Of a stretch of DNA of 43,755 nucleotides, positions 1-43,755 are shown piece after piece. The notes beneath the pieces were generated by a model that ran no database searches, was not told the DNA's origin, and saw only the letters and a program-made list of their open reading frames with translations. The stretch is from Candidatus Nanohaloarchaea archaeon. GTDB taxonomy: Archaea; Nanohalarchaeota; Nanosalinia; Nanosalinales; Nanosalinaceae. Each line of letters begins with the position of its first letter. Position 1 is the stretch's first letter. A program made the translations under genes and the position numbers. The stretch is taken from contig JAWOFP010000034.1 of assembly GCA_046497485.1 (NCBI GenBank), positions 1-43,755 on the forward strand, written 5' to 3'.

Positions 1-822
1 GATGTCGACAAAGAGGGAGTCGAACTTACCTCAACAGTCGAATCGACAGAGCCGAAGAATCTCAGGCCCGGCAACAACTACGCAAACACAAAAGTGAGAA
101 TCACGAACTCCGGGAACAAACCAATAGAGAATATGGAGTTGAGTCCTGAAACACCTGATTTAATCAGGCCTGCTTACTCGAAAGATGAGAAATTCTTTAT
201 CGGTAAGCTGAATCCGGGAGAGTCATCTTCATTCGATATGAGCATCAACCTTGACGAAGAAATAGAACCTGGCAGACATGTGATTGATCTCAATACAGTT
301 TACGAGGATGAAGACAGTAATGAATACAACCAGATTCTGCAAACGCCTATCAGGGTAGAAGGAAGGCCTGATCTGGAACTTGAATCTGTTGAGAATGTAA
401 TGGCGGGAGGAGAGACTTCACAGTTAAGACTCAAAATCAGAAATGATGGAGAACATACTGCAGAGTCTGTCACCGCCAGGACTTTACTTGAAAGAGAACA
501 GCAATTCTCCCTGGATACAAGAAGCGACTACATTGGAGACATTGAAAGCGGAGAGACAGCAGAGGCAGTTATGGAGATCACAGCAGATAGGACTGCGACA
601 CTGAAAGACCACGAAGTCAAGATCCAGATGAGAGCGACAGGCGACTCCGAAGAAGGAGACAGATCAGTTTATACATTCACAGAACACCAGAAAGTTACGC
701 TTGAAGAAAGAACTCGCTCTTCAATGATCTATTTAGGCCTTATAGGCGCCCTAGCTGTCCTAGCTGGAGCTGTCTACTGGAGAAAAAGAGAATCGAATGA
801 CCGAGGTGAGCAAAATGAATGA
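1..822 (+). CDS. COG1361-like (S-layer/CARDB Ig-like repeat) membrane-anchored protein, 5' partial
   Basis: Frame is open from base 1. It has repeated 'I.N.G...A..V....IG.L.PGE' Ig-like units and a C-terminal TM helix with basic tail (LGLIGALAVLAGAVYWRKR). Confidence 0.7.
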   Translation, partial: DVDKEGVELTSTVESTEPKNLRPGNNYANTKVRITNSGNKPIENMELSPETPDLIRPAYSKDEKFFIGKLNPGESSSFDMSINLDEEIEPGRHVIDLNTVYEDEDSNEYNQILQTPIRVEGRPDLELESVENVMAGGETSQLRLKIRNDGEHTAESVTARTLLEREQQFSLDTRSDYIGDIESGETAEAVMEITADRTATLKDHEVKIQMRATGDSEEGDRSVYTFTEHQKVTLEERTRSSMIYLGLIGALAVLAGAVYWRKRESNDRGEQNE

Positions 823-1003
823 ACAGAAATGGGTGATTAGAGGAGTATCAGCAGTATTCCTCATAATGACGCTGCTGATAATCAATGACCAAGTGAACAA
901 CTTACTTTACATCTCAACGGTAGGCCTTGGGTTCTTCCTGTTCGGATATGTAGAGAGGCTGCTTGAAGAAAGAGGATCGCTCAAATCCGGGGAAAGGAGG
1001 TGA
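815..1003 (+). CDS. small two-TM membrane protein, unknown function
   Basis: ATG at 815 overlaps the upstream stop; two hydrophobic segments. Confidence 0.55.
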   Translation: MNEQKWVIRGVSAVFLIMTLLIINDQVNNLLYISTVGLGFFLFGYVERLLEERGSLKSGERR

Positions 1004-1009
1004 AAGATA

Positions 1010-1204
1010 ATGAATCCATTAAACAGTAAGAACGGGTTCGTGAGATTCCTTGCAGGAACAGTGGTTACCACAAGCCTAGCACTAGGCTACTTTGTAAACG
1101 AATTTCTTTATTTGGTAACTCTGTTTGCAGGTCTCAACCTATTGCAGAGCTCTTTCACAGGTTTATGCCCTCCTGAAAAAATCTACAGCAAGTATATAGA
1201 GTGA
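1010..1204 (+). CDS. DUF2892/YgaP-like small membrane protein
   Basis: R..AG, two TM helices and the 'GLNLLQSSFTGLCP' motif; GGAGGTGA RBS upstream. Confidence 0.8.
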   Translation: MNPLNSKNGFVRFLAGTVVTTSLALGYFVNEFLYLVTLFAGLNLLQSSFTGLCPPEKIYSKYIE

Positions 1205-1214
1205 CCAATAAAAA

Positions 1215-1589
1215 TTAGGTTACCCAGGCCTCATCTCTTTCACCTTCTTTCAAATTGTTCTGCCCCCAGGAAATCATTTCCTCTATCAGAGGCAGAAGTT
1301 TTTCACCGAATCCTGTAAGCTCATATGTTATCTTGACCGGTTTATCATCTTCTACATTTCTATTAACTATTCCCTGATCCTGCATCCGGTCCAGATTGTT
1401 GCTTAGAGTCTTGTTAGTGATACCTCCTATCTCTTCCTGAAGTTCTGAGAAACGGATCTCCTCATTTTCGTAGATATGATATGTTATTACAGGCACCCAT
1501 TTGTGACCCAAAATTTTGGAAGTTGATTTGAGAGCACACCATTCCTCAGATCTGCACCATACAGGGATTTTATCCTCCTTTTTAGACAT
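1215..1589 (-). CDS. HxlR/DUF24-family winged-helix regulator with N-terminal Cys residues
   Basis: WCALKSTSKILGHKW...RFSELQ..I.GIT.KTLS..L..M...GIV.R.....P....Y.LT..G; start placed at ATG 1589. Confidence 0.9.
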   Translation of the reverse strand: MSKKEDKIPVWCRSEEWCALKSTSKILGHKWVPVITYHIYENEEIRFSELQEEIGGITNKTLSNNLDRMQDQGIVNRNVEDDKPVKITYELTGFGEKLLPLIEEMISWGQNNLKEGERDEAWVT

Positions 1590-1592
1590 CGT

Positions 1593-1671
1593 GTATCGAC
1601 CTCGAAACCATGTATCATAACCGACACTCAGGCCTTTAATATCGTTTGGAAACCAAGTATCTATATGATAC
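1593..1671. promoter_or_regulatory. array of GTATC-N5/6-GAHAC inverted repeats in a divergent promoter, putative operators of the HxlR-family regulator
   Basis: Perfect GTATC-tatat-GATAC at 1657-1671; degenerate copies at 1593-1608, 1612-1627 and 1639-1653. Confidence 0.5.
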
Positions 1672-1741
1672 AGGCTTCTCCGAATTTTACCAAGAAAGAC
1701 AGTAAAAACAAGATAAAAGAGAAAATCCCCAGGAGATTCAA

Positions 1742-2539
1742 ATGAGTGAAGATGAACTAACACTGAAACTCAGCACAAAACAGGTCGGAGCTCTTTCACT
1801 TGCTGTAGGTCTTATGATCGGAGGACTAGTAGGGTTCATAGCCGGAGGCTCCACTATATCAAGCCCAACAGCATCGCCAGCGGAAGATACAGGAGATAAT
1901 ACCGAAGCCTCAACTGATATGACTCCTGAAGAAAGTTTCAGACAGATTTCAAACGATCTGGAATTAGATACGGATAAAGTGATGCAATGCTACCAAGACT
2001 CTGATAACGAGGAAGCTATGGAAGATAGAAACAATGCCGTCCAAAGCGTTGGAAACTTTGGGACGCCTACATTCTTCATTGGAAACAGAGAGGCAGGTTT
2101 TGTAGAAATCACCGGAGCGCAGCCTCTTTCAAGATTTGAACAGGCCTTTGAAACCGTCAGAAGCGAAGATCCAGGTAATTTAACAAGTCTTGAAGGAGTT
2201 GAACTTGAAGAAGAGCCAAGTAAAGGCGACAAAGATGCTCCAATCAAAGTTATTGAGTATAATGAGTTCGGATGTCCTTTCTGTGCAGAATGGCAGGGAA
2301 TTGATGCCTCAAGCAGAACACCCATCGACACAATGAATATCGCTCAAAGCCTTGAGAACCAGTATGTTGATACGGGAGAAGTAGAATTTATCTCAAAGGA
2401 TTATCCAGTTCCACAGCTGCATCCAAATGGACCGCTAGCTCATAAGGCCGCTAACTGCGTCTACGAACACGAGCAGGATAGTTACTGGGAATTCCATGAT
2501 AAATTATTTGAGAACAGAGATCAGTGGATGAAGGGATAA
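1742..2539 (+). CDS. membrane-anchored DsbA-family thioredoxin-fold protein, circularly permuted
   Basis: N-terminal TM; GTPTFFIG...GAQP precedes G..DAPIKVIEY.EFGCPFC and KDYP...HP....A..A.C...YWEFHD.LF. Confidence 0.85.
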   Translation: MSEDELTLKLSTKQVGALSLAVGLMIGGLVGFIAGGSTISSPTASPAEDTGDNTEASTDMTPEESFRQISNDLELDTDKVMQCYQDSDNEEAMEDRNNAVQSVGNFGTPTFFIGNREAGFVEITGAQPLSRFEQAFETVRSEDPGNLTSLEGVELEEEPSKGDKDAPIKVIEYNEFGCPFCAEWQGIDASSRTPIDTMNIAQSLENQYVDTGEVEFISKDYPVPQLHPNGPLAHKAANCVYEHEQDSYWEFHDKLFENRDQWMKG

Positions 2540-2540
2540 A

Positions 2541-3071
2541 ATGAGCCTTAAAATCAAGATTAATCCCAAGGCCTGGAAAAGAGACTTCCTTCAGGGAATG
2601 AAAGGAGCTGCATCAAGCAAGAAAAGAGCCCTTTCAACATCCCTGGTAGGCCTTTTCACATTTTTCATTACTGTTTTCTCAGCAAGCCCGGAATACTCTA
2701 TGCAGATGCTTTCATCAGGAATTCAGTTCTGGCAGCTTGCATTCATAACCCGGTTCTCAGGGATGTACGCAACTTCAGGCCTAATTGGAATCGGGCTGAC
2801 ACTTCTATTCGCTATGCTTGTAGGAGTAACGATGACAAACACTCTTATTCAGCTTAAAGCCAATAGAATTAATTTAAGCTCTCTGGGAGCGTTACCTGGA
2901 TTTCTGGCAGGAGGATGCGCATCCTGTGGAGTAGGGGTTCTATCACTGCTAGGTTTCGGCGGAGTACTAGCTTCGATGCCTTTCGCCGGTAACAGCTTGA
3001 GACTCGGAGGAGTCTTACTACTCGCTGTACTAATCACTAGAAACGGCAACCCCGATACATGTAAAATATAA
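2541..3071 (+). CDS. multi-TM membrane protein with GGCASCG motif
   Basis: About 4 hydrophobic helices, a CxxC motif and a C-terminal Cys; starts 1 nt after the DsbA-like gene. Confidence 0.7.
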   Translation: MSLKIKINPKAWKRDFLQGMKGAASSKKRALSTSLVGLFTFFITVFSASPEYSMQMLSSGIQFWQLAFITRFSGMYATSGLIGIGLTLLFAMLVGVTMTNTLIQLKANRINLSSLGALPGFLAGGCASCGVGVLSLLGFGGVLASMPFAGNSLRLGGVLLLAVLITRNGNPDTCKI

Positions 3072-3088
3072 AGAAAAATTTAGGCCTG

Positions 3089-3814
3089 TTAGTGACTGGT
3101 CCAGCCGCCGTCAACAGGCATGTTAACCCCTGTCACATAGGAAGCCTGATCCGAAACTAGGAAGACCGCTACATCAGCAATTTCTTCAGGCTGGGCGACT
3201 CTGCCTAAAGGAGTATTTCCTATAACATGGTCATGAAACTCTTGTTCTTCCAGGGCCTCTTGAGTCATAGGAGTATCGACAAATCCCGGGCAGATCGAAT
3301 TAACTCTTACGTTGTACTGTGCGAGGTCATCTGCGACGCTTCGAGTGAAGTTTACAACTCCTCCTTTCGCTGCATTGTAAGCTGTCGCTCCCACATCTCC
3401 TACTAATCCATAAATTGAGGCAGTATTCAGTATAACGCCTTCAGTTTCCTTAAGATGCGGCGTTGCAGCTTTTGTACCATACATTACGCCATCGAGATCA
3501 ACTGATAATACTTGCTTCCATTCTTCCTCATCCATTTCTTCTATACTGTTGTTGCTGCCGATACCAGCATTGTTGACAATTATATCCAGTTTTCCGAACT
3601 TTTCGACAGTCTCTTCAACTACATTTTCCACATTTTCCCTGTCTGAAACATCGCAATGCTTGAATTCCGCATCAATTTCTTCAGCCAGTTCGAGGCCTTT
3701 TTCCTCATCCAGATCGGCTATGACTACTTCTGCACCTTCCCAAGACAGTTTTTCACATATAGCTTTTCCTATTCCCGATGCTCCTCCAGTGACAATCGCA
3801 ACTTTTCCTTCCAT
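3089..3814 (-). CDS. short-chain dehydrogenase/reductase (FabG/glucose 1-dehydrogenase-like)
   Basis: TGGASGIG, NNAG, YNAAK and VDGG motifs; start placed at ATG 3814. Confidence 0.95.
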   Translation of the reverse strand: MEGKVAIVTGGASGIGKAICEKLSWEGAEVVIADLDEEKGLELAEEIDAEFKHCDVSDRENVENVVEETVEKFGKLDIIVNNAGIGSNNSIEEMDEEEWKQVLSVDLDGVMYGTKAATPHLKETEGVILNTASIYGLVGDVGATAYNAAKGGVVNFTRSVADDLAQYNVRVNSICPGFVDTPMTQEALEEQEFHDHVIGNTPLGRVAQPEEIADVAVFLVSDQASYVTGVNMPVDGGWTSH

Positions 3815-3910
3815 GATACAATCTGTGATTTGGCCGGAATTAAAGGTTTGTGTCAACAGTTGCTGAAATCTTTTTGACAGTTTTGTGATAACTCAAGAGT
3901 TCAATCAACC

Positions 3911-3933
3911 TTATAAACCACAACATGTAGTGG
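3911..3933 (+). promoter_or_regulatory. TATA box followed by an NrdR-box-like palindrome upstream of nrdB
   Basis: TTATAAA at 3911-3917, then CCACAACATGTAGTGG at 3918-3933, which resembles the NrdR box acaCwAtATaTwGtgt. Confidence 0.6.
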
Positions 3934-3987
3934 GTGTAATGAATCACACACACTAAATACTTAAATGGCGTCAGTAAATATTTGGCC

Positions 3988-4971
3988 ATGGCAGAAACCG
4001 ATATATTCAATGAGCGGAAAAGTTTGAAACCATATGAATACAGTGACTTCCTTGATTACAAGGATGCGATCAGGAACAGTTACTGGGTACACACCGAGTT
4101 CAACTTCTCCGGCGATGTCCAAGATTTCAAAGTAAATACATCCGATGTCGAGAAAAGCGTTATCAGAAAGACTATGCTGGCGATCTCCCAAATAGAGGTC
4201 AGTGTGAAGACTTTCTGGGCGGAAATCTACGAGGATATGCCGAAGGCCGAAATTGGAAGTGTTGGAATGACCTTTGCCGAAAGCGAGGTAAGACACATGG
4301 ATGCCTACAGTCATCTACTGGACATTCTAGGGATTTCAGAGGACTTCGAGGAAGTTACGGAAGTACCCGCCATGAAAAAGAGAATTGATTACCTTGACGA
4401 TTATCTCGAGGGAGCGAAAGGTGATGATAGAAGAGAGTATGTGAAAAGCGTGATGCTATTCAGTACCTTTGTCGAGCATGTATCGCTTTTCAGCCAGTTC
4501 TTGATAATGAGCAGCTTCGATAAATACGAGAAAAAGTTCAAGGGAATCTCCAACGCTGTAGAGGCAACCAGCAAGGAAGAACAGATACACGGCCTCTTCG
4601 GAGTAGAGCTAGTCAATACTATCAGAGAGGAAAACCCAGAGCTATTCGATGAAGAATTCGAGAAAGAAGTTCAGGAGGCCTGTATGAGAGCTTATGGAGC
4701 TGAACAGGATATACTGGACTGGATCTTCAGCGAAGGAGAATTAGAATTTTTACCGAGAAAGTACATCGATGAGTTCCTCAAGGATAGGTTCAACCAGAGC
4801 CTGGAAAATGTCGATGTCGATCCGATCTTCGATGTAGACGAGGAGAAACTGGAGGAAACTCGCTGGTTCGATGAAGACATCATGATGACGAAGGACAACG
4901 ACTTCTTCAGCAAGAGGTCTACCACTTACAACAAAAACACGAAATCAGTCACAGCAGGAGATATGTTTTAA
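3988..4971 (+). CDS. nrdB: class I ribonucleotide reductase beta subunit (class Id-like)
   Basis: Metal ligands QIEVSVK, ESEVRH...Y, VEH and KEEQIH; C-terminal DFF..RSTTY. Confidence 0.95.
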   Translation: MAETDIFNERKSLKPYEYSDFLDYKDAIRNSYWVHTEFNFSGDVQDFKVNTSDVEKSVIRKTMLAISQIEVSVKTFWAEIYEDMPKAEIGSVGMTFAESEVRHMDAYSHLLDILGISEDFEEVTEVPAMKKRIDYLDDYLEGAKGDDRREYVKSVMLFSTFVEHVSLFSQFLIMSSFDKYEKKFKGISNAVEATSKEEQIHGLFGVELVNTIREENPELFDEEFEKEVQEACMRAYGAEQDILDWIFSEGELEFLPRKYIDEFLKDRFNQSLENVDVDPIFDVDEEKLEETRWFDEDIMMTKDNDFFSKRSTTYNKNTKSVTAGDMF

Positions 4972-6696
4972 ATGACAGACACAGACCAAGTTCTAGACCA
5001 GACAAAACAGGCAGAAAAAGCACTTGAAAAAGTACACGAAGAGCATCAAAAACCGTTTTACTGGCTGAACGACGACAGCAAAGAATTCCTCCGAGAAGGA
5101 TACCTTCTGGAAGATACAGATCCGAAGGAAAGAATCAGGGAAATCGCAGAAAGAGCAGAGGAAATCCTAGATGAAGAAGGATTCGCTGACAAGTTCTATG
5201 AGTACATGAGCCGGGGATATTACAGCCTTGCCAGCCCGATTTGGGCGAACTTCGGACTTGACAGAGGCCTTCCGATCAGCTGTTTCGGCAGCTACATGGA
5301 AGACAACATGGAAAGTATCCTCTACACCCATGCAGAGGTCGGCGAGATGACAAAGCTTGGAGGAGGTACAAGCGGATATATGGGTGAAATAAGGCCTAGA
5401 GGCTCACCGATTACGAACAACGGTAAAAGCAATGGAAGTTACAGCTTTACCGAGCTTTTCGATACCGCTATCAATGTGATTAGTCAGGGTGAAACCCGCA
5501 GAGGCCAGTTCGCAGGGTACATCGACGTAGAACACGATGATCTTGATGAATGGCTGAATATCAAGACTGAAGGCGACCCTGTACAGGATATTTATTACGG
5601 TGTCATAATCGGCGATGAATGGTTCCAGGAAATGATCGATGGCGATGAAGAGAAAAGAGAGACTTGGGCCGAAATCGTAGAGACCCGTATCAACATAGGA
5701 GTTCCGTATATCATCTTCAGAGGCAACATGAACGAAGGTAAACCACAGGTTTACAAGGATAAGGACTATGAAATCAATGCCTCGAATCTCTGTACCGAGA
5801 TAGCTCTGCCTGCGACACCCGACGAGTCTTTTGTGTGCTGTCTTTCCAGCATGAATGCATTACACTACGATGAATGGAAGGATACTGATGCAGTAGAGAC
5901 TCTTACTTACTTCCTGGATGCTGTAATGGAGGAGTTCATCGAAGAGGCAGAAGGGACACAGTTCATGGAGAGGCCTGTCAGATTCGCAAAGAGACACAGA
6001 GCCATAGGAATCGGCGTTCTTGGATGGCACAGCTATCTTCAAAGCGAGATGATTCCGTTCAACAGTATGGAGGCTATGAACAAAAACAGCCAGATCTTCC
6101 AGACAATCAAGGAGAAAAGCTATGAAGCAAGCGAGGAACTCGCCGATAAATTTGGTGAACCGGAGGTACTGGAAGGATACGGCAGACGGAACACCACCAC
6201 AATGAGTGTAGCACCGACCAAATCCAGCAGCGTCATCCTCGGCCAGGTAAGTCCAAGCATAGAACCATTGAAGGCAAATTACTTCGTAAGAGACGGTGCA
6301 AAATTAAAGTCAACGCAGAAAAACAGGTTCCTAGAGGCCATACTGGAAGAAAGAGGTAAGGATGAAAGAGAGATCTGGGACAGCATCGCACAGAAAGACG
6401 GAAGCGTACAACACCTTGACTGTCTCACAGATGAGGAGAAAGAAGTATTCCAGACATTCTCAGAGATCCCACAGATGGCGATAATCAACCAGGCAGCCCA
6501 GAGACAGAAATACATTGATCAAGGACAGAGCATCAACATCTCGATAGACCCTGACGAGGTTCCTTTAAGCGACATCAACGAGCTCTACATCCAGGCCTGG
6601 AAAAAAGGAGTAAAAAGCCTCTACTACCAGAAGAGTGTCAATGCAGCCCAGAAATTCAGCCGGAACATTCTAGAATGCAAAGCCTGTGAGGGATAA
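4972..6696 (+). CDS. nrdA: class I ribonucleotide reductase alpha subunit, no ATP cone
   Basis: ISCF, SNLCTEI, VCCLSS, APTKSSS, KSLYY and C-terminal CKACEG; 574 aa. Confidence 0.95.
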   Translation: MTDTDQVLDQTKQAEKALEKVHEEHQKPFYWLNDDSKEFLREGYLLEDTDPKERIREIAERAEEILDEEGFADKFYEYMSRGYYSLASPIWANFGLDRGLPISCFGSYMEDNMESILYTHAEVGEMTKLGGGTSGYMGEIRPRGSPITNNGKSNGSYSFTELFDTAINVISQGETRRGQFAGYIDVEHDDLDEWLNIKTEGDPVQDIYYGVIIGDEWFQEMIDGDEEKRETWAEIVETRINIGVPYIIFRGNMNEGKPQVYKDKDYEINASNLCTEIALPATPDESFVCCLSSMNALHYDEWKDTDAVETLTYFLDAVMEEFIEEAEGTQFMERPVRFAKRHRAIGIGVLGWHSYLQSEMIPFNSMEAMNKNSQIFQTIKEKSYEASEELADKFGEPEVLEGYGRRNTTTMSVAPTKSSSVILGQVSPSIEPLKANYFVRDGAKLKSTQKNRFLEAILEERGKDEREIWDSIAQKDGSVQHLDCLTDEEKEVFQTFSEIPQMAIINQAAQRQKYIDQGQSINISIDPDEVPLSDINELYIQAWKKGVKSLYYQKSVNAAQKFSRNILECKACEG

Positions 6697-6735
6697 ATCC
6701 CTCCTAGGCGTTATTTTTTAGAAAAGTATTCTAGA

Positions 6736-7254
6736 TTAGTATTGAGGATTTTTCTCTTCTACATCTTTCAGAAAGTTTTCATGCCGCGCCATCAGGAAAA
6801 ACAAATCGCTCAAACGGTTAATGTAAGCTAAAACTTGAGGCCTTAATTCTTCATCCTGGTCAAGTTCTACAATTCTTCTCTCTGTATTCCGGGCGACTGA
6901 ACGCGCCATATGAAGATGTGATGCCGACTCGCAGCCTCCAGCCAGTATAAAATCTCTGAGCGGAGGACATTCATTCTGATAGTCATCGCATAGGCCTTCA
7001 AGCCAGTCAATTTCCTCTTGTGAAACCATTACATCAGGGTCTCTGTTCGCCAGTTCCGCTTGTAAAATATGTAAGTGATTCTGAACTTTCTCCAGTTCTT
7101 CAGATTTTTCATCAGTGTAATGTGCGCAGAGGCCTGTCTGAGAGTTTAACTCATCAACTGTCCCGTAGGCCTCGATTCTGTTACTGGATTTTGAGACTCT
7201 TTCACCTGAGGAAAGATCGGTTCGGCCTTCATCTCCTGTTCGGGTGTAAACCAT
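6736..7254 (-). CDS. pduO: PduO-type cob(I)alamin adenosyltransferase
   Basis: YTRTGD.G.T, RIEAYGTVDELNS, R.VAR..ERR and YINRLSD motifs. Confidence 0.92.
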   Translation of the reverse strand: MVYTRTGDEGRTDLSSGERVSKSSNRIEAYGTVDELNSQTGLCAHYTDEKSEELEKVQNHLHILQAELANRDPDVMVSQEEIDWLEGLCDDYQNECPPLRDFILAGGCESASHLHMARSVARNTERRIVELDQDEELRPQVLAYINRLSDLFFLMARHENFLKDVEEKNPQY

Positions 7255-7293
7255 GATAAACATTGAGTGATTCAAAGTTAAACAGGTAACGGC

Positions 7294-8373
7294 ATGAAGC
7301 TATACGAACACGAAGCCAAAAAAATATTAGAAAAAAGAGGCCTGAAAGTTCCTGAAGAAGATGGAAAGGAATATGTAGTGAAAGCACAGGTTTTAGCTTC
7401 TGATAGGAAAAAACACGGCGGCATAAAGTTCGCTAAATCAAAGCAAAAAGCAGAAAAAATTGCTGAAGAAATGAAAGATTCAGAGATCCAAGGACATGAA
7501 ATTAACGAAGTTTTAATTGAAGAACAGATAGATATACAGGAAGAATACTATATCGCATTTCTCTGGGATACAGAGCTGAGAAGGCCTGTAATGCTTTTCT
7601 CAGAAGACGGCGGGTCAGGAATAGAGGATAGAGAAGTCCAGAAAATAGAGTTAAAAGAAGAAAACAATTTTAAGAACCTTGAAGAGGATTTGAGGCCTGT
7701 CGCAGAAAAGCTGTTCAAGGCCTTTCTAAATGAGGATATAGAGTTTCTTGAAGTCAATCCTCTAGCTTTTGACGGAGAAAGTTTTGTTGTAGTAGATGCG
7801 ATGATCGAGTTAGAGGATGATGCTTCTTTCAGGCATAAATGGGATTTTCCGGAGAGGACAGAGTTTGCACGTGAGAAGACTGAAAGAGAGATAGAAGCTG
7901 AAAAGATAGATGAAGACGACCATAGAGGTGTAGCTGGAAAGTACACTGAGTTAGAGGGGGACATAGGCATGATGCTGGCTGGCGGAGGCGCATCTTTAAC
8001 TAACATGGACGCACTGATTGAAGCAGGCGGAAAACCCGCAAATTATACAGAATACGGCGGAAACCCGCCAACAGAGAAAGTCTACAGACTCTCAAAAGTT
8101 ATAATGTCAAAGGAGCTGAACGGACTGCTTCATGTAGGCGGGACCGCAAACAACACCAATATACTGAGGACTATGAAGGGATTTATTCGGGCCTTAAGAG
8201 AAGAGAAACCAGATTATCCAATTGTAATCAGAAGAGACGGTCCACAGGCAGATGAGGCCTTTGAACTGTTGCGAGAAGTTAGAGAGGAGTTAGATCTTGA
8301 TATGATACTGTATAGAAATGATCTTCCGATGACAGAAAGCTCGGAAAAATTGATGGAGATGATAGAAGAATGA
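7294..8373 (+). CDS. ATP-citrate lyase beta-like subunit (ATP-grasp plus citrate-binding domain; SucC superfamily)
   Basis: MKLYEHEAK, VVKAQV and EVNPL, plus ACL-type AGGGAS, ANYTEYGGNP, GGTANNT and RRDGP. Confidence 0.8.
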   Translation: MKLYEHEAKKILEKRGLKVPEEDGKEYVVKAQVLASDRKKHGGIKFAKSKQKAEKIAEEMKDSEIQGHEINEVLIEEQIDIQEEYYIAFLWDTELRRPVMLFSEDGGSGIEDREVQKIELKEENNFKNLEEDLRPVAEKLFKAFLNEDIEFLEVNPLAFDGESFVVVDAMIELEDDASFRHKWDFPERTEFAREKTEREIEAEKIDEDDHRGVAGKYTELEGDIGMMLAGGGASLTNMDALIEAGGKPANYTEYGGNPPTEKVYRLSKVIMSKELNGLLHVGGTANNTNILRTMKGFIRALREEKPDYPIVIRRDGPQADEAFELLREVREELDLDMILYRNDLPMTESSEKLMEMIEE

Positions 8374-8993
8374 GTAAAATACCTGTATTCGATATCGGAG
8401 ACACATTGATTCCAGTAACTGCAAATATTAACGATGCTGTTAACTCTGTATTAAAAGAAGAGGAAATAGAAGATCCTCCTTACTTCCCGATCGACCAGTT
8501 CAATATTTACAAAGTTGAGAGGATTCAGGCCTGGCTCGATAAACATGAGATAGATGCAGATCCTGAAAAAATTCATAAAGCCTATATAGAATGGAAGAAA
8601 GATTATTTCAAAAAATCTGGAACATTTGAACTCCTTAGAAAGTTAAATGAAGACTTTGGACCTATAGGTATTATCACAAATAACTGTGAAGGAGCTAAAG
8701 AATGTTATAAAGAAATAATTGAGTCTCATGGAGTAAAAGTTGAAGGATTTGTGGCTTCCGCTGATGTAGGCGTTAAGAAACCTGATTCCCGGATTTTTGA
8801 GGCCTTTTTAGGTAAAAGAGAAGAGTCAGCGGATAGATTTGTCTACTTTGGGAACTTCTTGAAGAAGGATATTGGAGCAGAAGAAGTTGGAATGGATTTT
8901 GTGCTTGTAACCGAGTATAAAAACTATGGTTCTACGGATTACAGGCCTAAAATCGATAATTTGAGTTATGAATCTGTGAGGAAAGAACTATGA
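8370..8993 (+). CDS. HAD-superfamily hydrolase
   Basis: FDIGDTL, IITN, KKPDSRIF and GN...KDI.GA motifs; overlaps both neighbours. Confidence 0.85.
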   Translation: MSKIPVFDIGDTLIPVTANINDAVNSVLKEEEIEDPPYFPIDQFNIYKVERIQAWLDKHEIDADPEKIHKAYIEWKKDYFKKSGTFELLRKLNEDFGPIGIITNNCEGAKECYKEIIESHGVKVEGFVASADVGVKKPDSRIFEAFLGKREESADRFVYFGNFLKKDIGAEEVGMDFVLVTEYKNYGSTDYRPKIDNLSYESVRKEL

Positions 8994-9880
8994 GCATTTA
9001 CGTTGATGAAGATACCAAAGTACTGGTTCAGGGAATCACTGGCAGAGAGGCAAGTGAAAAGGTGCCGGAGATGCTCGAGTACGGGACCGATGTCGTGGCG
9101 GGCGTCACCCCCGGCAAAGGAGGGCAAGAAGTCCATGGCACACCTGTCTACGACACGGTCGAGGAGGCCTTAGAGCAGCACCCAGAAATCAATGCCTCGG
9201 TAGTCTATGTGCCTCCAAAATTTGCAAAAAACGCGGCATTCGAAGCCCTTGACGCAGAAATACCTTTCCTGAACATAATTACAGAACACATCCCTGTAAG
9301 AGATACTTGGGAAATCCATAGAAAAGCAGAGGAAAAAAACGCTAGAATTGTAGGACCCACCTCAGTAGGGATAATCTCTCCTGGAAAAACCAAGCTAGGG
9401 CCTATAGGCGGATCCGATCCTGAAAAAATGTACAGGCCTGGCAAAATTGGGATAGTCTCTAAGTCAGGAGGTATGACGACTGAAACCGCGCATGTAATCA
9501 AACAATCAGGATTTGGAGTCTCTACAGCAATGGGTATCGGCGGAGACATAATTGCAGGAACCGATTTTACAGACGCTTTAAAGGCCTTTGAGGAAGATAA
9601 TCAGACCGAAGCGGTTGTAATATTTGGAGAGTTAGGTGGTCGTTCAGAGTTGAAGGCTGCGGAGTTCATCGAAGAAGAAATGTCGAAACCCGTGGTCGCA
9701 TTTATAGCCGGCAGATTTACCGAGAACTTGCCTTCAAAGCAATACGGTCACGCAGGCGCAATTATACGGGCTGAAGAGGAGAGACCTAGCTACAAGAAGA
9801 AAAGACTAGAAGAAGCAGGAGCTCATGTCGCGGACATGCATCATGAGATCGGTAAAAAGCTGGAAGAACTAAGCCTGTAA
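8990..9880 (+). CDS. SucD-like CoA-ligase alpha subunit, probably the citryl-CoA synthetase/ACL partner
   Basis: VQGITG, GVTPGKGG, VSKSGG, GIGGD and the phospho-His motif YGHAGA. Confidence 0.88.
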   Translation: MSIYVDEDTKVLVQGITGREASEKVPEMLEYGTDVVAGVTPGKGGQEVHGTPVYDTVEEALEQHPEINASVVYVPPKFAKNAAFEALDAEIPFLNIITEHIPVRDTWEIHRKAEEKNARIVGPTSVGIISPGKTKLGPIGGSDPEKMYRPGKIGIVSKSGGMTTETAHVIKQSGFGVSTAMGIGGDIIAGTDFTDALKAFEEDNQTEAVVIFGELGGRSELKAAEFIEEEMSKPVVAFIAGRFTENLPSKQYGHAGAIIRAEEERPSYKKKRLEEAGAHVADMHHEIGKKLEELSL

Positions 9881-10073
9881 GAAATTTTTGTCCAAACTAT
9901 GCAGAGACTTATGCAGTACAAAACATATTTAACTTTTCAGAATTTTTGACTTCATAAGGGGAAATACTTTTGACCAGAGATTCAAAATTTTTTAGAGTAA
10001 GAGGCGCTGAAGAGGTTGCCTAAATGATCAGGGTCCCCTGTGCTGGGGCCTGCTCAAAACCTATTCTGCATGA

Positions 10074-12173
10074 ATGGAGGCCTTCAATATGAAGAGGCCT
10101 CTACATCTGGATTCCAGAACTGTAGCGGATTTCCAAGCCTTAACCGGTACTGGAAATACGAGAGTACTGAACCATTTAATTGAGAACTTGCCTATACGAG
10201 AGGCCTCTCAAAGCCTTGATCCTGAGTTCTATTCGGCTCTATCAGATTTCATAGTAGATGTTGAGGATTCAAAGTTCAACGGGATGAATCCTGTAAAAAA
10301 CCGTGATGATAGATCAAGGTTGCTGGAAGAATGGAGAGCATATACTCTAGGAAACAAAAGCAACATTAATTTGAAGGATTCTGCAAAATCTGATCTAGCG
10401 CTTAGAATAGAAGCTGCTGAAGAAGTGCCAAAAGTTAATGGTATGCCGGTGAACGAGGCAGTAGAGAGAGCAGGAAACTGGCTAGCCGACAGCTATACAG
10501 CTAGAGGTAGAGCCAGGCCTGAAACCGCTTACATTTCACGAGAGGATGCGCTTTTTCAGGATCATCTTGGGCTCAGAGAAGATAGTATTTTGAGAATGTT
10601 TAGTCTTGGTAGCCCGGATGAAAATGACCGTTTACAAGCCAGTGTCGGATTGCTGGCCTCAGAAGCTGATAGAGCTGAGATAATTTATCCTTTCGAACGC
10701 GGTGAGAATAATTTTAGATGGGGCCGCTCAGAACAGATTGAGCAGGACGAAGCAAAAGACATGCTTGGAGCCGATATAGACTCCCTGCTCGAAGATACCG
10801 CCGATTCAATGAAAAATAGCTTAAAAAGAGTATCAAAGCTTTTAGAGGAGGAAACAGGCCTGAAAAGAGAAGGTATTGATCCAAGAGAGTATATCCAGAT
10901 GGTCTACCGCTCTGATCTCGATTCTGTAGAGTTATATCCTGATATAGTTCAGAATTCGATCAAAAAAGCAGTAGCAGAAGCAGGATCCGATAATGCCACA
11001 GGAATCAATGAAAGCTCAGCGAAGAAGGTAAGCAACAATACAGGAGTCATAAGACCTCATGGAGTCGATCCTCTCAGCTTCATGGATGCAGTTTCGAAAT
11101 CTGAGAGTCTAACCAATGTAGATGTAGAAGATGCTGTCAGAAGAGCGGTTCTCGGAGTTGAAAGAACTAAAGATGAGCTAGGATTGAGAAAATATAAATC
11201 AGGAGATAAAGAGGCCTATTCCGTGACCACCATAATCGACCCATTCCCTAATAGCTATGATGAATGGTCTAGACAGGAAAGACTGGATTTTCCTTTCCAT
11301 AGAGAGATAGATACAGGTGGAGGCCTGTTTCACTGGAAAAACATTTATGACGGGGAAAATGGAAGGTATGATGCAGATATTGTCCGTGATTACGCCGGGC
11401 TTAGAGGGACTCTGGCTCACGAAACAGTATTTGAAAACTATGTAGATAATCCTGACGAAGTTAAAGGAGACACTGAAAAGTACTGGCAGAAATTAAAAGA
11501 GCTGAAAGCTGAAAAAGGAGATCTAGGCCCGTTACAGGATATAGTTGACTGGAAAGAGGAGAAAGAGTTTGATGTCCTAGAATATGATAAATCTGGGACA
11601 GGCATCGTACGCAATGGCAGGGAACTTGCGGAAAAAGAGATAGACTGGATAGAAGATGAGTTCAAAAAACTGGAAACAGAACTAGGCCTTAAAAAGGAAA
11701 ATGTGATAGCTGCAGAGAAAGAGTTTGTCCATACCGCTTCCCTTCCATGGAAGGAAGAAAAGTTTTCCTACGGAGGTACAGTCGATTTACTTTACGAACA
11801 TGAATCAGGAGAGACCTGGCTACTTGATCTGAAGACCGGTTCCATGAAACCGAACTATGCTATCCAACAGGCGGCTTACAAAAACGCTATTGAAAACTCG
11901 GAATTCTTCGACATAGACGAGATTGATAGAGTCGTGATACCATCAATAGATCCAGAAAGCATGATGTACACCGAGAATGAACCTGTAGTATATACCGACA
12001 GGCCTCACCAAAATCCTAGATTTGAAAGCAGCAAGTTCCTAGATGCGTCAAACATTGGTCTGGAATCCTCTGAGTACAGACAGAACCGATGGAGGCCTGA
12101 AAACTGGGATGAAGAGGCTTTCTATATCTTCGCTAGAGCAGCAGAGCAAATGAATGAGGCCTCGAGAGCCTAA
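10074..12173 (+). CDS. large protein with a C-terminal PD-(D/E)XK (RecB-like) nuclease domain
   Basis: YSVTTI, RGTLAH, AAEKEF, GGTVDLL, LDLKTG and IQQAAY motifs; the N-terminal ~370 aa are unrecognised. Confidence 0.7.
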   Translation: MEAFNMKRPLHLDSRTVADFQALTGTGNTRVLNHLIENLPIREASQSLDPEFYSALSDFIVDVEDSKFNGMNPVKNRDDRSRLLEEWRAYTLGNKSNINLKDSAKSDLALRIEAAEEVPKVNGMPVNEAVERAGNWLADSYTARGRARPETAYISREDALFQDHLGLREDSILRMFSLGSPDENDRLQASVGLLASEADRAEIIYPFERGENNFRWGRSEQIEQDEAKDMLGADIDSLLEDTADSMKNSLKRVSKLLEEETGLKREGIDPREYIQMVYRSDLDSVELYPDIVQNSIKKAVAEAGSDNATGINESSAKKVSNNTGVIRPHGVDPLSFMDAVSKSESLTNVDVEDAVRRAVLGVERTKDELGLRKYKSGDKEAYSVTTIIDPFPNSYDEWSRQERLDFPFHREIDTGGGLFHWKNIYDGENGRYDADIVRDYAGLRGTLAHETVFENYVDNPDEVKGDTEKYWQKLKELKAEKGDLGPLQDIVDWKEEKEFDVLEYDKSGTGIVRNGRELAEKEIDWIEDEFKKLETELGLKKENVIAAEKEFVHTASLPWKEEKFSYGGTVDLLYEHESGETWLLDLKTGSMKPNYAIQQAAYKNAIENSEFFDIDEIDRVVIPSIDPESMMYTENEPVVYTDRPHQNPRFESSKFLDASNIGLESSEYRQNRWRPENWDEEAFYIFARAAEQMNEASRA

Positions 12174-12217
12174 ATTTTTCCATTATTAAGTTAAAAATTT
12201 GTATCCGGAATAACTAT

Positions 12218-12658
12218 ATGACTGCCTCAGAGAGAGAACAAGGGAATAATCACCAAATCTATCATCCTCCTATAGAGACTGAGGATAAAGACCTGTTCCG
12301 AATCTCTCCCCTGGCATTGATAGACCATGTGCAGAATGAACCTGATAGAGTTTTAGAGAGAACCTACAATGAAAACTCAGTAGAGTTGAAGGTTAAAGGC
12401 GGCCTATCTTACGATGAGGACGATCCATCACAGGAAAACTGGAGGTTCGAATACGGGTCAAAGTTCTTTATAGATGGTCCTAAAGAAGGGTTGGTTAGAC
12501 AGTTCGTGGATTATGAACCTGTACATTCATCAAGGGAATCGGCACAATCAACGATCTCAAACAGGATATTTACACAACTGGAGAAAAGGAGCCTGAGAGA
12601 CTACGCCAAAAAAGGATATGAAGAAGCAGCCGAAATACTGAATGGGGAAAACCCATGA
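12218..12658 (+). CDS. hypothetical protein
   Basis: 146-aa acidic ORF whose stop overlaps the next ATG. Confidence 0.55.
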   Translation: MTASEREQGNNHQIYHPPIETEDKDLFRISPLALIDHVQNEPDRVLERTYNENSVELKVKGGLSYDEDDPSQENWRFEYGSKFFIDGPKEGLVRQFVDYEPVHSSRESAQSTISNRIFTQLEKRSLRDYAKKGYEEAAEILNGENP

Positions 12659-13353
12659 CAGACTGGAAAACATCAATCTCATCTTCAGGTAAAAACGCAG
12701 AAGTAAGAGGAGAATCTCTTAAGAATGTCATGGATATGGATTTCTCCGACGCAATTTTTCTAATACTGAAAGGAGAAAGGCCTAAAGATAAAGAGTCTGA
12801 AATGTTCAAGACTATACTTTCCTCCTGCATCGATCATGGAGTCGGGAATCCTTCTACTGTAGCTGCTAGAACAGTTCAGAGCGGAGGGAACGACATGAAC
12901 ACAAGTGTAGCCGCTGGAGTCATGGCTTTAGGCGACAAACACGGAGGAGCAATCGAAGAATGCATGGAACTTCTCCAGTCAGAGGCCTCAGCAAAGGAAA
13001 TAGTTAAGGAAAAGCTGGAGAACGGGAAAAAAATCCCGGGCCTAGGCCACAAAGTCTACAAAAATGAGGATCCAAGATCTCAGAAAATGCTTGAGAAAGC
13101 AGAAAATCTAAGCCTTAACGGAGAGTTTACTGAAAAAATGCTTGAGATCCAAGAAGTATTTGCAGAAGAAAAAGTTGATCTGGTATTAAATGTTGATGGC
13201 GCGATCGCAGGAATTATGAGCGACCTAGGCTTTGAACCAGAGCTAGGGAAAGGGTTCTTCATAATTGCCCGGACTCCAGGCCTCGTAGCCCATGTAAGAG
13301 AAGAGATGGATGAAGAAGACTTTAGAAGAGAATATGGAGAATATATTGGTTAA
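12655..13353 (+). CDS. ccl: citryl-CoA lyase (citrate synthase-like small protein)
   Basis: WKTSIS, DHG..PST..AR, HGGA, IPGLGH, DPR, LNVDGAIA and R..GL.AH; only 232 aa. Confidence 0.85.
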   Translation: MTDWKTSISSSGKNAEVRGESLKNVMDMDFSDAIFLILKGERPKDKESEMFKTILSSCIDHGVGNPSTVAARTVQSGGNDMNTSVAAGVMALGDKHGGAIEECMELLQSEASAKEIVKEKLENGKKIPGLGHKVYKNEDPRSQKMLEKAENLSLNGEFTEKMLEIQEVFAEEKVDLVLNVDGAIAGIMSDLGFEPELGKGFFIIARTPGLVAHVREEMDEEDFRREYGEYIG

Positions 13354-13772
13354 AGTTTCTCGTTAATCTTTTTTACTTCCTTTAGAATTTCTTCTAGTAC
13401 CTCTGACTGACTTGGACCATCAGATGAACCCGACTTTTCTTCTTTAATTCTCGAGTTTATCATCTCCTGGACTTCTTTTGGGTCATCGATAGCTGCGAAA
13501 CGCATTTCTACGCCCGAGCCTCCAGCCGTGGAAATCCCAATGCTTCCGTAACCTAGCTGTTTTCCGAGAATTCCTTGAGTGAATGAGATATTCTGGACTT
13601 TCTCAAACCCGATCTTCTGCACATCTCTTGAAAACATTCCAGTCTTTCTGTAGAGGCCTTGAGTCGTCACAACATAGTCTGTTATGCTTAGGCCTAGAAA
13701 CTTCTGTATACGAGGTTTTCCAATCCAGAGGACTTCTTCGTCCTGATCCAGTGATAGCCAGTCAAATTCCAT
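13350..13772 (-). CDS. bacterial/archaeal PH domain protein (bPH_2/DUF304-like)
   Basis: YVVT...Y..TG..SR...I...KVQ.I...QG..G...GYG.I.ISTAG motif. Confidence 0.8.
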   Translation of the reverse strand: MEFDWLSLDQDEEVLWIGKPRIQKFLGLSITDYVVTTQGLYRKTGMFSRDVQKIGFEKVQNISFTQGILGKQLGYGSIGISTAGGSGVEMRFAAIDDPKEVQEMINSRIKEEKSGSSDGPSQSEVLEEILKEVKKINEKL

Positions 13773-13840
13773 AAACCAGTTTTTGAAGGCGTTGAAAATA
13801 AAACCGATGGCTTCAAAACAATCTTTGAGGCCTAAAAGAA

Positions 13841-14161
13841 ATGGTTAAAGTAAAATCCCAGTTAGGAGATGTAACAATAGAGGAAGACTGCTTCTACAGG
13901 AAGAAACAGGGCGAATGGGAAAATATACTGGACCAGTACCCTGACGAGAAAATAATAGATGGCGCAGAGTTCTCCGAGATTACAGGCCTGAAACTGGAGG
14001 AAGGCTCAGTCAATCCATGCATCAAAGTCCAGATTGACGATGAGGAATGGAAACATTTGTTTTTCCAAGTCAATGATCCGGTTCAGAAAGCCTGGGCCCG
14101 TCTGCGTTATATGTGGCAGAGCTATCTTCAGAACCATTCAGGCGAAGACTTCAGAAACTGA
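13841..14161 (+). CDS. hypothetical protein
   Basis: 106-aa acidic ORF with host-like composition. Confidence 0.55.
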   Translation: MVKVKSQLGDVTIEEDCFYRKKQGEWENILDQYPDEKIIDGAEFSEITGLKLEEGSVNPCIKVQIDDEEWKHLFFQVNDPVQKAWARLRYMWQSYLQNHSGEDFRN

Positions 14162-14324
14162 AGACTGCCTGAGTCATGTAGAACAGAGTTGTAAGGCCTA
14201 CAAAAAGCATTGAAAGAGTCTTGCTGTTGATCTCTGTATTTATCTCTCTAGAATTAAAGTAGGTCCTCTTTACTGCTGTTGAAAATGTGAGGCCTGTCGC
14301 TGCTAAAAGCAGTCTCGTAATCAT
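14151..14324 (-). CDS. small hydrophobic protein
   Basis: Two hydrophobic segments; ATG lies 3 nt past the tRNA-Glu 3' end. Confidence 0.4.
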   Translation of the reverse strand: MITRLLLAATGLTFSTAVKRTYFNSREINTEINSKTLSMLFVGLTTLFYMTQAVFSF

Positions 14325-14327
14325 TGA

Positions 14328-14402
14328 TGCGGTCACCGGGATTTGAACCCGGGTCTTCGGCTCGAAAGGCCGAGATGATTGGCCGGACTACACTATGACC
14401 GC
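14328..14402 (-). tRNA. tRNA-Glu(TTC)
   Basis: GCGGTCA/TGACCGC acceptor stem, anticodon loop CTTTCGA, T-arm GGGTTCAAATCCC; 75 nt; TTTATAA box about 30 nt upstream. Confidence 0.97.
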
Positions 14403-14460
14403 CGTAAATACAACACTATAACCAAATCTTATAAACGGCTAACCATAGAAAAAAGAAAAT

Positions 14461-14931
14461 TTATTCATCCATACGGATACCGCCTACAAAGCCTCCGCTC
14501 GAAACCTGATCTGTCAGGCCTTCATTGTCGAAAATTATCTCCACATCGAAGTCTTGTCCAGTATCGTTTCTGGAGAAGTTCGGCAGTCTTACCTCGGCAG
14601 ATTCTTGAGAGCCTAACTCTAGAACATCGGGATCATCTTCTGCCTCTGAAAAATTGCTGTCTCTAAATCTTAGCCGTCCAGAAGGATCTTCAACTGTAAC
14701 ATTCTTCACTTCTGCAGTTCCTCTTCTAGCATTTGTTATCTGCAGACTGAGATTACCTTCGCTTGTAATACCAAAATCCTCCAATAGGATTGACTGACCC
14801 GCCCATCCCGTGACTTCCTCGACATCCTGATCTTGAGCAAGTGTAAAGATAAGGCCTCCGACAATCGCCACAACAAGTAACATCCATCCATAGGTCATTA
14901 AGTACTCGATTGCGGACTGTCCTTTCGTCAT
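14461..14931 (-). CDS. type IV pilin-like protein (class III signal peptide) #1
   Basis: KG|QSAIEYLMTYGW, a hydrophobic helix and a small beta-sandwich. Confidence 0.85.
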   Translation of the reverse strand: MTKGQSAIEYLMTYGWMLLVVAIVGGLIFTLAQDQDVEEVTGWAGQSILLEDFGITSEGNLSLQITNARRGTAEVKNVTVEDPSGRLRFRDSNFSEAEDDPDVLELGSQESAEVRLPNFSRNDTGQDFDVEIIFDNEGLTDQVSSGGFVGGIRMDE

Positions 14932-14990
14932 ACCTTAACTTTAGAGAGTCTGTTAAAAAAGGTTACCGCAGCCCCAAATCTAGAAAGTGT

Positions 14991-15581
14991 TTAATTCTCA
15001 AGGCTGCAACCAGTCAGCTCCGAGTAAAACTCTTGACTCTGAACTCCCTGATAAAACTCGCCGTTATATGAAGTTACAGGCAAATTCTGGACTCCAGACT
15101 GGTTCAACTGCTGGGCAACCTGTTGATTTGCTTCAACATACACATTTTCGAGGCCTGCTGTACCTAGAGTCTGTAACTGCTGCTGAGTTGCTTGCTGCTG
15201 AGAGGATCCAATGATTGTTACATTGTTCTGGCCAAGGCATTGATTAAACTCATACTGGGCTGAAACCGTCTCAGTATAATTATTAGCGTTCACAGGATTA
15301 TTCAAGATATACTGGCCGTCCTTACTGACAAAGACATTCTGAAGCCCGTTACCAGACTCAATTATAACCCTGTAAATACTTGGAGACTCGCTTTCAACGC
15401 TCGCAACTTCAACCTCTAATCCTTGAGCTTCAAAGGCCTCAGTCACAATACTCGAGGCCTCAGACTCGCTGACATTTCCCATCGACAAATGATAAACTGC
15501 AGCACCTGCTAGAAGGCCTATAATTAATGATATAATTACAGGGATAAGAAGTTCCCTCTGCTTGATTTTCTTTAAGTTCAT
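14991..15581 (-). CDS. membrane-anchored thioredoxin-like protein lacking CxxC
   Basis: TM, DsbC-N-like 'YRVII...VFVSKDGQYIL', then a Trx-like 'F.QCL...G...Q...YVE...P...NG..YQG....TGC' segment. Confidence 0.55.
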   Translation of the reverse strand: MNLKKIKQRELLIPVIISLIIGLLAGAAVYHLSMGNVSESEASSIVTEAFEAQGLEVEVASVESESPSIYRVIIESGNGLQNVFVSKDGQYILNNPVNANNYTETVSAQYEFNQCLGQNNVTIIGSSQQQATQQQLQTLGTAGLENVYVEANQQVAQQLNQSGVQNLPVTSYNGEFYQGVQSQEFYSELTGCSLEN

Positions 15582-15665
15582 GCTTAGGACTTAGGCCTAG
15601 ATGTTTATAATAACTGTTTAATGGGAAAAGCTATATGCAATCTAGCAGAAAATAAATAAAAAATA

Positions 15666-17948
15666 TTACCTTGTCTGGACAACACCAAATCCATCTGTTG
15701 AAACAACGCCTTCAGAATTAGATATAACAATGCTTCCTATTAGAGATTCTAGAACATTCTGAGCTTCAAGCTGATTTTCAGTATCTAAAGATTGGAGAAT
15801 CGGATAACCATCCTGTTTAGCTTTTTCATCTGAGGCCTGAACTGTCTTCCATGTATTCTGGAAATCAAGTCCATTCATATTACTTGAAGCTGAGCTCCCA
15901 TTCATTTGGTCAGTTGTTAAAGATGTACCGCCTGCACTACTGCTCTGGCCTGAGGCCTCCGTATCCCAATAAGAACTTCCTACAGTTCCTCCATCTCCAA
16001 CTAAACCTCCTGAATCATAGTTATTTTGGCCATATACCCTCCCATAACTATAGCTGTTTTCCACAGCACCATTATTCAATTGTCTGCCGACTAAACCCCC
16101 TATCCTTCTATCGCTTGACCCATTCACAGCTACTCCGCTATAAGAGTTATTAATTATTCCTCCATCATTTAACCCTATTAAACCTCCAATTTGTTCATCT
16201 GCCTCAACATTTCCTGAAGCCGCAGCAGCATGAACTTCCCCTCTATTCCATCCTATCAAAGTTGCAGAATAATAGCCCCCATTAATATCCGCATTTTTTA
16301 ATTGAATATCTCTAACAATCGAAGAATCAGATGTCTCTGCAAATAAGGCAGAATAACTGCCATCATCTATAGATAAATCCTCAATTGAACGGCCTGCGCC
16401 ATCAAAAACCCCCGAAAACTGGTCGGAATCTGCAATAGGCTGGAAATCAGAACCAGAGCACGAAATTGAGTCCGTTAATTTATAGCTACTTTCAAACAAA
16501 GATTCCTCATTTATAGCTCTAAGATCATCGCAGCTCCCTATTTCATAAGGCACATTTCCTTCTCCGCACCCATTCCATGGCAAGTCTTTATTTGTCTGAT
16601 TCTCCCAAGCTAAACGAGGGTAACAAGAAACAGAATCCCATATCGCCTCAAAATCAAATCCCTGAAGATTTTCTTCAGCAGGCGTTCCAACCATCTCAGA
16701 AGTCATAAGACCTTCACCGCCAGAAGATCCAGACTGACTTGACGAATTCACATCCCAGTATGAATCTGTTGCGGTCCCATCACCCATTAAACCTCCAGAA
16801 TCATAACCATCAGAACCAATAACTTTCCCCGTACTATAACTTCTGTATGCTCCTCCGCCTCTACCCACTAAACCACCAATTCTAGTATTATCTGTACCAT
16901 TAACTTGCACCATGCTGTAAGAATCATAAACTTCTCCATACTGATTAAAACCAGTTAAACCTCCTAGTTGAGAACTACCCGAAACGCTACCCTCTCTAAC
17001 AAAACTCTGCCTGATTTCACCATTATTCCAGCCAACCAAGCCCCCTGTATACAGCCCGCCAGAAACAGTAATATTTTTTAGTCCAATCCGTTCAACGGTA
17101 GAAGACTCTGAAATACCTCCAAATAATCCTGTATCTGAGCCTTCATTTATTGACAAACCCGAAATAATATGGCCGCTACCATTAAAATGGCCTTCAAACC
17201 TGTTATCACTGTCTCCTATCGATTCAAAATCGCCAAAACCACTGCAATTAATGTTATTAGATAACTGATAATTTTCAGATAAGTTATTTCTCATAGATTG
17301 CAAATCACTACAGTTCTGGACTTGAACAAATGTTGATGCTGATTCTACATCCATGCTCCATACTGTTGAGAAAGAACCCCATTTGATTTCAGGCCTTTCT
17401 CCTTCTTCGAATGATACAATTATTTCTGCATCCGCATTCTCTGAATTTTCAATTGATTCCAAGTTACCTGTTAAGGCCTGGACTGGGATATCCTCTATCC
17501 TATTATCGTTTACTGCTTCGACATCATTGATTAGGTCTTCTTCAAATCCTTCTCTCTTAGGATAATCTGTGAATCTCTCTTGAACCAGGTTTCTAACTTC
17601 TTCATTATTTGAGGCCTGTAAAACTTGTTCACCGAACTCTGTCAATTCAAAGTTAAGCGCCGATTTGTAATAGAGTCGGCCATTCCTTGAGTCCTGCCGC
17701 TCTATACTGACGGTCTCGATATCAAACACATATTCGCTTCCGAGTTCGCCTTCAAAAGTATCCGTGTACTCAGTCGAGGCCTGAACAGTTCCAGATTCAT
17801 TATTCTCATTTTGACTTGCTTCAGGTTCAGAAGCTTGATCGCTTGGACCTTCAACTATACTAGAAATATCTGCCTGGAAAAATATGGCAAGGCCTAAGAA
17901 AGCAAAGATCCCTAGAAATGCTAAAGCCGTTTTATGTCCTTCATCCAT
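15666..17948 (-). CDS. membrane-anchored surface protein with two GLUG-repeat beta-helix modules
   Basis: N-terminal TM; duplicated 'I..C.DL..I...Y.L...I.CSG..F.PI...F.G.F.G.G..I..LSI' with GGLVG repeats and SYWD...S.Q..S.GG. Confidence 0.85.
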   Translation of the reverse strand: MDEGHKTALAFLGIFAFLGLAIFFQADISSIVEGPSDQASEPEASQNENNESGTVQASTEYTDTFEGELGSEYVFDIETVSIERQDSRNGRLYYKSALNFELTEFGEQVLQASNNEEVRNLVQERFTDYPKREGFEEDLINDVEAVNDNRIEDIPVQALTGNLESIENSENADAEIIVSFEEGERPEIKWGSFSTVWSMDVESASTFVQVQNCSDLQSMRNNLSENYQLSNNINCSGFGDFESIGDSDNRFEGHFNGSGHIISGLSINEGSDTGLFGGISESSTVERIGLKNITVSGGLYTGGLVGWNNGEIRQSFVREGSVSGSSQLGGLTGFNQYGEVYDSYSMVQVNGTDNTRIGGLVGRGGGAYRSYSTGKVIGSDGYDSGGLMGDGTATDSYWDVNSSSQSGSSGGEGLMTSEMVGTPAEENLQGFDFEAIWDSVSCYPRLAWENQTNKDLPWNGCGEGNVPYEIGSCDDLRAINEESLFESSYKLTDSISCSGSDFQPIADSDQFSGVFDGAGRSIEDLSIDDGSYSALFAETSDSSIVRDIQLKNADINGGYYSATLIGWNRGEVHAAAASGNVEADEQIGGLIGLNDGGIINNSYSGVAVNGSSDRRIGGLVGRQLNNGAVENSYSYGRVYGQNNYDSGGLVGDGGTVGSSYWDTEASGQSSSAGGTSLTTDQMNGSSASSNMNGLDFQNTWKTVQASDEKAKQDGYPILQSLDTENQLEAQNVLESLIGSIVISNSEGVVSTDGFGVVQTR

Positions 17949-18061
17949 CTATAGTTGAGGCCTCCAATAGATCTATAACCTGTATTTAGTTGTCTTCAGA
18001 CTTAAAATATAGTGACGGAATAATCGACAAATATTTACAGTTTAATCCCAAAACGGGAATT

Positions 18062-18385
18062 ATGCCACTGGCGTCTCAGGAAGAAATCGAAAACTTTGCA
18101 GACCATGTTAGAGCAGAGTTTGGGGAAAGATTAGAAGAAGTAATACTCTACGGATCATATGCAAGAGACGACCATGTACCTGGAAGCGACATAGACATAG
18201 CAATACTTGTAAACGGGAAGAAAAAAGATGATAGAGAAAAAATGTTCGATATAGCCGATAAATTTAGGGAAGAAAAAAATCTTAAATTCTCACCTCGCGT
18301 ATTCGAAAAGAAAGAGTTTAAGAAGAAAGCAGAGAACGACTGGAGCTTCCACTCAAATGTCGAGAAGGAAGGTGTAGAGATATGA
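18062..18385 (+). CDS. MNT minimal nucleotidyltransferase (antitoxin of a HEPN-MNT pair)
   Basis: LYGSYAR......SDIDI motif; start placed at ATG 18062. Confidence 0.92.
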   Translation: MPLASQEEIENFADHVRAEFGERLEEVILYGSYARDDHVPGSDIDIAILVNGKKKDDREKMFDIADKFREEKNLKFSPRVFEKKEFKKKAENDWSFHSNVEKEGVEI

Positions 18386-18750
18386 AGGAAGAAGAAAACT
18401 TGATCGGAAACGCAGAGGAAAGACTTTCAACAGCAAAACTGCTTCTAGAAAACGAAAAATATGGGGATGCTGTCTCAAGAGCATACTACTCAATGTTCAA
18501 CGCCTCCAAAGCCATTCTTCTTACTGAAGATTCAAAGCCTAGAACACATCAAGGAGTGAACAGCGAACTCGGAAAGCTTTTCAGAGAAAGAATAGACAAA
18601 GAACTCCTCAGAGAATTTTCAAGAATCCAGCAAATAAGAGAAGATGTAGACTACGGAACAGAAACGAAAATAAGCCAAAAAGAATCTGAAGAAAAAATAG
18701 AGATAGCAGAAGAATTTCTCATACAAGCCAAAAAAATAGTGGAAAAATAA
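18382..18750 (+). CDS. HEPN domain protein (toxin of a HEPN-MNT pair)
   Basis: A..RAYYSMF..KA.L, TH.GV and R...DY motifs; overlaps the MNT gene. Confidence 0.9.
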   Translation: MKEEENLIGNAEERLSTAKLLLENEKYGDAVSRAYYSMFNASKAILLTEDSKPRTHQGVNSELGKLFRERIDKELLREFSRIQQIREDVDYGTETKISQKESEEKIEIAEEFLIQAKKIVEK

Positions 18751-21700
18751 TTACTCCACAACCTGGCCTGAAACAGTTATCGACGCAGTCACATCGCTTC
18801 CATCACTGTTCGTGACCCTAACCGTTACATCAGATCCTTCCGAACCCTTCCCAACATCATTGATAGGAGTACCAGCAGTAGTGCTTCCCAAAACAGTACC
18901 CGAACCAGCATCATACACCTCTACCTCAAAATTACTGTTCGAGCCGCCGCCCTTCACTTGGACATCCAATCTTTCAATCTCAACACTCTCAGTACTATTA
19001 GTTCCAAACCTATTAACCTCCTCAGTTGAAAGGCCTGAACTCCAAGCAGTATGCCCACTACTATAACTAACCTCTCTAACATTCTTCTCATCAATCTGAC
19101 CATCAACACTTAGGTTTCCAGTCACATCAACATCATAAGGCTGAGAATCACTGCCAAACCGGGCAGTGTAATCACTGTTAGAAACAGAGTCTGCACCGAT
19201 TGCAACTGAGCCTTCACCCCCTGCAGAAGCCCCTGTTTCTGAGTTGTCACTATCTCCACCTATTGCAGTTGAGAAACTGCCTGAAGATTCAGCTCTCCAA
19301 CCAATTGAATTTGAAAAATCTCCTGATGATTTTGTTTCTCTTCCTAGTGCGATGGCAGAAGTCCCTGATGAATCTGCCTTATAACCTAATGCTGTCGCTG
19401 CATATCCTGTGTTATCAGCATCATAGCCTAAGACAGCTGAATAACCGCCTTCTGATGTAGCTTCCTTTCCAATTGCAATGTCTGAATTAGTGTTTGCGTT
19501 GCTACCAGCTTTTGCGTCCTTTCCTATTGCTATATCCTGAAACTCTGACCTGACATCAGCCCCAGTACCAATCACCACTCCACTCGGCATATCAAGGCCT
19601 CCCTCTCCATGAATCGTGGCATTACCCGTAACATTCAAATCTAGTTCCTCACCGTTCAGGTTGCCGAAAGTAGCCTCATAACTATTAGGCGCATTAGCAT
19701 ATTCTCCTATAGCTACCGATCCCTCAGCAGAGGCCTCAGATAGGGCGCCTAGGCTTACAGAGCTCTGACCAGATGAAACTGCGCTACTTCCAAATGCCGA
19801 TGCATCTGTCCCTGCAACAGAGTCAATACCAATTTCTGTACCGCCTGTACCGCCTGAACCTGGAGCATCTGTATTCCCTCCTATAGAAACTCTTGCAGCG
19901 TCAAAGGCCTCAACACCAGATCCAATAGCTATAGAGGGATTACTACTTGTGCCCACAGCCCCAGCACCATTACCAATAGCTATGTCATCGGTATTAGGGC
20001 TTTCAGTGGTGCTTTCTCCAATTTCAATACCATTACTAAATTCTATACTCTGATTCGCAACATTTCCAGCAGCCAAAGTCTCGCTGAGGCCTTCAGGAGC
20101 ACCACCGGTAGAGACACCGGTTAATTCACCGCCAACATTTAGATCACCTTGAACATCAGCATCCTGATGAACAGTAGCATTACCTGTAACATTCAAATCC
20201 AGTTCCTGACCTTGAAGGTTGCCTAAAGTGGCCTCATAACTATTAGGAGCGTTGGCATGGTATCCTATGGCTACGGAGCCTTCCGCGGTTGCATCTGTAT
20301 ATGATCCAAGTGCAGAAGCATAGCTACCTGTCGCCTTGCTATAGTATCCGAATGCGGAAGCTTGACTACTGGTAGCCTGGCTTTCCTCACCGAATGCAGC
20401 TGCGTAGGACGCTACTTTTGAGTTCCTACCGAAAACAGCGCTATAATCTTCAGCTTCAGCAGACCAGCCTACAGCAGTAGAGTAAGAGTTAACATCGGTA
20501 TCTTCACCGATAGCAATTGAAAACGTGTTACCCATAATCTTATCCTCTACCGTGGCGTTCTTACCGATAGCTATAGCGTCAAACTCTGTACCAGTATCTT
20601 CATCACCAATCTGAATATTATCCTCAAACTCAATAGTCTGATTAGCCACATTATTTTCCTCTAAAACCTCTGAAAGGCCTGAAGCAGAACCTCCGCCAGT
20701 ACTGACACCAGTCAATTCTCCATCAACATTGAGATCGCCAGTCACATCGACATCATAGGGAGTGGCATTACTTCCAAACCGGGCGGTGTAATCTTGATCG
20801 GAGATGGCGTCCATTCCAAAGGCGAAGCTTCCTGTTCCTGATGCTGATGCCGTATCTCCTAATGCATATGCATCGTTTCCTGAAGCTGAGGCCTCGTCTC
20901 CAATGGCATATGCGTCAGCGTTGGAGGCGTCTGCGTCTTCACCTAAAGCATACGCATCGCTCCCTGAAGCTGAGGCATTCTTTCCGAGTGCGTAGGCCTG
21001 ATCGGCAGAAGTCTCTGCACCATATCCAAGAGCGAAAGAAAACTGTCCATCTGAGGTTGCAGCGCTGATAGCTACTCCTTCATTTTGCAGGGCTTCAGCA
21101 CCTTCTCCCAGTGCTATAGTGTCTTTATTAGCTGCATATGCGTCTGAACCGATTGCCACCGCTTCATTAGCCGAGGTTTGTGCGCTGTGGCCTATGGCTA
21201 CAGCAGATCCTGCAAAATCAACATTATTATTTACGCTTACGTTTCTGCCAATACCAATAGAATTCTGATGTCCAACATACACATCGTCCCCCATAGCTAT
21301 CGATGAGTCTCCCTGATTATCTATGTTGTCGCCTATTTTGATTTGAGTATTGTCAAAAGATATAGGATTAGTCTGCATATCTAGAGGCCTGTGGGCGAAC
21401 ATGAGACCATTGTCCCTTTCAGCTGAGATCACGTCATATTCGTTTCCATCATTTTCTGTACCTATTACCACCCTATTATCATTAGTATCTCCATCAAACT
21501 GGCTATCATACTCAAGATAAGCACCATAATCATCACCTTCCTGCATCCTATAAGACATCACAGGATCACCCGCTTGAGGCTGTCTTAGTTCAACATTTCC
21601 AACCTCATTCAAATCATTATTACCAAGATCAATCGATTGATTAGCTGTATTATCTACTTCTAAAACGTCAGAAAGGCCTGAAGTTGAGCCATCTATCGAG

Positions 21701-21924
21701 CTACACTGAACTGTTCCATCGTCATTTATTCCAGTTGCCGCCTGATCGCCTGAACACGAACTCAATGGAAATCCTTGGATATTGGAATTCAGAATAACAT
21801 TATCATTGAACTCTGTCGGAGTTTGAAAGATTATATTTTGGTCATGGTTAAATGTTATATTTGCGGCTGCGAGGCCTGAACTTAGTAGAATTATGGCTGT
21901 AAGTGCAGTTAGTTTTAGTTTCAT
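18751..21924 (-). CDS. secreted YadA-head (Hep/Hag) repeat adhesin-like protein, no autotransporter barrel
   Basis: Sec signal; many 14-aa 'A.A.G..A.A.G' repeats in four blocks separated by repeated neck-like segments (G.L.V.G, GLSEVL...N.ANQ). Confidence 0.85.
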   Translation of the reverse strand: MKLKLTALTAIILLSSGLAAANITFNHDQNIIFQTPTEFNDNVILNSNIQGFPLSSCSGDQAATGINDDGTVQCSSIDGSTSGLSDVLEVDNTANQSIDLGNNDLNEVGNVELRQPQAGDPVMSYRMQEGDDYGAYLEYDSQFDGDTNDNRVVIGTENDGNEYDVISAERDNGLMFAHRPLDMQTNPISFDNTQIKIGDNIDNQGDSSIAMGDDVYVGHQNSIGIGRNVSVNNNVDFAGSAVAIGHSAQTSANEAVAIGSDAYAANKDTIALGEGAEALQNEGVAISAATSDGQFSFALGYGAETSADQAYALGKNASASGSDAYALGEDADASNADAYAIGDEASASGNDAYALGDTASASGTGSFAFGMDAISDQDYTARFGSNATPYDVDVTGDLNVDGELTGVSTGGGSASGLSEVLEENNVANQTIEFEDNIQIGDEDTGTEFDAIAIGKNATVEDKIMGNTFSIAIGEDTDVNSYSTAVGWSAEAEDYSAVFGRNSKVASYAAAFGEESQATSSQASAFGYYSKATGSYASALGSYTDATAEGSVAIGYHANAPNSYEATLGNLQGQELDLNVTGNATVHQDADVQGDLNVGGELTGVSTGGAPEGLSETLAAGNVANQSIEFSNGIEIGESTTESPNTDDIAIGNGAGAVGTSSNPSIAIGSGVEAFDAARVSIGGNTDAPGSGGTGGTEIGIDSVAGTDASAFGSSAVSSGQSSVSLGALSEASAEGSVAIGEYANAPNSYEATFGNLNGEELDLNVTGNATIHGEGGLDMPSGVVIGTGADVRSEFQDIAIGKDAKAGSNANTNSDIAIGKEATSEGGYSAVLGYDADNTGYAATALGYKADSSGTSAIALGRETKSSGDFSNSIGWRAESSGSFSTAIGGDSDNSETGASAGGEGSVAIGADSVSNSDYTARFGSDSQPYDVDVTGNLSVDGQIDEKNVREVSYSSGHTAWSSGLSTEEVNRFGTNSTESVEIERLDVQVKGGGSNSNFEVEVYDAGSGTVLGSTTAGTPINDVGKGSEGSDVTVRVTNSDGSDVTASITVSGQVVE
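20820..21030 (-). repeat. tandem 42-nt (14-aa) repeats ASASG.DAYALG
   Basis: About five degenerate copies, also visible in the DNA (cctgaagctgaggc recurs). Confidence 0.8.
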
Positions 21925-21967
21925 GTTTTATGGTTGTATGATTGTTGTGTTGGGTTTAATTTAACAT

Positions 21968-22735
21968 TTAGTCTTGAAAGCCTGTGAAAGTGAGGCCTGA
22001 TGAAGGGTTTATTGATGGAAGCTGTAGGTTCCCGTCCATTGTATTGTTTTGGCTTGAAACGTTTCCAGGGAGTGTTTGAGGGCCTTGAGCGCAGTTATCT
22101 CCGAAGCATTCTACTTCTACTTGGCTTGTTGTAAGCGTTCCTGTCATGTTGTCTCCTGAACGCGCCACTAATTCATTTGAATCGACCGTGTTTTCCGGGC
22201 AGTTATTTCCTATGCAGAGGCCTTTTGACTCATTCGGTACTAGTGATGCGTTGATTCTGAGTTCAGAGATTTGGCCCCCTCCAACGCTAAGATAGTTGAT
22301 TACTGCTTCTACTAGCGTTACAGGCAGTCTAATTGTGCCTTGAAGTCTTTGGTTTTGGACAGGGCCTCTGTCATGAACGATTGTAATATCCATTTCTGCG
22401 CAGCCGTTGCTTTCGTTCCCTTCCGCAACCAGGTACTGTTCTGTTTCTCCCGGTTCGAGCACCAGATTTGAGCCTTGTGTCACCCCACTTTGACCTCCTA
22501 TATTTACTTCTCTAATCCTTATTTGATCATTTGAAGAGCTTCTGAACAACATTTGAAGCTGATTCTGAGAGTTAAGGCCAGCTTCTTCAACTCTTAGATC
22601 AGGATGGAACACATCAGTCTCAACATCACATGAAGAAGAGTCTGTATAGGAATAAATACCGCCTGTAACTACTCCTAAGGCTATGACTGCCCATCCATAT
22701 GTTATCAGGTACTCGATTCCAGACTGGGCTTTCAT
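21968..22735 (-). CDS. type IV pilin-like protein #2 with C-terminal tail-fibre-like repeats
   Basis: KA|QSGIEYLITYGW; C-terminal CIGNNC...VARSGDNMTGTL and CFGDNC...VSSQNNTMDGNL. Confidence 0.8.
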   Translation of the reverse strand: MKAQSGIEYLITYGWAVIALGVVTGGIYSYTDSSSCDVETDVFHPDLRVEEAGLNSQNQLQMLFRSSSNDQIRIREVNIGGQSGVTQGSNLVLEPGETEQYLVAEGNESNGCAEMDITIVHDRGPVQNQRLQGTIRLPVTLVEAVINYLSVGGGQISELRINASLVPNESKGLCIGNNCPENTVDSNELVARSGDNMTGTLTTSQVEVECFGDNCAQGPQTLPGNVSSQNNTMDGNLQLPSINPSSGLTFTGFQD

Positions 22736-22780
22736 TTACAAGTAGTTTTGAGGCCTCGAATATAATTCAAAGGGTCTGAA

Positions 22781-22813
22781 ATATAACGGCCTTATATCAG
22801 TAATTTGCTTCAA
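22781..22813. repeat. 33-bp direct repeat, copy 1 (dif/att-like palindromic core)
   Basis: atataacggccttatatcagtaatttgcttcaa; 29/33 identical to 23573-23605; partial extra copy at 22812-22830. Confidence 0.8.
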
Positions 22814-22836
22814 TAACCCCCTCATATCAGAGAACA

Positions 22837-23316
22837 TTACGGGCTCGAATTTATTTGTTCTTTCGTCCATTTCACTAAATCTTTAGTTATAAACAGACTA
22901 GAGTCTCTATAGAGCGAATCAACTACCTGATTAGCCTCATTTTTATCAATAACATTCTCAGAGTATGCTTTCGTAACTAGTGCAAGAGTTCCATGAGGTT
23001 CTAAATCCAGTGATTTAGCTGTCTTTCTAGCATCAAGATCATCTGTAAAAATTAATTCTGAGTTTATCTGACTGGATAGTGCTATAACTGTGGATTCTCC
23101 GAGATCTATACCATATCTAGATGAAATATGCTTCGCCCTATCTTTACCTGAGGCATTAAGTGTTTCTACATCCAAACGCGTTTTGTTGATTATAGCCTCT
23201 CCAACTTCGTTCTCCACTTCTTCAGTGATATGTCTTTCATCTATAACTTCTAAAATCTCTAACTTGTTAATCTGTTCTAAATGTATTATAGGTCCTGCGT
23301 CCAGGACTGCCTTCAT
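22837..23316 (-). CDS. PIN-domain toxin (DUF3368/COG2405-like)
   Basis: VLDAGPIIHL, IDLGES..IAL, FTDD..AR..A and GTL motifs. Confidence 0.88.
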   Translation of the reverse strand: MKAVLDAGPIIHLEQINKLEILEVIDERHITEEVENEVGEAIINKTRLDVETLNASGKDRAKHISSRYGIDLGESTVIALSSQINSELIFTDDLDARKTAKSLDLEPHGTLALVTKAYSENVIDKNEANQVVDSLYRDSSLFITKDLVKWTKEQINSSP

Positions 23317-23510
23317 TCGTTGAGACCCCATTTCACGTCTTCCTTTATGGCATCCTCTAACTGTTCTGACTTCATTTCTCTTATTTTCTGTCTAACTGCA
23401 TCTCTTACTAGTTCTGAACGGTTAGCATACCATCCATCTTCTACTATTTCGTTCATTTCTTCAACCATTCTACTTGGAAATTTAGTAGGCACAGAATCAG
23501 TTTCTCCCAT
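23313..23510 (-). CDS. ribbon-helix-helix antitoxin
   Basis: P.......V..G.Y.NRSELVRDAVR; overlaps the PIN gene start. Confidence 0.88.
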   Translation of the reverse strand: MGETDSVPTKFPSRMVEEMNEIVEDGWYANRSELVRDAVRQKIREMKSEQLEDAIKEDVKWGLNE

Positions 23511-23572
23511 AACTCTATACCATAGTATTACTTTTAAGAATTTTTCGATATATTTCTGATGTATTGCTCTCG

Positions 23573-23605
23573 ATATAACCCCGTTATATCAGTAATTTAC
23601 TTCAA
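23573..23605. repeat. 33-bp direct repeat, copy 2
   Basis: atataaccccgttatatcagtaatttacttcaa. Confidence 0.8.
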
Positions 23606-23628
23606 CCGGCATCTACAACTACAGAATT

Positions 23629-24036
23629 ATGAATGACTGCATCTTCTGCAAAATAATCGAAGGAGAAATACCGTCACACAAAGTCTACGAAGACGAAAAC
23701 ACTATAGCCTTTCTAGACACAAATCCGACTTCAAAAGGCCATACATTAGTAGTCCCGAAAAAGCATGTCGAAACCATCGATCAGGCCTCAGGCATGGATT
23801 ACATGTGGAACAGTTTAGTGAAAGTTAGCCAGGCGGTCGAAGAAGCTTTCAATCCTGAAGGCCTTAATATTTCCCAAAATAATGGAGAAGTCGCTGGACA
23901 GGAAGTAATGCATATGCATTTCCACATCACTCCGCGTTATACCGGCGATGAGATAGAAGTGAACTATACTCGTGAAGAATTAGAAGATGGGGAAAAGATA
24001 GCGGAGAAAATAACTTCAACCATAAGAGAACCATAA
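23629..24036 (+). CDS. hit: HIT family nucleotide hydrolase
   Basis: DCIFCKII, GHTLVVPK.H and the HMHFH triad. Confidence 0.95.
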   Translation: MNDCIFCKIIEGEIPSHKVYEDENTIAFLDTNPTSKGHTLVVPKKHVETIDQASGMDYMWNSLVKVSQAVEEAFNPEGLNISQNNGEVAGQEVMHMHFHITPRYTGDEIEVNYTREELEDGEKIAEKITSTIREP

Positions 24037-24048
24037 GAGTATTAAATT

Positions 24049-24066
24049 TCACTATCTAGATAGTGA
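24049..24066. promoter_or_regulatory. perfect 18-bp palindrome, putative TA autoregulatory operator
   Basis: TCACTATCTAGATAGTGA lies between a TATTAAAT box and the RHH start codon. Confidence 0.7.
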
Positions 24067-24068
24067 TT

Positions 24069-24314
24069 ATGCCAGTTCAATCTGTCAATTTGCCTAAAGG
24101 ACTAAAGAAAGAGATAGAAAATCGGATGGAGAGAGACGACTATCAAAATATATCCGAATTCATCAGAGAAGCCATCAGAGAAAAATTAAGGGAAGAGACA
24201 CAGTTAAGGCCTGAAGAGATTCAGAGGATAATGAATGTTAGAGAGCGTGAAAGAAAAGGAGAACAGGAATGGTTATCGCTTGAAGAAGTTAAGGAAGATC
24301 TAGGGATCGAGTAA
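24069..24314 (+). CDS. ribbon-helix-helix antitoxin
   Basis: SVNLPK.L...IE......Y.NISEFIREAIR; C-terminal SLEEVK..LG. Confidence 0.88.
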   Translation: MPVQSVNLPKGLKKEIENRMERDDYQNISEFIREAIREKLREETQLRPEEIQRIMNVRERERKGEQEWLSLEEVKEDLGIE

Positions 24315-24622
24315 TGAATATAGTGCTTGAAGTCGAAGCCAAGAAAGATTTGGTATCTATTGAGGCAGAGATTAGATCAGAAATTATTGAGAGGATTGAA
24401 AATTTAAAGCAGAATCCTTTACCTAATAACAGCTATGTCATCAGGCTTCTAGACGGAGACGAAGTTCAATGTCTCAAATTACAGAAGGAAGATAGAAATT
24501 CTAAACTTAATCACAGAGTAACTTACGATATAATAGACAATGAACAGATCAGAGTCTACGGAATTTTTCCTAGAGAACCCGGTTATCAGGAGATAAAAGA
24601 AGAAACAAAAGATAGAAAGTAA
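24314..24622 (+). CDS. RelE/ParE-family toxin-like protein
   Basis: A.KDL..I...IR..I...IE.L..NP, HRV.Y.I and V.GI.PR...Y; coupled to the RHH gene. Confidence 0.75.
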   Translation: MNIVLEVEAKKDLVSIEAEIRSEIIERIENLKQNPLPNNSYVIRLLDGDEVQCLKLQKEDRNSKLNHRVTYDIIDNEQIRVYGIFPREPGYQEIKEETKDRK

Positions 24623-24661
24623 ATCAAAAAGATTCAATAGTAAGGCCTCCAAAAATTATCT

Positions 24662-25483
24662 GTGGCACTACTTGAAAACCTATTACTAGTCTTTATAGCA
24701 GGCCTGATTACAGATCTAGCTACAGGCCTCGGCGTAATCCCATTCTTCTTCGTTAAAGAATTCAGCAAGAAAAGACTAGTCATTTTATGGGGGCTGGCCT
24801 CCGGAATAATGCTTTCCGCATCCTTCCTAGGACTTATACCTGAAGGATTAGCAGCCGCACAAGAATACCCTCTCTACAGTTCCGAATACTTTGCTGTAGG
24901 CCTCGGACTACTAACCGGAATTCTACTAGTCATCGGAGCACAGAGATTAATCGATGAAGTAGAGTTAGATCCAGGAACTTTCGAGGAAGCCGACTTCAAG
25001 AAAATGGTGTTAATCCTCGGAATTTTAACAGTTCACAGCTTTCCAGAAGGAATCGCAATAGGCGTATCATTCGCAGAACTAGGCTTAGGAACCGCAGGAG
25101 CACTAGGCCTCGGAATACCGGCGATCGCGATCACTATGACAATCGCAATATCAATCCACAATATTCCGGAAGGTGTAGCAATTGCAATCCCTTTCAAAGC
25201 CAATGGAGTTTCTAACTGGAAGACTGTAGGCGCCGCAGTATTCTCAAGCGTACCACAGCCTATCGGAGCAGTCATCGCATACTACTTTGTAACACAGGCC
25301 CAGACAGTTCTACCAATCGGATATGGATTTGCGGCAGGAGCAATGATATACCTGGTTCTGACAGAGTTCGTCGAAGAAGCCTTTGAGGAAGCGGAAGAAC
25401 TCGAAAGTTCGGGCTGGAGAGAATTTATTCTCGGAAACGCGGCAGGATTAATAATCATGATTCTACTATTCACATTCATATGA
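24662..25483 (+). CDS. ZIP family (ZupT/GufA) metal transporter
   Basis: ATGLG, A.GIML.AS, HSFPEG, HNIPEG and AAGAM motifs. Confidence 0.93.
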   Translation: MALLENLLLVFIAGLITDLATGLGVIPFFFVKEFSKKRLVILWGLASGIMLSASFLGLIPEGLAAAQEYPLYSSEYFAVGLGLLTGILLVIGAQRLIDEVELDPGTFEEADFKKMVLILGILTVHSFPEGIAIGVSFAELGLGTAGALGLGIPAIAITMTIAISIHNIPEGVAIAIPFKANGVSNWKTVGAAVFSSVPQPIGAVIAYYFVTQAQTVLPIGYGFAAGAMIYLVLTEFVEEAFEEAEELESSGWREFILGNAAGLIIMILLFTFI

Positions 25484-25860
25484 TCCAATTAGCTGGAAAC
25501 ATCATAATAGAAGACTCCAAGATACTACTGCTCTACAAGAAAAATGAAGAACACTGGGAAGTTCCAGGCGGAAAAGTAGAAGAAAATGAATCTCCTACAC
25601 AGACCGCAGTTAGAGAAGCCAAAGAAGAAATAGGAGTAGAAATAGAGTTAGAGAGGCCTTTCTACACTGGAGAGTTCCAGCACAACGATGAGATCTTTGA
25701 ATGGAATGGATATATCTCCTCAATCAAAGAAGGAAGGCCTGAAATTCAAGAAGATAAATTTGAGAAATTAAAATGGTTTTCTAGAAAAGAACTAGCAGAA
25801 TGCGATAACTTAGCGCCAAATATCAGAATGGTCGAGAATGGGATTATCAGGCTTCTTTGA
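25480..25860 (+). CDS. NUDIX hydrolase
   Basis: Nudix box GGKVEENESPTQTAVREAKEEIG. Confidence 0.93.
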   Translation: MIQLAGNIIIEDSKILLLYKKNEEHWEVPGGKVEENESPTQTAVREAKEEIGVEIELERPFYTGEFQHNDEIFEWNGYISSIKEGRPEIQEDKFEKLKWFSRKELAECDNLAPNIRMVENGIIRLL

Positions 25861-25919
25861 CGAATAAAGTTTGATATTGTATCAAAGAAAATTTAAAGTT
25901 TCGTGCACACTGTGTATGT

Positions 25920-26150
25920 ATGTCTACCAAAAATATATCTCTGGATGAGGACGCATATAATCGGTTAAAGAACCTTAAAGATGAAGGAGAGAGCTTCAGC
26001 GATGTTGTGAAAAAAGTGACAAATGAGCGTTCATTAAAGGAGATAGCAGGCATAATATCGGACGAAGAGGCCGATCTAATGAAAGAAAAAATCAGCGAAA
26101 ATAGAGAAGAAAGTCTAAAAAGATTAGATAAAGTAGCTGATAGCCTATGA
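25920..26150 (+). CDS. vapB: VapB-like antitoxin (DUF217 type)
   Basis: TKNISL.EDAY.RL..LK..GESFSDVV motif. Confidence 0.88.
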   Translation: MSTKNISLDEDAYNRLKNLKDEGESFSDVVKKVTNERSLKEIAGIISDEEADLMKEKISENREESLKRLDKVADSL

Positions 26151-26539
26151 TTCTAGATACAAACTTCATTATAGATGTAATGAATGGAGACAAAGAGGCC
26201 TTAAATAAGTTAGATAAACTTGAGAATTCCTCTAGTCCTGTCTCGACCACCGCTATAACTTTATTTGAACTTTGGTCAGGAATCAATAGGTCCAATAAAT
26301 CTGAAGAGGAAAAAGAGAAAGTAATGAATGTGATAAGTTCCCTAACTATTTTTTCTCTCGATGAAAAATCTGCAAGGATAGCTGGAAGAATAGATGGCGT
26401 GCTTGCAGACAACAAAGAAAAAATGTCTCCAGAAGACTGCAAAATAGCAGGTATAGCGATTAAAAACTCAGAAAAAGTAGTAACAAAAGATAGAGATTTC
26501 AGCACAATACAAAAATATTCTACTTTAGAAATAGAATAG
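26147..26539 (+). CDS. vapC: VapC PIN-domain toxin
   Basis: ILDTNFIID, T..EL..G, D..IA.IA and VT.DRDF motifs. Confidence 0.92.
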   Translation: MILDTNFIIDVMNGDKEALNKLDKLENSSSPVSTTAITLFELWSGINRSNKSEEEKEKVMNVISSLTIFSLDEKSARIAGRIDGVLADNKEKMSPEDCKIAGIAIKNSEKVVTKDRDFSTIQKYSTLEIE

Positions 26540-26582
26540 AAATAAAATAGGAAATAAATGAGGGAAAATGTAGGCCTTGTTT

Positions 26583-26780
26583 TTAGACCAGTTGGTACTT
26601 TCCGACTTCGTCGATTGATTCGACATGTGTGAGGAATACTGTTCGGCAGCAGTACTTTTCGACTCCTAGGTCGTCTAGTACTTCGCCTGCGTCTTCATCG
26701 TCATCTGTTCTTTCCTCAAATTCTTCGTATTTGTCGCTGAGTACCTTTCCACAGCTTGGGCATCTTACAGGGAACTGCAT
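26583..26780 (-). CDS. rpoN: RNA polymerase subunit Rpo10 (N)
   Basis: PVRC..CGK and LDDLGV..YCCR motifs. Confidence 0.95.
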   Translation of the reverse strand: MQFPVRCPSCGKVLSDKYEEFEERTDDDEDAGEVLDDLGVEKYCCRTVFLTHVESIDEVGKYQLV

Positions 26781-26787
26781 AACTGAT

Positions 26788-27189
26788 TCACCTGTAGGAT
26801 TTCTGCTGTTTGTGTCGAGCTCCCTTGCTCGACTGTGAAGGTTTTCTGGTCTCAGTTCTTCTTGGATCTTCTACAAGCATGTTCCTATCGTAATCTCGGA
26901 ACTCTGCTTCCAAGTCATCGTCTCCGGTGTGCTCTACCAATGCTCTGGCTACAGCCATGCGTGCTGCTTCTGCCTGACCGTTCTTTCCACCGCCTTCCAT
27001 CTCTACCTGGATCTGAAGATCTCCGTAGACTTCTTCTCCAGCTATTCTCAATGGTTCTTCAATCATTCTCCGTGTTGAGTCCTGCAGTACATCTAGAGGC
27101 CTGGAACCCACTCTGATTGTCCCATCACCGTCTTTTACTGTTGCTCTGGCCTTCGCCGTCTTTCTCTTTCCTGAAGTGTGTACTGCCAT
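26788..27189 (-). CDS. rps9: 30S ribosomal protein S9 (uS9)
   Basis: GKRKTA.A.A, GGG..GQA.A.R.A.ARAL and GAR...QKSYR motifs. Confidence 0.97.
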   Translation of the reverse strand: MAVHTSGKRKTAKARATVKDGDGTIRVGSRPLDVLQDSTRRMIEEPLRIAGEEVYGDLQIQVEMEGGGKNGQAEAARMAVARALVEHTGDDDLEAEFRDYDRNMLVEDPRRTETRKPSQSSKGARHKQQKSYR

Positions 27190-27611
27190 TAGTTTTTACC
27201 TCCTATATGTTTAGCTACATCTCCAAGTTTTACATAGTTCCTGTTCATCAATTCATCTCCTTCCTTCACATTAATCTCTTCAATTTCTTCATCTGCGAAC
27301 TCTCGAGGAACTCCAAGGTAAGTCTTTACAAGGGCGTGCTGCTCTCTTCCAGACTTTTTCTCCTTTGGAAGCATTCCACGGACAGTCCTCTTGAAAATCT
27401 TATCACTTCTCTTTGGGAAATAAGGACCTGTGTCTCTCCGACCTCTATCGTATTTCTGCTTGTAATCCGCGAAAATCTTATCTTGGTCGCCAGAGATCAC
27501 GATTCCCTCACTGTTTACAACTCTGACTTCCTCGCCGTCTCTTACTTCGGATGCGATATGGGAAGCGAGTCTTCCGAGAATCTTTCCTGATCCATCAATT
27601 ATCTTTGTCAT
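27189..27611 (-). CDS. rpl13: 50S ribosomal protein L13 (uL13)
   Basis: IIDG...ILGRLAS, GP..PK and RTVRGMLP motifs. Confidence 0.97.
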   Translation of the reverse strand: MTKIIDGSGKILGRLASHIASEVRDGEEVRVVNSEGIVISGDQDKIFADYKQKYDRGRRDTGPYFPKRSDKIFKRTVRGMLPKEKKSGREQHALVKTYLGVPREFADEEIEEINVKEGDELMNRNYVKLGDVAKHIGGKN

Positions 27612-27614
27612 TAT

Positions 27615-27965
27615 TTATTTCACCATTTTGAGGCCTTCTGCTTCAGGATTTTCCTCAAATAAATCCTCGATAAACATGAAGTCTCCGGATTCTTCGATCT
27701 GGTTCTGGGCATTGTTAGAAGCCTTGAATGCTGCTACATTGACTTCTTTCGATAGTCGTCCAGAGCCTAAAACTTTCCCGGGAACGACAACTGTGTCGCC
27801 TTCTTCAGTATTCCTTTCAATGTCAGAAAGGTTGACTTCAGGCCTTCTACGATTTACTTTTCCAAGATTTTGTGCTACATCGTTCCAGAAAGAAGCGTCT
27901 GCTTCCTCTAGGGATTCGATGGTTTCAATTAAAATCGGGTTTGTAGGATCTGCTTTATTATCCAT
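27615..27965 (-). CDS. rpl18e: 50S ribosomal protein L18e (eL18)
   Basis: TNP, RR.EVNL..I and VVPGKVLGSG; start placed at ATG 27965. Confidence 0.95.
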   Translation of the reverse strand: MDNKADPTNPILIETIESLEEADASFWNDVAQNLGKVNRRRPEVNLSDIERNTEEGDTVVVPGKVLGSGRLSKEVNVAAFKASNNAQNQIEESGDFMFIEDLFEENPEAEGLKMVK

Positions 27966-28049
27966 AATTAAATTGCACCTCGCCACACTAGTGTGACTGC
28001 TGGTAAATAAGTTAATGAAAGACAAGATTTTTAAACACAGATATCAGCA

Positions 28050-28382
28050 CTATCTCCAAGGAATATAGACTATCTCATTTTTCAGTTGGTCTACAGATAT
28101 TGAATTAAGTACCTTAATAACATCTGATGCTGTCCGTTTTTTACTCTGGCGTTTAGTTTGAAGAATAACGCCAACTTGATTCTCCTCACTTAATTTTCTG
28201 AAATCATCATCCCTTGTAAGTATAGAACGGTCGTGCTCTTGAGCATATTCAACCAACTTCATGTCGCCAACACCTTTCATATCAAGATCTTGAATATGTA
28301 CGACATCTATACCATAGGCCTCTAGTCTTTTGACAACAGTCTTTGAGATATGTTCATCCGCTAACAACTTGTGATCAGGCAT
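28050..28382 (-). CDS. DUF5615 PIN-like toxin
   Basis: LLADEHI, G..D....YA and ILTRDDDF motifs. Confidence 0.88.
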   Translation of the reverse strand: MPDHKLLADEHISKTVVKRLEAYGIDVVHIQDLDMKGVGDMKLVEYAQEHDRSILTRDDDFRKLSEENQVGVILQTKRQSKKRTASDVIKVLNSISVDQLKNEIVYIPWR

Positions 28383-28617
28383 TTGCCTCTACCTTGGATC
28401 TGAGCTCCTCACGCACAGTTTTCTTGTTATCATAGAAAAATCTTAATGCATCAAGAACCTGCTGAGGTTCAATACCATATTCTTTAGAAATCTCTTCAAT
28501 ATCCCATCCTAGTTCTTGATAGGCCTCCACTACATCCACAACACGGATCCTAGTGCCTTTAATCCTATGCTTGCCTCCGAAATGTCCTTCAGTGGAAACA
28601 ATATTTTCTTCAGCCAT
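28375..28617 (-). CDS. DUF433 antitoxin
   Basis: GGK.RIKGTRI.V..V and I..EY.I...QV.DAL motifs. Confidence 0.9.
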   Translation of the reverse strand: MAEENIVSTEGHFGGKHRIKGTRIRVVDVVEAYQELGWDIEEISKEYGIEPQQVLDALRFFYDNKKTVREELRSKVEANA

Positions 28618-28671
28618 AAATTATTCTGATTAATTAATTGATAAATATATTCCGGTAGGCCACCACATGGA

Positions 28672-29148
28672 CTAACCTGAGTAATCTACAAACAAGTTAT
28701 CTGGGGCTATTGGGGCTTCGCCGCCGACACTGAAAGGCCCTGTAACAGTTCCTGTGGCGCTTTGGTCATCGAGGCCTTCAATACTGTAAACTAGTTCTAT
28801 ATCAAAACTATTGCAGCCGCTGGATTCCTCAAATCCTGTAACTGTTACAGAAGAAACTCCTCCCGGATCTAGATCGCCATCCGTCACCGCAATAGAGCTG
28901 TTCTCAATTACGACTTCCTGAATCTCTACATTATCAGATCTCCTGTTCTCAAGAGCAATTGCTAACTCACTACCCGTAGTAAGGCCGAAATCCTGGATCT
29001 GGACGCTTTCACCTACAAAACCTGAACTCGACTCAACACAAGCAGTTCCAAAACTAGAGTAGGCGACACCTGAAACAATCGAGACCGTTATCAGCATCCA
29101 GCCATAGGTCGTCAAGTACTCGATCGCAGACTGCCCTTTCCTATTCAT
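28672..29148 (-). CDS. type IV pilin-like protein #3 with a C-terminal FN3 A-strand-like tail
   Basis: MNRKG|QSAIEYLTTYGW; ends APIAPDNLFVDYSG; ATG overlaps the upstream gene's stop. Confidence 0.85.
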   Translation of the reverse strand: MNRKGQSAIEYLTTYGWMLITVSIVSGVAYSSFGTACVESSSGFVGESVQIQDFGLTTGSELAIALENRRSDNVEIQEVVIENSSIAVTDGDLDPGGVSSVTVTGFEESSGCNSFDIELVYSIEGLDDQSATGTVTGPFSVGGEAPIAPDNLFVDYSG

Positions 29149-32030
29149 GGGTTCGAACCTCCAAGGCATTGATCGCCTCCGTCCTGATAACCTGCTTTTT
29201 CTCCCCCAAACCTGTTCCAGGCCTCAACCTGGTAACAATCACTTTGAGAATTATCTTTCAAGCCTGGATTAGCGACTCCAATTTGATAGAGATCATTTTG
29301 ATCAGAGCTTAAATCTTCAATCGGCACCGAAGCCACCTGACTGTAACTAGAGTTAGATGTAGCATTGTAAAGCACCCGGAACTCATCGACATTGTCTCCG
29401 GGATGAGTGAACTCAACTTCTGCTACATGAGTTGAGAAGTCGATAGTATTTGAAACAAACTCGCTGCTGTCTAAAGGTTCAGTTCCTGAAAGATAATAGG
29501 CCTCAGCACTGTAACCTTTGGAGTTCTCATTTACAATCCCGATTTTCGAAAGATTTAGAGAAATAACTTCTCCATCATCAACATTTCCTCTCGTAAACTG
29601 TCGAGTTTCAGTCCCGTTTGAAACATTAAACTCAAATCCCATATCTTTCTCTCCATCAGGATCAGAATCAACCTGGAACGCAATCGCATTCTCCCCATAT
29701 ACTTTCAGGTCTCCAAAGTTTCCAGGATTCAAGTTATCGCCGCTTGATATATCCTGAAGATTGTAATCCACGCCGTTTATATCTGCAACAGTAAAGTTGT
29801 AGAAATTATCGCTGTTATCCCTTTCAGCACCATAGGCCTCCAATGAGACATTCCATCTCTCAACAGAACCATTTCCGAAATCACTGATTCCTGAAGTATC
29901 GACCTGAACAGTATCTCCAGGATTAACATTGTTAGAAGTCTTAAAGTCGATTCCAGTAGATTCTCCAACCGTCACATTAATCGGGCTGTTACCATCAACA
30001 GTTACATTCAAGACAGGATTAGGATCGACAGACTCATCATGAGGCTCCGCCAAAGACACTTGAGGCCTCTCAACCGTTGTAAAGTTCCAGACCTGGCTTT
30101 GAGCACTTTGTCCATTGTAGGTAGAGTTAGAGTACCATTCATACTCTGTGCCTGGATCAAGATTCTGACTTTCTAGGCTTACATTGATCCTTTCATTTGG
30201 AGAGGAAAGATTGCCGCCTAAAGCAAGATCGCTCCCGGACTCATTCACAATATAGAACTCGAGGCCTGTCTCAATACCTGAAGAATTACTTTCCGCACTC
30301 AAATCCCAGTCAAGGCCTACCGGCTCAGAATCATTCTTCGGTAAAGGATTAACCGGAGGATTTAGTGTAGAGACATTGAGGACCTGAGTCGCGTAATCGC
30401 TGCCACTGGAAAAGTTTGCAGTATACTCTCCTGAATCGCCCTCACTCGTAGAAATACTCAAGGTCTCAGTAGTGGCGCTTCCTCCATCCAAAGTCAGAGA
30501 AGTAGAGTTGGAACCGAGACCCGGAATACTTAGATCCAATGTGGTGCTTCCATCAGCGCCCGTATTCTCAATCAAGGCCTCAACCTCAACATCATTGCCC
30601 TCAATCACAGGCTCATTGACATCCTGAACAGTAACAGCAAAGTAAGGCCCTGTTGCAAAACTAACGACGCCTCCAGACTCAGTGAAGAGCTGTGTTGTTG
30701 ACTTAGTTATTTTACTGCCTACCTCTCCATCCTCCGATTTTGCTCTAAATTCGTACTCAGTATCAGGATTCAAACCCTCAACTCTTTCTTTATAAAATCC
30801 GTCTACTGAACGCTTATCAGCATTTACAGTATTCCATGTTGATGCGCCTGTTTCTTTATACTGGAACTGCAGCTGGATTTGATCATTAATATCTCCAGTA
30901 AACTGTGATACATCAGTGATTTCTCCATTAAATCTAAACCAGTCAACACCGATATCTGCTCCAGTAGTTGAAATATTATACCTGCTGGTAGTATCAGAAT
31001 TTACGCTTCCACAGTAATCCTTTGTACAGGCTTCAAACTCGTAATCTGTATCAGGGTTAAGACCTGTGACAACCCGATTGAATGTTTCCGAGCTATCGAT
31101 AGTTCCTGCATCAACCTGCTGCCAACTCCCTCCTGTTTCCCTGTAATTAAACCATGCATTGATCGGGTCCTCTAAATTAGATAGACTTGAAGCTTCCCCT
31201 GTAAAGTTTAACGACCTATCACCTACTCCATCTGTTCCGGTTGTCAAAACACTGTAATCCTGAGTTGTGAAAGACTGCTGTCCTCCAGACTGCGTAAACA
31301 ACTGAGTAGTGTATTTTGTCAAGATGCTGCCTTGATAACCGTCCTCCGACTTAGCCCTGAACTCATACTCTGTATTCGGACTAAGGCCTTCAACACGCTC
31401 TTCAAATATGCCGTCACTATCCTTCAAATCTGCATTGGCAGTAGTCCAACTAGGTGCCCCAGCCTCTCTATACTGAAACTGCAACTGAATCATATCATCT
31501 ATAGTATCCGTAAAACCTGCAACATTCTGAATATCTCCTCTGAATCTCAGCCAATCGACCCCGATATCAACACCCTCAGTTGAAACACTATAAGTACTTG
31601 TTGTATCTGAATCGATCCCGCCTCCGTAGTCTTTAGTAAAAGCCTCAAATTCGTACTCAGTACCAGGATCAAGACCTGTAACTACACGGCTAAAAGCTTC
31701 TGAATCTTCAACTGTTCCAGCATCAACCTGCTGCCAAGAATCACTCGTCCCTGCTTCCCGATACTTAAACCAGGCCTCAACAGGATCATCAACAGAACTT
31801 AGGCCTGTAGTATTCCCTGTGAAATTCAAGGATTTATCGCCCACTCCATCCGTTCCAGTAGTATAAACCTGGTAATCCTGAGTAGTGAACGAAACATTTC
31901 CTCCCGGCTCAGTAAAGACATCTACAGCTAAGCCTCCAGCACTTAACACAACTAAGGTCAGCGATAGAACCAAAGCTCTAAAAACTAAAGTCAAAACATG
32001 CTTCCTTCCACTGTAGAGTTTCTTGAACAC
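29145..32030 (-). CDS. secreted multi-FN3/Ig-domain surface protein
   Basis: Signal peptide; duplicated ~206-aa unit of two FN3-like domains (GL.P.TEYEF); CARDB-like and further Ig-like domains. Confidence 0.85.
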   Translation of the reverse strand: MFKKLYSGRKHVLTLVFRALVLSLTLVVLSAGGLAVDVFTEPGGNVSFTTQDYQVYTTGTDGVGDKSLNFTGNTTGLSSVDDPVEAWFKYREAGTSDSWQQVDAGTVEDSEAFSRVVTGLDPGTEYEFEAFTKDYGGGIDSDTTSTYSVSTEGVDIGVDWLRFRGDIQNVAGFTDTIDDMIQLQFQYREAGAPSWTTANADLKDSDGIFEERVEGLSPNTEYEFRAKSEDGYQGSILTKYTTQLFTQSGGQQSFTTQDYSVLTTGTDGVGDRSLNFTGEASSLSNLEDPINAWFNYRETGGSWQQVDAGTIDSSETFNRVVTGLNPDTDYEFEACTKDYCGSVNSDTTSRYNISTTGADIGVDWFRFNGEITDVSQFTGDINDQIQLQFQYKETGASTWNTVNADKRSVDGFYKERVEGLNPDTEYEFRAKSEDGEVGSKITKSTTQLFTESGGVVSFATGPYFAVTVQDVNEPVIEGNDVEVEALIENTGADGSTTLDLSIPGLGSNSTSLTLDGGSATTETLSISTSEGDSGEYTANFSSGSDYATQVLNVSTLNPPVNPLPKNDSEPVGLDWDLSAESNSSGIETGLEFYIVNESGSDLALGGNLSSPNERINVSLESQNLDPGTEYEWYSNSTYNGQSAQSQVWNFTTVERPQVSLAEPHDESVDPNPVLNVTVDGNSPINVTVGESTGIDFKTSNNVNPGDTVQVDTSGISDFGNGSVERWNVSLEAYGAERDNSDNFYNFTVADINGVDYNLQDISSGDNLNPGNFGDLKVYGENAIAFQVDSDPDGEKDMGFEFNVSNGTETRQFTRGNVDDGEVISLNLSKIGIVNENSKGYSAEAYYLSGTEPLDSSEFVSNTIDFSTHVAEVEFTHPGDNVDEFRVLYNATSNSSYSQVASVPIEDLSSDQNDLYQIGVANPGLKDNSQSDCYQVEAWNRFGGEKAGYQDGGDQCLGGSNP
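30651..31920 (-). repeat. internal tandem duplication (~618-nt unit x2) in the FN3 protein
   Basis: The units SFTTQDY.V.TTGTDGVGD ... EYEFRAKSEDG align along their whole length. Confidence 0.85.
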
Positions 32031-32078
32031 TAAATAGAATATTTTTATCGTTAAATAAAAATGTATTAGCAGAAGTAT

Positions 32079-33362
32079 TTAGTTGAAATCATATGTAGCC
32101 ACATATCCATCGTATGAACTAGTTGCCATTTTAGATCCATCAGGGCTAAATGTTAGGCCATCAGCCCTGCTAGGAGGAGTTATGCTATCAATCTGTGTAG
32201 CCGTGCTAACGTCCCACGGAGCGGACATCTCATACTCATTCATAGTTGCTCCTCCTGCTGAATCAACAAGTATCAGTTTTGAGCCATCTTTGCTGACATG
32301 TATTGAATTGATATCTTCAGTAAGGCCTGAAGTCTTAGATGAAACAAATGAAGCCGTATTAATATCCCAGGGTTCTGATAGCTCATACAGAGAAACCTCA
32401 TCCCCATATCTGGCTAATATCATTTTAGAACCATCTGGGCTAAAATCGATATTGGAATATTCCTTGCTTAATACTTCTTGATATTCATAATTTGCCGTTG
32501 TTAAATCCCAAGGCGTACTTAAACTGTGATACGTAATCTCAGTTTCATCGTCATAATTAATGTAGATTTCATAATAACCAGATCCGTTAGGCATAAACGC
32601 ATAATCTCTACCATTTTCAGTAGTATCTACCCTCTCTCCTGCAGTATTTATATCCCATGGAGTAGAAAGCCTGTACTGATAAATTCCGCTATTTTCGATA
32701 TACATATAACTTCCATTTGAACTAAATTCTATATTGTCCGCATCTATAGAAAGCGTGGTGGAAGAAATTTCATTATAACTCCGTCCTAAATCAATTGAAG
32801 CCGAAGTAGGTAACTCTCCATTGTTAGACTCAAATTCTGAGACAAGAGCCTCTCTACCTTCTTGGCTCGTGGATGCATAAAAGTTATTAAAATCTATAGT
32901 GTCTAAATTTCCTGAAACAGCATTAAACAACTTTATGCCAATACCGCCTCTTGACAATTTTTCATCCAAATTTTCTTCTAAAGTGGTATCCCCCCATATT
33001 ACGGGTTCTGCATAAGCTTCAACACTATATCCAGTATCGGGAGACAATCCTGACGTTAGAGATTGAAGCTGTTCTTCATTAAATGCAATATTTGCCGGAC
33101 CTCTTTGACTTAATGAATTATCTTGAGAATAATTCCAATAAACTAATGCCGCATCGAAATCAGCGTCCAGTTGGTCTACTGTTGCTTGAAAAGTAGCTTC
33201 CGTTTCTTTCACGTTCGTAACTGGATCTGTAGTAACATTGAGATTGTATTCTCCGCTCTGTTGTGGAGAAACCTGTCCTACCGCGTTTGTGATAGCGAAC
33301 CCGATAAGGATTAGAAGGCCTATGCCTGCTGCAATATGATGCTTTTCTGTTTTAAGCTCCAT
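32079..33362 (-). CDS. secreted protein with an N-terminal FN3-like domain and a C-terminal beta-propeller
   Basis: Signal/TM; VTT......A.F.A...GLSPDTGY; repeated F...GS.....Y.LS.PWD..TA blades. Confidence 0.8.
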   Translation of the reverse strand: MELKTEKHHIAAGIGLLILIGFAITNAVGQVSPQQSGEYNLNVTTDPVTNVKETEATFQATVDQLDADFDAALVYWNYSQDNSLSQRGPANIAFNEEQLQSLTSGLSPDTGYSVEAYAEPVIWGDTTLEENLDEKLSRGGIGIKLFNAVSGNLDTIDFNNFYASTSQEGREALVSEFESNNGELPTSASIDLGRSYNEISSTTLSIDADNIEFSSNGSYMYIENSGIYQYRLSTPWDINTAGERVDTTENGRDYAFMPNGSGYYEIYINYDDETEITYHSLSTPWDLTTANYEYQEVLSKEYSNIDFSPDGSKMILARYGDEVSLYELSEPWDINTASFVSSKTSGLTEDINSIHVSKDGSKLILVDSAGGATMNEYEMSAPWDVSTATQIDSITPPSRADGLTFSPDGSKMATSSYDGYVATYDFN

Positions 33363-33461
33363 TGATCATGTTTGTGGATTCTTTGTTTTTATATTTTGGA
33401 ATTTTTGTTGACGGCAATCTTGTTGGGTAAGAGATTTAATTCTTTAGTCAAATTGTTTGTT

Positions 33462-33686
33462 ATGACTAGTATTGTTGAGTCTGAAGGAGTTGTGGGCGGG
33501 AAGCCTAGGGTTGAAGGTACTCGTGTCCAGGTTGATGATGTTGTAGGGGCTTACCGTGAGTGGGATTGGAGTATTGAGAGAATTGCGTCAGAGTATGATT
33601 TGAGTGTTCCACAGGTTTTGGATGCTTTAAAGTATTATTACAATAATATGAGTGATTTTCCAGCAGACTCTGATGTAGAGGCTTGA
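33462..33686 (+). CDS. DUF433 antitoxin
   Basis: GGKPRVEGTRV.V..V and QVLDALKYY; start placed at ATG 33462. Confidence 0.9.
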   Translation: MTSIVESEGVVGGKPRVEGTRVQVDDVVGAYREWDWSIERIASEYDLSVPQVLDALKYYYNNMSDFPADSDVEA

Positions 33687-33691
33687 TTAAA

Positions 33692-34030
33692 ATGGCGTTA
33701 AAGCTTTTAGCAGATGAGAATATTCCTAATGCTGTAGTTGATCAGCTTGATAAAACTAATATCGATGTTATTTCTGTAAATGGGTTGATGAAAGGAGGAA
33801 GCGATGTAGAAGTTTTTGAAAAAGCTGTAGAGGACGAAAGAGCAGTTTTAACAATTGATAAAGATTTTGTGTCAGGTCTTGAAGAAGAATTTAAGCATTA
33901 TGGAATAATCAAGTTCCGAGAAAGATACAGGATAGGGAGAATGGTCAAAGATGTACAGAAGGTAAATTCTACACTGTCCAGCGAAGAATTAAATGGAACT
34001 ATAGTTTACCTTCCTTGGGGCAGCCAATAG
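33692..34030 (+). CDS. DUF5615 PIN-like toxin
   Basis: LLADENIP, G.SD..V...A and LT.DKDF motifs. Confidence 0.88.
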   Translation: MALKLLADENIPNAVVDQLDKTNIDVISVNGLMKGGSDVEVFEKAVEDERAVLTIDKDFVSGLEEEFKHYGIIKFRERYRIGRMVKDVQKVNSTLSSEELNGTIVYLPWGSQ

Positions 34031-34145
34031 TTTTGGATGCAGAATTTCTTGCCACACTCTCCAATTACAGCGTCTTGTACAATCCTTGGAAATTTCTTCA
34101 GTGCAGTTTGTTTCAGTAGTCGGAACTGTTGGAGATTCTGAATGC

Positions 34146-35801
34146 TTACTGCACTGTCAGAGTTCTATCACTCGAATATTCACTTTCTGAAGTACTTGGA
34201 ACATTTATTGAGGCCTGCCAGTTGTATTCTGTTGCGTTTAAATCTTGATTAAATGTATAGCTGTTTTGGTCAGCCGAGATAGATGTCTGATTGCTGAACT
34301 GTTCTTCCCCATTTATGCCTTCGCCTGATATCCTGAGATTTACATTAGTCTCCAAATCTAGACTGAATTCGAAGTTTACAGGGCTTGAGGCCTCCGCGTT
34401 GTCGGAAGGATTGTCTATACTGAAGGCTCCTATGTTTCCGTAGGCTCTAGTGTTTTCTATTTCTCTCTTGCTTGATTCCCAAGTGTTGGTTGAGTCTTCG
34501 ACTTCAATCCAGTACTCTTGAACTCCGGCCTGAGGGATCGGAGCTGTTACACCAGTATCTTCTCTGATATTAAGTCCGGGTTCTAGCGGCACCGAGGCCT
34601 CCCTATCTCCGTTTACTACGACATGTGCTTCCTGTCCTGTTCTGGCGTTGTCTACTTGGAACTCGAACTCATGCTCTGCTGTAACTGTATCGCCATCTGA
34701 CGGACTTGCTAGTATTATCTCAGGTCCCGAGTATTCTGGATCTGCTCTCATGAAGTCTGTATCTGTCTCAGTAAACCCATTTGCATCTTTTACTTCGAGC
34801 ACTATGTCATAGGCGCCTTCCTCTGGAATCGTGTAATCAACTGTTTCTCCTTGAAGAGTGTCGTTAAAGTTTTCATGATCGAAAGTCCAGTTATAGCTTG
34901 CGATTTCGTTTTGGCTTTCTGTACCTGAGGCATCAAAAGTAACTGTTTCTCCTGCGTACTCCATTCCTGAACGCTCCATTACAGGAGTTATATCTCCAGT
35001 CGACCCGGATTCTCTTTCTTCATATCCTTCTACTTGGAAGGTTTCCTCTATAGTTGAGGCCTTCAAAGTCATTTCTTGAGTGTTTGGAACTTGGAATGTT
35101 AGGCCTCCTGCAGTAGTTGTCTCTCCTAAATTATCTCCATTTAACTGGACCTGTTGGTTCCCTAGAGCTTCACCGTTTTCTAAAAGAGTTAGTCTATTTG
35201 TTTCTTCTGCTACAGGACTGCTGTCAAGTCTAAAACCTGTGAACCCTTTTTCATCATCTGAGCCATCGTCGGAATCCTGTGAGTCATCTTGATCATCTGA
35301 GTCTTCTGAATCATTATTTGAATCTTCAGAGCTCTCATCGGAACCATCTGAATCATCAGAACCCCCTGAATCATCCTGATTTGAGTCTCCCTGATCGGAA
35401 TCATCTGAGGCCTCTCTAGTCTCGCTCGCATCTTCCTCAACACTTATCTCATCTGTAGTATAGTATCCGTCATAGCTGACATTCACCGGGAAATCATTTT
35501 CCAGGCCTCTGACCATTAGTTTTCCATTCCTGTTAGTTTCTCCCACATTCAAGTTGTCGAGTCTGACAGTAGCGCCTTGAACATTTTCCCCATCTAAACT
35601 AACGGTTAAAGTCGTTAATTCATTCGGTTCCAGAGGCCTTTTATCGAACTCGACCTCTAAATCAGGTTCTTCATCTCCCCCAGTCAGAAAATCAGGGGAG
35701 AAATCGGCGATATATAGCCCGGAGACTACTAGAACTGTTGAAAGACCTAATATCCAGTATCCTAGCATTTCTGTATCTATTTCGTACTGTCCTGTCTCCA
35801 T
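34146..35801 (-). CDS. membrane-anchored surface protein with an Asp/Ser linker, PKD and Ig-like domains
   Basis: N-terminal TM; D/S low-complexity tract at about 35255-35430; VTFDAS.T......SY.W.F ... G.Y...L.V.D..G. Confidence 0.82.
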   Translation of the reverse strand: METGQYEIDTEMLGYWILGLSTVLVVSGLYIADFSPDFLTGGDEEPDLEVEFDKRPLEPNELTTLTVSLDGENVQGATVRLDNLNVGETNRNGKLMVRGLENDFPVNVSYDGYYTTDEISVEEDASETREASDDSDQGDSNQDDSGGSDDSDGSDESSEDSNNDSEDSDDQDDSQDSDDGSDDEKGFTGFRLDSSPVAEETNRLTLLENGEALGNQQVQLNGDNLGETTTAGGLTFQVPNTQEMTLKASTIEETFQVEGYEERESGSTGDITPVMERSGMEYAGETVTFDASGTESQNEIASYNWTFDHENFNDTLQGETVDYTIPEEGAYDIVLEVKDANGFTETDTDFMRADPEYSGPEIILASPSDGDTVTAEHEFEFQVDNARTGQEAHVVVNGDREASVPLEPGLNIREDTGVTAPIPQAGVQEYWIEVEDSTNTWESSKREIENTRAYGNIGAFSIDNPSDNAEASSPVNFEFSLDLETNVNLRISGEGINGEEQFSNQTSISADQNSYTFNQDLNATEYNWQASINVPSTSESEYSSDRTLTVQ

Positions 35802-35865
35802 TGAATAATCCTTAACTTTGTTTTGTTAAGCTCTGAATTAAAACTCTTCGATAGAAAGGAAAACT

Positions 35866-38709
35866 TCAGCCCTTAATATTCACTACAGGCCTCATTTTAG
35901 CCACCTTTTTACCGATTCCTAGAGAGTCGCTGACTTCTATGACTTCATCCACATCCTTGTAGCTGCCAGGCGCTTCCTCCGCGATTGTTGAGCCTGATGC
36001 TGCTTTAACATGGATACCTTCCCGTTTCAAGTCATTCTGAATATCTTTACCCCAGTAATCCTGCTTGGACTGGCTCCTAGACTTTAACCGGCCGGCACCA
36101 TGAGCAGTTGAACCGAATGAAAGACTCATGCTTTTTTCTCCACCGGAAAGAATATAGCTTGAAGTCCCCATAGTACCAGGAATCAATACAGGTTGGCCAG
36201 ACTCTCTGTAGGTCTCCGGAACTTTTTCATGTCCTGGCGGAAAGGCTCGTGTCGCACCTTTTCTATGAACAATAACATCCTTCTGTTTACCATTTACTTC
36301 GTGAGTTTCCTCTTTCGCAATGTTGTGACAGACATCGTAAACCAGGCCTACATCAGGACCGCCAAATAAAGTTCCAAGTGACTCTCTCACAGCTTGAGTG
36401 ATAGCCTGGCGGTTGCACCATGCAAAGTTTGCCGCTGCATACATCGCCCCTTTGTAATCCTGTGCTTCCTGCGAGTCTATAGGGGCATAGATCAAGTTCT
36501 TTTCCGGAATACTTTCAGCGATATCTGGGTAAGCTTTCTCAAACTCCCTCACATAGTCTGAGCAGGTCTGATGGCCTAAACCTCTAGAACCTGAATGAAT
36601 CATTACCAAGACTTGATCCTCTTCTAGCCCGAAGGCCTCAGCCTTCTCCTCTGAGAACACTTCATCAACTACCTGGACTTCTAGGAAATGGTTTCCGCTG
36701 CCTAAAGATCCTAGTTGTTTTAGGCCTCGAGTCTTAGCTTTCTCCGGCACCTTGTCCGAGTTCCCCGGTAGTCGGCCGTTTTCCTCACAGTGTTCCAAGT
36801 CTTCTTTTTCTGCGTGACCGTTTTCCAGCATCCAATCCATTCCTTTTTCCAGAATTTCCTCTAAATCTTCTTCATCGATATCGATGTACCCTCCTTTACC
36901 GAGCCCACACGGAACCTTCGAATAAAGAATGTTAGCCAATTGCTCCTCCATCCCATCAATGTCACCCGCTGTTAAACCAGTTTTAAGCACTCTAACCCCG
37001 CAATTAGATACGATAAACTGGTTTGCATTAAAATTATGAGCTTCATGCTTTACACCAATATCATACACCGTTTCTACACCATCAGCCTCAATTTCTTTGA
37101 TCGTAGTCTTAACAGCAAGATTATCCTTTACTTCAATGTTTTTTGCAAATTCTTCAAAGCTAGGAAAATCCTTAGGAGGCCTTGGACTAGTTTTCCGACC
37201 GCCATATACACTTCTTTCTATAAACCTGTCATTTATCTCAAATCTCTGTTTTATGTCTTTCGGAGCCATACCTCCTTCATACAGCTGTACAGCTTGTTTT
37301 GAGATATTTTTCCTTCTTTCAATTGCTTTTTTCTTGGTTTTAAGATATTGAACTACTCTCACAGACTTTATCCTTTTTTCTAAATTATAGCGATAGCCTA
37401 TCCGGGTGTAGAAATTAATTAAATTTTCTAAGTCGTTCTTTATACCAAGCCTGTGCCTCATTACCTCTCCATCTTGGTTTTCATGAGTTTCGAATGCCTC
37501 AATATTATTCGTGTTTATATTGAGATCCTGTAAAAGCTGTTTTATGCCGCTCATGAATTGTTTGCCGCTCTCTCCAATATTTTTGGACTTGTTTTGGGAG
37601 ATTTTTGGACAATAAAAGTCTTTTGCATGCTGGGCTTTAGGCGAGCTCATCTCTGCTCCAAAGAACGCTGAGAGATAAAGTGCTTTTTGCCATCCTGTCA
37701 ATCTATGCACGTATTCAGGTACAGTAAATTCTTGAGCTGTTTTCTTTCCTTTAGGCGCACCAAGTTTTACAAGTAGTTTTTGGAATGCATTGGAAGTTGA
37801 TTTTATAGACGTTTCGGTTCTTTCGAAGGGCTCCAGTCTTACTTGATGAGTTCTTTTTCTTTCATAAATTGGAGACGGCTTAAACCCTATTCTGCGGATA
37901 TCTTCTGCTATACTTTCTAAGTCCTCCTTGTCAGCATAAAATGTTGTTTCACTGTGATTATTGAATGATCCATCTCCTGTATGAAATCCTACGAGTTTCA
38001 AGAGCAGATTAAATTCTTCGTCAGTAGATTTCAAAGGAAGTAAGTCTCTTTGTTTCAAAGCCTCAATAAGCTGAGGATTCTCTCCCTCAAAGTCTTTTTC
38101 AGTGAGAAGAGTAAATTCTTCAGGTTCTTCATCCTCTACCCCTTCAAAAGGCTGAACATATACTTGTTCTCCTTTATTTAGGTCTTCCACTTCTTTCATG
38201 CCATTAGGCGTTAGGAACGGATGATCTTTAGTTGCTTTAATAGACTCTCCAGTCTCAGTCTCTACGTTAAAAACTTGTTTATCTTCGTTTTCAGTGAAAA
38301 GAACGATATCTGATTCAATTGCCTTCTCTCCTGCAACTACAGCTTTTTCATCAGCAAAGTTCTTCTTCAATTCAGCAATGGATTTGCTTCTTCCGAATTC
38401 AAGAAGGACGTTCGAATCCCTAGATAAGCAATTAATATCGAAGCCTATGCCTCCAGGGCTTATAAGCCCGTTTTCTGCGTTGAAAGCTGCGACTCCTCCG
38501 ATAGGGAACCCATAACCTTGATGGCCGTCAGGCATCACACAAACATGCTTTTCCACACCTGGCAATTTCGCCATATTACAGGCCTGCTCCAATGTAGCAT
38601 CCTCCTTAATCGTCTCCAATAAATCCTCAGAAGCATAAATTTTAGCCGGAACATTCATTCCCTCTTCCAAAATACTGTAAGTATTCTCCTCAACTTTTTC
38701 TATCTCCAT
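35866..38709 (-). CDS. rtcB: RtcB RNA/tRNA-splicing ligase with intein
   Basis: MPD.H.GYG.PIG, GFDIN|CG, GSLGSGNHFLE, HSGSRG, HN, HRKGATR and HGAGR; 471 aa after intein removal. Confidence 0.97.
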   Translation of the reverse strand: MEIEKVEENTYSILEEGMNVPAKIYASEDLLETIKEDATLEQACNMAKLPGVEKHVCVMPDGHQGYGFPIGGVAAFNAENGLISPGGIGFDINCLSRDSNVLLEFGRSKSIAELKKNFADEKAVVAGEKAIESDIVLFTENEDKQVFNVETETGESIKATKDHPFLTPNGMKEVEDLNKGEQVYVQPFEGVEDEEPEEFTLLTEKDFEGENPQLIEALKQRDLLPLKSTDEEFNLLLKLVGFHTGDGSFNNHSETTFYADKEDLESIAEDIRRIGFKPSPIYERKRTHQVRLEPFERTETSIKSTSNAFQKLLVKLGAPKGKKTAQEFTVPEYVHRLTGWQKALYLSAFFGAEMSSPKAQHAKDFYCPKISQNKSKNIGESGKQFMSGIKQLLQDLNINTNNIEAFETHENQDGEVMRHRLGIKNDLENLINFYTRIGYRYNLEKRIKSVRVVQYLKTKKKAIERRKNISKQAVQLYEGGMAPKDIKQRFEINDRFIERSVYGGRKTSPRPPKDFPSFEEFAKNIEVKDNLAVKTTIKEIEADGVETVYDIGVKHEAHNFNANQFIVSNCGVRVLKTGLTAGDIDGMEEQLANILYSKVPCGLGKGGYIDIDEEDLEEILEKGMDWMLENGHAEKEDLEHCEENGRLPGNSDKVPEKAKTRGLKQLGSLGSGNHFLEVQVVDEVFSEEKAEAFGLEEDQVLVMIHSGSRGLGHQTCSDYVREFEKAYPDIAESIPEKNLIYAPIDSQEAQDYKGAMYAAANFAWCNRQAITQAVRESLGTLFGGPDVGLVYDVCHNIAKEETHEVNGKQKDVIVHRKGATRAFPPGHEKVPETYRESGQPVLIPGTMGTSSYILSGGEKSMSLSFGSTAHGAGRLKSRSQSKQDYWGKDIQNDLKREGIHVKAASGSTIAEEAPGSYKDVDEVIEVSDSLGIGKKVAKMRPVVNIKG
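37003..38430 (-). mobile_element. intein (476 aa) with LAGLIDADG homing endonuclease
   Basis: Starts CLSRDS; block B ATKDHPF; LVGFHTGDGS and LSAFFGAE; ends VYDIGV....NF.AN...VSN|C. Confidence 0.95.
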
Positions 38710-38733
38710 AAGTCCAATTTCAAAATGAGTCTT

Positions 38734-39090
38734 TTATTTTAGGTCTTGTGAGAGGCCTAGGCTTATTTCTATGGCTTCATCTATTTCATTCATCTTCTCT
38801 CCAGCAATTTCCCCAAATTTTTTCTTTATCCTTTTTTGCTTATCTATCGTGAATATCTGGTTCAGCATCGCTTTTGTATCTCTATTTACTTCCTCTTCTT
38901 CAGCTCTAATTTCAACATCAGTAGGATATACTTCACTATAACTTGAAGAGAGGGCTGCTACTATTATTGTAGGTGCGTGAGCGTTTCCAACATCGTTCTG
39001 TATCACTATGCATGGACGCGTTTTACCTTGTTCAGAACCTTTCTTAGGCTCAAGATCTACTAGAATAAGATCTCCTCTAGTTATTTCCAT
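38734..39090 (-). CDS. mazF: MazF/PemK-family toxin
   Basis: RGD...V.L.P..GSEQGK.RP..VIQND and QI.TIDK motifs. Confidence 0.93.
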   Translation of the reverse strand: MEITRGDLILVDLEPKKGSEQGKTRPCIVIQNDVGNAHAPTIIVAALSSSYSEVYPTDVEIRAEEEEVNRDTKAMLNQIFTIDKQKRIKKKFGEIAGEKMNEIDEAIEISLGLSQDLK

Positions 39091-39092
39091 GT

Positions 39093-39341
39093 TTAAATCG
39101 AATTTGTTTCAGAGGCTTGAAGCATTTCTTCCGAAATTTCTCTTTGCTTCTCTGAGCTCATCTGTTTATAGGCCTTTTTCAGCTCTTCTTTTGAGTCCTT
39201 CTCTTTCTCTATAATTAGTTCTCCTTTTTCGTTTTCCTCAAACTCTATTCTGTCACCAGGCCTGATCTTTTCTTTATCTCTAATTTCTTTTGGTATTGTG
39301 ACCTGTCCTCTCTCACCGACTTTTCTAGAACTAGAACCCAT
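39093..39341 (-). CDS. mazE: AbrB/MazE-family antitoxin
   Basis: KVGERGQVTIPKEIR....I.PGD; TAATTCATA tandem repeat directly upstream. Confidence 0.88.
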   Translation of the reverse strand: MGSSSRKVGERGQVTIPKEIRDKEKIRPGDRIEFEENEKGELIIEKEKDSKEELKKAYKQMSSEKQREISEEMLQASETNSI

Positions 39342-39388
39342 AATTCATATTTAATTCATACTCTTAAGAATATTTCGGAACAACAAAT

Positions 39389-39799
39389 CTAGACATCTAA
39401 AACTGCTTCCAAGATCCATTTTTTATCCTGGTAGTCGACCTTCATTTCGTTGTATGTCGGAGATTTAATATCCAGAAGACTCATATCTGAAGTGATATTA
39501 TCGACTACAATAGTGGCCTTAATCGTCCAAGAATCTCTTTTCTCCTCCACCTCTAATTCTTCTGCATATGAAATTACGACAGTTTCCGAGTCTTGGAGAA
39601 AAACCAATTCATCTAGGAAATCATATAGTAAGGCCTCCAAATTCTCTGACTCTACCTCTATCTTGTGGTGATACTGTCCATGAGTGTCGCCGCCTACGAT
39701 TTCAGCGAAGGCCTTTACTGCTTCGGAGAACGCTTCCTCTTTTGACTCTCCTTCCGCGTGAAACTTTTCATCCGCTGAGTGTTCAAGTATCTCAAACAT
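39389..39799 (-). CDS. archease (RtcB cofactor)
   Basis: FEILEH.AD, LL.DFL.EL, IK..TY and C-terminal LDV. Confidence 0.93.
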   Translation of the reverse strand: MFEILEHSADEKFHAEGESKEEAFSEAVKAFAEIVGGDTHGQYHHKIEVESENLEALLYDFLDELVFLQDSETVVISYAEELEVEEKRDSWTIKATIVVDNITSDMSLLDIKSPTYNEMKVDYQDKKWILEAVLDV

Positions 39800-40355
39800 C
39801 GAAGTGAACCTCCAAGGCCTTCTCTATCAACTTGTTAGTCTCCCCTATACTTAATTCTGTGTTATCAATTATTAGATCGTAGATAGTTAAATCATCCATG
39901 TCAATCCCGTAGTAGTCTCTGTAACGCTCCTTATTATCTCTATCCCGTTTAATTATACGGCTTCGAGCCTCTTCCTCAGAAATCTCTTCCCTCTCCGCTA
40001 CCCTGCTAGACCGTTCCCCCAAATCGGCTTTCAACCTAATCCTAAGGTCCGAGTAATCACCCATAACATGGCAGGAAATCCGCGACTCGATTACACAGTC
40101 TTCATTCAATCCTTTCTGAAAAGTTCTTCTATCCACCTCTAAATCAGTCTCCTTATCCGCCTTCTCAGAAAGCTCTCCGACCGTCAGGCCTCTTTCCTTT
40201 GCGATATTCCGGAAAAAATCTCCTGCAGAATAATGCTCAATACCCAGAAACTCCGAGATATGCTCAGCCAAAGTACCTTTCCCGGCACCCGATCTGCCGT
40301 CAATCGTAATTAAAATTTCAGAACTTCTTTCTCCCTCAAGACCTAACTCGCTCAT
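39792..40355 (-). CDS. cmk: archaeal-type cytidylate kinase
   Basis: ITIDG.SGAGKGT, SAG..FR..A.ERG, D..VD, ESR and RY..YYGID motifs. Confidence 0.9.
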   Translation of the reverse strand: MSELGLEGERSSEILITIDGRSGAGKGTLAEHISEFLGIEHYSAGDFFRNIAKERGLTVGELSEKADKETDLEVDRRTFQKGLNEDCVIESRISCHVMGDYSDLRIRLKADLGERSSRVAEREEISEEEARSRIIKRDRDNKERYRDYYGIDMDDLTIYDLIIDNTELSIGETNKLIEKALEVHFDV

Positions 40356-40439
40356 ATAAGAAAGTTGTAATGACAGCTTTAATGCCTTTAAGCTCATAAG
40401 ATTTTTAACCACAACTAGCCAATTTCATCGAGGGATACT

Positions 40440-41453
40440 TTGGAAAAAGGAATTTCTTACGACGACATTCTGATCAAGCCTCAAAAAACCAGTGTAACAA
40501 GCCTAGAAAACGTAGATACCTCTACAGAAATAGCAGGCCTGAAACTTGAAGTCCCTATTATCTCAGCTGCAATGGACACCGTCACGGAGAAAAGATTTGC
40601 GGAAGAAATCGCTAAGCTAGGAGGCCTAGGATGCATACACCGATTTATGCCCATCGAGGAACAGGCATCGCAGGTAGAAGAAGTTAAGAAAAAAGACTTG
40701 AAAGTATCCGCAGCAATAGGCCTGAAAGATAGAGAAAGGGCTAAAGCACTTTTAGATGCAGAAGTTGACGCCCTTGTAATTGATATAGCTCACGGCCACC
40801 ACGAAAGCCTGCTTGAAGAGCTAGAATATTATTCTGAAACTGAAGCCACAGTTATCGCAGGAAATATAGGAACTGCAGCCGGCGCCAAGGATCTGGAAGA
40901 GGCGGGCGCCGACGCCGTAAAAGTAGGTATAGGCCCAGGTTCATCATGCATAACAAGAGAGATGACAGGCGCAGGAGTTCCACAGTTTACAGCTGTAAAG
41001 AACTGTGCTGAAGCAGTCGACATACCAATAATCGCTGACGGAGGGATCAGAAAGCCTGGAGACCTTGTAAAGGCAGTAGCTGCAGGGGCTTCAGCAGGGC
41101 AAATCGGAGGAATGTTCGCAGGCACAAAGGAAACTCCAGGAGAAATTATGGAGATCGAAGGAGAAAAATACAAAGTCTACAGAGGCATGGCCTCAAAGGA
41201 AGCAGCAGAAAAAAGAGCTGAAAGAGAAAAAAGAGACGAAAAATACTCCGATAGAGTACCTGAAGGAGTAGAAACCAAAGTAAAATACAAAGGCCATCTA
41301 AAAAACATCATATCAAACCTTGAAGGAGGCCTCCGTTCAGGGATAAGTTACTGCGGAGCAGACAACGTGAAAGAAGCCCAGAAAAAAGCCGAGTTCATAG
41401 AGATCTCAGAATCAACACAGTCAAGGAACTCACATCACGCAGAAAGCCTGTAA
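40440..41453 (+). CDS. guaB: IMP dehydrogenase/GMP reductase family protein without CBS domains
   Basis: SAAMDTVT, D.AHGH, GIGPGS.C.TR, IADGGI, YRGMAS and VPEG; TTG start. Confidence 0.8.
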   Translation: MEKGISYDDILIKPQKTSVTSLENVDTSTEIAGLKLEVPIISAAMDTVTEKRFAEEIAKLGGLGCIHRFMPIEEQASQVEEVKKKDLKVSAAIGLKDRERAKALLDAEVDALVIDIAHGHHESLLEELEYYSETEATVIAGNIGTAAGAKDLEEAGADAVKVGIGPGSSCITREMTGAGVPQFTAVKNCAEAVDIPIIADGGIRKPGDLVKAVAAGASAGQIGGMFAGTKETPGEIMEIEGEKYKVYRGMASKEAAEKRAEREKRDEKYSDRVPEGVETKVKYKGHLKNIISNLEGGLRSGISYCGADNVKEAQKKAEFIEISESTQSRNSHHAESL

Positions 41454-41557
41454 AAATCAAAAAATCCGAATCAGATAATGGCTTGACCAACTCTTTACAC
41501 AGATGCCTAGCTGGCTCACGAAATTAATTATATTTTCAATCGCGGTTAAACCAAATT

Positions 41558-41576
41558 AATATAACGCCGTTATATT
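41558..41576. repeat. third copy of the ATATAAC-N3-GTTATAT palindromic core
   Basis: AATATAAC-GCC-GTTATATT, intergenic, upstream of the LAGLIDADG gene. Confidence 0.65.
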
Positions 41577-41670
41577 TTGGAAGATAATTCCATAGAGGCG
41601 ATCAAACACTAAAAAGACTCATAAATAAGCAGTAAAAACCATTAAAAACATTAAAAACACTTAATACAAT

Positions 41671-42420
41671 ATGGCTAGCCCAGAACAAATCCAGAAGATA
41701 AAAAAGCTAGCTAAAAAAGGAGAATCAGTTAATAAAATTAAAGAAACACTAGAACTACCGAAATCAACAGTTTATTATCACTTCAAAAAAGAAGTAGGAC
41801 AAAAACAGAAAGAAAAGGCCTTAAAAATCCCAGAAGACGAAGAAATCAAAGGAGAGCTATGTGGAATATTCGCAGGCGACGGAAACTTCTACAAAGAGAA
41901 AAACCAGCAGTACAGGATAAGATTTTATTTCAATTATCACGAAAAGTATTGGGAAGTTCTTGCCGATTTTCTTGAAGAGAAACTTGAAAGAAGGCCTCGA
42001 ATCTATAAATATCCTCATAAAGGGCGCGTAGAATTTGATTACTCATCTAAACCTCTTTACAAATTGTTAAAAGAAAACCTTGACTGGGGCACAGATAAAA
42101 CAGAAAGCATTAGGCTGAAAGAAGATAAAGATTTCTGCGAAGATTTTCAAAGAGGTTTTATTAGAGGTCTTTTAGATACTGACGGTCATCGAGAGAAAAA
42201 GTTTAGAAGATTTATCTATGGGACAATAAGCGTAAGTCTGCGAAATAATTTTTCCAAGATATTAGAAGATTTTATTATAGAACATACAAATTATAAAGAA
42301 GAACCAGAACAAGAGCATTGGAGAACTATGCACAAACTGTGGATTTCAGGTGACGAAGCAGAGATATTTCAGAGAAAAATAAGCCCTAGAAATCCGAAGA
42401 AGCAATATCGCGAGTTTTAA
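41671..42420 (+). CDS. free-standing LAGLIDADG endonuclease-family protein with N-terminal HTH
   Basis: G.S...I...L.LPKSTVYY (HTH); ELCGIFAGDG and FIRGLLDTDG motifs. Confidence 0.85.
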   Translation: MASPEQIQKIKKLAKKGESVNKIKETLELPKSTVYYHFKKEVGQKQKEKALKIPEDEEIKGELCGIFAGDGNFYKEKNQQYRIRFYFNYHEKYWEVLADFLEEKLERRPRIYKYPHKGRVEFDYSSKPLYKLLKENLDWGTDKTESIRLKEDKDFCEDFQRGFIRGLLDTDGHREKKFRRFIYGTISVSLRNNFSKILEDFIIEHTNYKEEPEQEHWRTMHKLWISGDEAEIFQRKISPRNPKKQYREF

Positions 42421-42461
42421 AGAAAAATTACATTCTTTTGACGCGTTAGAATAAGTATAGA

Positions 42462-42567
42462 CGCGGAGCGCGGGATTTGAACCCGCGTTACCACCGCTCC
42501 GCGCACAACACAACGAGGTGATGTGGTTGACAGGGTGGTATGATGGGCCAGACTACACTAGCTCCGC
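42462..42567 (-). tRNA. tRNA-Asp(GTC) with a 31-nt intron at 37/38 (42497-42527)
   Basis: GCGGAGC/GCTCCGC acceptor stem; CCACC-CTGTCA|intron|C-GGTGG; T-arm GCGGGTTCAAATCCCGC; 75 nt after splicing. Confidence 0.95.
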
Positions 42568-42650
42568 TGTATTCTAACAGTTGATGGTGAGTTTTTTAAA
42601 CCATTACTAAATAGGAAAGGAACTAAACCTTTTGGAAAGTGAGTTAGCTT

Positions 42651-43755
42651 ATGGATTACATAGTGATCGGTGACGGAGTAGCAGGCGCGACGGCTGCAGA
42701 AAGGATTAGAAAAGAAGACGAAAAGGCCTCTATAAAGGTTTTTACGGATGAGTCTCAGGCCTTGTACAACCGGATTATGTTGAAGACTTTCATGAAAGGT
42801 ACTTTACCTGCCCAGTATACTCAGATGCATGATGAGGATTGGTATGAGAAAAAGGGTATTGATCTTTATTTGGAGACTAGGATTGAGGAAGTAAAAGATG
42901 AGTATAACAGTGTTATCTCAGAAGATGGTGAGGAATATTCTTACGATAAATTACTGGTGGCGACAGGCGGATCACCTCGAGAATACCCGTTGGATGAGGA
43001 TTATGAGAACCTACATTATATGTGGACGATGAAAGACGCAGAAGAGATTAAGGACTCGGCTGAAAATTCTGAAACCGCAGCAGTAATTGGCGGAGGCCTA
43101 CTGGGAATCGACTTAGCCGTAGCTTACGCAGAAAACGACTGCGAGACCTATTACCTGATTCGAGATGATAGATGGTGGCATCGCGGCATCTCAAAGAAAG
43201 GAGCAGAAATAATTCACAGAAAACTAGAGGAAAAAGGCGTCAATGTAATTACTGAAACAGAGGCCTCAAGTTTTGAAGGAGAAGAAAAAATTGAGAAAGT
43301 TGTAACAGAAAGCAGAGAGTTTGAGGTTGATGCAGTTGCTTTAGCAATTGGACAGACACCTAACTCAGAGATAGTTGATGTTGAGAAGAATGAGGCCTCA
43401 ATGATTAAAGTTGATGAGAATCTCCAGGCTTCTGATGAAGATGTTTTTGCGGCAGGTAACATGGTAGAATACTACTCCCCGGTTTTAGAGGAGAGAACTG
43501 TGAAAGGATCTTGGGATCATAGTGAGGCGATGGGAGAGTATGCAGCAGACAACATACTGGGAAATGATAGGCCTTTCAACTTCATCAACACCTATGGAGT
43601 AGGTCATTTCGATGTACAGTTCTTAGCGATCGGGGACTGGACCGGCGAACCGGTAGAGAAAAAGTATTCAGAGGATGAGTATCGTAGACTCTTCTTCAAA
43701 AATGATAGACTGGTCGGCGCCGTAATGATAGGATTCACTAAAGGCCAGGAAAAAA
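42651..43755 (+). CDS. NAD(P)/FAD-dependent pyridine nucleotide oxidoreductase, 3' partial (not in the ORF track)
   Basis: Hand translation gives MDYIVIGDGVAG..AA, YNRI.L, YDKLLVATGG, VIGGGLLG and VFAAGN; the frame is open to the window end. Confidence 0.9.
   Translation, partial: MDYIVIGDGVAGATAAERIRKEDEKASIKVFTDESQALYNRIMLKTFMKGTLPAQYTQMHDEDWYEKKGIDLYLETRIEEVKDEYNSVISEDGEEYSYDKLLVATGGSPREYPLDEDYENLHYMWTMKDAEEIKDSAENSETAAVIGGGLLGIDLAVAYAENDCETYYLIRDDRWWHRGISKKGAEIIHRKLEEKGVNVITETEASSFEGEEKIEKVVTESREFEVDAVALAIGQTPNSEIVDVEKNEASMIKVDENLQASDEDVFAAGNMVEYYSPVLEERTVKGSWDHSEAMGEYAADNILGNDRPFNFINTYGVGHFDVQFLAIGDWTGEPVEKKYSEDEYRRLFFKNDRLVGAVMIGFTKGQEK

What the first reader, a model, noticed from the sequence alone, without database searches (positions are those of the whole stretch)
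1..43755. AGGCCT is a highly iterated palindrome (about 1 per 300 bp)
Seen: a hand count gives roughly 140 AGGCCT sites, against about 7 expected at ~42% GC. They occur in all reading frames (Glu-Ala, Arg-Pro, Gly-Leu), in genes on both strands and in intergenic DNA, so codon bias alone does not explain them. I found none in MNT-HEPN, the PIN-RHH module, the second DUF433 pair or the GLUG core, and one in the 1.4-kb intein. Known analogues are cyanobacterial HIP1 and DNA-uptake sequences. Inference: a methylation/repair-driven, uptake or chromatin-binding signal that also marks how long a gene has been resident. I do not know whether it has already been reported for this lineage.
Basis: partly seen in the sequence, partly recalled or inferred. 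Interest (0 to 1): 0.75.

Follow-up and report, generated by a model that had tools for sequence, protein, structure and literature searches.

The report
AGGCCT palindrome tracks archaeal AddAB nuclease
This tiny salt-loving symbiotic archaeon carries the six-letter palindrome AGGCCT about once every 300 bases, filling three quarters of the places its proteins allow, and the word is likely a stop signal read by a bacterial-type DNA-end-trimming enzyme (AddAB) that all ten word-rich genomes examined encode, which would be the first such signal in archaea.

Summary
Confirmed: 144 AGGCCT in the window (7 expected) and 3,249 in this 968-kb nanohaloarchaeal genome. The excess survives protein-preserving shuffles (2,882 vs 398), occurs in all frames and spacers, fills about 75% of protein-permitted places, has shifted dipeptide usage, is conserved between close relatives, and sites avoid each other below about 100 bp. 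Ten of 42 family genomes are word-rich; they share no DNA methyltransferase, and no ComEC was found in the four tested. All 10 encode an AddB-like protein (model best matches B. subtilis AddB) and none encodes NurA; the two are almost mutually exclusive in the family. Two word-poor congeners lack AddB, and the one word-poor AddB-positive genome I could read whole has an AddA without its nuclease domain. Best reading (0.55): a palindromic Chi-like resection stop. Against: 15 of 32 word-poor genomes also have AddB, kin are not independent, known Chi sites are non-palindromic, and there is no biochemistry. I found no report in print. The scan noted this word, and the AddAB idea, before on other DNA and on other pieces of this genome.

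The parts
166..43574 (.). 144 dispersed copies of the palindrome AGGCCT, mean spacing about 300 bp; only 5 of 143 gaps are under 30 bp
7294..8373 (+). Example of a saturated core gene (ATP-grasp/citrate-lyase-type subunit): 5 of 5 permitted positions filled
10074..12173 (+). 699-aa ORF without Pfam family, not found in G005 or G024: 11 of 20 permitted positions filled
15960..17390 (-). Site-free core of the GLUG-repeat surface protein (gene 15666-17948, 7 of 22 permitted positions filled); related contigs replace this stretch, so it is likely recently exchanged
   Evidence: (joint 15869-17357 with 941 other letters in one contig of run X1; lowest depth bins)
17990..18750 (+). MNT-HEPN pair: 0 sites but also 0 permitted positions, so uninformative
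22837..23560 (-).
33372..34030 (+). Second DUF433/DUF5615 pair: 0 sites, 1 permitted position
37003..38394 (-). Intein in RtcB (residues 106-569): 1 site in 1,392 bases

Best explanation
[quoted passage not shown] Shown: the word statistics; an overlapping addB-addA gene pair in G000 (contig C62:17323-22499, outside the window); an AddB fold with an inactive helicase-like N-terminal half and a PD-(D/E)XK nuclease; an AddA with UvrD motor plus C-terminal nuclease. Inferred: the complex loads at a double-strand break and degrades DNA until the AddB scanner binds AGGCC(T) on the 3' strand, the AddA nuclease is attenuated and a 3' tail is left for RadA. Being a palindrome, one site would stop enzymes arriving from either side. 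Each new site shortens the DNA lost per break (selection) and would be kept while word-less alleles are chewed through and copied over (repair drive); a site next to another adds little, giving the spacing pattern. When AddAB, its 3' nuclease or its scanner motif is lost, the word would decay.
For: (1) AddB-like gene in 10 of 10 word-rich genomes, including three only 68-82% complete, vs 15 of 32 word-poor family genomes (Fisher p 0.003 if genomes were independent). (2) NurA in 0 of 10 word-rich and 16 of 32 word-poor; AddB only 23, NurA only 14, both 2, neither 3 of 42, so AddAB behaves as the alternative resection machine. (3) Inside genus g2 the word-rich G005 and G025 have AddB; word-poor G063 and G064 (89%, 85% complete) do not. 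(4) AlphaFold model (pLDDT 85.6, 57 sequences): five best Foldseek hits are B. subtilis AddB chains (4cej_B E 1e-12); VIA-align best 3u44_B, Z 17.5, rmsd 13.4, 668 aligned. (5) G024, AddB-positive and word-poor, has an AddA that ends at 759 aa without the nuclease domain (no match anywhere in its single contig), a toxin-antitoxin-like pair inserted between the genes, and a 4-residue deletion in the AddB segment I read as motif Ib; the AddA nuclease domain is present in all 4 word-rich genomes where I had the sequence (G000, G001, G003, G005). (6) Among 59 AddB homologues, the segment GxF[AC]xTPx[RK] is intact in 19 of 19 with many word-compatible dipeptides and in 5 of 17 with few (proxy only; 23 intermediate rows left out). 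Chi-reading residues of B. subtilis AddB lie in motifs Ia and Ib (PMC3321194, passages). (7) Occupancy in G000 core genes depends on the distance to both neighbours, over 100-200 bp (0.09 to 0.87; adding the farther neighbour gains 8-30 log-likelihood units), longer than one protein footprint. (8) In G022 the one-strand word AGGCCN is enriched 2.5-2.9x and AGGCCT 5.0x while other xGGCCy words are mostly near 1, as a five-letter word read on one strand would give. (9) Third codon positions inside the word differ at 17 of 283 aligned positions between close word-rich loci, the same codons outside at 611 of 1,936 (8 overlapping pairs). (10) G004 in the same genus is losing it: 5 of 34 G003 sites kept, vs 20 of 37 between G000 and G003; its AddB is found only in pieces at contig ends.
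Against: 13 word-poor genomes also have AddB and no NurA (G004, G007, G013, G016, G017, G018, G024, G030, G031, G035, G036, G061, G062); most have a full-length AddB match and I could read AddA in only one of them (G024), which also carries a GGCC methyltransferase that could explain its loss by itself. All word-rich genomes on the tree sit in one 15-row NurA-less clade, so the tables overstate; the tree was the quick one and no clade test was run. AddB was one of several candidates tried, and others also came near full presence in word-rich genomes (69-aa wHTH 9 of 10, DUF483-like 8 of 10, HD 7 of 10). Only parts of the gene content could be compared with the clean congeners (4 stretches, 74 kb of G005's 1,046 kb). 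Known Chi sites are non-palindromic and G-rich with a GxGG core and mostly strand-polarised; AGGCCT is neither. No alternative strongly enriched word was seen in G024 (best 5-mer 1.4x). Flanks of one-strand words AGGCCV are symmetric, which gives no sign of polarity (confounded by a generic flank effect). The far-neighbour effect is absent in G005. Sequence searches do not link the AddB-like protein to solved AddB; the residue correspondence to B. subtilis motif Ib is my inference from motif order and secondary structure. In a cyanobacterium, deleting addAB did not remove the HIP1 effect.
Confidence: 0.55

Rival explanations
1. The word is the preferred site of an abundant sequence-specific double-stranded DNA-binding (chromatin or nucleoid) protein; weak selection fills available sites and neighbouring sites compete for space.
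For: A palindrome suits a homodimer; strongest mutual avoidance is below 30 bp; A/T at synonymous positions oscillates with about 10-bp period around the site, rank 1 of about 1,960 hexamers in G000 and G005; lineage-specific bases at -1/-2.
Against: The periodicity is genome-wide, also in word-poor G024, and only 1-2x that of other GC-rich words; the TT..AA flank is largely generic for GGCC words in word-poor genomes (O/E 1.15-1.41 vs 1.40-1.52); histones occur in 26 of 26 genomes with no word-linked residue in the copies aligned; the small wHTH is in 21 of 27 word-poor genomes; no unique DNA-binding candidate among 61 genes shared by G000 and G005 and missing or much weaker in G024.
Confidence: 0.2
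2. A repair or mutation bias other than AddAB (an unrecognised glycosylase or mismatch enzyme, or a modification supplied by the host through the cell bridge) converts near-misses into the word and protects it, without benefit to the cell.
For: Odds of the word over neutral codon choice are 9-71x by frame and genome, and amino acids are overridden (RP O/E 1.6 vs 0.8); biased repair would also look like conservation; methyltransferase transfer from symbiont to host has been proposed in one consortium (PMC11001535, passages).
Against: No shared methyltransferase; no near-miss class is specifically depleted (most O/E 0.6-3); empty permitted sites persist between relatives (146 both, 31 one, 65 neither); site-by-site repair does not predict avoidance between sites over 100 bp; PolB2, the alkyltransferase-like gene and the HD hydrolase do not follow the word.
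Confidence: 0.13
3. It is a DNA-uptake or transfer sequence accumulated by molecular drive, like Neisseria DUS or the uptake role proposed for HIP1.
For: Even spacing, saturation of silent positions and lineage dialects resemble uptake sequences (recalled); pilin-like genes are abundant in G000; HIP1 correlates with pilus genes in cyanobacteria (PMC13756078, Discussion read).
Against: No ComEC in 5 of 5 genomes, 4 of them word-rich; the main pilin family is shared by G000 and word-poor G024 and missing from word-rich G005, whose other pilus-like locus is word-poor; spacing scale of 30-100 bp is far shorter than uptake fragments (recalled).
Confidence: 0.06
4. It is the target of this genome's own C5 methyltransferase (contig C53), as alternate HIPs of cyanobacteria are of theirs.
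For: G000 has one C5 enzyme; AGGCCT is a known methylation motif in a bacterium (PMC12128166, passages).
Against: Absent from the 9 other word-rich genomes, four of them single contigs; lies on the contig with the lowest word density (1.8 per kb); matches M.HaeIII only over the catalytic half, residues 12-176; the full HaeIII homologue in G024 goes with depletion (97 sites).
Confidence: 0.02

Closest known systems
Chi (5'-AGCGG) and AddAB of Bacillus subtilis; Chi and RecBCD of E. coli; Caulobacter chi (PMC3321194, PMC4824097, PMC5443536, PMC8022716)
   Same: Short over-represented word, richer in core genes; two-gene helicase-nuclease with an inactive helicase-like scanner subunit and two PD-(D/E)XK nucleases; the fold matches AddB best.
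   Different: Archaeal; palindromic, so not strand-polarised; no GxGG core; about one site per 300 bp with most permitted places filled; AddB is shorter (about 850 vs 1,150 aa) at 10-12% identity; activity untested. A 2026 preprint states that Chi sites have not been identified in archaeal genomes (10.64898/2026.05.08.723854, passages).
HIP1 (GCGATCGC) and alternate HIPs (GGCGCC, rCCGGy, GCsGC) of cyanobacteria (PMC4390886, PMC5861425, PMC13756078)
   Same: Palindrome at very high density (3,358 per Mb vs about 500-2,500), all frames and spacers, conserved, patchy gain and loss among relatives.
   Different: No cognate methyltransferase; no ComEC; short-range mutual avoidance; no significant 10-90 kb period in a simple test; co-occurs with AddAB.
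DNA uptake sequences of Neisseriaceae and Pasteurellaceae (recalled, no paper read)
   Same: Dense, evenly spread, fills silent positions, lineage dialects.
   Different: Palindromic 6-mer, no ComEC, pili do not follow the word.
UvrD-Cas4-like (pfam12705) helicase-nuclease fusions of bacteria and mesophilic archaea (PMC5704561, passages)
   Same: The AddA-like gene has this architecture, already noted in archaea.
   Different: Here it is paired with an AddB-like gene, nearly excludes NurA, and is linked to a genome word.

Membership tests
Chi / AddAB | Short word over-represented, more so in the core genome | tested here: met
   7.2x over synonymous shuffles; 74% vs 54% occupancy core vs G000-only genes
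Chi / AddAB | Cognate helicase-nuclease with inactive helicase-like scanner subunit and nuclease-bearing motor subunit | tested here: met
Chi / AddAB | Word attenuates nuclease activity and promotes recombination | not testable with these tools
   needs biochemistry or break mapping
Chi / AddAB | Non-palindromic, read in one orientation, polarised on the leading strand | tested here: not met
   The word is a perfect palindrome; one-strand variants AGGCCV show only a weak bias that follows GC skew in G005. PMC8022716 notes polarity may not be required
Chi / AddAB | G-rich word with 3' GxGG core (B. subtilis, E. coli) | tested here: not met
   AGGCCT lacks it (sequence; PMC3321194 passage)
Chi / AddAB | Chi-reading residues in scanner motifs Ia, Ib, II | tested here: inconclusive
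   Candidate segments are conserved in likely word-rich homologues and degenerate in G024; residue mapping to B. subtilis not obtained from any tool
Highly iterated palindrome (HIP1 type) | Palindromic word far above every other word of its length | tested here: met
   21x vs next 2.15x
Highly iterated palindrome (HIP1 type) | All reading frames and spacers; not a peptide or codon effect | tested here: met
Highly iterated palindrome (HIP1 type) | Sites conserved between related genomes beyond silent background | tested here: met
   17 of 283 vs 611 of 1,936
Highly iterated palindrome (HIP1 type) | Methyltransferase specific for the word or its core | tested here: not met
   PF00145 and PF01555 searched, other amino-methyltransferases only by motif scan in G000, G005, G024 and 360 kb of G022
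Highly iterated palindrome (HIP1 type) | 10-90 kb periodicity along the chromosome | tested here: inconclusive
   Simple periodogram on G005: peaks at 349 kb (9.3) and 52 kb (8.5) vs permutation 95% limit 9.3; the published method was not reproduced
DNA uptake sequence | ComEC-type competence channel | tested here: not met
   0 of 5 genomes, control 11 of 14
DNA uptake sequence | Pilin receptor that follows the word | tested here: inconclusive
DNA uptake sequence | Preferential uptake of word-bearing DNA | not testable with these tools
   needs culture

The most novel reading that the evidence does not exclude
One branch of nanohaloarchaea replaced NurA-type end resection with a bacterial-type AddAB that reads a palindromic, two-way Chi site, the first Chi system in archaea; selection and repair drive at that site have rewritten three quarters of permitted positions and part of the proteome, and sister genomes show each stage of switching it off (AddAB loss, loss of the AddA nuclease, scanner deletion, arrival of a GGCC restriction system). 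It would also give a methylation-free model for how highly iterated palindromes arise.
Probability: 0.5. Interest if true: 0.88.

Novelty: new variant of a known kind. Interest (0 to 1): 0.76.

Why it matters
Chi sites are said not to be known in archaea and AddAB is said to be absent there; highly iterated palindromes have been unexplained for decades. Here a named enzyme pair, a six-letter word and close relatives with and without both make a direct in vitro test possible. The word also dates gene residence and could help bin nanohaloarchaeal contigs (for example 15 of 38 nanohaloarchaeal-like metagenome loci stand at 11-29x).

Tried and rejected
Codon or dipeptide bias: rejected. Assembly artefact or repeat: all 66 contigs, 9 other genomes and metagenome loci carry it. 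Methyltransferases. Candidate drivers rejected because word-poor genomes have them or word-rich single-contig genomes lack them: 69-aa wHTH (35, 59), PolB2, 402-aa unknown, DUF483-like, alkyltransferase-like, basic 240-aa island protein, HD hydrolase, histones. Untested from the candidate list for lack of searches: DnaG, DUF5828, Mrr-like membrane protein, SWIM protein, Cdc6 paralogues, RHH-nucleotidyltransferase, several small SAM methyltransferases. Extended site TTnnAGGCCTnnAA: first looked like a 14-bp footprint, then proved largely generic for GGCC words. Nucleosome-dyad idea: periodicity not specific. Position near starts and stops: flat in G000, higher in spacers in G005. Population variants: laying 4 runs showed only 40 of about 4,500 differences, unusable; no RNA holder listed. 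rRNA density: my primer scan found no 16S in G000 or G005, so not assessed. Viruses: integrase query found nothing; a triple-word scan of viral contigs gave 121 loci, none with a nanohaloarchaeal match except one C5 methyltransferase. Single-sequence fold failed; sequence searches of AddB against PDB and NCBIfam were blank. The script stopped with an error after the word-rich pairs, so the codon-level comparison of decay pairs and of genera g2, g7, g19 was not obtained. One paper on AddAB distribution was not held. AddB and AddA sequences of most handles were not obtained, which leaves 12 of the 13 exceptions unexamined. Literature searches without a report of this word in archaea: 0 papers; 1, unrelated; 0; open-access text only, no supplements opened.


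Full report
Observation. The window holds 144 AGGCCT against 7.15 expected. It is contig C51 of genome G000 (968 kb, 66 contigs, 97% complete), which has 3,249 sites, 3.4 per kb, on every contig; the word is 21x over base composition while the next palindromic hexamer is 2.15x. The lineage is Nanohaloarchaea: the closest named records for a window gene are Ca. Nanohalobium sp. and Ca. Nanohaloarchaea. Genes were called by my own ORF script, not a trained gene finder.

Not codon bias. In 978 ORFs of 300 nt or more there are 2,882 sites; shuffling synonymous codons within each gene gives 398 +/- 18, shuffling codon order 182 +/- 12 (20 shuffles each). Where the protein allows the word it is used at 524 of 677 Arg-Pro, 974 of 1,318 [KQE]-Ala+T and 1,384 of 1,853 A+Gly-Leu positions; spacers hold 265 sites in 74,189 bases, the same density. 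Proteins have been bent toward it: RP O/E 1.61, 1.58, 1.22 and GL 1.45, 1.28, 1.21 in G000, G005 and part of G022, against 0.81/1.02 in G024 and 0.86/0.89 in pooled word-poor loci; permitted positions 5.0, 5.1, 3.9 vs 2.9 per kb.

Residence and conservation. Core genes fill 1,426 of 1,931 permitted positions, genes found only in G000 449 of 828; in G005 the longest gaps cover defence islands, an integrase, surface proteins and rRNA-like stretches. Between the window and close metagenome loci (77-93% nucleotide identity, 8 overlapping pairs) third positions inside the word differ at 17 of 283, the same codons elsewhere at 611 of 1,936; in two non-overlapping pairs 4 of 80 vs 153 of 561.

Spacing. 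Pairs of permitted positions are both filled far less often than expected when close: ratio 0.11 at 6-9 bp, 0.55-0.8 at 20-80 bp, 1.0 beyond 100 bp in G000; 0.31 at 6-9 bp and recovered by about 25 bp in G005. I took this lead from earlier scan notes and tested it. In G000 core genes occupancy rises with the distance to the nearer and also to the farther neighbour (for a nearer site at 31-60 bp: 0.44, 0.62, 0.70, 0.80); G005 shows only the near effect.

Distribution. Of 42 family genomes, 10 have 2-4.8 sites per kb (G000-G003, G005, G025, G010, G026, G022, G034), G004 has about 1, and 31 have under 0.7; 20 other genomes of the order are low. On a quick RpoA' tree of 30 rows the word-rich genomes form three groups interleaved with word-poor ones inside one 15-row clade (no clade test). 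The trait switches inside genera: G004 keeps 5 of 34 sites of G003, and G063, G064 are word-poor congeners of G005. Dialects differ: strict AGGCCT in G000, AGGCCY in G005, AGGCCN in G022.

No methylase, no uptake channel. G000 has one C5 methyltransferase on a word-poor contig; the other 9 word-rich genomes have none; N4/N6 family matches are sporadic and motif scans found only a type I enzyme in a G005 island. G024 has a full-length M.HaeIII homologue (E 2e-95) and only 705 GGCC and 97 AGGCCT: here a GGCC methylase goes with loss. ComEC is absent in 5 of 5. Two papers on nanohaloarchaeal methylation (PMC10266531, PMC11001535; passages) report GDGCHC and never mention GGCC.

The search for a driver. 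Comparing G000 and G005 with G024 gave 61 genes; eight candidates or families were tested and rejected (see Tried and rejected). A DNA search with 20 kb of G005 then showed a 4-kb stretch present in word-rich G025, G010, G034 and not in G063, G064: an addB-addA pair (G000 C62:17323-22499). G024 had hidden it because it has the pair too. Across 42 genomes AddB is in 10 of 10 word-rich and 15 of 32 word-poor. The AddB model matches B. subtilis AddB best; AddA matches UvrD/AddA families and has a C-terminal PD-(D/E)XK domain. G024's AddA stops before that domain, which is the one attenuated at Chi in B. subtilis (PMC4824097, passages), and its AddB has a deletion in the segment I read as motif Ib. 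In 59 homologues that segment is intact in 19 of 19 rows rich in word-compatible dipeptides and 5 of 17 rows poor in them; this proxy is noisy, the rows are kin, and haloarchaeal-type homologues keep the motif with intermediate scores. I reached the AddAB reading; one search then showed that earlier agents had reached it on other windows, which is not independent evidence.

How it would work. Shown: word statistics, gene pair, fold, co-occurrence. Inferred from B. subtilis and Caulobacter AddAB: loading at a break, degradation until the scanner binds the word on the 3' strand, attenuation, 3' tail for the recombinase. A palindrome stops enzymes from both sides, and AGGCC on one strand gives half the benefit, as in G022. 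Benefit per site depends on the gaps to both neighbours, as in G000. Whether selection or biased copying during repair fills the sites cannot be told from these data.

What speaks against. Thirteen word-poor genomes have AddB without NurA and only one was read; kin are not independent; several candidates were tried; only 74 kb of G005 was compared with the clean congeners; the word is palindromic and lacks the GxGG core; no polarity was seen in flanks; addAB deletion did not remove the HIP1 effect in a cyanobacterium (10.1101/2024.09.10.611283, passages). So I do not file it as a canonical Chi or as HIP1: it works like a Chi (0.55) and looks like a HIP.

Literature seen. Abstracts: PMC5861425, PMC4390886, PMC13756078, PMC5443536. 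Sections: PMC4390886 section 2.3 (75), PMC13756078 Discussion (74), PMC5443536 one Results section. Passages only: PMC12128166, PMC11001535, PMC10266531, PMC3691661, PMC4824097, PMC3321194, PMC8022716, PMC5704561 and two preprints. No supplements opened; genome papers' supplements could mention the word. Searches found no report of AGGCCT iteration or of Chi in archaea. Statements on uptake sequences and the McrBC reading of the C53 neighbours are recalled, not from a call.

Verdict. Real, strong and unreported in the literature I could search; new variant of a known kind; interest 0.76.

Noticed in passing
G000 vs 41 family genomes: AddB-like gene and NurA are almost mutually exclusive in this nanohaloarchaeal family (23 AddB only, 14 NurA only, 2 both, 3 neither), while most family f3 genomes have both: an apparent swap of end-resection systems, of interest whatever the word does.
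   Followed up: partly
L004 / G024:C1:840488-842407 and L003 / G020: HaeIII-like GGCC methyltransferase with an adjacent 300-aa ORF; both genomes are among the poorest in AGGCCT (97 and 73). G021 is poorer still (55) without a C5 enzyme.
   Followed up: partly
G000, G005, G022, G024 coding DNA: All four genomes show about 10-bp A/T vs G/C phasing at silent positions, as expected of histone-wrapped DNA; 26 of 26 genomes tested have 3-5 histone-fold matches.
   Followed up: partly
window 41671-42420 and 42462-42567: LAGLIDADG ORF beside a 106-nt tRNA match that Rfam finds and ARAGORN does not: possibly an intron-containing tRNA with a free-standing homing endonuclease.
   Followed up: no
window 35866-38709: RtcB carries a 464-aa intein and lies next to archease, with a MazEF pair between them.
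   Followed up: no
window 14461-14931, 21968-22735, 28672-29169: Pilin-like signal sequences; G000 has at least 15 such genes, many fused to or beside large variable surface proteins that are poor in the word; G005 lacks this family.
   Followed up: partly
window 3982-6696: Class I ribonucleotide reductase pair; the small subunit is not found in G005 or G024 and the region recruits many unrelated contigs.
   Followed up: no
G005 vs G000: RadA, seryl- and isoleucyl-tRNA synthetases and a heavy-metal ATPase-like gene are far more alike between these two genera (72-87%) than either is to G024, suggesting gene exchange among word-rich lineages.
   Followed up: no
L279 vs L292/L295; L287, L288: Further metagenome loci with intermediate word levels (O/E 2-8), one at 83% identity to a word-rich locus: more cases of decay or gain.
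   Followed up: no
L353: A contig filed under a Colwellia MAG is 78% identical to nanohaloarchaeal loci over 13 kb; likely mis-binned.
   Followed up: no
G000 C53:98-4274: C5 methyltransferase next to an AAA+ ATPase and partner that look like McrB/McrC (recalled motifs); absent from other word-rich genomes.
   Followed up: partly

Follow-up and report, generated by a model that had tools for sequence, protein, structure and literature searches.

Tailed pilins of Nanohaloarchaea as probable adaptors for separately exported adhesins

Nanohaloarchaea are host-dependent archaea of salt lakes. The locus described here raises the question whether the C-terminal end of a pilin has to do with the surface protein that is encoded next to it. 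The window, that is, the whole stretch of DNA analyzed, is an entire contig of 43.8 kb out of a 968-kb assembly in 66 contigs which is 97% complete. It contains three pilin genes with different ends, one without a tail, one with a short tail carrying a proline motif (type B) and one with a Cys-repeat tail (type C), in the neighborhood of different large surface proteins (Table 1). A sequence-only reading had proposed a modular system in which such pilins display interchangeable adhesins. We find that the observation is real and that the proposal is supported in part, largely as guessed for two of the three pilins, with a sharper mechanism than the one proposed. The positions of the three open reading frames, the motif they share and their tails proved to be as that reading had given them, and Pfam confirmed the domains it had named in the neighbors (GLUG, YadA_head, fn3 and beta-propeller).

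Table 1. Features of the window that bear on the pilin–adhesin question
Feature	Position	Strand	Basis or remark
tRNA-Glu gene bordering the variable block	14328..14402	-	
Tailless pilin paralog, resident gene between tRNA-Glu and the inserted 8.7-kb adhesin block	14461..14931	-	KGQSAIEYLMTYGW, no tail
DsbC-like membrane-anchored protein, 196 aa; homologs precede fiber genes in three other genomes	14991..15581	-	weak DsbC_N match below cut-off
GLUG-repeat surface protein, 760 aa, neither coupler module	15666..17948	-	Pfam
Secreted YadA-head fiber adhesin, 1057 aa, next gene downstream of the type C pilin	18751..21924	-	Pfam
Putative N-terminal plug motif directly behind the signal peptide, common to type C partners	21817..21864	-	motif
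Type C candidate adaptor pilin, 255 aa, pilin core and Cys-repeat tail	21968..22735	-	KAQSGIEYLITYGW, 115-aa Cys tail
Type C tail, three repeats of about 40 aa, tail-fiber-like GDxMxGxL	21971..22315	-	sequence repeats
Type B candidate adaptor pilin, 158 aa, class III-type signal, beta-sandwich core, C-terminal putative donor strand	28672..29148	-	KGQSAIEYLTTYGW, 18-aa tail
Putative donor tail at the very C-terminus, with the FN3 A-strand motif P-x-x-P-x-x-L	28675..28728	-	13.6 bits on the A-strand matrix
Secreted adhesin-like protein, 961 aa, FN3-like repeats, no membrane anchor past the signal	29145..32030	-	Pfam
Acceptor, C-terminal FN3 domain without strand A, two conserved Cys (F and G strands)	29148..29435	-	six-strand model
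Secreted beta-propeller protein, 427 aa, upstream of the 961-aa adhesin; no coupler module	32079..33362	-	Pfam
PKD-containing surface protein, 551 aa; in L092 and L180 homologs stand ahead of adhesins with an acceptor	34146..35801	-	Pfam

The three pilins are indeed homologous (pairwise phmmer E-values of 5.5e-22, 3.6e-16 and 9e-8), but they are merely three out of 15 paralogs in the genome, three of which are tailless. Of the others, eight have cargo fused to them, three have a short terminal proline motif and one has the Cys tail. That each pilin lies near an adhesin holds with one reservation, as the DsbC-like gene intervenes between the tailless pilin and the GLUG gene. Each of the three type B pilins of the genome abuts a large secreted protein (961, 1030 and 1571 aa), and in the window the ATG of the pilin overlaps the stop codon of the adhesin gene. 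Named relatives of the pilins and adhesins come from Candidatus Nanohalobium and from Nanohaloarchaea records. Profile matches to the pilin family are present in 46 of the 70 genomes of the phylum. For the survey we took the matches outside the genome of the window except seven (three long fused proteins and four fragments) together with 78 metagenome loci, and dropped partial, open-ended, duplicate and weak entries (below 60 bits; distant metagenome entries below 100 bits, with the exception of L129). This left 140 non-redundant pilin cores, 62 tailless, 47 fused to cargo, 16 of type B, 14 of type C and one other; these and all further locus counts are inflated by related genomes. Of 452 database homologs, the best 120 include 53 with the type B tail.

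The sequence-only reading held that the type of the tail goes with the type of the neighbor. This is borne out for the type B and type C pilins, with no crossing between them, and fails for the tailless one. An acceptor domain is encoded within 1 kb of 14 of the 16 type B pilins, or of 15 if the wider locus L181 with its divergent acceptor is counted, and of none of the type C (0/14), tailless (0/62) or fused pilins (0/47). Conversely, a partner with the plug motif lies directly downstream of 11 of the 14 type C pilins by profile and of no type B, tailless or fused pilin. Two more partners, one Tat-exported and recognized by the motif (L017), the other found by genome search (L187), bring the type C count to 13 of 14, and the fourteenth pilin is located at a contig end. 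Because the partners themselves supplied the sequences for the profiles A6 and A9 and for the plug motif, the type B and type C positives are partly circular; the 8-domain profile A4, however, found acceptors for six of the eight type B pilins that were not used in building it. Among the type B pairs the similarity of the tails tracks the similarity of the acceptors (Spearman 0.37, Mantel p 0.003 for 14 pairs; 0.37, p 0.008 for 13 pairs), whereas for the pilin cores the value is 0.15 (p 0.19); the pairs include kin and are hence not independent.

What the tail is matched to differs from the original proposal. The match is not to the fold class of the neighbor but to a small coupler module, and the cargoes behind the same coupler differ. 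We reject matching by adhesin fold class, as GLUG, PKD, LamG, PA14, DUF2341, DUF285 and FN3 proteins share one coupler. Likewise, the propeller protein was ruled out as a direct partner of the type B pilin, since it carries no coupler module.

For type B, the coupler is an FN3 domain short of one strand. The model of the acceptor domain has six strands, and its superposition on solved FN3 domains begins at about residue 14–21 (strand B). The motif P-x-x-P-x-x-L precedes strand B in none of 21 acceptors vs 524 of 589 complete homologous domains, the latter drawn from the top 150 matches of a search of 1.8 billion proteins with the acceptor profile; this search returned multi-FN3 proteins, which are usable as controls and blind to the range of the acceptor outside the phylum. 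The absence of strand A is not an artifact of where the domain was cut, because the residues preceding the acceptor are the last strands of the previous domain and none of the 21 sequences has the motif. In all 21 proteins the C-terminus lies within five residues of the end of the acceptor, and in 20 of them the last strands contain two Cys. The acceptor is an FN3 fold that lacks strand A.

The type B tails, in turn, appear to carry the sequence of the missing strand. On a matrix derived from the A strands of unrelated complete FN3 domains, 14 of 16 tails score above zero (median 12.6 bits) as compared with none of 123 other family members, and the remaining two tails score below zero; type B was defined by the proline pair, so that this scoring is partly circular. 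A sequence search of the PDB with the type B alignment gave, at E 0.05, merely two designed Ig proteins. From these sequence data we consider it probable that the type B tail binds the FN3 domain of the adhesin as strand A.

The type C tail has a period of 40 residues, and each repeat consists of a fiber-like GDxMxGxL segment and a CxGxxC end; two of these ends are kept in the tail of the window, three in six relatives. The partners share a motif, approximately (E/D)-F-R-x-x-x-P-I-x-F. As the motif was drawn from the partners, only its negatives are independent evidence: it occurs in none of 16 signal-bearing neighbors of other pilins and in one of 217 signal-bearing open reading frames of the genome, the YadA-head protein itself. 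This protein has YadA head repeats as known from trimeric autotransporters (PF05658, E 1.9e-28), and several other partners match phage tail-fiber families. Within the 1057-aa protein neither the C-terminal outer-membrane beta-barrel anchor of YadA nor a membrane segment past the signal was matched. Five Sec-type fibers end in CxGxxC. Behind three of them lies a Tat-signal protein whose N-terminus is similar, a hint that such fibers and their Tat neighbors may form chains. The single-chain model of the tail has a pLDDT below 50 and its fold is uninformative; the likeness of the tail to the partners is weak (hhalign probability 30%, 19 columns). Searches with the tail gave no match in Pfam or in the Atlas (best 0.83, no lead), and among the 112 pattern matches that the type C alignment gave on viral contigs there was no relative. 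Fiber proteins are present in 30 of the 70 genomes; in many cases their N-termini differ and no type C pilin accompanies them.

We suggest that the tailed pilins are minor type IV pilins which serve as non-covalent adaptors for separately exported adhesins, a reading that, going by sequence features, we regard as likely. Prepilin peptidase would cleave the adaptor pilin after K-G/A, and the pilin would then join or cap the pilus. The adhesin would be exported apart, in keeping with its own signal peptide and the lack of a membrane anchor, both of which are seen in the sequence. In type B, the last 15 or so residues of the pilin would enter the C-terminal FN3 domain of the adhesin as strand A and complete the fold, and a disulfide could staple the free G strand. 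Given standard FN3 topology, the pilin would enter at one pole, while the remainder of the adhesin would leave at the opposite one, directed outward from the pilus. In type C, the three in-chain fiber repeats could form a pseudo-threefold socket, or three pilins could trimerize, and the socket would take up the N-terminal plug of a homotrimeric tail-fiber-like adhesin; to this socket–plug arrangement we incline only slightly. Splitting would permit the display of large or trimeric cargo and the exchange of cargo with the pilin untouched. Processing of the adaptors, incorporation into the pilus, binding, stoichiometry and a role in host choice are what we infer from these features.

Systems with parts of this arrangement are known. 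In the chaperone–usher system of FimG and FimH the adhesin has an Ig-like domain which is short of one strand and is completed by the next pilus subunit. The incomplete terminal domain is common to both cases. FimG, however, provides strand G by an N-terminal extension, with chaperone and usher, in a pilus that is not of type IV, whereas here a C-terminal tail would give strand A of an FN3 domain. In the PilC/PilY1–PilK pair a separately secreted adhesin is held on a type IV filament by a single beta-strand exchanged with a minor pilin, but there the C-terminal 6–10 residues of the adhesin complete the pilin, whereas in our case the tail of the pilin would complete the adhesin (PMC12918778). 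As far as the available text of that paper goes, its comparison covers bacterial systems, and we find no sequence link to the proteins of the window; the C-terminal beta-propeller of PilC/PilY1 has no Pfam match in the adhesins, which end in an FN3 acceptor or in fiber segments. The closest analogy for type C is CofB–CofJ, where, as in TcpB–TcpF, C-terminal extra domains of a minor pilin anchor the N-terminal peptide of a secreted protein at a threefold interface; CofB, however, is described in the accessible part of this work as a homotrimer with an H-type lectin groove, whereas the type C pilin has three in-chain Cys repeats and a tail-fiber-like partner (PMC6048534). The pilins PilB and PilC of Streptococcus sanguinis bear adhesive modules like our 47 fused paralogs; their cargo is fused, and the complementation modeled in the text at hand is between two pilin heads and not between a tail and a non-pilin adhesin (PMC9934059). 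Surveys of the Nanobdellati/DPANN T4F system 1 (Epd-like) report scattered proteins with class III signals, paired platform genes and predicted nearby adhesin-like genes, as we see here, but their available text describes no coupling module (PMC13705601, PMC4858521). We found no published account of a pilin-donated FN3 strand or a fiber socket in a full-text literature search, which took in few subscription journals; the genes may appear in the supplements to the T4F survey and the Nanohalobium preprint. The proposed arrangement would be a form of a known principle, the anchoring of an adhesin by a minor pilin, with different parts and with reversed polarity as compared with PilY1–PilK.

The cargo behind the acceptor varies and comprises FN3, GLUG with PKD or LamG, PA14, LamG arrays, DUF2341 and DUF285. 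Fused paralogs bear the same kinds of cargo within one chain. The complete split adhesins have a median length of 1093 aa compared with 402 aa for the fused paralogs, and 13 of 17 are longer than the longest fused pilin (677 aa). Fold-completing strands of donor-strand systems usually stay bound. This general experience, and the cargo that the fused paralogs keep permanently on the pilin, argue against the view that the donor strand is a licence for folding and secretion alone, such that a pilin or short pseudopilus stabilizes the adhesin and brings it out of the cell, where it is set free or attaches to the S-layer, much as in type II secretion or the secretion of TcpF/CofJ. We consider this view unlikely, even though the adhesins have their own signal peptides, no complete split adhesin has a membrane segment past the signal, and membrane-anchored Ig/PKD proteins precede several adhesin genes. 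Secretion through type IVb pili with binding at the tip is also known, according to the accessible part of the CofJ work (PMC6048534).

The adaptor reading presupposes pilins that assemble. Class III signals consist of a short basic leader, G or A at position -1, a hydrophobic stretch and E at +5, and all three pilins have K-G/A in front of Q-S-A/G-I-E and a hydrophobic run. Throughout the family, K-G/A followed by Q-x-x-x-E-Y-L is invariant or nearly so. The similar beta-sandwich ascribed to the three pilins was recovered for the type C core, which AlphaFold2 models as a helix at residues 5–21 (low confidence) and a seven-strand sandwich. Compared with 48,161 chains, it is structurally closest to the archaeal type IV pilin of Pyrobaculum (8fk7, Z 9.1, rmsd 2.6, 88 aligned residues), which is tied within 1 Z with ApaG-like folds. 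Judged by this model, the family has the archaeal type IV pilin fold with an N-terminal helix and a beta-sandwich head. The three pilins have no match to the curated Pfam pilin families PF04021, PF07790 and PF01917 at E 0.05 or 0.01; their Atlas neighbors are unnamed DPANN clusters, one of which has PF04021 on 18% of its members. The genome encodes assembly machinery, namely a T2SSE ATPase and four T2SSF (TadC-like) proteins. A TadC-like gene lies directly ahead of many tailless pilins, and the tailless paralog encoded beside TadC-like genes is probably the bulk pilus subunit. A complete prepilin peptidase gene is absent from the assembly, which has the 3′ part of one where contig C9 ends (E 1e-26); searches with PF01478 and PF06847 missed this fragment.

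It could be argued from this truncated peptidase gene, from the missing Pfam matches and from the many paralogs that lie far from assembly genes that the adaptor pilins never polymerize and that their N-terminal helix merely holds them in the membrane as surface anchors for the adhesins. We think this quite improbable in view of the nearly invariant cleavage motif, the A24 prepilin peptidase in 61 of the 70 genomes and the tailless ortholog that adjoins TadC-like genes in most genomes. The coupler claim would hold even then.

Both tail types also occur on a second, Pilin_N-type pilin family, which supports the earlier notion that the tails are swappable, and tails are portable between pilin families. 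In L220 a Pilin_N-type pilin with a type C tail precedes a fiber gene. A clear C-terminal acceptor is present in 12 of the 70 genomes, and seven of these have a type B pilin of our family. The genomes G062, G063 and G064 have acceptors and lack the family, and in each of them one Pilin_N-type pilin ends in an A strand. In G063 the donor gene adjoins a secreted gene that is cut off where the contig stops, and the acceptor fragment starts at another contig end; tail and acceptor are both nearest to the C52 pair of the window's genome. In G062 donor and acceptor are on separate contigs and the neighbors of the acceptor are non-pilins. A terminal A strand was found in none of 69 Pilin_N-type pilins from 37 acceptor-free genomes, a control for which 60 regions were chosen from 150 listed of 228 matches; four of these pilins score slightly above zero on the A-strand matrix, at best 3.0 and inside the core.

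The pairing has exceptions. By four routes we found no donor in G006, which is 88% complete and encodes three acceptor-bearing proteins, nor in G038, where the single acceptor is 269 bp from a contig end, and a DNA pattern search for donors in these two genomes stayed at chance level. Locus L129 has a textbook tail, yet no acceptor within 7 kb. The counts are not one to one, as L092 has two type B pilins and one adhesin, and L041/L180 has one pilin and two adhesins. Weak matches to the acceptor profile occur in G028, G008 and G002, and one in G047. A quickly built tree of the cores asks for 10 changes in the type B tail; strong branches require at least three of them. One well-supported clade includes same-locus orthologs from G046 and G049 that are tailless, and neither genome has an acceptor. 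That the pairs are non-interacting remnants of fissioned pilin–adhesin genes, with an acceptor that needs no partner to fold or has a different one, is most improbable, although the genes abut or overlap, 47 fused paralogs exist and G006 has acceptors with no donor found, since simple fission of a pilin from its cargo cannot give a mostly adhesin-first order with a C-terminal adhesin piece that has its own signal peptide, and since the tail is found again in distant clades of the pilins and in a second family and is lost where the acceptor is absent.

With a view to the phylum, one may venture that Nanohaloarchaea have a plug-and-socket toolkit for the pilus tip, although we hold this to be doubtful on balance. 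Tails on at least two pilin families would capture giant adhesins via split FN3 domains or would seed chains of phage-tail-fiber-like trimers, in which the CxGxxC socket of a Sec-exported segment takes the next N-terminal plug, Tat-exported ones included. The result would be combinatorial tips for host recognition, re-armed by accessory-gene swaps much as phages swap receptor-binding proteins. In the available text, papers on nanohaloarchaea show structures resembling pili and, with no connection drawn, lectin-like proteins (10.1101/794461, PMC9563170); DPANN papers deal with pili apart from lectin-like surface proteins, and in some the pilins could not be annotated (PMC9563170, PMC4858521). 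The adaptor reading proposes a physical link between DPANN surface adhesins and pili in the recognition or holding of the host. An acceptor or plug at the end of a protein would further provide a way to list pilus-borne adhesins in any genome, and a natural salt-tolerant split-FN3 tag–catcher pair would serve protein engineering.

The third pilin remains outside this scheme. It had been paired with the GLUG protein, but in G023 its ortholog (60% identical) sits between a HIT gene and tRNA-Glu with no insertion. The window has the same HIT and tRNA-Glu flanks and 8.7 kb extra, comprising the DsbC-like gene, the GLUG gene, the YadA fiber, the type C pilin and two toxin–antitoxin-like pairs. Since the ortholog persists uninserted and the GLUG protein has neither coupler, the pairing is adjacency alone, and we reject the tailless pilin as a GLUG adaptor; it is an ordinary paralog. 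A promoter scan, for which the consensus was bacterial, remained at chance level. Contigs of one public DNA run have joints inside the GLUG, YadA and 961-aa genes, with the ends kept and the middle changed; they are 88% alike and may stem from related organisms. Joints at such places are at most a hint of an exchange of cargo within the adhesin genes.

At four surveyed loci a protein ending in CxGxxC is followed by a Tat-signal protein. The latter has, at the N-terminus of its mature form, a sequence similar to the plug motif, which in the fibre partners of the Cys-tailed (type C) pilins follows the signal peptide. These plug-like N-termini behind CxGxxC ends suggest, as judged from sequence, that Sec and Tat fibre segments are daisy-chained. 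At L017 signal-less LamG proteins come next after the pair. A distinct conserved start, H-P/N-L-S-Q/E-I-x-P-x-D, is present in fibre proteins of L205, L211, L213, L222, L223, L224 and L178. In the genomes with this start we did not find a type C pilin, and a membrane-anchored protein of 150-200 aa often lies upstream of the fibre proteins concerned. This arrangement is perhaps another anchor. Homologues of the DsbC-like protein of the window are encoded directly upstream of fibre genes in L211, L222 and L223; it may assist the folding of the Cys-rich couplers.

The GLUG protein of the window and its orthologue in L119 agree in their N-terminal region and in a short motif at the C-terminus but differ in the middle, and one contig of the public DNA run X1 likewise carries a replaced middle.

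One type B pilin (those with an FN3 A-strand tail) carries three A-strand-like repeats in tandem in its tail (L046). The number of B pilins per adhesin varies: one adhesin is followed by two B pilins (L092), and in L180 and L041 a single B pilin has two acceptor-bearing adhesins upstream. No member of the KGQSAIEYL family was detected in G062, G063 and G064, genomes of one genus, including one that is 99% complete. There the roles of the family, including fused cargo and tails, seem to have passed to Pilin_N-type pilins.

The adhesin cassettes of the window are flanked by many toxin-antitoxin-like pairs (MNT-HEPN, PIN, two DUF433/DUF5615, MazEF). The rtcB/archease/cytidylate kinase/rpl3 neighbourhood is a recurrent site of type B pilins or acceptor-bearing adhesins in several genera, with cases in the window and in L002, L034, L036, L041, L049, L176, L258 and L263.

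Positions of the features discussed
Feature	Location	Remark
Toxin-antitoxin-like pairs	window 17990-18750, 22837-23510, 25920-26539, 28050-28617, 33372-34030, 38734-39341	gene at 22837: no Pfam match
DsbC-like protein	window 14991-15581	membrane-anchored
GLUG protein	window 15666-17948	
GLUG orthologue	L119:4317-5252	
CxGxxC/Tat pairs	L048:7820-10345, L053:7754-9608, L178:9223-10248, L017:2537-3739	
Triple-repeat B pilin	L046:7009-7641	
Adhesin, two B pilins	L092:2015-7465	
rtcB to rpl3 neighbourhood	window 35866-41453	
RtcB	window 35866-38709	
HTH + LAGLIDADG-like domain protein	window 41671-42420	
ATP citrate lyase-like set	window 7294-9880, 12655-13353	

RtcB of the window contains an intein (PF14890). 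This reduced archaeal genome also carries a three-part ATP citrate lyase-like gene set, composed of ATP-grasp/citrate-binding, CoA-binding and citrate synthase C-terminal domain parts.

Follow-up and report, generated by a model that had tools for sequence, protein, structure and literature searches.

A predicted split-FN3 clasp joining a secreted surface protein to a tailed type IV pilin in a nanohaloarchaeon

Strand complementation systems and the nanohaloarchaeal locus

Donor-strand complementation is the principle by which chaperone-usher and type V pili are built. Other routes by which proteins become attached to pili are the modular type IV pilins of Streptococcus sanguinis, in which the modules are fused in cis, and the CofJ-CofB and TcpF-TcpB systems, in which secreted proteins dock on type IVb minor pilins via a terminal peptide. 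Attachment to a host is the central step in the life cycle of DPANN symbionts such as Nanohaloarchaeota, and we know of no mechanism by which archaeal type IV pili carry adhesins. With regard to other archaeal structures, the available parts of the literature describe donor-strand complementation in threads, bundling pili, cannulae and Tat-dependent pili. In bacteria, according to the accessible portions of two reports from 2026 (PMC12918778, PMC13711793), β-strand complementation links the PilC/PilY1 adhesins to minor pilins (PilK/PilX), the donor strand coming from the adhesin. An earlier note on the DNA studied here knew of no case linking an adhesin to a type IV pilin; these two reports have overtaken that statement, and in their accessible portions the roles of the partners are opposite to those proposed below. 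A literature search that left supplements aside found no paper describing the nanohaloarchaeal pair of pilin tail and scaffold.

The window, i.e. the whole stretch of DNA analysed, comprises 43,755 nucleotides and comes from a salt-loving nano-archaeon. The features considered are as follows, and the sequences and coordinates given in the earlier note were all found in place.

28672..29148, reverse strand: archaeal type IV pilin gene (P0001), 158 aa (translation)
29134..29148, reverse strand: class III (prepilin-type) signal peptide, pilin residues 1-5 (sequence and alignment with relatives)
28675..28725, reverse strand: donor tail, pilin residues 142-158, GGEAPIAPDNLFVDYSG, proposed to act as FN3 strand A in trans (AF2, complex model, alignment)
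29145..29148, reverse strand: ATGA overlap of scaffold stop codon and pilin start codon (sequence)
29145..32030, reverse strand: scaffold gene (P0002), encoding a secreted multidomain Ig/FN3-like surface protein of 961 aa (translation)
31926..32030, reverse strand: Sec-type signal-peptide-like N-terminus of the scaffold (hydrophobic-run heuristic)
29148..29432, reverse strand: acceptor domain, FN3-like sandwich formed by the C-terminal 95 aa of the scaffold (AF2 secondary structure, profile matches)
29406..29423, reverse strand: strand B, AEVEFT, residues 139-144 of the modelled fragment, predicted to pair with the tail as edge strand (least-error contacts in the complex model)
29235..29237, reverse strand: invariant Cys with which strand F begins, fragment residue 201 (alignments of 16 and 22 domains)
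29166..29168, reverse strand: invariant Cys seven residues before the C-terminus, fragment residue 224 (the same alignments)
32079..33362, reverse strand: upstream co-oriented gene, 427 aa, with an N-terminal hydrophobic segment and beta-propeller-like repeats, 48 nt from the scaffold start

The tailed pilin and the truncated last domain of the scaffold

The listing of open reading frames sets the pilin start at 29169, but an alignment with 36 relatives places the true start at the second Met, at 29148, whose ATG shares the ATGA with the TGA of the scaffold gene. As the pilin start codon thus overlaps the scaffold stop codon, translational coupling of the two genes is plausible, judging from the sequence. 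The pilin reading frame ends in GGEAPIAPDNLFVDYSG, followed by its stop codon at 28672-28674, and its product begins with the leader MNRKG, continuing QSAIEYLTTYGWMLITVSIVSG, with Glu at position +5. In type IV pilins the cleavage site is marked by Gly or Ala at -1 together with Glu at +5, and by this rule the leader is predicted to be cleaved before Q6. The motif QSAIEYL.TYGWM is invariant across all 37 aligned sequences (the pilin and its 36 relatives). The protein thus has the short basic leader, the hydrophobic helix of about 20 residues and the Glu +5 by which archaeal type IV pilins are recognised; behind the helix come an Ig-like sandwich and the C-terminal tail. Searches against Pfam and NCBIfam returned no family for the pilin in either at E <= 1. 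The AF2 model (helix 8-26, strands 40-141, mean pLDDT 69) had as its top Foldseek match in the PDB the archaeal type IV pilus of Pyrobaculum calidifontis (8fk7_A; E 1.7e-4, TM 0.45/0.51), and further pilus subunits of Sulfolobus/Saccharolobus and Pyrobaculum also matched (E 5e-3 to 1.5e-2). The predicted fold, an N-terminal helix with an Ig-like head, resembles that of solved archaeal pilus subunits. The tailed pilin may enter a filament.

When the pilin was modelled alone, its 17-residue tail appeared as coil with a pLDDT of ~47-53. The tail bears the signature P-x-A-P-x-N-L, and FN3 domains start with P.AP.NL. Its P..P..L pattern is kept in pilin relatives, and of the 1494 stop-to-stop reading frames of at least 100 aa in the same genome, 9 have the loose motif P..P..[LIFMVY] within their final 16 aa. 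The length of the chain past the globular core is bimodal among 98 short pilins (-3 to +6 aa in 63, 13 to 27 aa in 35 and none between), and the rarity of the motif together with this all-or-none length indicates that the tail is a discrete conserved module. A profile built from 17 class-I tails, out of 35 tailed pilins, gave no significant match in the PDB (best E 0.043); six of the 16 chains listed for it (1wis, four gp130 entries and 2dm4) are presumably matches at FN3 domain starts, which is suggestive only.

The scaffold reading frame opens with GTG, and its product has KK/RK followed by a hydrophobic run ending in SAGGLAV, a layout consistent with Sec export and with cleavage of the signal peptide. 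The other end of the protein reads SNTIDFSTHVAEVEFTHPGDNVDEFRVLYN, further on CYQVEAWNRFGGEK, and finally CLGGSNP before the stop codon; a scan of the C-terminus found no hydrophobic run and hence no membrane anchor. With the same heuristic, 15 of 16 5'-complete scaffold relatives have a signal-peptide-like N-terminus, and a C-terminal hydrophobic anchor was found in 0 of the 16 5'-complete scaffolds. These proteins look exported yet have no anchor, so that a tether would be needed. Pfam matches of fn3 and related families to the whole scaffold are confined to its N-terminal half. The scaffold may have an adhesive role.

In the AF2 model of the last 230 aa of the scaffold, strands lie at 132-135 (IDFS), 139-144 (AEVEFT), 152-158, 166-172, 183-188, 201-208 and 211-214. 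VIA-align matches over model residues 19 to 137-139 cover a complete Ig-like domain. Since this domain extends to about residue 138, the strand at 132-135 belongs to it and the last domain begins at strand B, right after the previous domain, as the earlier note had proposed. Of the seven strands of a full FN3 sandwich (A, B, C, C', E, F, G), the model of the acceptor domain has the six from B to G, and strand A is missing from the chain. The acceptor is therefore predicted to have no strand A in cis, the free edge of strand B in the monomer being read from the secondary-structure string and the aligned ranges. A profile of 22 acceptor domains matched solved FN3 domains (titin 5e-14, myomesin 6.8e-6, FN3con 5e-5), which align to it from the B strand onward: the matches start at profile positions 3-7, corresponding to chain residues ~20-36 in single-domain entries. 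Pfam assigned no family, PF00041 (fn3) included, to the last 106 aa of the scaffold, and in the last ~100 aa of 12 scaffolds it gave only sub-threshold fn3 hits, in three of them (13.7-16.1 bits against a cut-off of 25). In one relative, L003, a weak fn3 alignment begins at profile position 3 and crosses the preceding strand, and the sequence leaves room for a cis strand A in this subfamily. Two Cys are the only invariant columns in the 16 and in the 22 aligned acceptor domains, and residues 201 and 224 may form a disulfide.

Modelling the pilin together with the scaffold end gave ipSAE values of 0.55, 0.71 and 0.68 over three runs (median 0.68), while three unrelated-partner controls scored 0.00-0.01. 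In the calibration of the tool this mark is reached by 116 out of 157 solved complexes and by 2 out of 215 mismatched pairs, counts that apply only roughly here because the alignments were our own. The runs shared at least 82% of their contacts, with a partner pLDDT of at least 75. On the pilin side the predicted interface consists of residues 141-158 and residue 105 only. Residues 149-154 of the tail pair in antiparallel fashion with residues 139-145 of strand B, and the tail also lies against strands F and G; the contacts with least error are 143:152, 144:151, 142:153 and 141:154, the first of these placing F143 of strand B against L152 of the tail. The segment 223-227 around Cys 224 contacts the tail as well. 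The earlier note had taken the tail for the missing strand A and had suggested co-folding the two ends. The models support this reading: the tail is coil by itself, pairs with strand B in the complex and scores far above the best control (0.01). However, likeness to solved FN3 domains may be enough for a complex predictor to finish a split fold, and the result speaks for compatibility with a whole FN3 domain and not for binding as such. A strand from another polypeptide is thus predicted to fill the vacant strand-A position.

Tails and acceptor domains across relatives

To describe how tails and acceptors are distributed, we used 98 distinct short pilins from 155 fetched loci and the window's own genome, eight of which had too little flanking DNA and were left out of the table. 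A protein ending in a strand-A-less domain lay beside 29 of the 31 tailed pilins (two were without) and beside 1 of the 59 tail-less pilins, this one being a second pilin behind a tailed one (58 were without). The Fisher test gives p = 4e-20, a value that ignores shared ancestry, and the co-occurrence is confounded by inherited synteny. The co-occurrence in homologs that the earlier note had suggested looking for is hence evident across diverged nanohaloarchaeal loci. The tailed exception L100 has a neighbour with a divergent, Cys-less version of the acceptor that was missed by the HMM. Viewed from the acceptor side, there are 31 distinct C-terminal domains that lack strand A: 28 are directly followed by a pilin, in all cases a tailed one, one has a tailed pilin directly upstream, and two have no pilin. 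The strand-A-less domain always lies within 8 residues of the C-terminus, and in 23 of 27 scaffold-then-pilin pairs the pilin motif begins -1 to 26 nt past the scaffold stop. Orphans also exist, namely the tailed pilin of L001 and the acceptor proteins of L050 and (the first one) of L095; in L077 and L078 an ortholog of the window's pilin stands behind another pair, without a scaffold of its own.

Clustering at 50% identity divides the 35 tailed pilins into 20 groups, and a pilin tree made by a quick method, with 42 of its 95 inner branches left open, holds at least three changes of the tail label. Scaffolds differ in architecture, with lengths from about 600 to 1600 aa; apart from the last domain they are not conserved, whereas that domain and the pilin tail are. 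Where the tail is of the P..P..L type, strand B has W or F in 17 of 18 cases; where it is of the P.I..V.Q type, strand B has L or V in all 8. This class-level covariation of tail and strand B falls at the predicted contact positions. The window's genome itself carries three pairs of tailed pilin and acceptor, which differ in both their tails and their strand-B sequences. Long modular pilins number 9 in the window's genome and 58 in the fetched loci; none of the latter runs from its head into a complete domain of the acceptor FN3 type, and the complete FN3-like domain that is fused in cis to the pilins of L111 and L142 is of another kind.

With regard to pilus machinery, the genome encodes T2SSE-type ATPases (best E 7e-41) and T2SSF-type platform proteins (best E 1e-19), and the prepilin peptidase PF01478 was not found in this 97%-complete genome even at E <= 10. 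The tailed pair is not adjacent to assembly genes. On contig C62 a tail-less short pilin stands directly after two T2SSF genes and is a better candidate for the major pilin than the tailed one. The 427-aa gene upstream of the scaffold may be a third member of the operon. A mobile-element block was also considered and rejected: the flanking DUF433/DUF5615 cassettes are just 41% identical at the protein level, and no inverted repeat of at least 20 nt exceeded 80% complementarity.

A possible clasp, its rivals and its known counterparts

On balance we consider it probable that donor-strand complementation in trans tethers the secreted adhesin-like protein to the pilin, and hence to a type IV pilus. 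Sequences, overlapping genes, conservation and co-occurrence are matters of observation, the folds and the interface are predicted, and export, the disulfide, entry into a filament and an adhesive function are inferred. The 961-aa protein would serve as the socket, exported by Sec and without an anchor of its own, its last FN3-type domain, for want of strand A, leaving strand B open along its edge and some of the core exposed. The plug would be the type IV pilin, whose Ig-like head continues into the flexible, strand-A-like tail of 17 residues. Outside the membrane the tail would lay itself antiparallel along strand B, pack on strands F and G and on the disulfide-tied C-terminal segment, and so complete the sandwich by donor-strand complementation in trans. 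The adhesin-like protein would then be held non-covalently but stably by the pilin, whose N-terminal helix would link it to the pilus of this host-dependent nanohaloarchaeon. The architecture would be a single heterotypic clasp rather than a serial polymer.

A broader possibility, which we put forward tentatively and rate below an even chance, is a nanohaloarchaeal plug-and-socket display with several cognate pairs per genome, in which each pilin tail supplies the strand missing from the split FN3 domain of its own separately secreted giant surface protein and the covariation of tail and strand B sets the specificity, in a cohesin-dockerin-like manner. If so, adhesins would be interchangeable on one pilus machine and swapped as two-gene cassettes, and this would be the first mechanism of adhesin attachment described for archaeal type IV pili as well as the first natural split-FN3 clasp. 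The two-gene clasp would name the secreted proteins borne by the pilus, the residues that hold them and a competing peptide, all directly testable, and a naturally split FN3 domain with a 17-residue complementing peptide might be of use as a protein-engineering tag.

The same clasp might instead belong to a pilin that stays membrane-bound and forms a short stalk or a pseudopilus-like anchor, attaching the secreted protein to the cell surface and not to a pilus. We regard this as unlikely: the lack of a detected prepilin peptidase, the distance of the pair from assembly genes and the better major pilin on contig C62 all suit it, but the tailed pilin has Glu +5 and an invariant N-terminal helix in common with tail-less pilins, as subunits of the same fibre would, and its fold resembles solved archaeal pilus subunits. 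Strand insertion could also be real but serve assembly, the complex of scaffold and pilin priming or licensing the pilus and sitting only at its tip. The available text on the bacterial system describes such licensing by β-strand complementation of tip adhesin and minor pilin (PMC12918778), and the coupling of the genes suggests a 1:1 stoichiometry; nevertheless, the same text gives the tip-most bacterial PilK homologs as lacking the Glu +5 that the tailed pilin has, one genome holds three different pairs, and donor and acceptor are reversed relative to bacteria, so that this role seems to us decidedly unlikely.

It is likewise improbable, in our view, that no complementation takes place at all, the last domain being stable with six strands or leaning on the preceding domain, the tail having some other use, for instance in contacts between pilins, in glycosylation or as a signal for processing, and the linkage reflecting operon inheritance. 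Shared ancestry could produce the two-by-two table, orphan tails and acceptors exist, the weak Pfam alignment in L003 enters the preceding strand, and the predictor may simply finish a familiar fold. Against this, the all-or-none tail tracks the acceptor through the changes of label on the pilin tree, conservation is confined to the last domain and the tail, the unrelated partners scored next to nothing, and the covariation lies where contacts were predicted. The complete FN3-like domains fused in cis in L111 and L142 bring to mind a relic, with the tail as the stump of a lost pilin domain, or else a frameshift or assembly error. Such an origin is very improbable, and the frameshift, relic and fusion readings were rejected: the tail stops at the same place in 35 distinct pilins from 20 clusters, the order of the parts (B to G upstream, strand A ending the next gene) is impossible by a simple split, and the in-frame downstream sequence is short and unrelated.

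Compared with the donor-strand systems named at the outset, the proposed trans clasp likewise has an Ig-like domain one strand short that is completed by a strand of another polypeptide. In those systems identical or related subunits are joined head to tail into polymers that are not type IV filaments, whereas the clasp would be heterotypic and place non-pilin cargo on a type IV pilin; its missing strand is the N-terminal A strand of FN3 and its donor a C-terminal tail, with no chaperone or usher evident (none was found among the Pfam matches of the window). As in the modular pilins, a pilin helix and head would display an extra module on the fibre, but there the module is part of the same polypeptide, while here it would be a separate Sec-exported cargo of 600 to 1600 aa attached after export. 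The likeness to CofJ-CofB and TcpF-TcpB is that a short, flexible segment at the end of a chain keeps a separately secreted protein on a pilin; in those cases the peptide comes from the secreted protein, binds a groove of the pilin trimer and completes no split fold.

The PilC/PilY1-PilK/PilX pairs, as far as the accessible portions of the reports describe them, share with our model a large adhesin and a type IV pilin joined by an inserted short terminal β-strand, in a non-covalent join that is argued to bear load in bacteria and would be non-covalent here as well. The polarity differs: the C-terminal peptide of the bacterial adhesin is the donor and the minor pilin the acceptor, while in the nanohaloarchaeal pair the pilin tail would be the donor and the last domain of the adhesin the acceptor, so that a split FN3 fold takes the place of the pilin head. 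The tailed pilin moreover keeps the Glu +5 that PilK homologs lack in the available text (PMC12918778), and no sequence relationship between the two sets of proteins was found with Pfam. The principle of the clasp is hence known from bacteria, and what would be new is its archaeal (DPANN) setting and its reversed polarity; β-strand complementation of adhesin and pilin in both bacteria and archaea would suggest convergence on a way of holding cargo on a fibre under load.

Gene pair and predicted folds

The scaffold and the pilin are encoded by adjacent genes, both read from the translation:

29145-32030, reverse strand: scaffold ORF, 961 aa
28672-29148, reverse strand: pilin ORF, 158 aa, directly after the scaffold ORF

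The pilin ATG shares bases with the scaffold TGA in an ATGA overlap. This start (Met at 29148) follows from alignment with 36 relatives, while mechanical ORF calling puts it at 29169 instead. An earlier note had claimed that the pilin tail donates the missing A-strand of the scaffold's last FN3 domain, and all the sequence strings it cited were found in the window.

The three-gene block 28672-33362 has DUF433 and DUF5615 (PIN-like) pairs of toxin-antitoxin type on both sides, in opposite orientations (28050-28617, reverse strand; 33372-34030, forward strand). The DUF5615 proteins of the two cassettes are 41% identical, and a DNA-level inverted repeat, which was looked for in the cassettes, was not found. 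In the syntenic relative L077, ribosomal-protein genes come directly after the pilin and the cassette is absent. An RtcB tRNA ligase gene with an intein is located at 35866-38709 (reverse strand); genes for archease and a MazF-like toxin lie close by.

The smaller gene encodes an archaeal type IV pilin, whose close relatives all come from Nanohaloarchaeota genomes. The protein matched nothing in Pfam or NCBIfam. Its N-terminus reads MNRKG/QSAIEYLTTYGWMLITV..., with Glu at +5, and this motif is invariant across 37 aligned sequences. The AF2 model (mean pLDDT 69) consists of a helix (residues 8-26) and a β-sandwich (40-141); its top Foldseek match in the PDB is 8fk7_A, an archaeal type IV pilus subunit of Pyrobaculum calidifontis (E 1.7e-4, TM 0.45/0.51), followed by pilus subunits of Sulfolobus/Saccharolobus and P. 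arsenaticum. Residues 142-158 (GGEAPIAPDNLFVDYSG) are modelled as coil with a pLDDT of about 50. When tail length was measured beyond an HMM of the pilin core, 98 distinct short pilins gave a bimodal distribution (-3 to +6 residues in 63, 13 to 27 in 35, none intermediate), and the tail is, as judged by sequence, a discrete module.

Pfam confines the fn3-type domains of the scaffold to its N-terminal half, and the final domain falls below Pfam's fn3 threshold. For the last 230 aa, AF2 (pLDDT 74) predicts a strand at 132-135 (IDFS) and, after it, strands at 139-144 (AEVEFT), 152-158, 166-172, 183-188, 201-208 and 211-214. According to VIA-align matches (Z about 7), a single complete Ig-like domain spans model residues 19 to 137-139; strand 132-135 therefore counts as its last strand, and six strands, without strand A, are predicted for the domain that follows, in agreement with the earlier note. 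A profile of 22 final domains retrieved solved FN3 structures (titin, 5e-14; myomesin, 6.8e-6; FN3con, 5e-5), and these alignments start at the B strand. Every match to the HMM of the strand-A-less domain lies no more than 8 residues from the C-terminus, and the previous domain always ends directly before it, in ...F-[ST]-T. The only invariant columns are two Cys, one where strand F begins and one close to the C-terminus, which may form a disulfide. It counts against a missing strand A that a weak Pfam fn3 alignment in locus L003 runs on over the preceding strand. Among 16 scaffold relatives with complete 5' ends, the N-terminus resembles a signal peptide in 15, and a hydrophobic run at the C-terminus occurs in none. 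The scaffold is presumably a secreted protein without an anchor, and its final domain is predicted to be an FN3 fold that lacks strand A.

Predicted complex of tail and final domain

Scaffold residues 21-230 and pilin residues 30-158 were co-folded with a separate alignment for each chain; the preceding scaffold domain was left in as a possible competitor for the strand-A position. The ipSAE values were 0.55, 0.71 and 0.68 (median 0.68), compared with 0.01 for the best of three controls. In calibration, 116 of 157 solved complexes reached the ipSAE mark, as did 2 of 215 mismatched pairs; these figures are approximate with user-supplied alignments, as used here. The runs shared at least 82% of contacts, and partner pLDDT was at least 75.

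On the pilin, the predicted interface is formed by residues 141-158 and 105; on the scaffold, strand B with the B-C loop (137-150), strands F and G (201-217), residues 223-227 and a small number of others contribute. The scaffold:pilin pairs with the least error (143:152, 144:151, 142:153 and 141:154) run antiparallel, and the predicted register of tail and strand B matches that of strands A and B in FN3 domains. Such a predictor may accept a familiar fold in split form through its likeness to solved structures, and the model should therefore be read as compatibility with a complete FN3 domain and not as binding.

Co-occurrence of tail and acceptor domain

Comparative genomics provides the strongest evidence for the proposed interaction. 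Around pilin relatives, 76 genome and 79 metagenome loci were fetched, and their pilins, together with those of the window's own genome, were sorted by tail and neighbour, with 8 more excluded for insufficient flanking DNA.

Pilins by presence of the tail and by neighbouring protein
Tailed pilin: neighbour ends in strand-A-less domain, 29; no such neighbour, 2
Tail-less pilin: neighbour ends in strand-A-less domain, 1; no such neighbour, 58

Tail and truncated domain accordingly go together in homologs (29/31 tailed versus 1/59 tail-less pilins; Fisher p = 4e-20, uncorrected for relatedness). The sole tail-less pilin with an acceptor neighbour (L107) is a second pilin behind a tailed one. As for the tailed exceptions, L100 has a neighbouring copy of the domain after all, divergent and Cys-less, and the L001 pilin (6001-6480) lies about 8 kb from the orphan acceptor protein L050 (ORF 1-984), on opposite strands of one Nanohalobium contig; these two may be a separated pair.

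Among 31 distinct acceptor proteins, a tailed pilin is found just downstream of 28, just upstream of one and beside neither end of two, and most of the downstream pilins overlap the scaffold stop codon or nearly abut it. At 50% identity the tailed pilins fall into 20 clusters; the scaffolds range from about 600 to 1600 aa and, last domains excepted, vary in architecture; and the tail label forces at least three changes on a quick, poorly resolved pilin tree. In 17 of 18 pairs with a P..P..L tail, strand B has W or F, and in 8 of 8 with a P.I..V.Q tail it has L or V at the same position; this position (F143) contacts tail Leu152 in the complex model. The covariation is a weak point, because the two tail kinds are probably only two lineages.

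The window's own genome holds three such pairs, the one in the window (contig C51) and two others:

C66, 2552-7783, forward strand: acceptor protein and tailed pilin
C52, 13334-16954 of the reverse strand: gene order reversed, pilin upstream of scaffold, with a longer tail of 27 residues

Homologous pairs are also present in the Nanohalobium-type loci L002 and L003. In L111 (503-1895) and L142 (2358-3177), the pilin head continues in cis through a linker into a complete FN3-like domain, the covalent counterpart of the split arrangement.

Pilus genes, alternative readings and known systems

The window's own assembly (0.97 Mb, 66 contigs, estimated completeness 97%) encodes T2SSE ATPases and T2SSF platform proteins, together with 14 ORFs that have the pilin N-terminus, five short (three of them tailed) and nine long and modular. 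On contig C62 (38736-40798), a short pilin without a tail lies directly behind two T2SSF-type platform genes and is a candidate major pilin of the fibre. A second pilin locus in the window (14461-14931, 14991-15581 and 15666-17948, all reverse strand) codes for another short pilin that has no tail, and ahead of it lie a 196-aa ORF and the gene of a 760-aa protein carrying a GLUG motif. At 18751-21924 and 21968-22735 (reverse strand), a 255-aa modular pilin, whose Cys-rich C-terminal module resembles that of the proteins P0036-P0041, lies directly upstream of a 1057-aa YadA-head-repeat protein, another pilin-adhesin adjacency of a kind unlike the scaffold-pilin pair.

On the most likely reading, the pilin tail would complete the scaffold's FN3 sandwich in trans. 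An adhesin-like protein exported on its own would thereby be tethered to the pilin and, once the pilin enters the filament, to the pilus. The complex model and the co-occurrence lend computational support to the central claim of the earlier note, that the tail supplies the missing A-strand. Alternatively, the pair might form a membrane-stalk anchor or an assembly-licensing tip complex; tail and acceptor domain might be co-inherited without binding, or the arrangement might be a relic. Attachment to a pilus is opposed by the search for a PF01478 prepilin peptidase, which found none in this genome even at E <= 10. Two further observations count against the interaction itself. Orphans occur on both sides, as a tailed pilin alone or an acceptor protein alone, and in a close relative (L077, 4246-5465; L078, 3223-4442) two tailed pilins come after a single acceptor protein; the rear one is the ortholog (78% identity) of the window pilin and lacks a scaffold of its own.

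Completion of the scaffold by the pilin tail would matter greatly to pilus biology and to the question of how DPANN archaea attach to their hosts, and the articles covered by our literature search contained no description of the nanohaloarchaeal pair. The earlier note knew of no strand link between an adhesin and a type IV pilin, a statement overtaken by two 2026 papers on bacteria (PMC12918778, PMC13711793). They report that the C-terminal peptide of PilC/PilY1 adhesins complements a β-sheet of PilK/PilX minor pilins. There the adhesin is donor and the minor pilin acceptor, whereas here the pilin would be donor and the cargo acceptor; in addition, the acceptor here is a predicted split FN3 domain, the pilin keeps Glu +5, and the pair is archaeal instead of bacterial. 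Donor-strand complementation is also reported from archaeal threads, bundling pili, cannulae and Tat-dependent pili, which polymerise like subunits and are not type IV filaments.

Follow-up and report, generated by a model that had tools for sequence, protein, structure and literature searches.

How two secreted proteins encoded side by side might be joined at the cell surface is the question raised by a minus-strand gene cluster in a 43,755-nt stretch of Candidatus Nanohaloarchaea archaeon DNA (GCA_046497485.1 JAWOFP010000034.1:1-43755; the whole stretch is referred to as the window). One of them is a head protein that combines an FN3-like module with a beta-propeller, and the other is a scaffold protein with repeated motifs resembling the terminal strand of an FN3 domain. 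An initial annotation had proposed that the scaffold captures up to three propeller heads by strand donation and is itself clipped to a pilin. The analysis presented here, which is computational throughout and based on two structure predictors together with sequence patterns, points to a two-part split-FN3 donor-strand docking system on the nanohaloarchaeal surface, a reading to which we give a probability of roughly 0.55, and through which head and scaffold would probably join into a modular adhesin.

The head protein and its FN3-like module

32079..33362, minus strand: head protein, 427 aa, with a hydrophobic signal or anchor segment (aa 1-29), a predicted G-less FN3-like module, a helical linker and a beta-propeller
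33000..33242, minus strand: FN3-like module, strands A-F, aa 41-121, predicted acceptor domain without a G strand
32946..32999, minus strand: turn and helix after the F strand, aa 122-139, IWGDTTLEENL..., conserved and in contact with the donor strand in the co-fold
32085..32777, minus strand: beta-propeller head, aa 196-426, with a repeated LS-x-PWD-x-x-TA motif

The AlphaFold2 model of the head protein (mean pLDDT 82.7, 44 sequences in the alignment) bears out the layout first proposed for it, namely an FN3-like domain without an SFTT strand, a helical region and a propeller. Strands A, B, C, C', E and F of the module are modelled at aa 41-49, 55-65, 71-79, 86-93, 98-104 and 113-121, followed by a helix (126-139) and then by the propeller (196-426); block-mean pLDDT values are 88-93 for aa 41-120 of the module and 83-97 for the propeller, and the segment after the F strand averages 77 for aa 121-130 and 68 for aa 131-140. 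The stretch VIWGDTTL, which could have completed the domain in cis, is modelled as a turn and the start of the helix. Since the six strands run into a helix, and a G-like tail after the F strand is found in 0 of 27 module-family proteins, the module is predicted to be an incomplete FN3 domain, in which the seven strands A, B, C, C', E, F and G are not all present in one chain.

No Pfam FN3 match is listed for the module, of which the genome holds one copy only, in the head protein; phmmer links it to tandem-FN3 proteins with E values from 1e-10 to 1e-3, and in the hhalign comparison with the FN3 of the scaffold itself the alignment ends at the F strand, with weak support for homology (probability 27%). 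Regarding the propeller, the top Foldseek matches of the head protein are WD40-type propellers (prob 1.00, TM by target 0.4-0.5), and the Pfam propeller families that match it all score below their curated cut-offs, so that no specific propeller family is claimed.

Surplus strands in the scaffold protein

29145..32030, minus strand: scaffold protein, 961 aa, secreted, identified as an ORF
31881..31916, minus strand: candidate surplus G-strand motif 1, FTEPGGNVSFTT, aa 39-50, at the predicted mature N-terminus
31305..31331, minus strand: cis G-like strand of FN3 domain 2a, GSILTKYTT, aa 234-242, assigned by its spacing after the F strand
31263..31298, minus strand: candidate surplus G-strand motif 2, FTQSGGQQSFTT, aa 245-256, predicted donor strand (co-fold)
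30693..30719, minus strand: cis G-like strand of FN3 domain 2b, GSKITKSTT, aa 438-446, assigned by the end of the PF16656 match
30651..30686, minus strand: candidate surplus G-strand motif 3, FTESGGVVSFAT, aa 449-460, preceding the Ig/CARDB-like domain

The scaffold starts with a signal peptide and contains two tandem units, each with a pair of FN3 domains, as well as an Ig/CARDB-like domain and more beta-rich domains; it has no membrane anchor visible at its C-terminus, and is matched in Pfam by fn3 (51.2 bits, cut-off 25), PF16656 (44.2 bits) and PF25059 (43.9 bits). The three peptides singled out in the initial annotation are all located in this minus-strand ORF, within 4 nt of the positions first given, and correspond to three occurrences of F-T-x-x-G-G-x-x-S-F-x-T (aa 39-50, 245-256 and 449-460) with the cores GGNVSFTT, GGQQSFTT and GGVVSFAT. 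In a six-frame translation of the genome (1.93 million residues), the strict pattern F[TSIRL]xxGGxx[ST]F[STAG][TA] has three matches, 3/3 inside the scaffold ORF. The copies are not independent, because aa 39-244 and 245-448 form a tandem duplication (136 of 206 residues identical, 66%; E 9e-100); the third copy is positioned just beyond this repeat.

The tandem-FN3 relatives of the module match it at query positions 13-90 only, that is, over strands A-F, with the matches ending at AYAEP. In the complete FN3 relatives, the F strand is followed by G-x-x-x-S-F-T-T, as in the scaffold motif, and the pattern G-x(2-4)-[ST][FYW][TSHAK][TS] occurs after 72 of 163 F-like strands, in 19 of 29 tandem-FN3 proteins (e.g., ...YG-NQVSFTT). 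By these sequence patterns, the scaffold motif and the canonical G strand in complete FN3 domains related to the module are one and the same; in the looser tandem-FN3 relatives, the copies of the motif are ordinary G strands ending domains.

That the motifs are surplus to the scaffold, as had been suggested, agrees with their positions in the sequence: motif 1 stands directly after the signal peptide, predicted by reading the sequence, and motifs 2 and 3 come after FN3 domains already having a G-like strand at the canonical spacing. The distance of GSILTKYTT from the F strand is the same as in canonical FN3 relatives such as P0130, and the match to PF16656 stops at aa 442, having reached profile position 89 of 93; the PF25059 match extends to aa 455, into motif 3. 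In the AlphaFold2 model of the scaffold, pLDDT is <50 both for the cis G-like strands and for the motifs, including aa 231-251 and 435-447, so that the choice of the cis strand among the tandem G-like strands is made from spacing, and it may be motifs 2 and 3 that serve, in cis, as the genuine G strands for the domains ahead of them. The monomer model contains no confident packing of the motifs within the scaffold, which would have pointed away from donation in trans, and only tiny, low-confidence hairpin-like bridges appear within motif 2 (S248 with Q252-T255) and motif 3 (S452 with V456-A459).

Predicted pairing of scaffold and module

Scaffold aa 36-470 and one copy of the module (aa 30-140) were co-folded, giving a score of 0.82, compared with 0.00 for the best of three controls; among solved complexes, 116 of 157 reach the mark applied to such scores, as do 2 of 215 mismatched pairs, a calibration that holds roughly with shallow, author-built alignments such as those used here (12 and 27 rows). 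The runs share at least 87% of their contacts, with a partner pLDDT of at least 88. Motif 2 is placed along the module F strand, in the G-strand position (residues 119 to 108), and its orientation is antiparallel, since scaffold residues 245-247 meet module residues 117-119 while 254-256 meet 108-112; residue 249 contacts 116 and 45. The predicted interface also takes in residue 45 of the A strand and residues 122, 125-128 and 131 of the turn and helix. The single folded module took motif 2, though motif 1 was also in the construct.

The predicted arrangement is that of donor-strand pairing, with an acceptor without its last strand and a strand in trans beside F. Of the donation proposed at up to three sites, the site at motif 2 gains support, from the score of 0.82 against 0.00 and from the equivalence of the motif to the G strand. 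For co-folding, a beta-edge beside a linker that is flexible and prone to beta structure may readily give a false positive.

FN3 strand pairings are abundant among solved structures.

Conservation and genomic neighbourhood

28672..29148, minus strand: type IV pilin-like protein, recognized from its sequence, 158 aa from Met at 29148, MNRKGQSAIEYL...
34146..35801, minus strand: PKD-domain surface protein, 551 aa (PKD_4, 41.3 bits), upstream conserved neighbour

The module residues in the predicted interface are more conserved than the rest (0.66 vs 0.55, one-sided Mann-Whitney p = 0.002), and conservation of the module has other causes too, since its most conserved stretch, DAALVYWNYS in the C strand, falls outside this interface. 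D125, L128 and N131 show no variation across the 14 sequences of alignment A1, and N131 almost none across the 27 of A4; the post-cleavage segment G-Q-[VI]-T-T-Q is conserved too, its Q30 being constant in the 14-sequence alignment. Six relatives have the module in common at 54-64% identity and do not share the remainder of the protein; a Pfam scan of 19 family members left 14 without any family at E 0.01 or better and gave propeller matches for two. In the scaffold, a motif copy right after the signal peptide is present in 4/4 orthologues examined (P0121, P0123, P0124 and P0125), and the scaffold orthologues P0123, P0124 and P0125 also retain the final copy ahead of the Ig/CARDB-like domain, which in P0124 lacks the leading F-T. 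Among orthologues at 42-56% identity, the motif is found ahead of three different kinds of following domain.

The genes for the PKD protein, the module protein, the scaffold and the pilin-like protein recur in another nanohaloarchaeal contig (L007), where about 3 kb, with an IS-like gene and a toxin-antitoxin pair, lie between the module and scaffold genes; in both L007 and L006, the gene immediately upstream of the module gene encodes a PKD homologue. The idea of a three-gene operon is not supported by this comparison, given the insertion in L007 and the PKD gene as a fourth conserved neighbour. The co-occurrence of module and scaffold refers to two complete loci; among the 69 other genomes of the class searched, two contained the module, both times as fragments, and a search of four other genomes of the same genus did not find the scaffold.

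The ATG of the pilin-like gene overlaps the TGA of the scaffold gene (ATGA), and the same overlap is present in L007. Class III signal peptides have a short charged N-terminus, a cleavage site of G followed by Q, A or S, and a hydrophobic helix; the pilin-like protein begins with MNRKG-QSAIEYLTTYGWMLITVSIV. It has no Pfam match up to E 10, PF04021 included; its Atlas neighbours are archaeal proteins of about 150 aa, with PF04021 on 18-27% of the members of some clusters. A search of the genome for the machinery that goes with an archaeal type IV pilin, namely a prepilin peptidase, an assembly ATPase and a platform protein, gave matches over the cut-off to PF00437 (n=5) and PF00482 (n=4), none of them beside the cluster, and no match to PF01478 (peptidase A24) at 97% completeness. 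On the basis of the conserved ATGA overlap, the pilin-like protein may be translationally coupled to the scaffold and may anchor the assembly. In the PKD protein, a membrane helix at the N-terminus is accompanied by an acidic linker.

Proposed docking and alternative explanations

In the proposed mechanism, the head protein would be secreted via a Sec-type signal, and the scaffold would be secreted as well. Because the module would have no G strand, the edge of its C'-C-F sheet would be left open, with the short conserved helix coming next, and the scaffold would offer up to three extra FN3 G strands in otherwise flexible linkers. One of these would insert antiparallel beside the F strand, touching the A strand, so that the sandwich would be completed in trans (donor-strand complementation) and the propeller head fixed onto the scaffold. 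Since the module is nearly invariant and the C-terminal heads vary among relatives, the scaffold could act as a common socket strip on which the heads are interchangeable. Binding may occur in the cell, more than one site may be used, and the assembly may be an adhesin for host contact. The fullest version, a chaperone-free socket strip operating by fold completion, with several free G strands, any module-bearing secreted head and a pilin-like anchor, is tentative, and we would not bet on it. If true, the locus would provide a DPANN symbiont with a reconfigurable multivalent adhesin for host capture, the first heteromeric, multivalent strand donation in archaea, and a natural FN3-based tag/catcher pair.

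The same observations may also reflect a purely structural role of the motif, for instance as a hairpin stiffening the junctions, in which case the module would be stable and capped by its helix and the co-fold would be a false positive; we consider this improbable, at around one chance in five. Because units 1 and 2 arose as a duplication, repetition of the motif needs no function, the bridges modelled in motifs 2 and 3 resemble hairpins, the conserved helix after F could cap the open edge, and the co-fold calibration is a rough one with author-built alignments. Against this, the motif persists after the signal peptide, with no domain ahead of it, and before three kinds of following domain, and it matches the very strand that the module is without; the gap between 0.82 and 0.00 and the motifs left unpacked in cis in the monomer model also argue for docking.

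Donation could also be real and monovalent, with motifs 2 and 3 as cis G strands, GSILTKYTT and GSKITKSTT as loop insertions, and motif 1 alone free, comparable to the N-terminal extension of a chaperone-usher pilin. Motif 1 is indeed the sole copy with no domain ahead, AlphaFold2 is undecided between the tandem G-like strands, and PF25059 reaches into motif 3; however, with both motifs present, the co-fold paired the module with motif 2 and not with motif 1, and both the canonical F-strand distance of GSILTKYTT and GSKITKSTT and the end of the PF16656 match favour these as the cis strands, which makes the monovalent version rather unlikely. A still smaller chance is left for an open module edge serving another partner, either the N-terminal segment of a neighbouring copy (self-polymerisation), the pilin-like protein or the PKD protein. 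The conserved segment after the cleavage site, with its invariant Q30, and the conserved pilin-like and PKD neighbours are in agreement with such a partner, as is homopolymeric strand donation, a known archaeal mode in the available text of PMC9715654 and PMC12337348. However, this N-terminal segment is polar, with a G-like motif in 0/27 proteins, and the motif is confined in this genome to the scaffold. Docking of the module to the scaffold remains the preferred reading.

Comparison with known systems

In the two-domain, FimH-type tip adhesins that chaperone-usher pili carry, the binding head is fused to an Ig-like domain without its last strand, which is supplied in trans beside the F strand. 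The system proposed here is alike in its head, in its attachment domain without the last strand and in a trans strand predicted to adjoin F; it differs in that the attachment module is FN3-like and sits at the N-terminus, the proposed donors are three strands, internal or N-terminal, within one long polypeptide instead of the N-terminal extension of the next pilin, and the organism, an archaeon, has a single membrane. Chaperone-usher systems also use a dedicated periplasmic chaperone and an outer-membrane usher, neither of which turned up among the window ORFs scanned with Pfam.

A cellulosome scaffoldin offers several equivalent sockets, by cohesin-dockerin binding, to proteins from separate genes that all bear the same kind of small docking module. 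One scaffold with several proposed sockets for module-bearing proteins resembles this arrangement, and the term scaffoldin-like is kept as an analogy only: no cohesin or dockerin family matches the head or scaffold protein in Pfam at E 0.1 or better, and in the predicted contact a strand completes a fold, instead of one folded module binding another.

Within the archaea, Sulfolobus threads (PMC9715654) and haloarchaeal Tafi bundling pili (PMC12337348) are Sec- or Tat-secreted and assembled by donor-strand complementation, distinct from the chaperone-usher pathway, according to the available text of these sources, and Pyrodictium cannulae (10.1101/2024.12.30.630787) are likewise reported as strand-donation filaments. 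As described there, these filaments, with which the comparison is made by description, are homopolymers in which every subunit is both donor and acceptor. In the present case, the head is without the motif, of which 3/3 copies are in the scaffold, and no acceptor-type domain was identified in the scaffold by Pfam or in its AlphaFold2 model; donor and acceptor would therefore be different proteins, the donor being multivalent as proposed, and no filament is implied. The Elr/WxL pilus of Enterococcus (10.64898/2026.10.17.759780) is an operon-encoded display of adhesins by strand exchange that relies on a WxL fold, a membrane chaperone and anchoring by sortase, and is restricted to Bacillota in the available text, none of which applies here. 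Donor-strand exchange is presented as a general mechanism in the available text of PMC9715654 and 10.64898/2026.10.17.759780, and the docking proposed for this nanohaloarchaeal locus is a variation on this established principle.

The surface-gene cluster and its setting

The window corresponds to contig C51 of a 0.97-Mb genome (66 contigs, 97% complete), and the proteins that it encodes are strongly acidic. The genes relevant to the proposed assembly all lie on the minus strand.

Genes of the surface cluster
35801..34146, minus strand: gene for a PKD-domain protein
33362..32079, minus strand: gene for the head protein, 427 aa; a DUF433/DUF5615 pair on the plus strand separates it from the PKD gene
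32030..29145, minus strand: gene for the scaffold, 961 aa, starting 48 nt downstream of the head gene
ATG at 29148, minus strand: pilin-like gene, in ATGA overlap with the TGA of the scaffold gene

An NCBIfam scan of these four proteins returned nothing informative. Pairs of DUF433 and DUF5615 (PIN-like) genes, inverted with respect to each other, bracket the three-gene cluster formed by the head, scaffold and pilin-like genes (28050-28617, minus strand; 33372-34030, plus strand); nevertheless, a mobile island delimited by two toxin-antitoxin pairs was rejected, because a second nanohaloarchaeal contig, L007, has RtcB, PKD, module, scaffold and pilin genes in the same order. In L007 the scaffold also bears three motifs and the ATGA overlap is kept, the head of the module protein is not a propeller, and about 3 kb with an IS-like gene and a DUF433/DUF5615 pair lie between the module and scaffold genes; this homologous pair (L007 10882-11469) stands beside the 304-aa IS-like gene and a partial duplicate of the latter. 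At a further related locus, L006, the PKD gene is immediately ahead of the module gene.

The neighboring RtcB ligase (35866-38709, minus strand) has 947 aa, against 471 aa in L007 and in another related locus, L009; the extra portion of about 476 aa follows ...GFDINC, where the shorter homologue goes on GIRVLKTG, and by its sequence this insertion resembles an intein that includes an endonuclease part. Elsewhere in the window there are a nucleotidyltransferase/HEPN pair (17990-18750, plus strand), a MazF/PemK-like toxin gene (38734-39090, minus strand) and a free-standing LAGLIDADG ORF (41671-42420, plus strand), a density of toxin-antitoxin and homing-type genes that is high for a genome below 1 Mb.

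Surplus G strands in the scaffold

Three short segments of the scaffold resemble the terminal G strand of FN3 domains.

G-strand motifs of the scaffold
31881-31916, minus strand: motif 1, aa 39-50, reading GGNVSFTT
31263-31298, minus strand: motif 2, aa 245-256, reading GGQQSFTT
30651-30686, minus strand: motif 3, aa 449-460, reading GGVVSFAT

The initial annotation had regarded these strands as supernumerary, and this observation is correct: the copies are present at these sites, and a six-frame translation of the entire genome (1.93 million residues) contains three matches to the strict motif pattern, all within the scaffold. Since scaffold aa 39-244 and 245-448 arose by tandem duplication of a two-FN3 unit (136/206 identical residues, E 9e-100), with the third copy starting the next, different domain, the repetition of the motif is itself inherited; it is the placement of the copies, rather than their repetition, that is informative. 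Motif 1 immediately follows the signal peptide and is preceded by no domain, and motifs 2 and 3 come after FN3 domains that already possess a G-like strand (GSILTKYTT and GSKITKSTT), at the F-strand spacing found in ordinary FN3 arrays, such as that of the canonical tandem-FN3 relative P0130; the PF16656 match stops at aa 442, which is profile position 89 of 93. In the scaffold orthologues P0123, P0124 and P0125 (42-56% identity), one copy is retained behind the signal peptide and others stand ahead of FN3-1-type, FN3-2-type and Ig-like domains alike, and a more distant relative, P0122, has a variant motif four times.

In the AlphaFold2 model of the scaffold monomer (12 sequences, mean pLDDT 73.8), all three motifs are in segments with pLDDT below 50 and form only tiny bridges; they show no confident packing in cis. 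At the other end of the protein (29145-29240, minus strand), the scaffold has a conserved Cys...Cys tail, C-Y-Q-V-E-A-W-N-R-F-G ... C-L-G-G-x-x-P, in common with P0123, P0124 and P0125; no recognizable membrane anchor or sorting motif was seen on inspection of the C-terminal sequence.

The module of the head protein and its missing strand

The head protein was modeled with AlphaFold2 from 44 sequences (mean pLDDT 82.7). After the hydrophobic N-terminus, the module is composed of strands 41-49, 55-65, 71-79, 86-93, 98-104 and 113-121, followed by helices from residue 126, a poorly modeled helical linker and the propeller (196-426); the model contains no seventh strand in the module. VIWGDTTL, the candidate for a G strand in cis, was rejected, as the model has a turn there that leads into a helix. 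For this protein a class III signal was likewise rejected, since the hydrophobic stretch precedes the conserved G-Q instead of following it. A Foldseek search with the whole model returned mostly generic WD40 propellers and was uninformative on the module. A helical insertion at the junction between module and propeller (aa 140-187; 32802-32945, minus strand; pLDDT below 55) is restricted, among the aligned relatives, to the head protein and P0002.

The relationship of the lost strand to the surplus strand emerges from the wider family. Module residues 30-135, used as query against 1.8 billion representatives, retrieved 53 proteins at E 0.001 or better; about 25 of them are proteins of 190-440 aa with an N-terminal module, and most others are large tandem-FN3 proteins, in which the match typically covers query positions 13-90 and stops at the F strand. 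In 29 of these large tandem-FN3 proteins there are 163 F-like strands, of which 72, distributed over 19 proteins, have G-x(2-4)-[ST][FYW][TSHAK][TS] no more than 20 residues further on, typically in the form ...YG-NQVSFTT; such a tail was found in none of the 27 module-family proteins. GGNVSFTT, GGQQSFTT and GGVVSFAT match this G tail, and therefore the strand lost by the module is matched almost letter for letter by the surplus strand of the scaffold. In an hhalign comparison, used solely for its end point given its weak statistics (probability 27%, E 6.6e-4), the alignment of the module family with the FN3 domains of the scaffold likewise ends at the F strand.

Six relatives have the module in common at 54-64% identity and unrelated C-terminal parts, and seven show full-length similarity at 32-39% identity; a Pfam scan of 19 family members left 14 without any family at E 0.01 or better and gave propeller matches in two. 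The module occurs in three of the 70 genomes of the class (this one counted), all of one genus, the other two occurrences being fragments at contig ends; a phylum-level search, covering the same 70 genomes, yielded no further module, and the N-terminal half of the scaffold has only two weak partial matches in other genomes. Scans of public metagenomes and genomes gave three and one loci, respectively, with the complete cluster in L007 only; the three known module-motif pairs are too alike for covariation.

Predicted complex of scaffold and module

Scaffold aa 36-470, containing all three motifs, and module aa 30-140 were co-folded, each with its own alignment. The score was 0.82 over three runs, against 0.00 for the best of three controls, with contact agreement of at least 87% and partner pLDDT of at least 88. 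Of 157 solved complexes 116 attain the mark applied here, as do 2 of 215 mismatched pairs; these counts are only approximate with user-supplied alignments, and a pass is support for binding and not proof. On the scaffold side, the predicted interface consists of aa 242-259, that is motif 2, and a few residues from both flanking FN3 domains; on the module side, it consists of the F strand (104-120), the A strand (41-48), residues 51-56 and a conserved turn/helix (122, 125-128, 131). In the register given by the pairs of lowest error (scaffold 245-247 with module 117-119, 249 with 116 and 45, and 254-256 with 108-112), motif 2 forms a single extended strand that lies beside A and antiparallel to F, at the site of the G strand.

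Predicted interface residues of the module are more conserved than those elsewhere (0.66 versus 0.55, p = 0.002). Conservation peaks, however, on the C strand, which bears an invariant N-Y-S sequon and is outside the interface. In all 27 module-family proteins position 76 is W and position 77 is N; Y78 is close to invariant, and S79 is invariant in the 14-sequence alignment only, being T in several of the 27; the resulting N-Y-S/T N-glycosylation sequon occupies aa 77-79 (33126-33134, minus strand).

The earlier proposal that the fold is completed in trans has withstood both tests fixed beforehand, VIWGDTTL forming no strand in cis and the motifs showing no confident packing within the scaffold, and has gained two independent supports, the identity of motif and lost G strand, and the co-fold result. 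On these models, docking of the module onto the scaffold by strand donation appears somewhat better than an even bet (probability about 0.55). One scaffold may bind as many as three heads, and the cluster may form an operon.

The pilin-like protein and other surface-protein pairs

The pilin-like protein begins with MNRKG-QSAIEYL and a hydrophobic helix, which we take to be a class III (prepilin) signal. No Pfam family matches the protein up to E 10, and its atlas neighbors are archaeal proteins of about 150 aa, a minority of them with PF04021. Genes for a type IV assembly ATPase and platform are present elsewhere in the genome, and no match to the PF01478 peptidase was found in this 97% complete assembly.

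Two further pilin-like genes in the window each adjoin another large adhesin-like gene. A 1057-aa protein (18751-21924, minus strand) contains YadA-head repeats (98.6 bits), a family familiar from bacterial trimeric autotransporter adhesins and present here in an archaeon; directly upstream of its gene is a 255-aa pilin-like gene (MKAQSGIEYL...; 21968-22735, minus strand). The stretch 14461-17948 (minus strand) encodes a GLUG-motif surface protein of 760 aa and, after it, a membrane-anchored protein of 196 aa and a pilin-like paralogue of 156 aa (MTKGQSAIEYL...). With three such pairings in the window, the association of a big surface protein with a pilin-like one looks like a recurrent trait of this genome. 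The pilin-like protein of the cluster may hold the scaffold.

Comparison with known systems

Nanohaloarchaea, like other DPANN archaea, live in attachment to host cells; to our knowledge, few of the molecules that mediate this contact are known. For one such symbiont, a role for type IV pili has been suggested (PMC11291902). No description of a split-FN3 scaffold system of this type, among nanohaloarchaeal adhesins and pili or elsewhere, was found in a search of the literature outside subscription journals. If true, strand donation would have here a new architectural use, in which the scaffold supplies the missing strand of the stalk domain of the heads; this would account for the way in which very small genomes exchange binding heads while keeping the mount constant, and would provide a small, salt-adapted natural split-domain pair (about 12 aa plus about 95 aa), possibly useful for ligation-like protein assembly.

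FimH-type tip adhesins are among the nearest functional analogues. In archaea, published accounts present strand donation only as a means of making homopolymeric filaments (PMC9715654, PMC12337348, 10.1101/2024.12.30.630787); this differs from the arrangement proposed here, where a scaffold would recruit separately encoded heads. Alongside the FimH type, the nearest functional analogue is the Elr pilus WxL system (10.64898/2026.10.17.759780), with its 'invariant attachment module with variable payload'.
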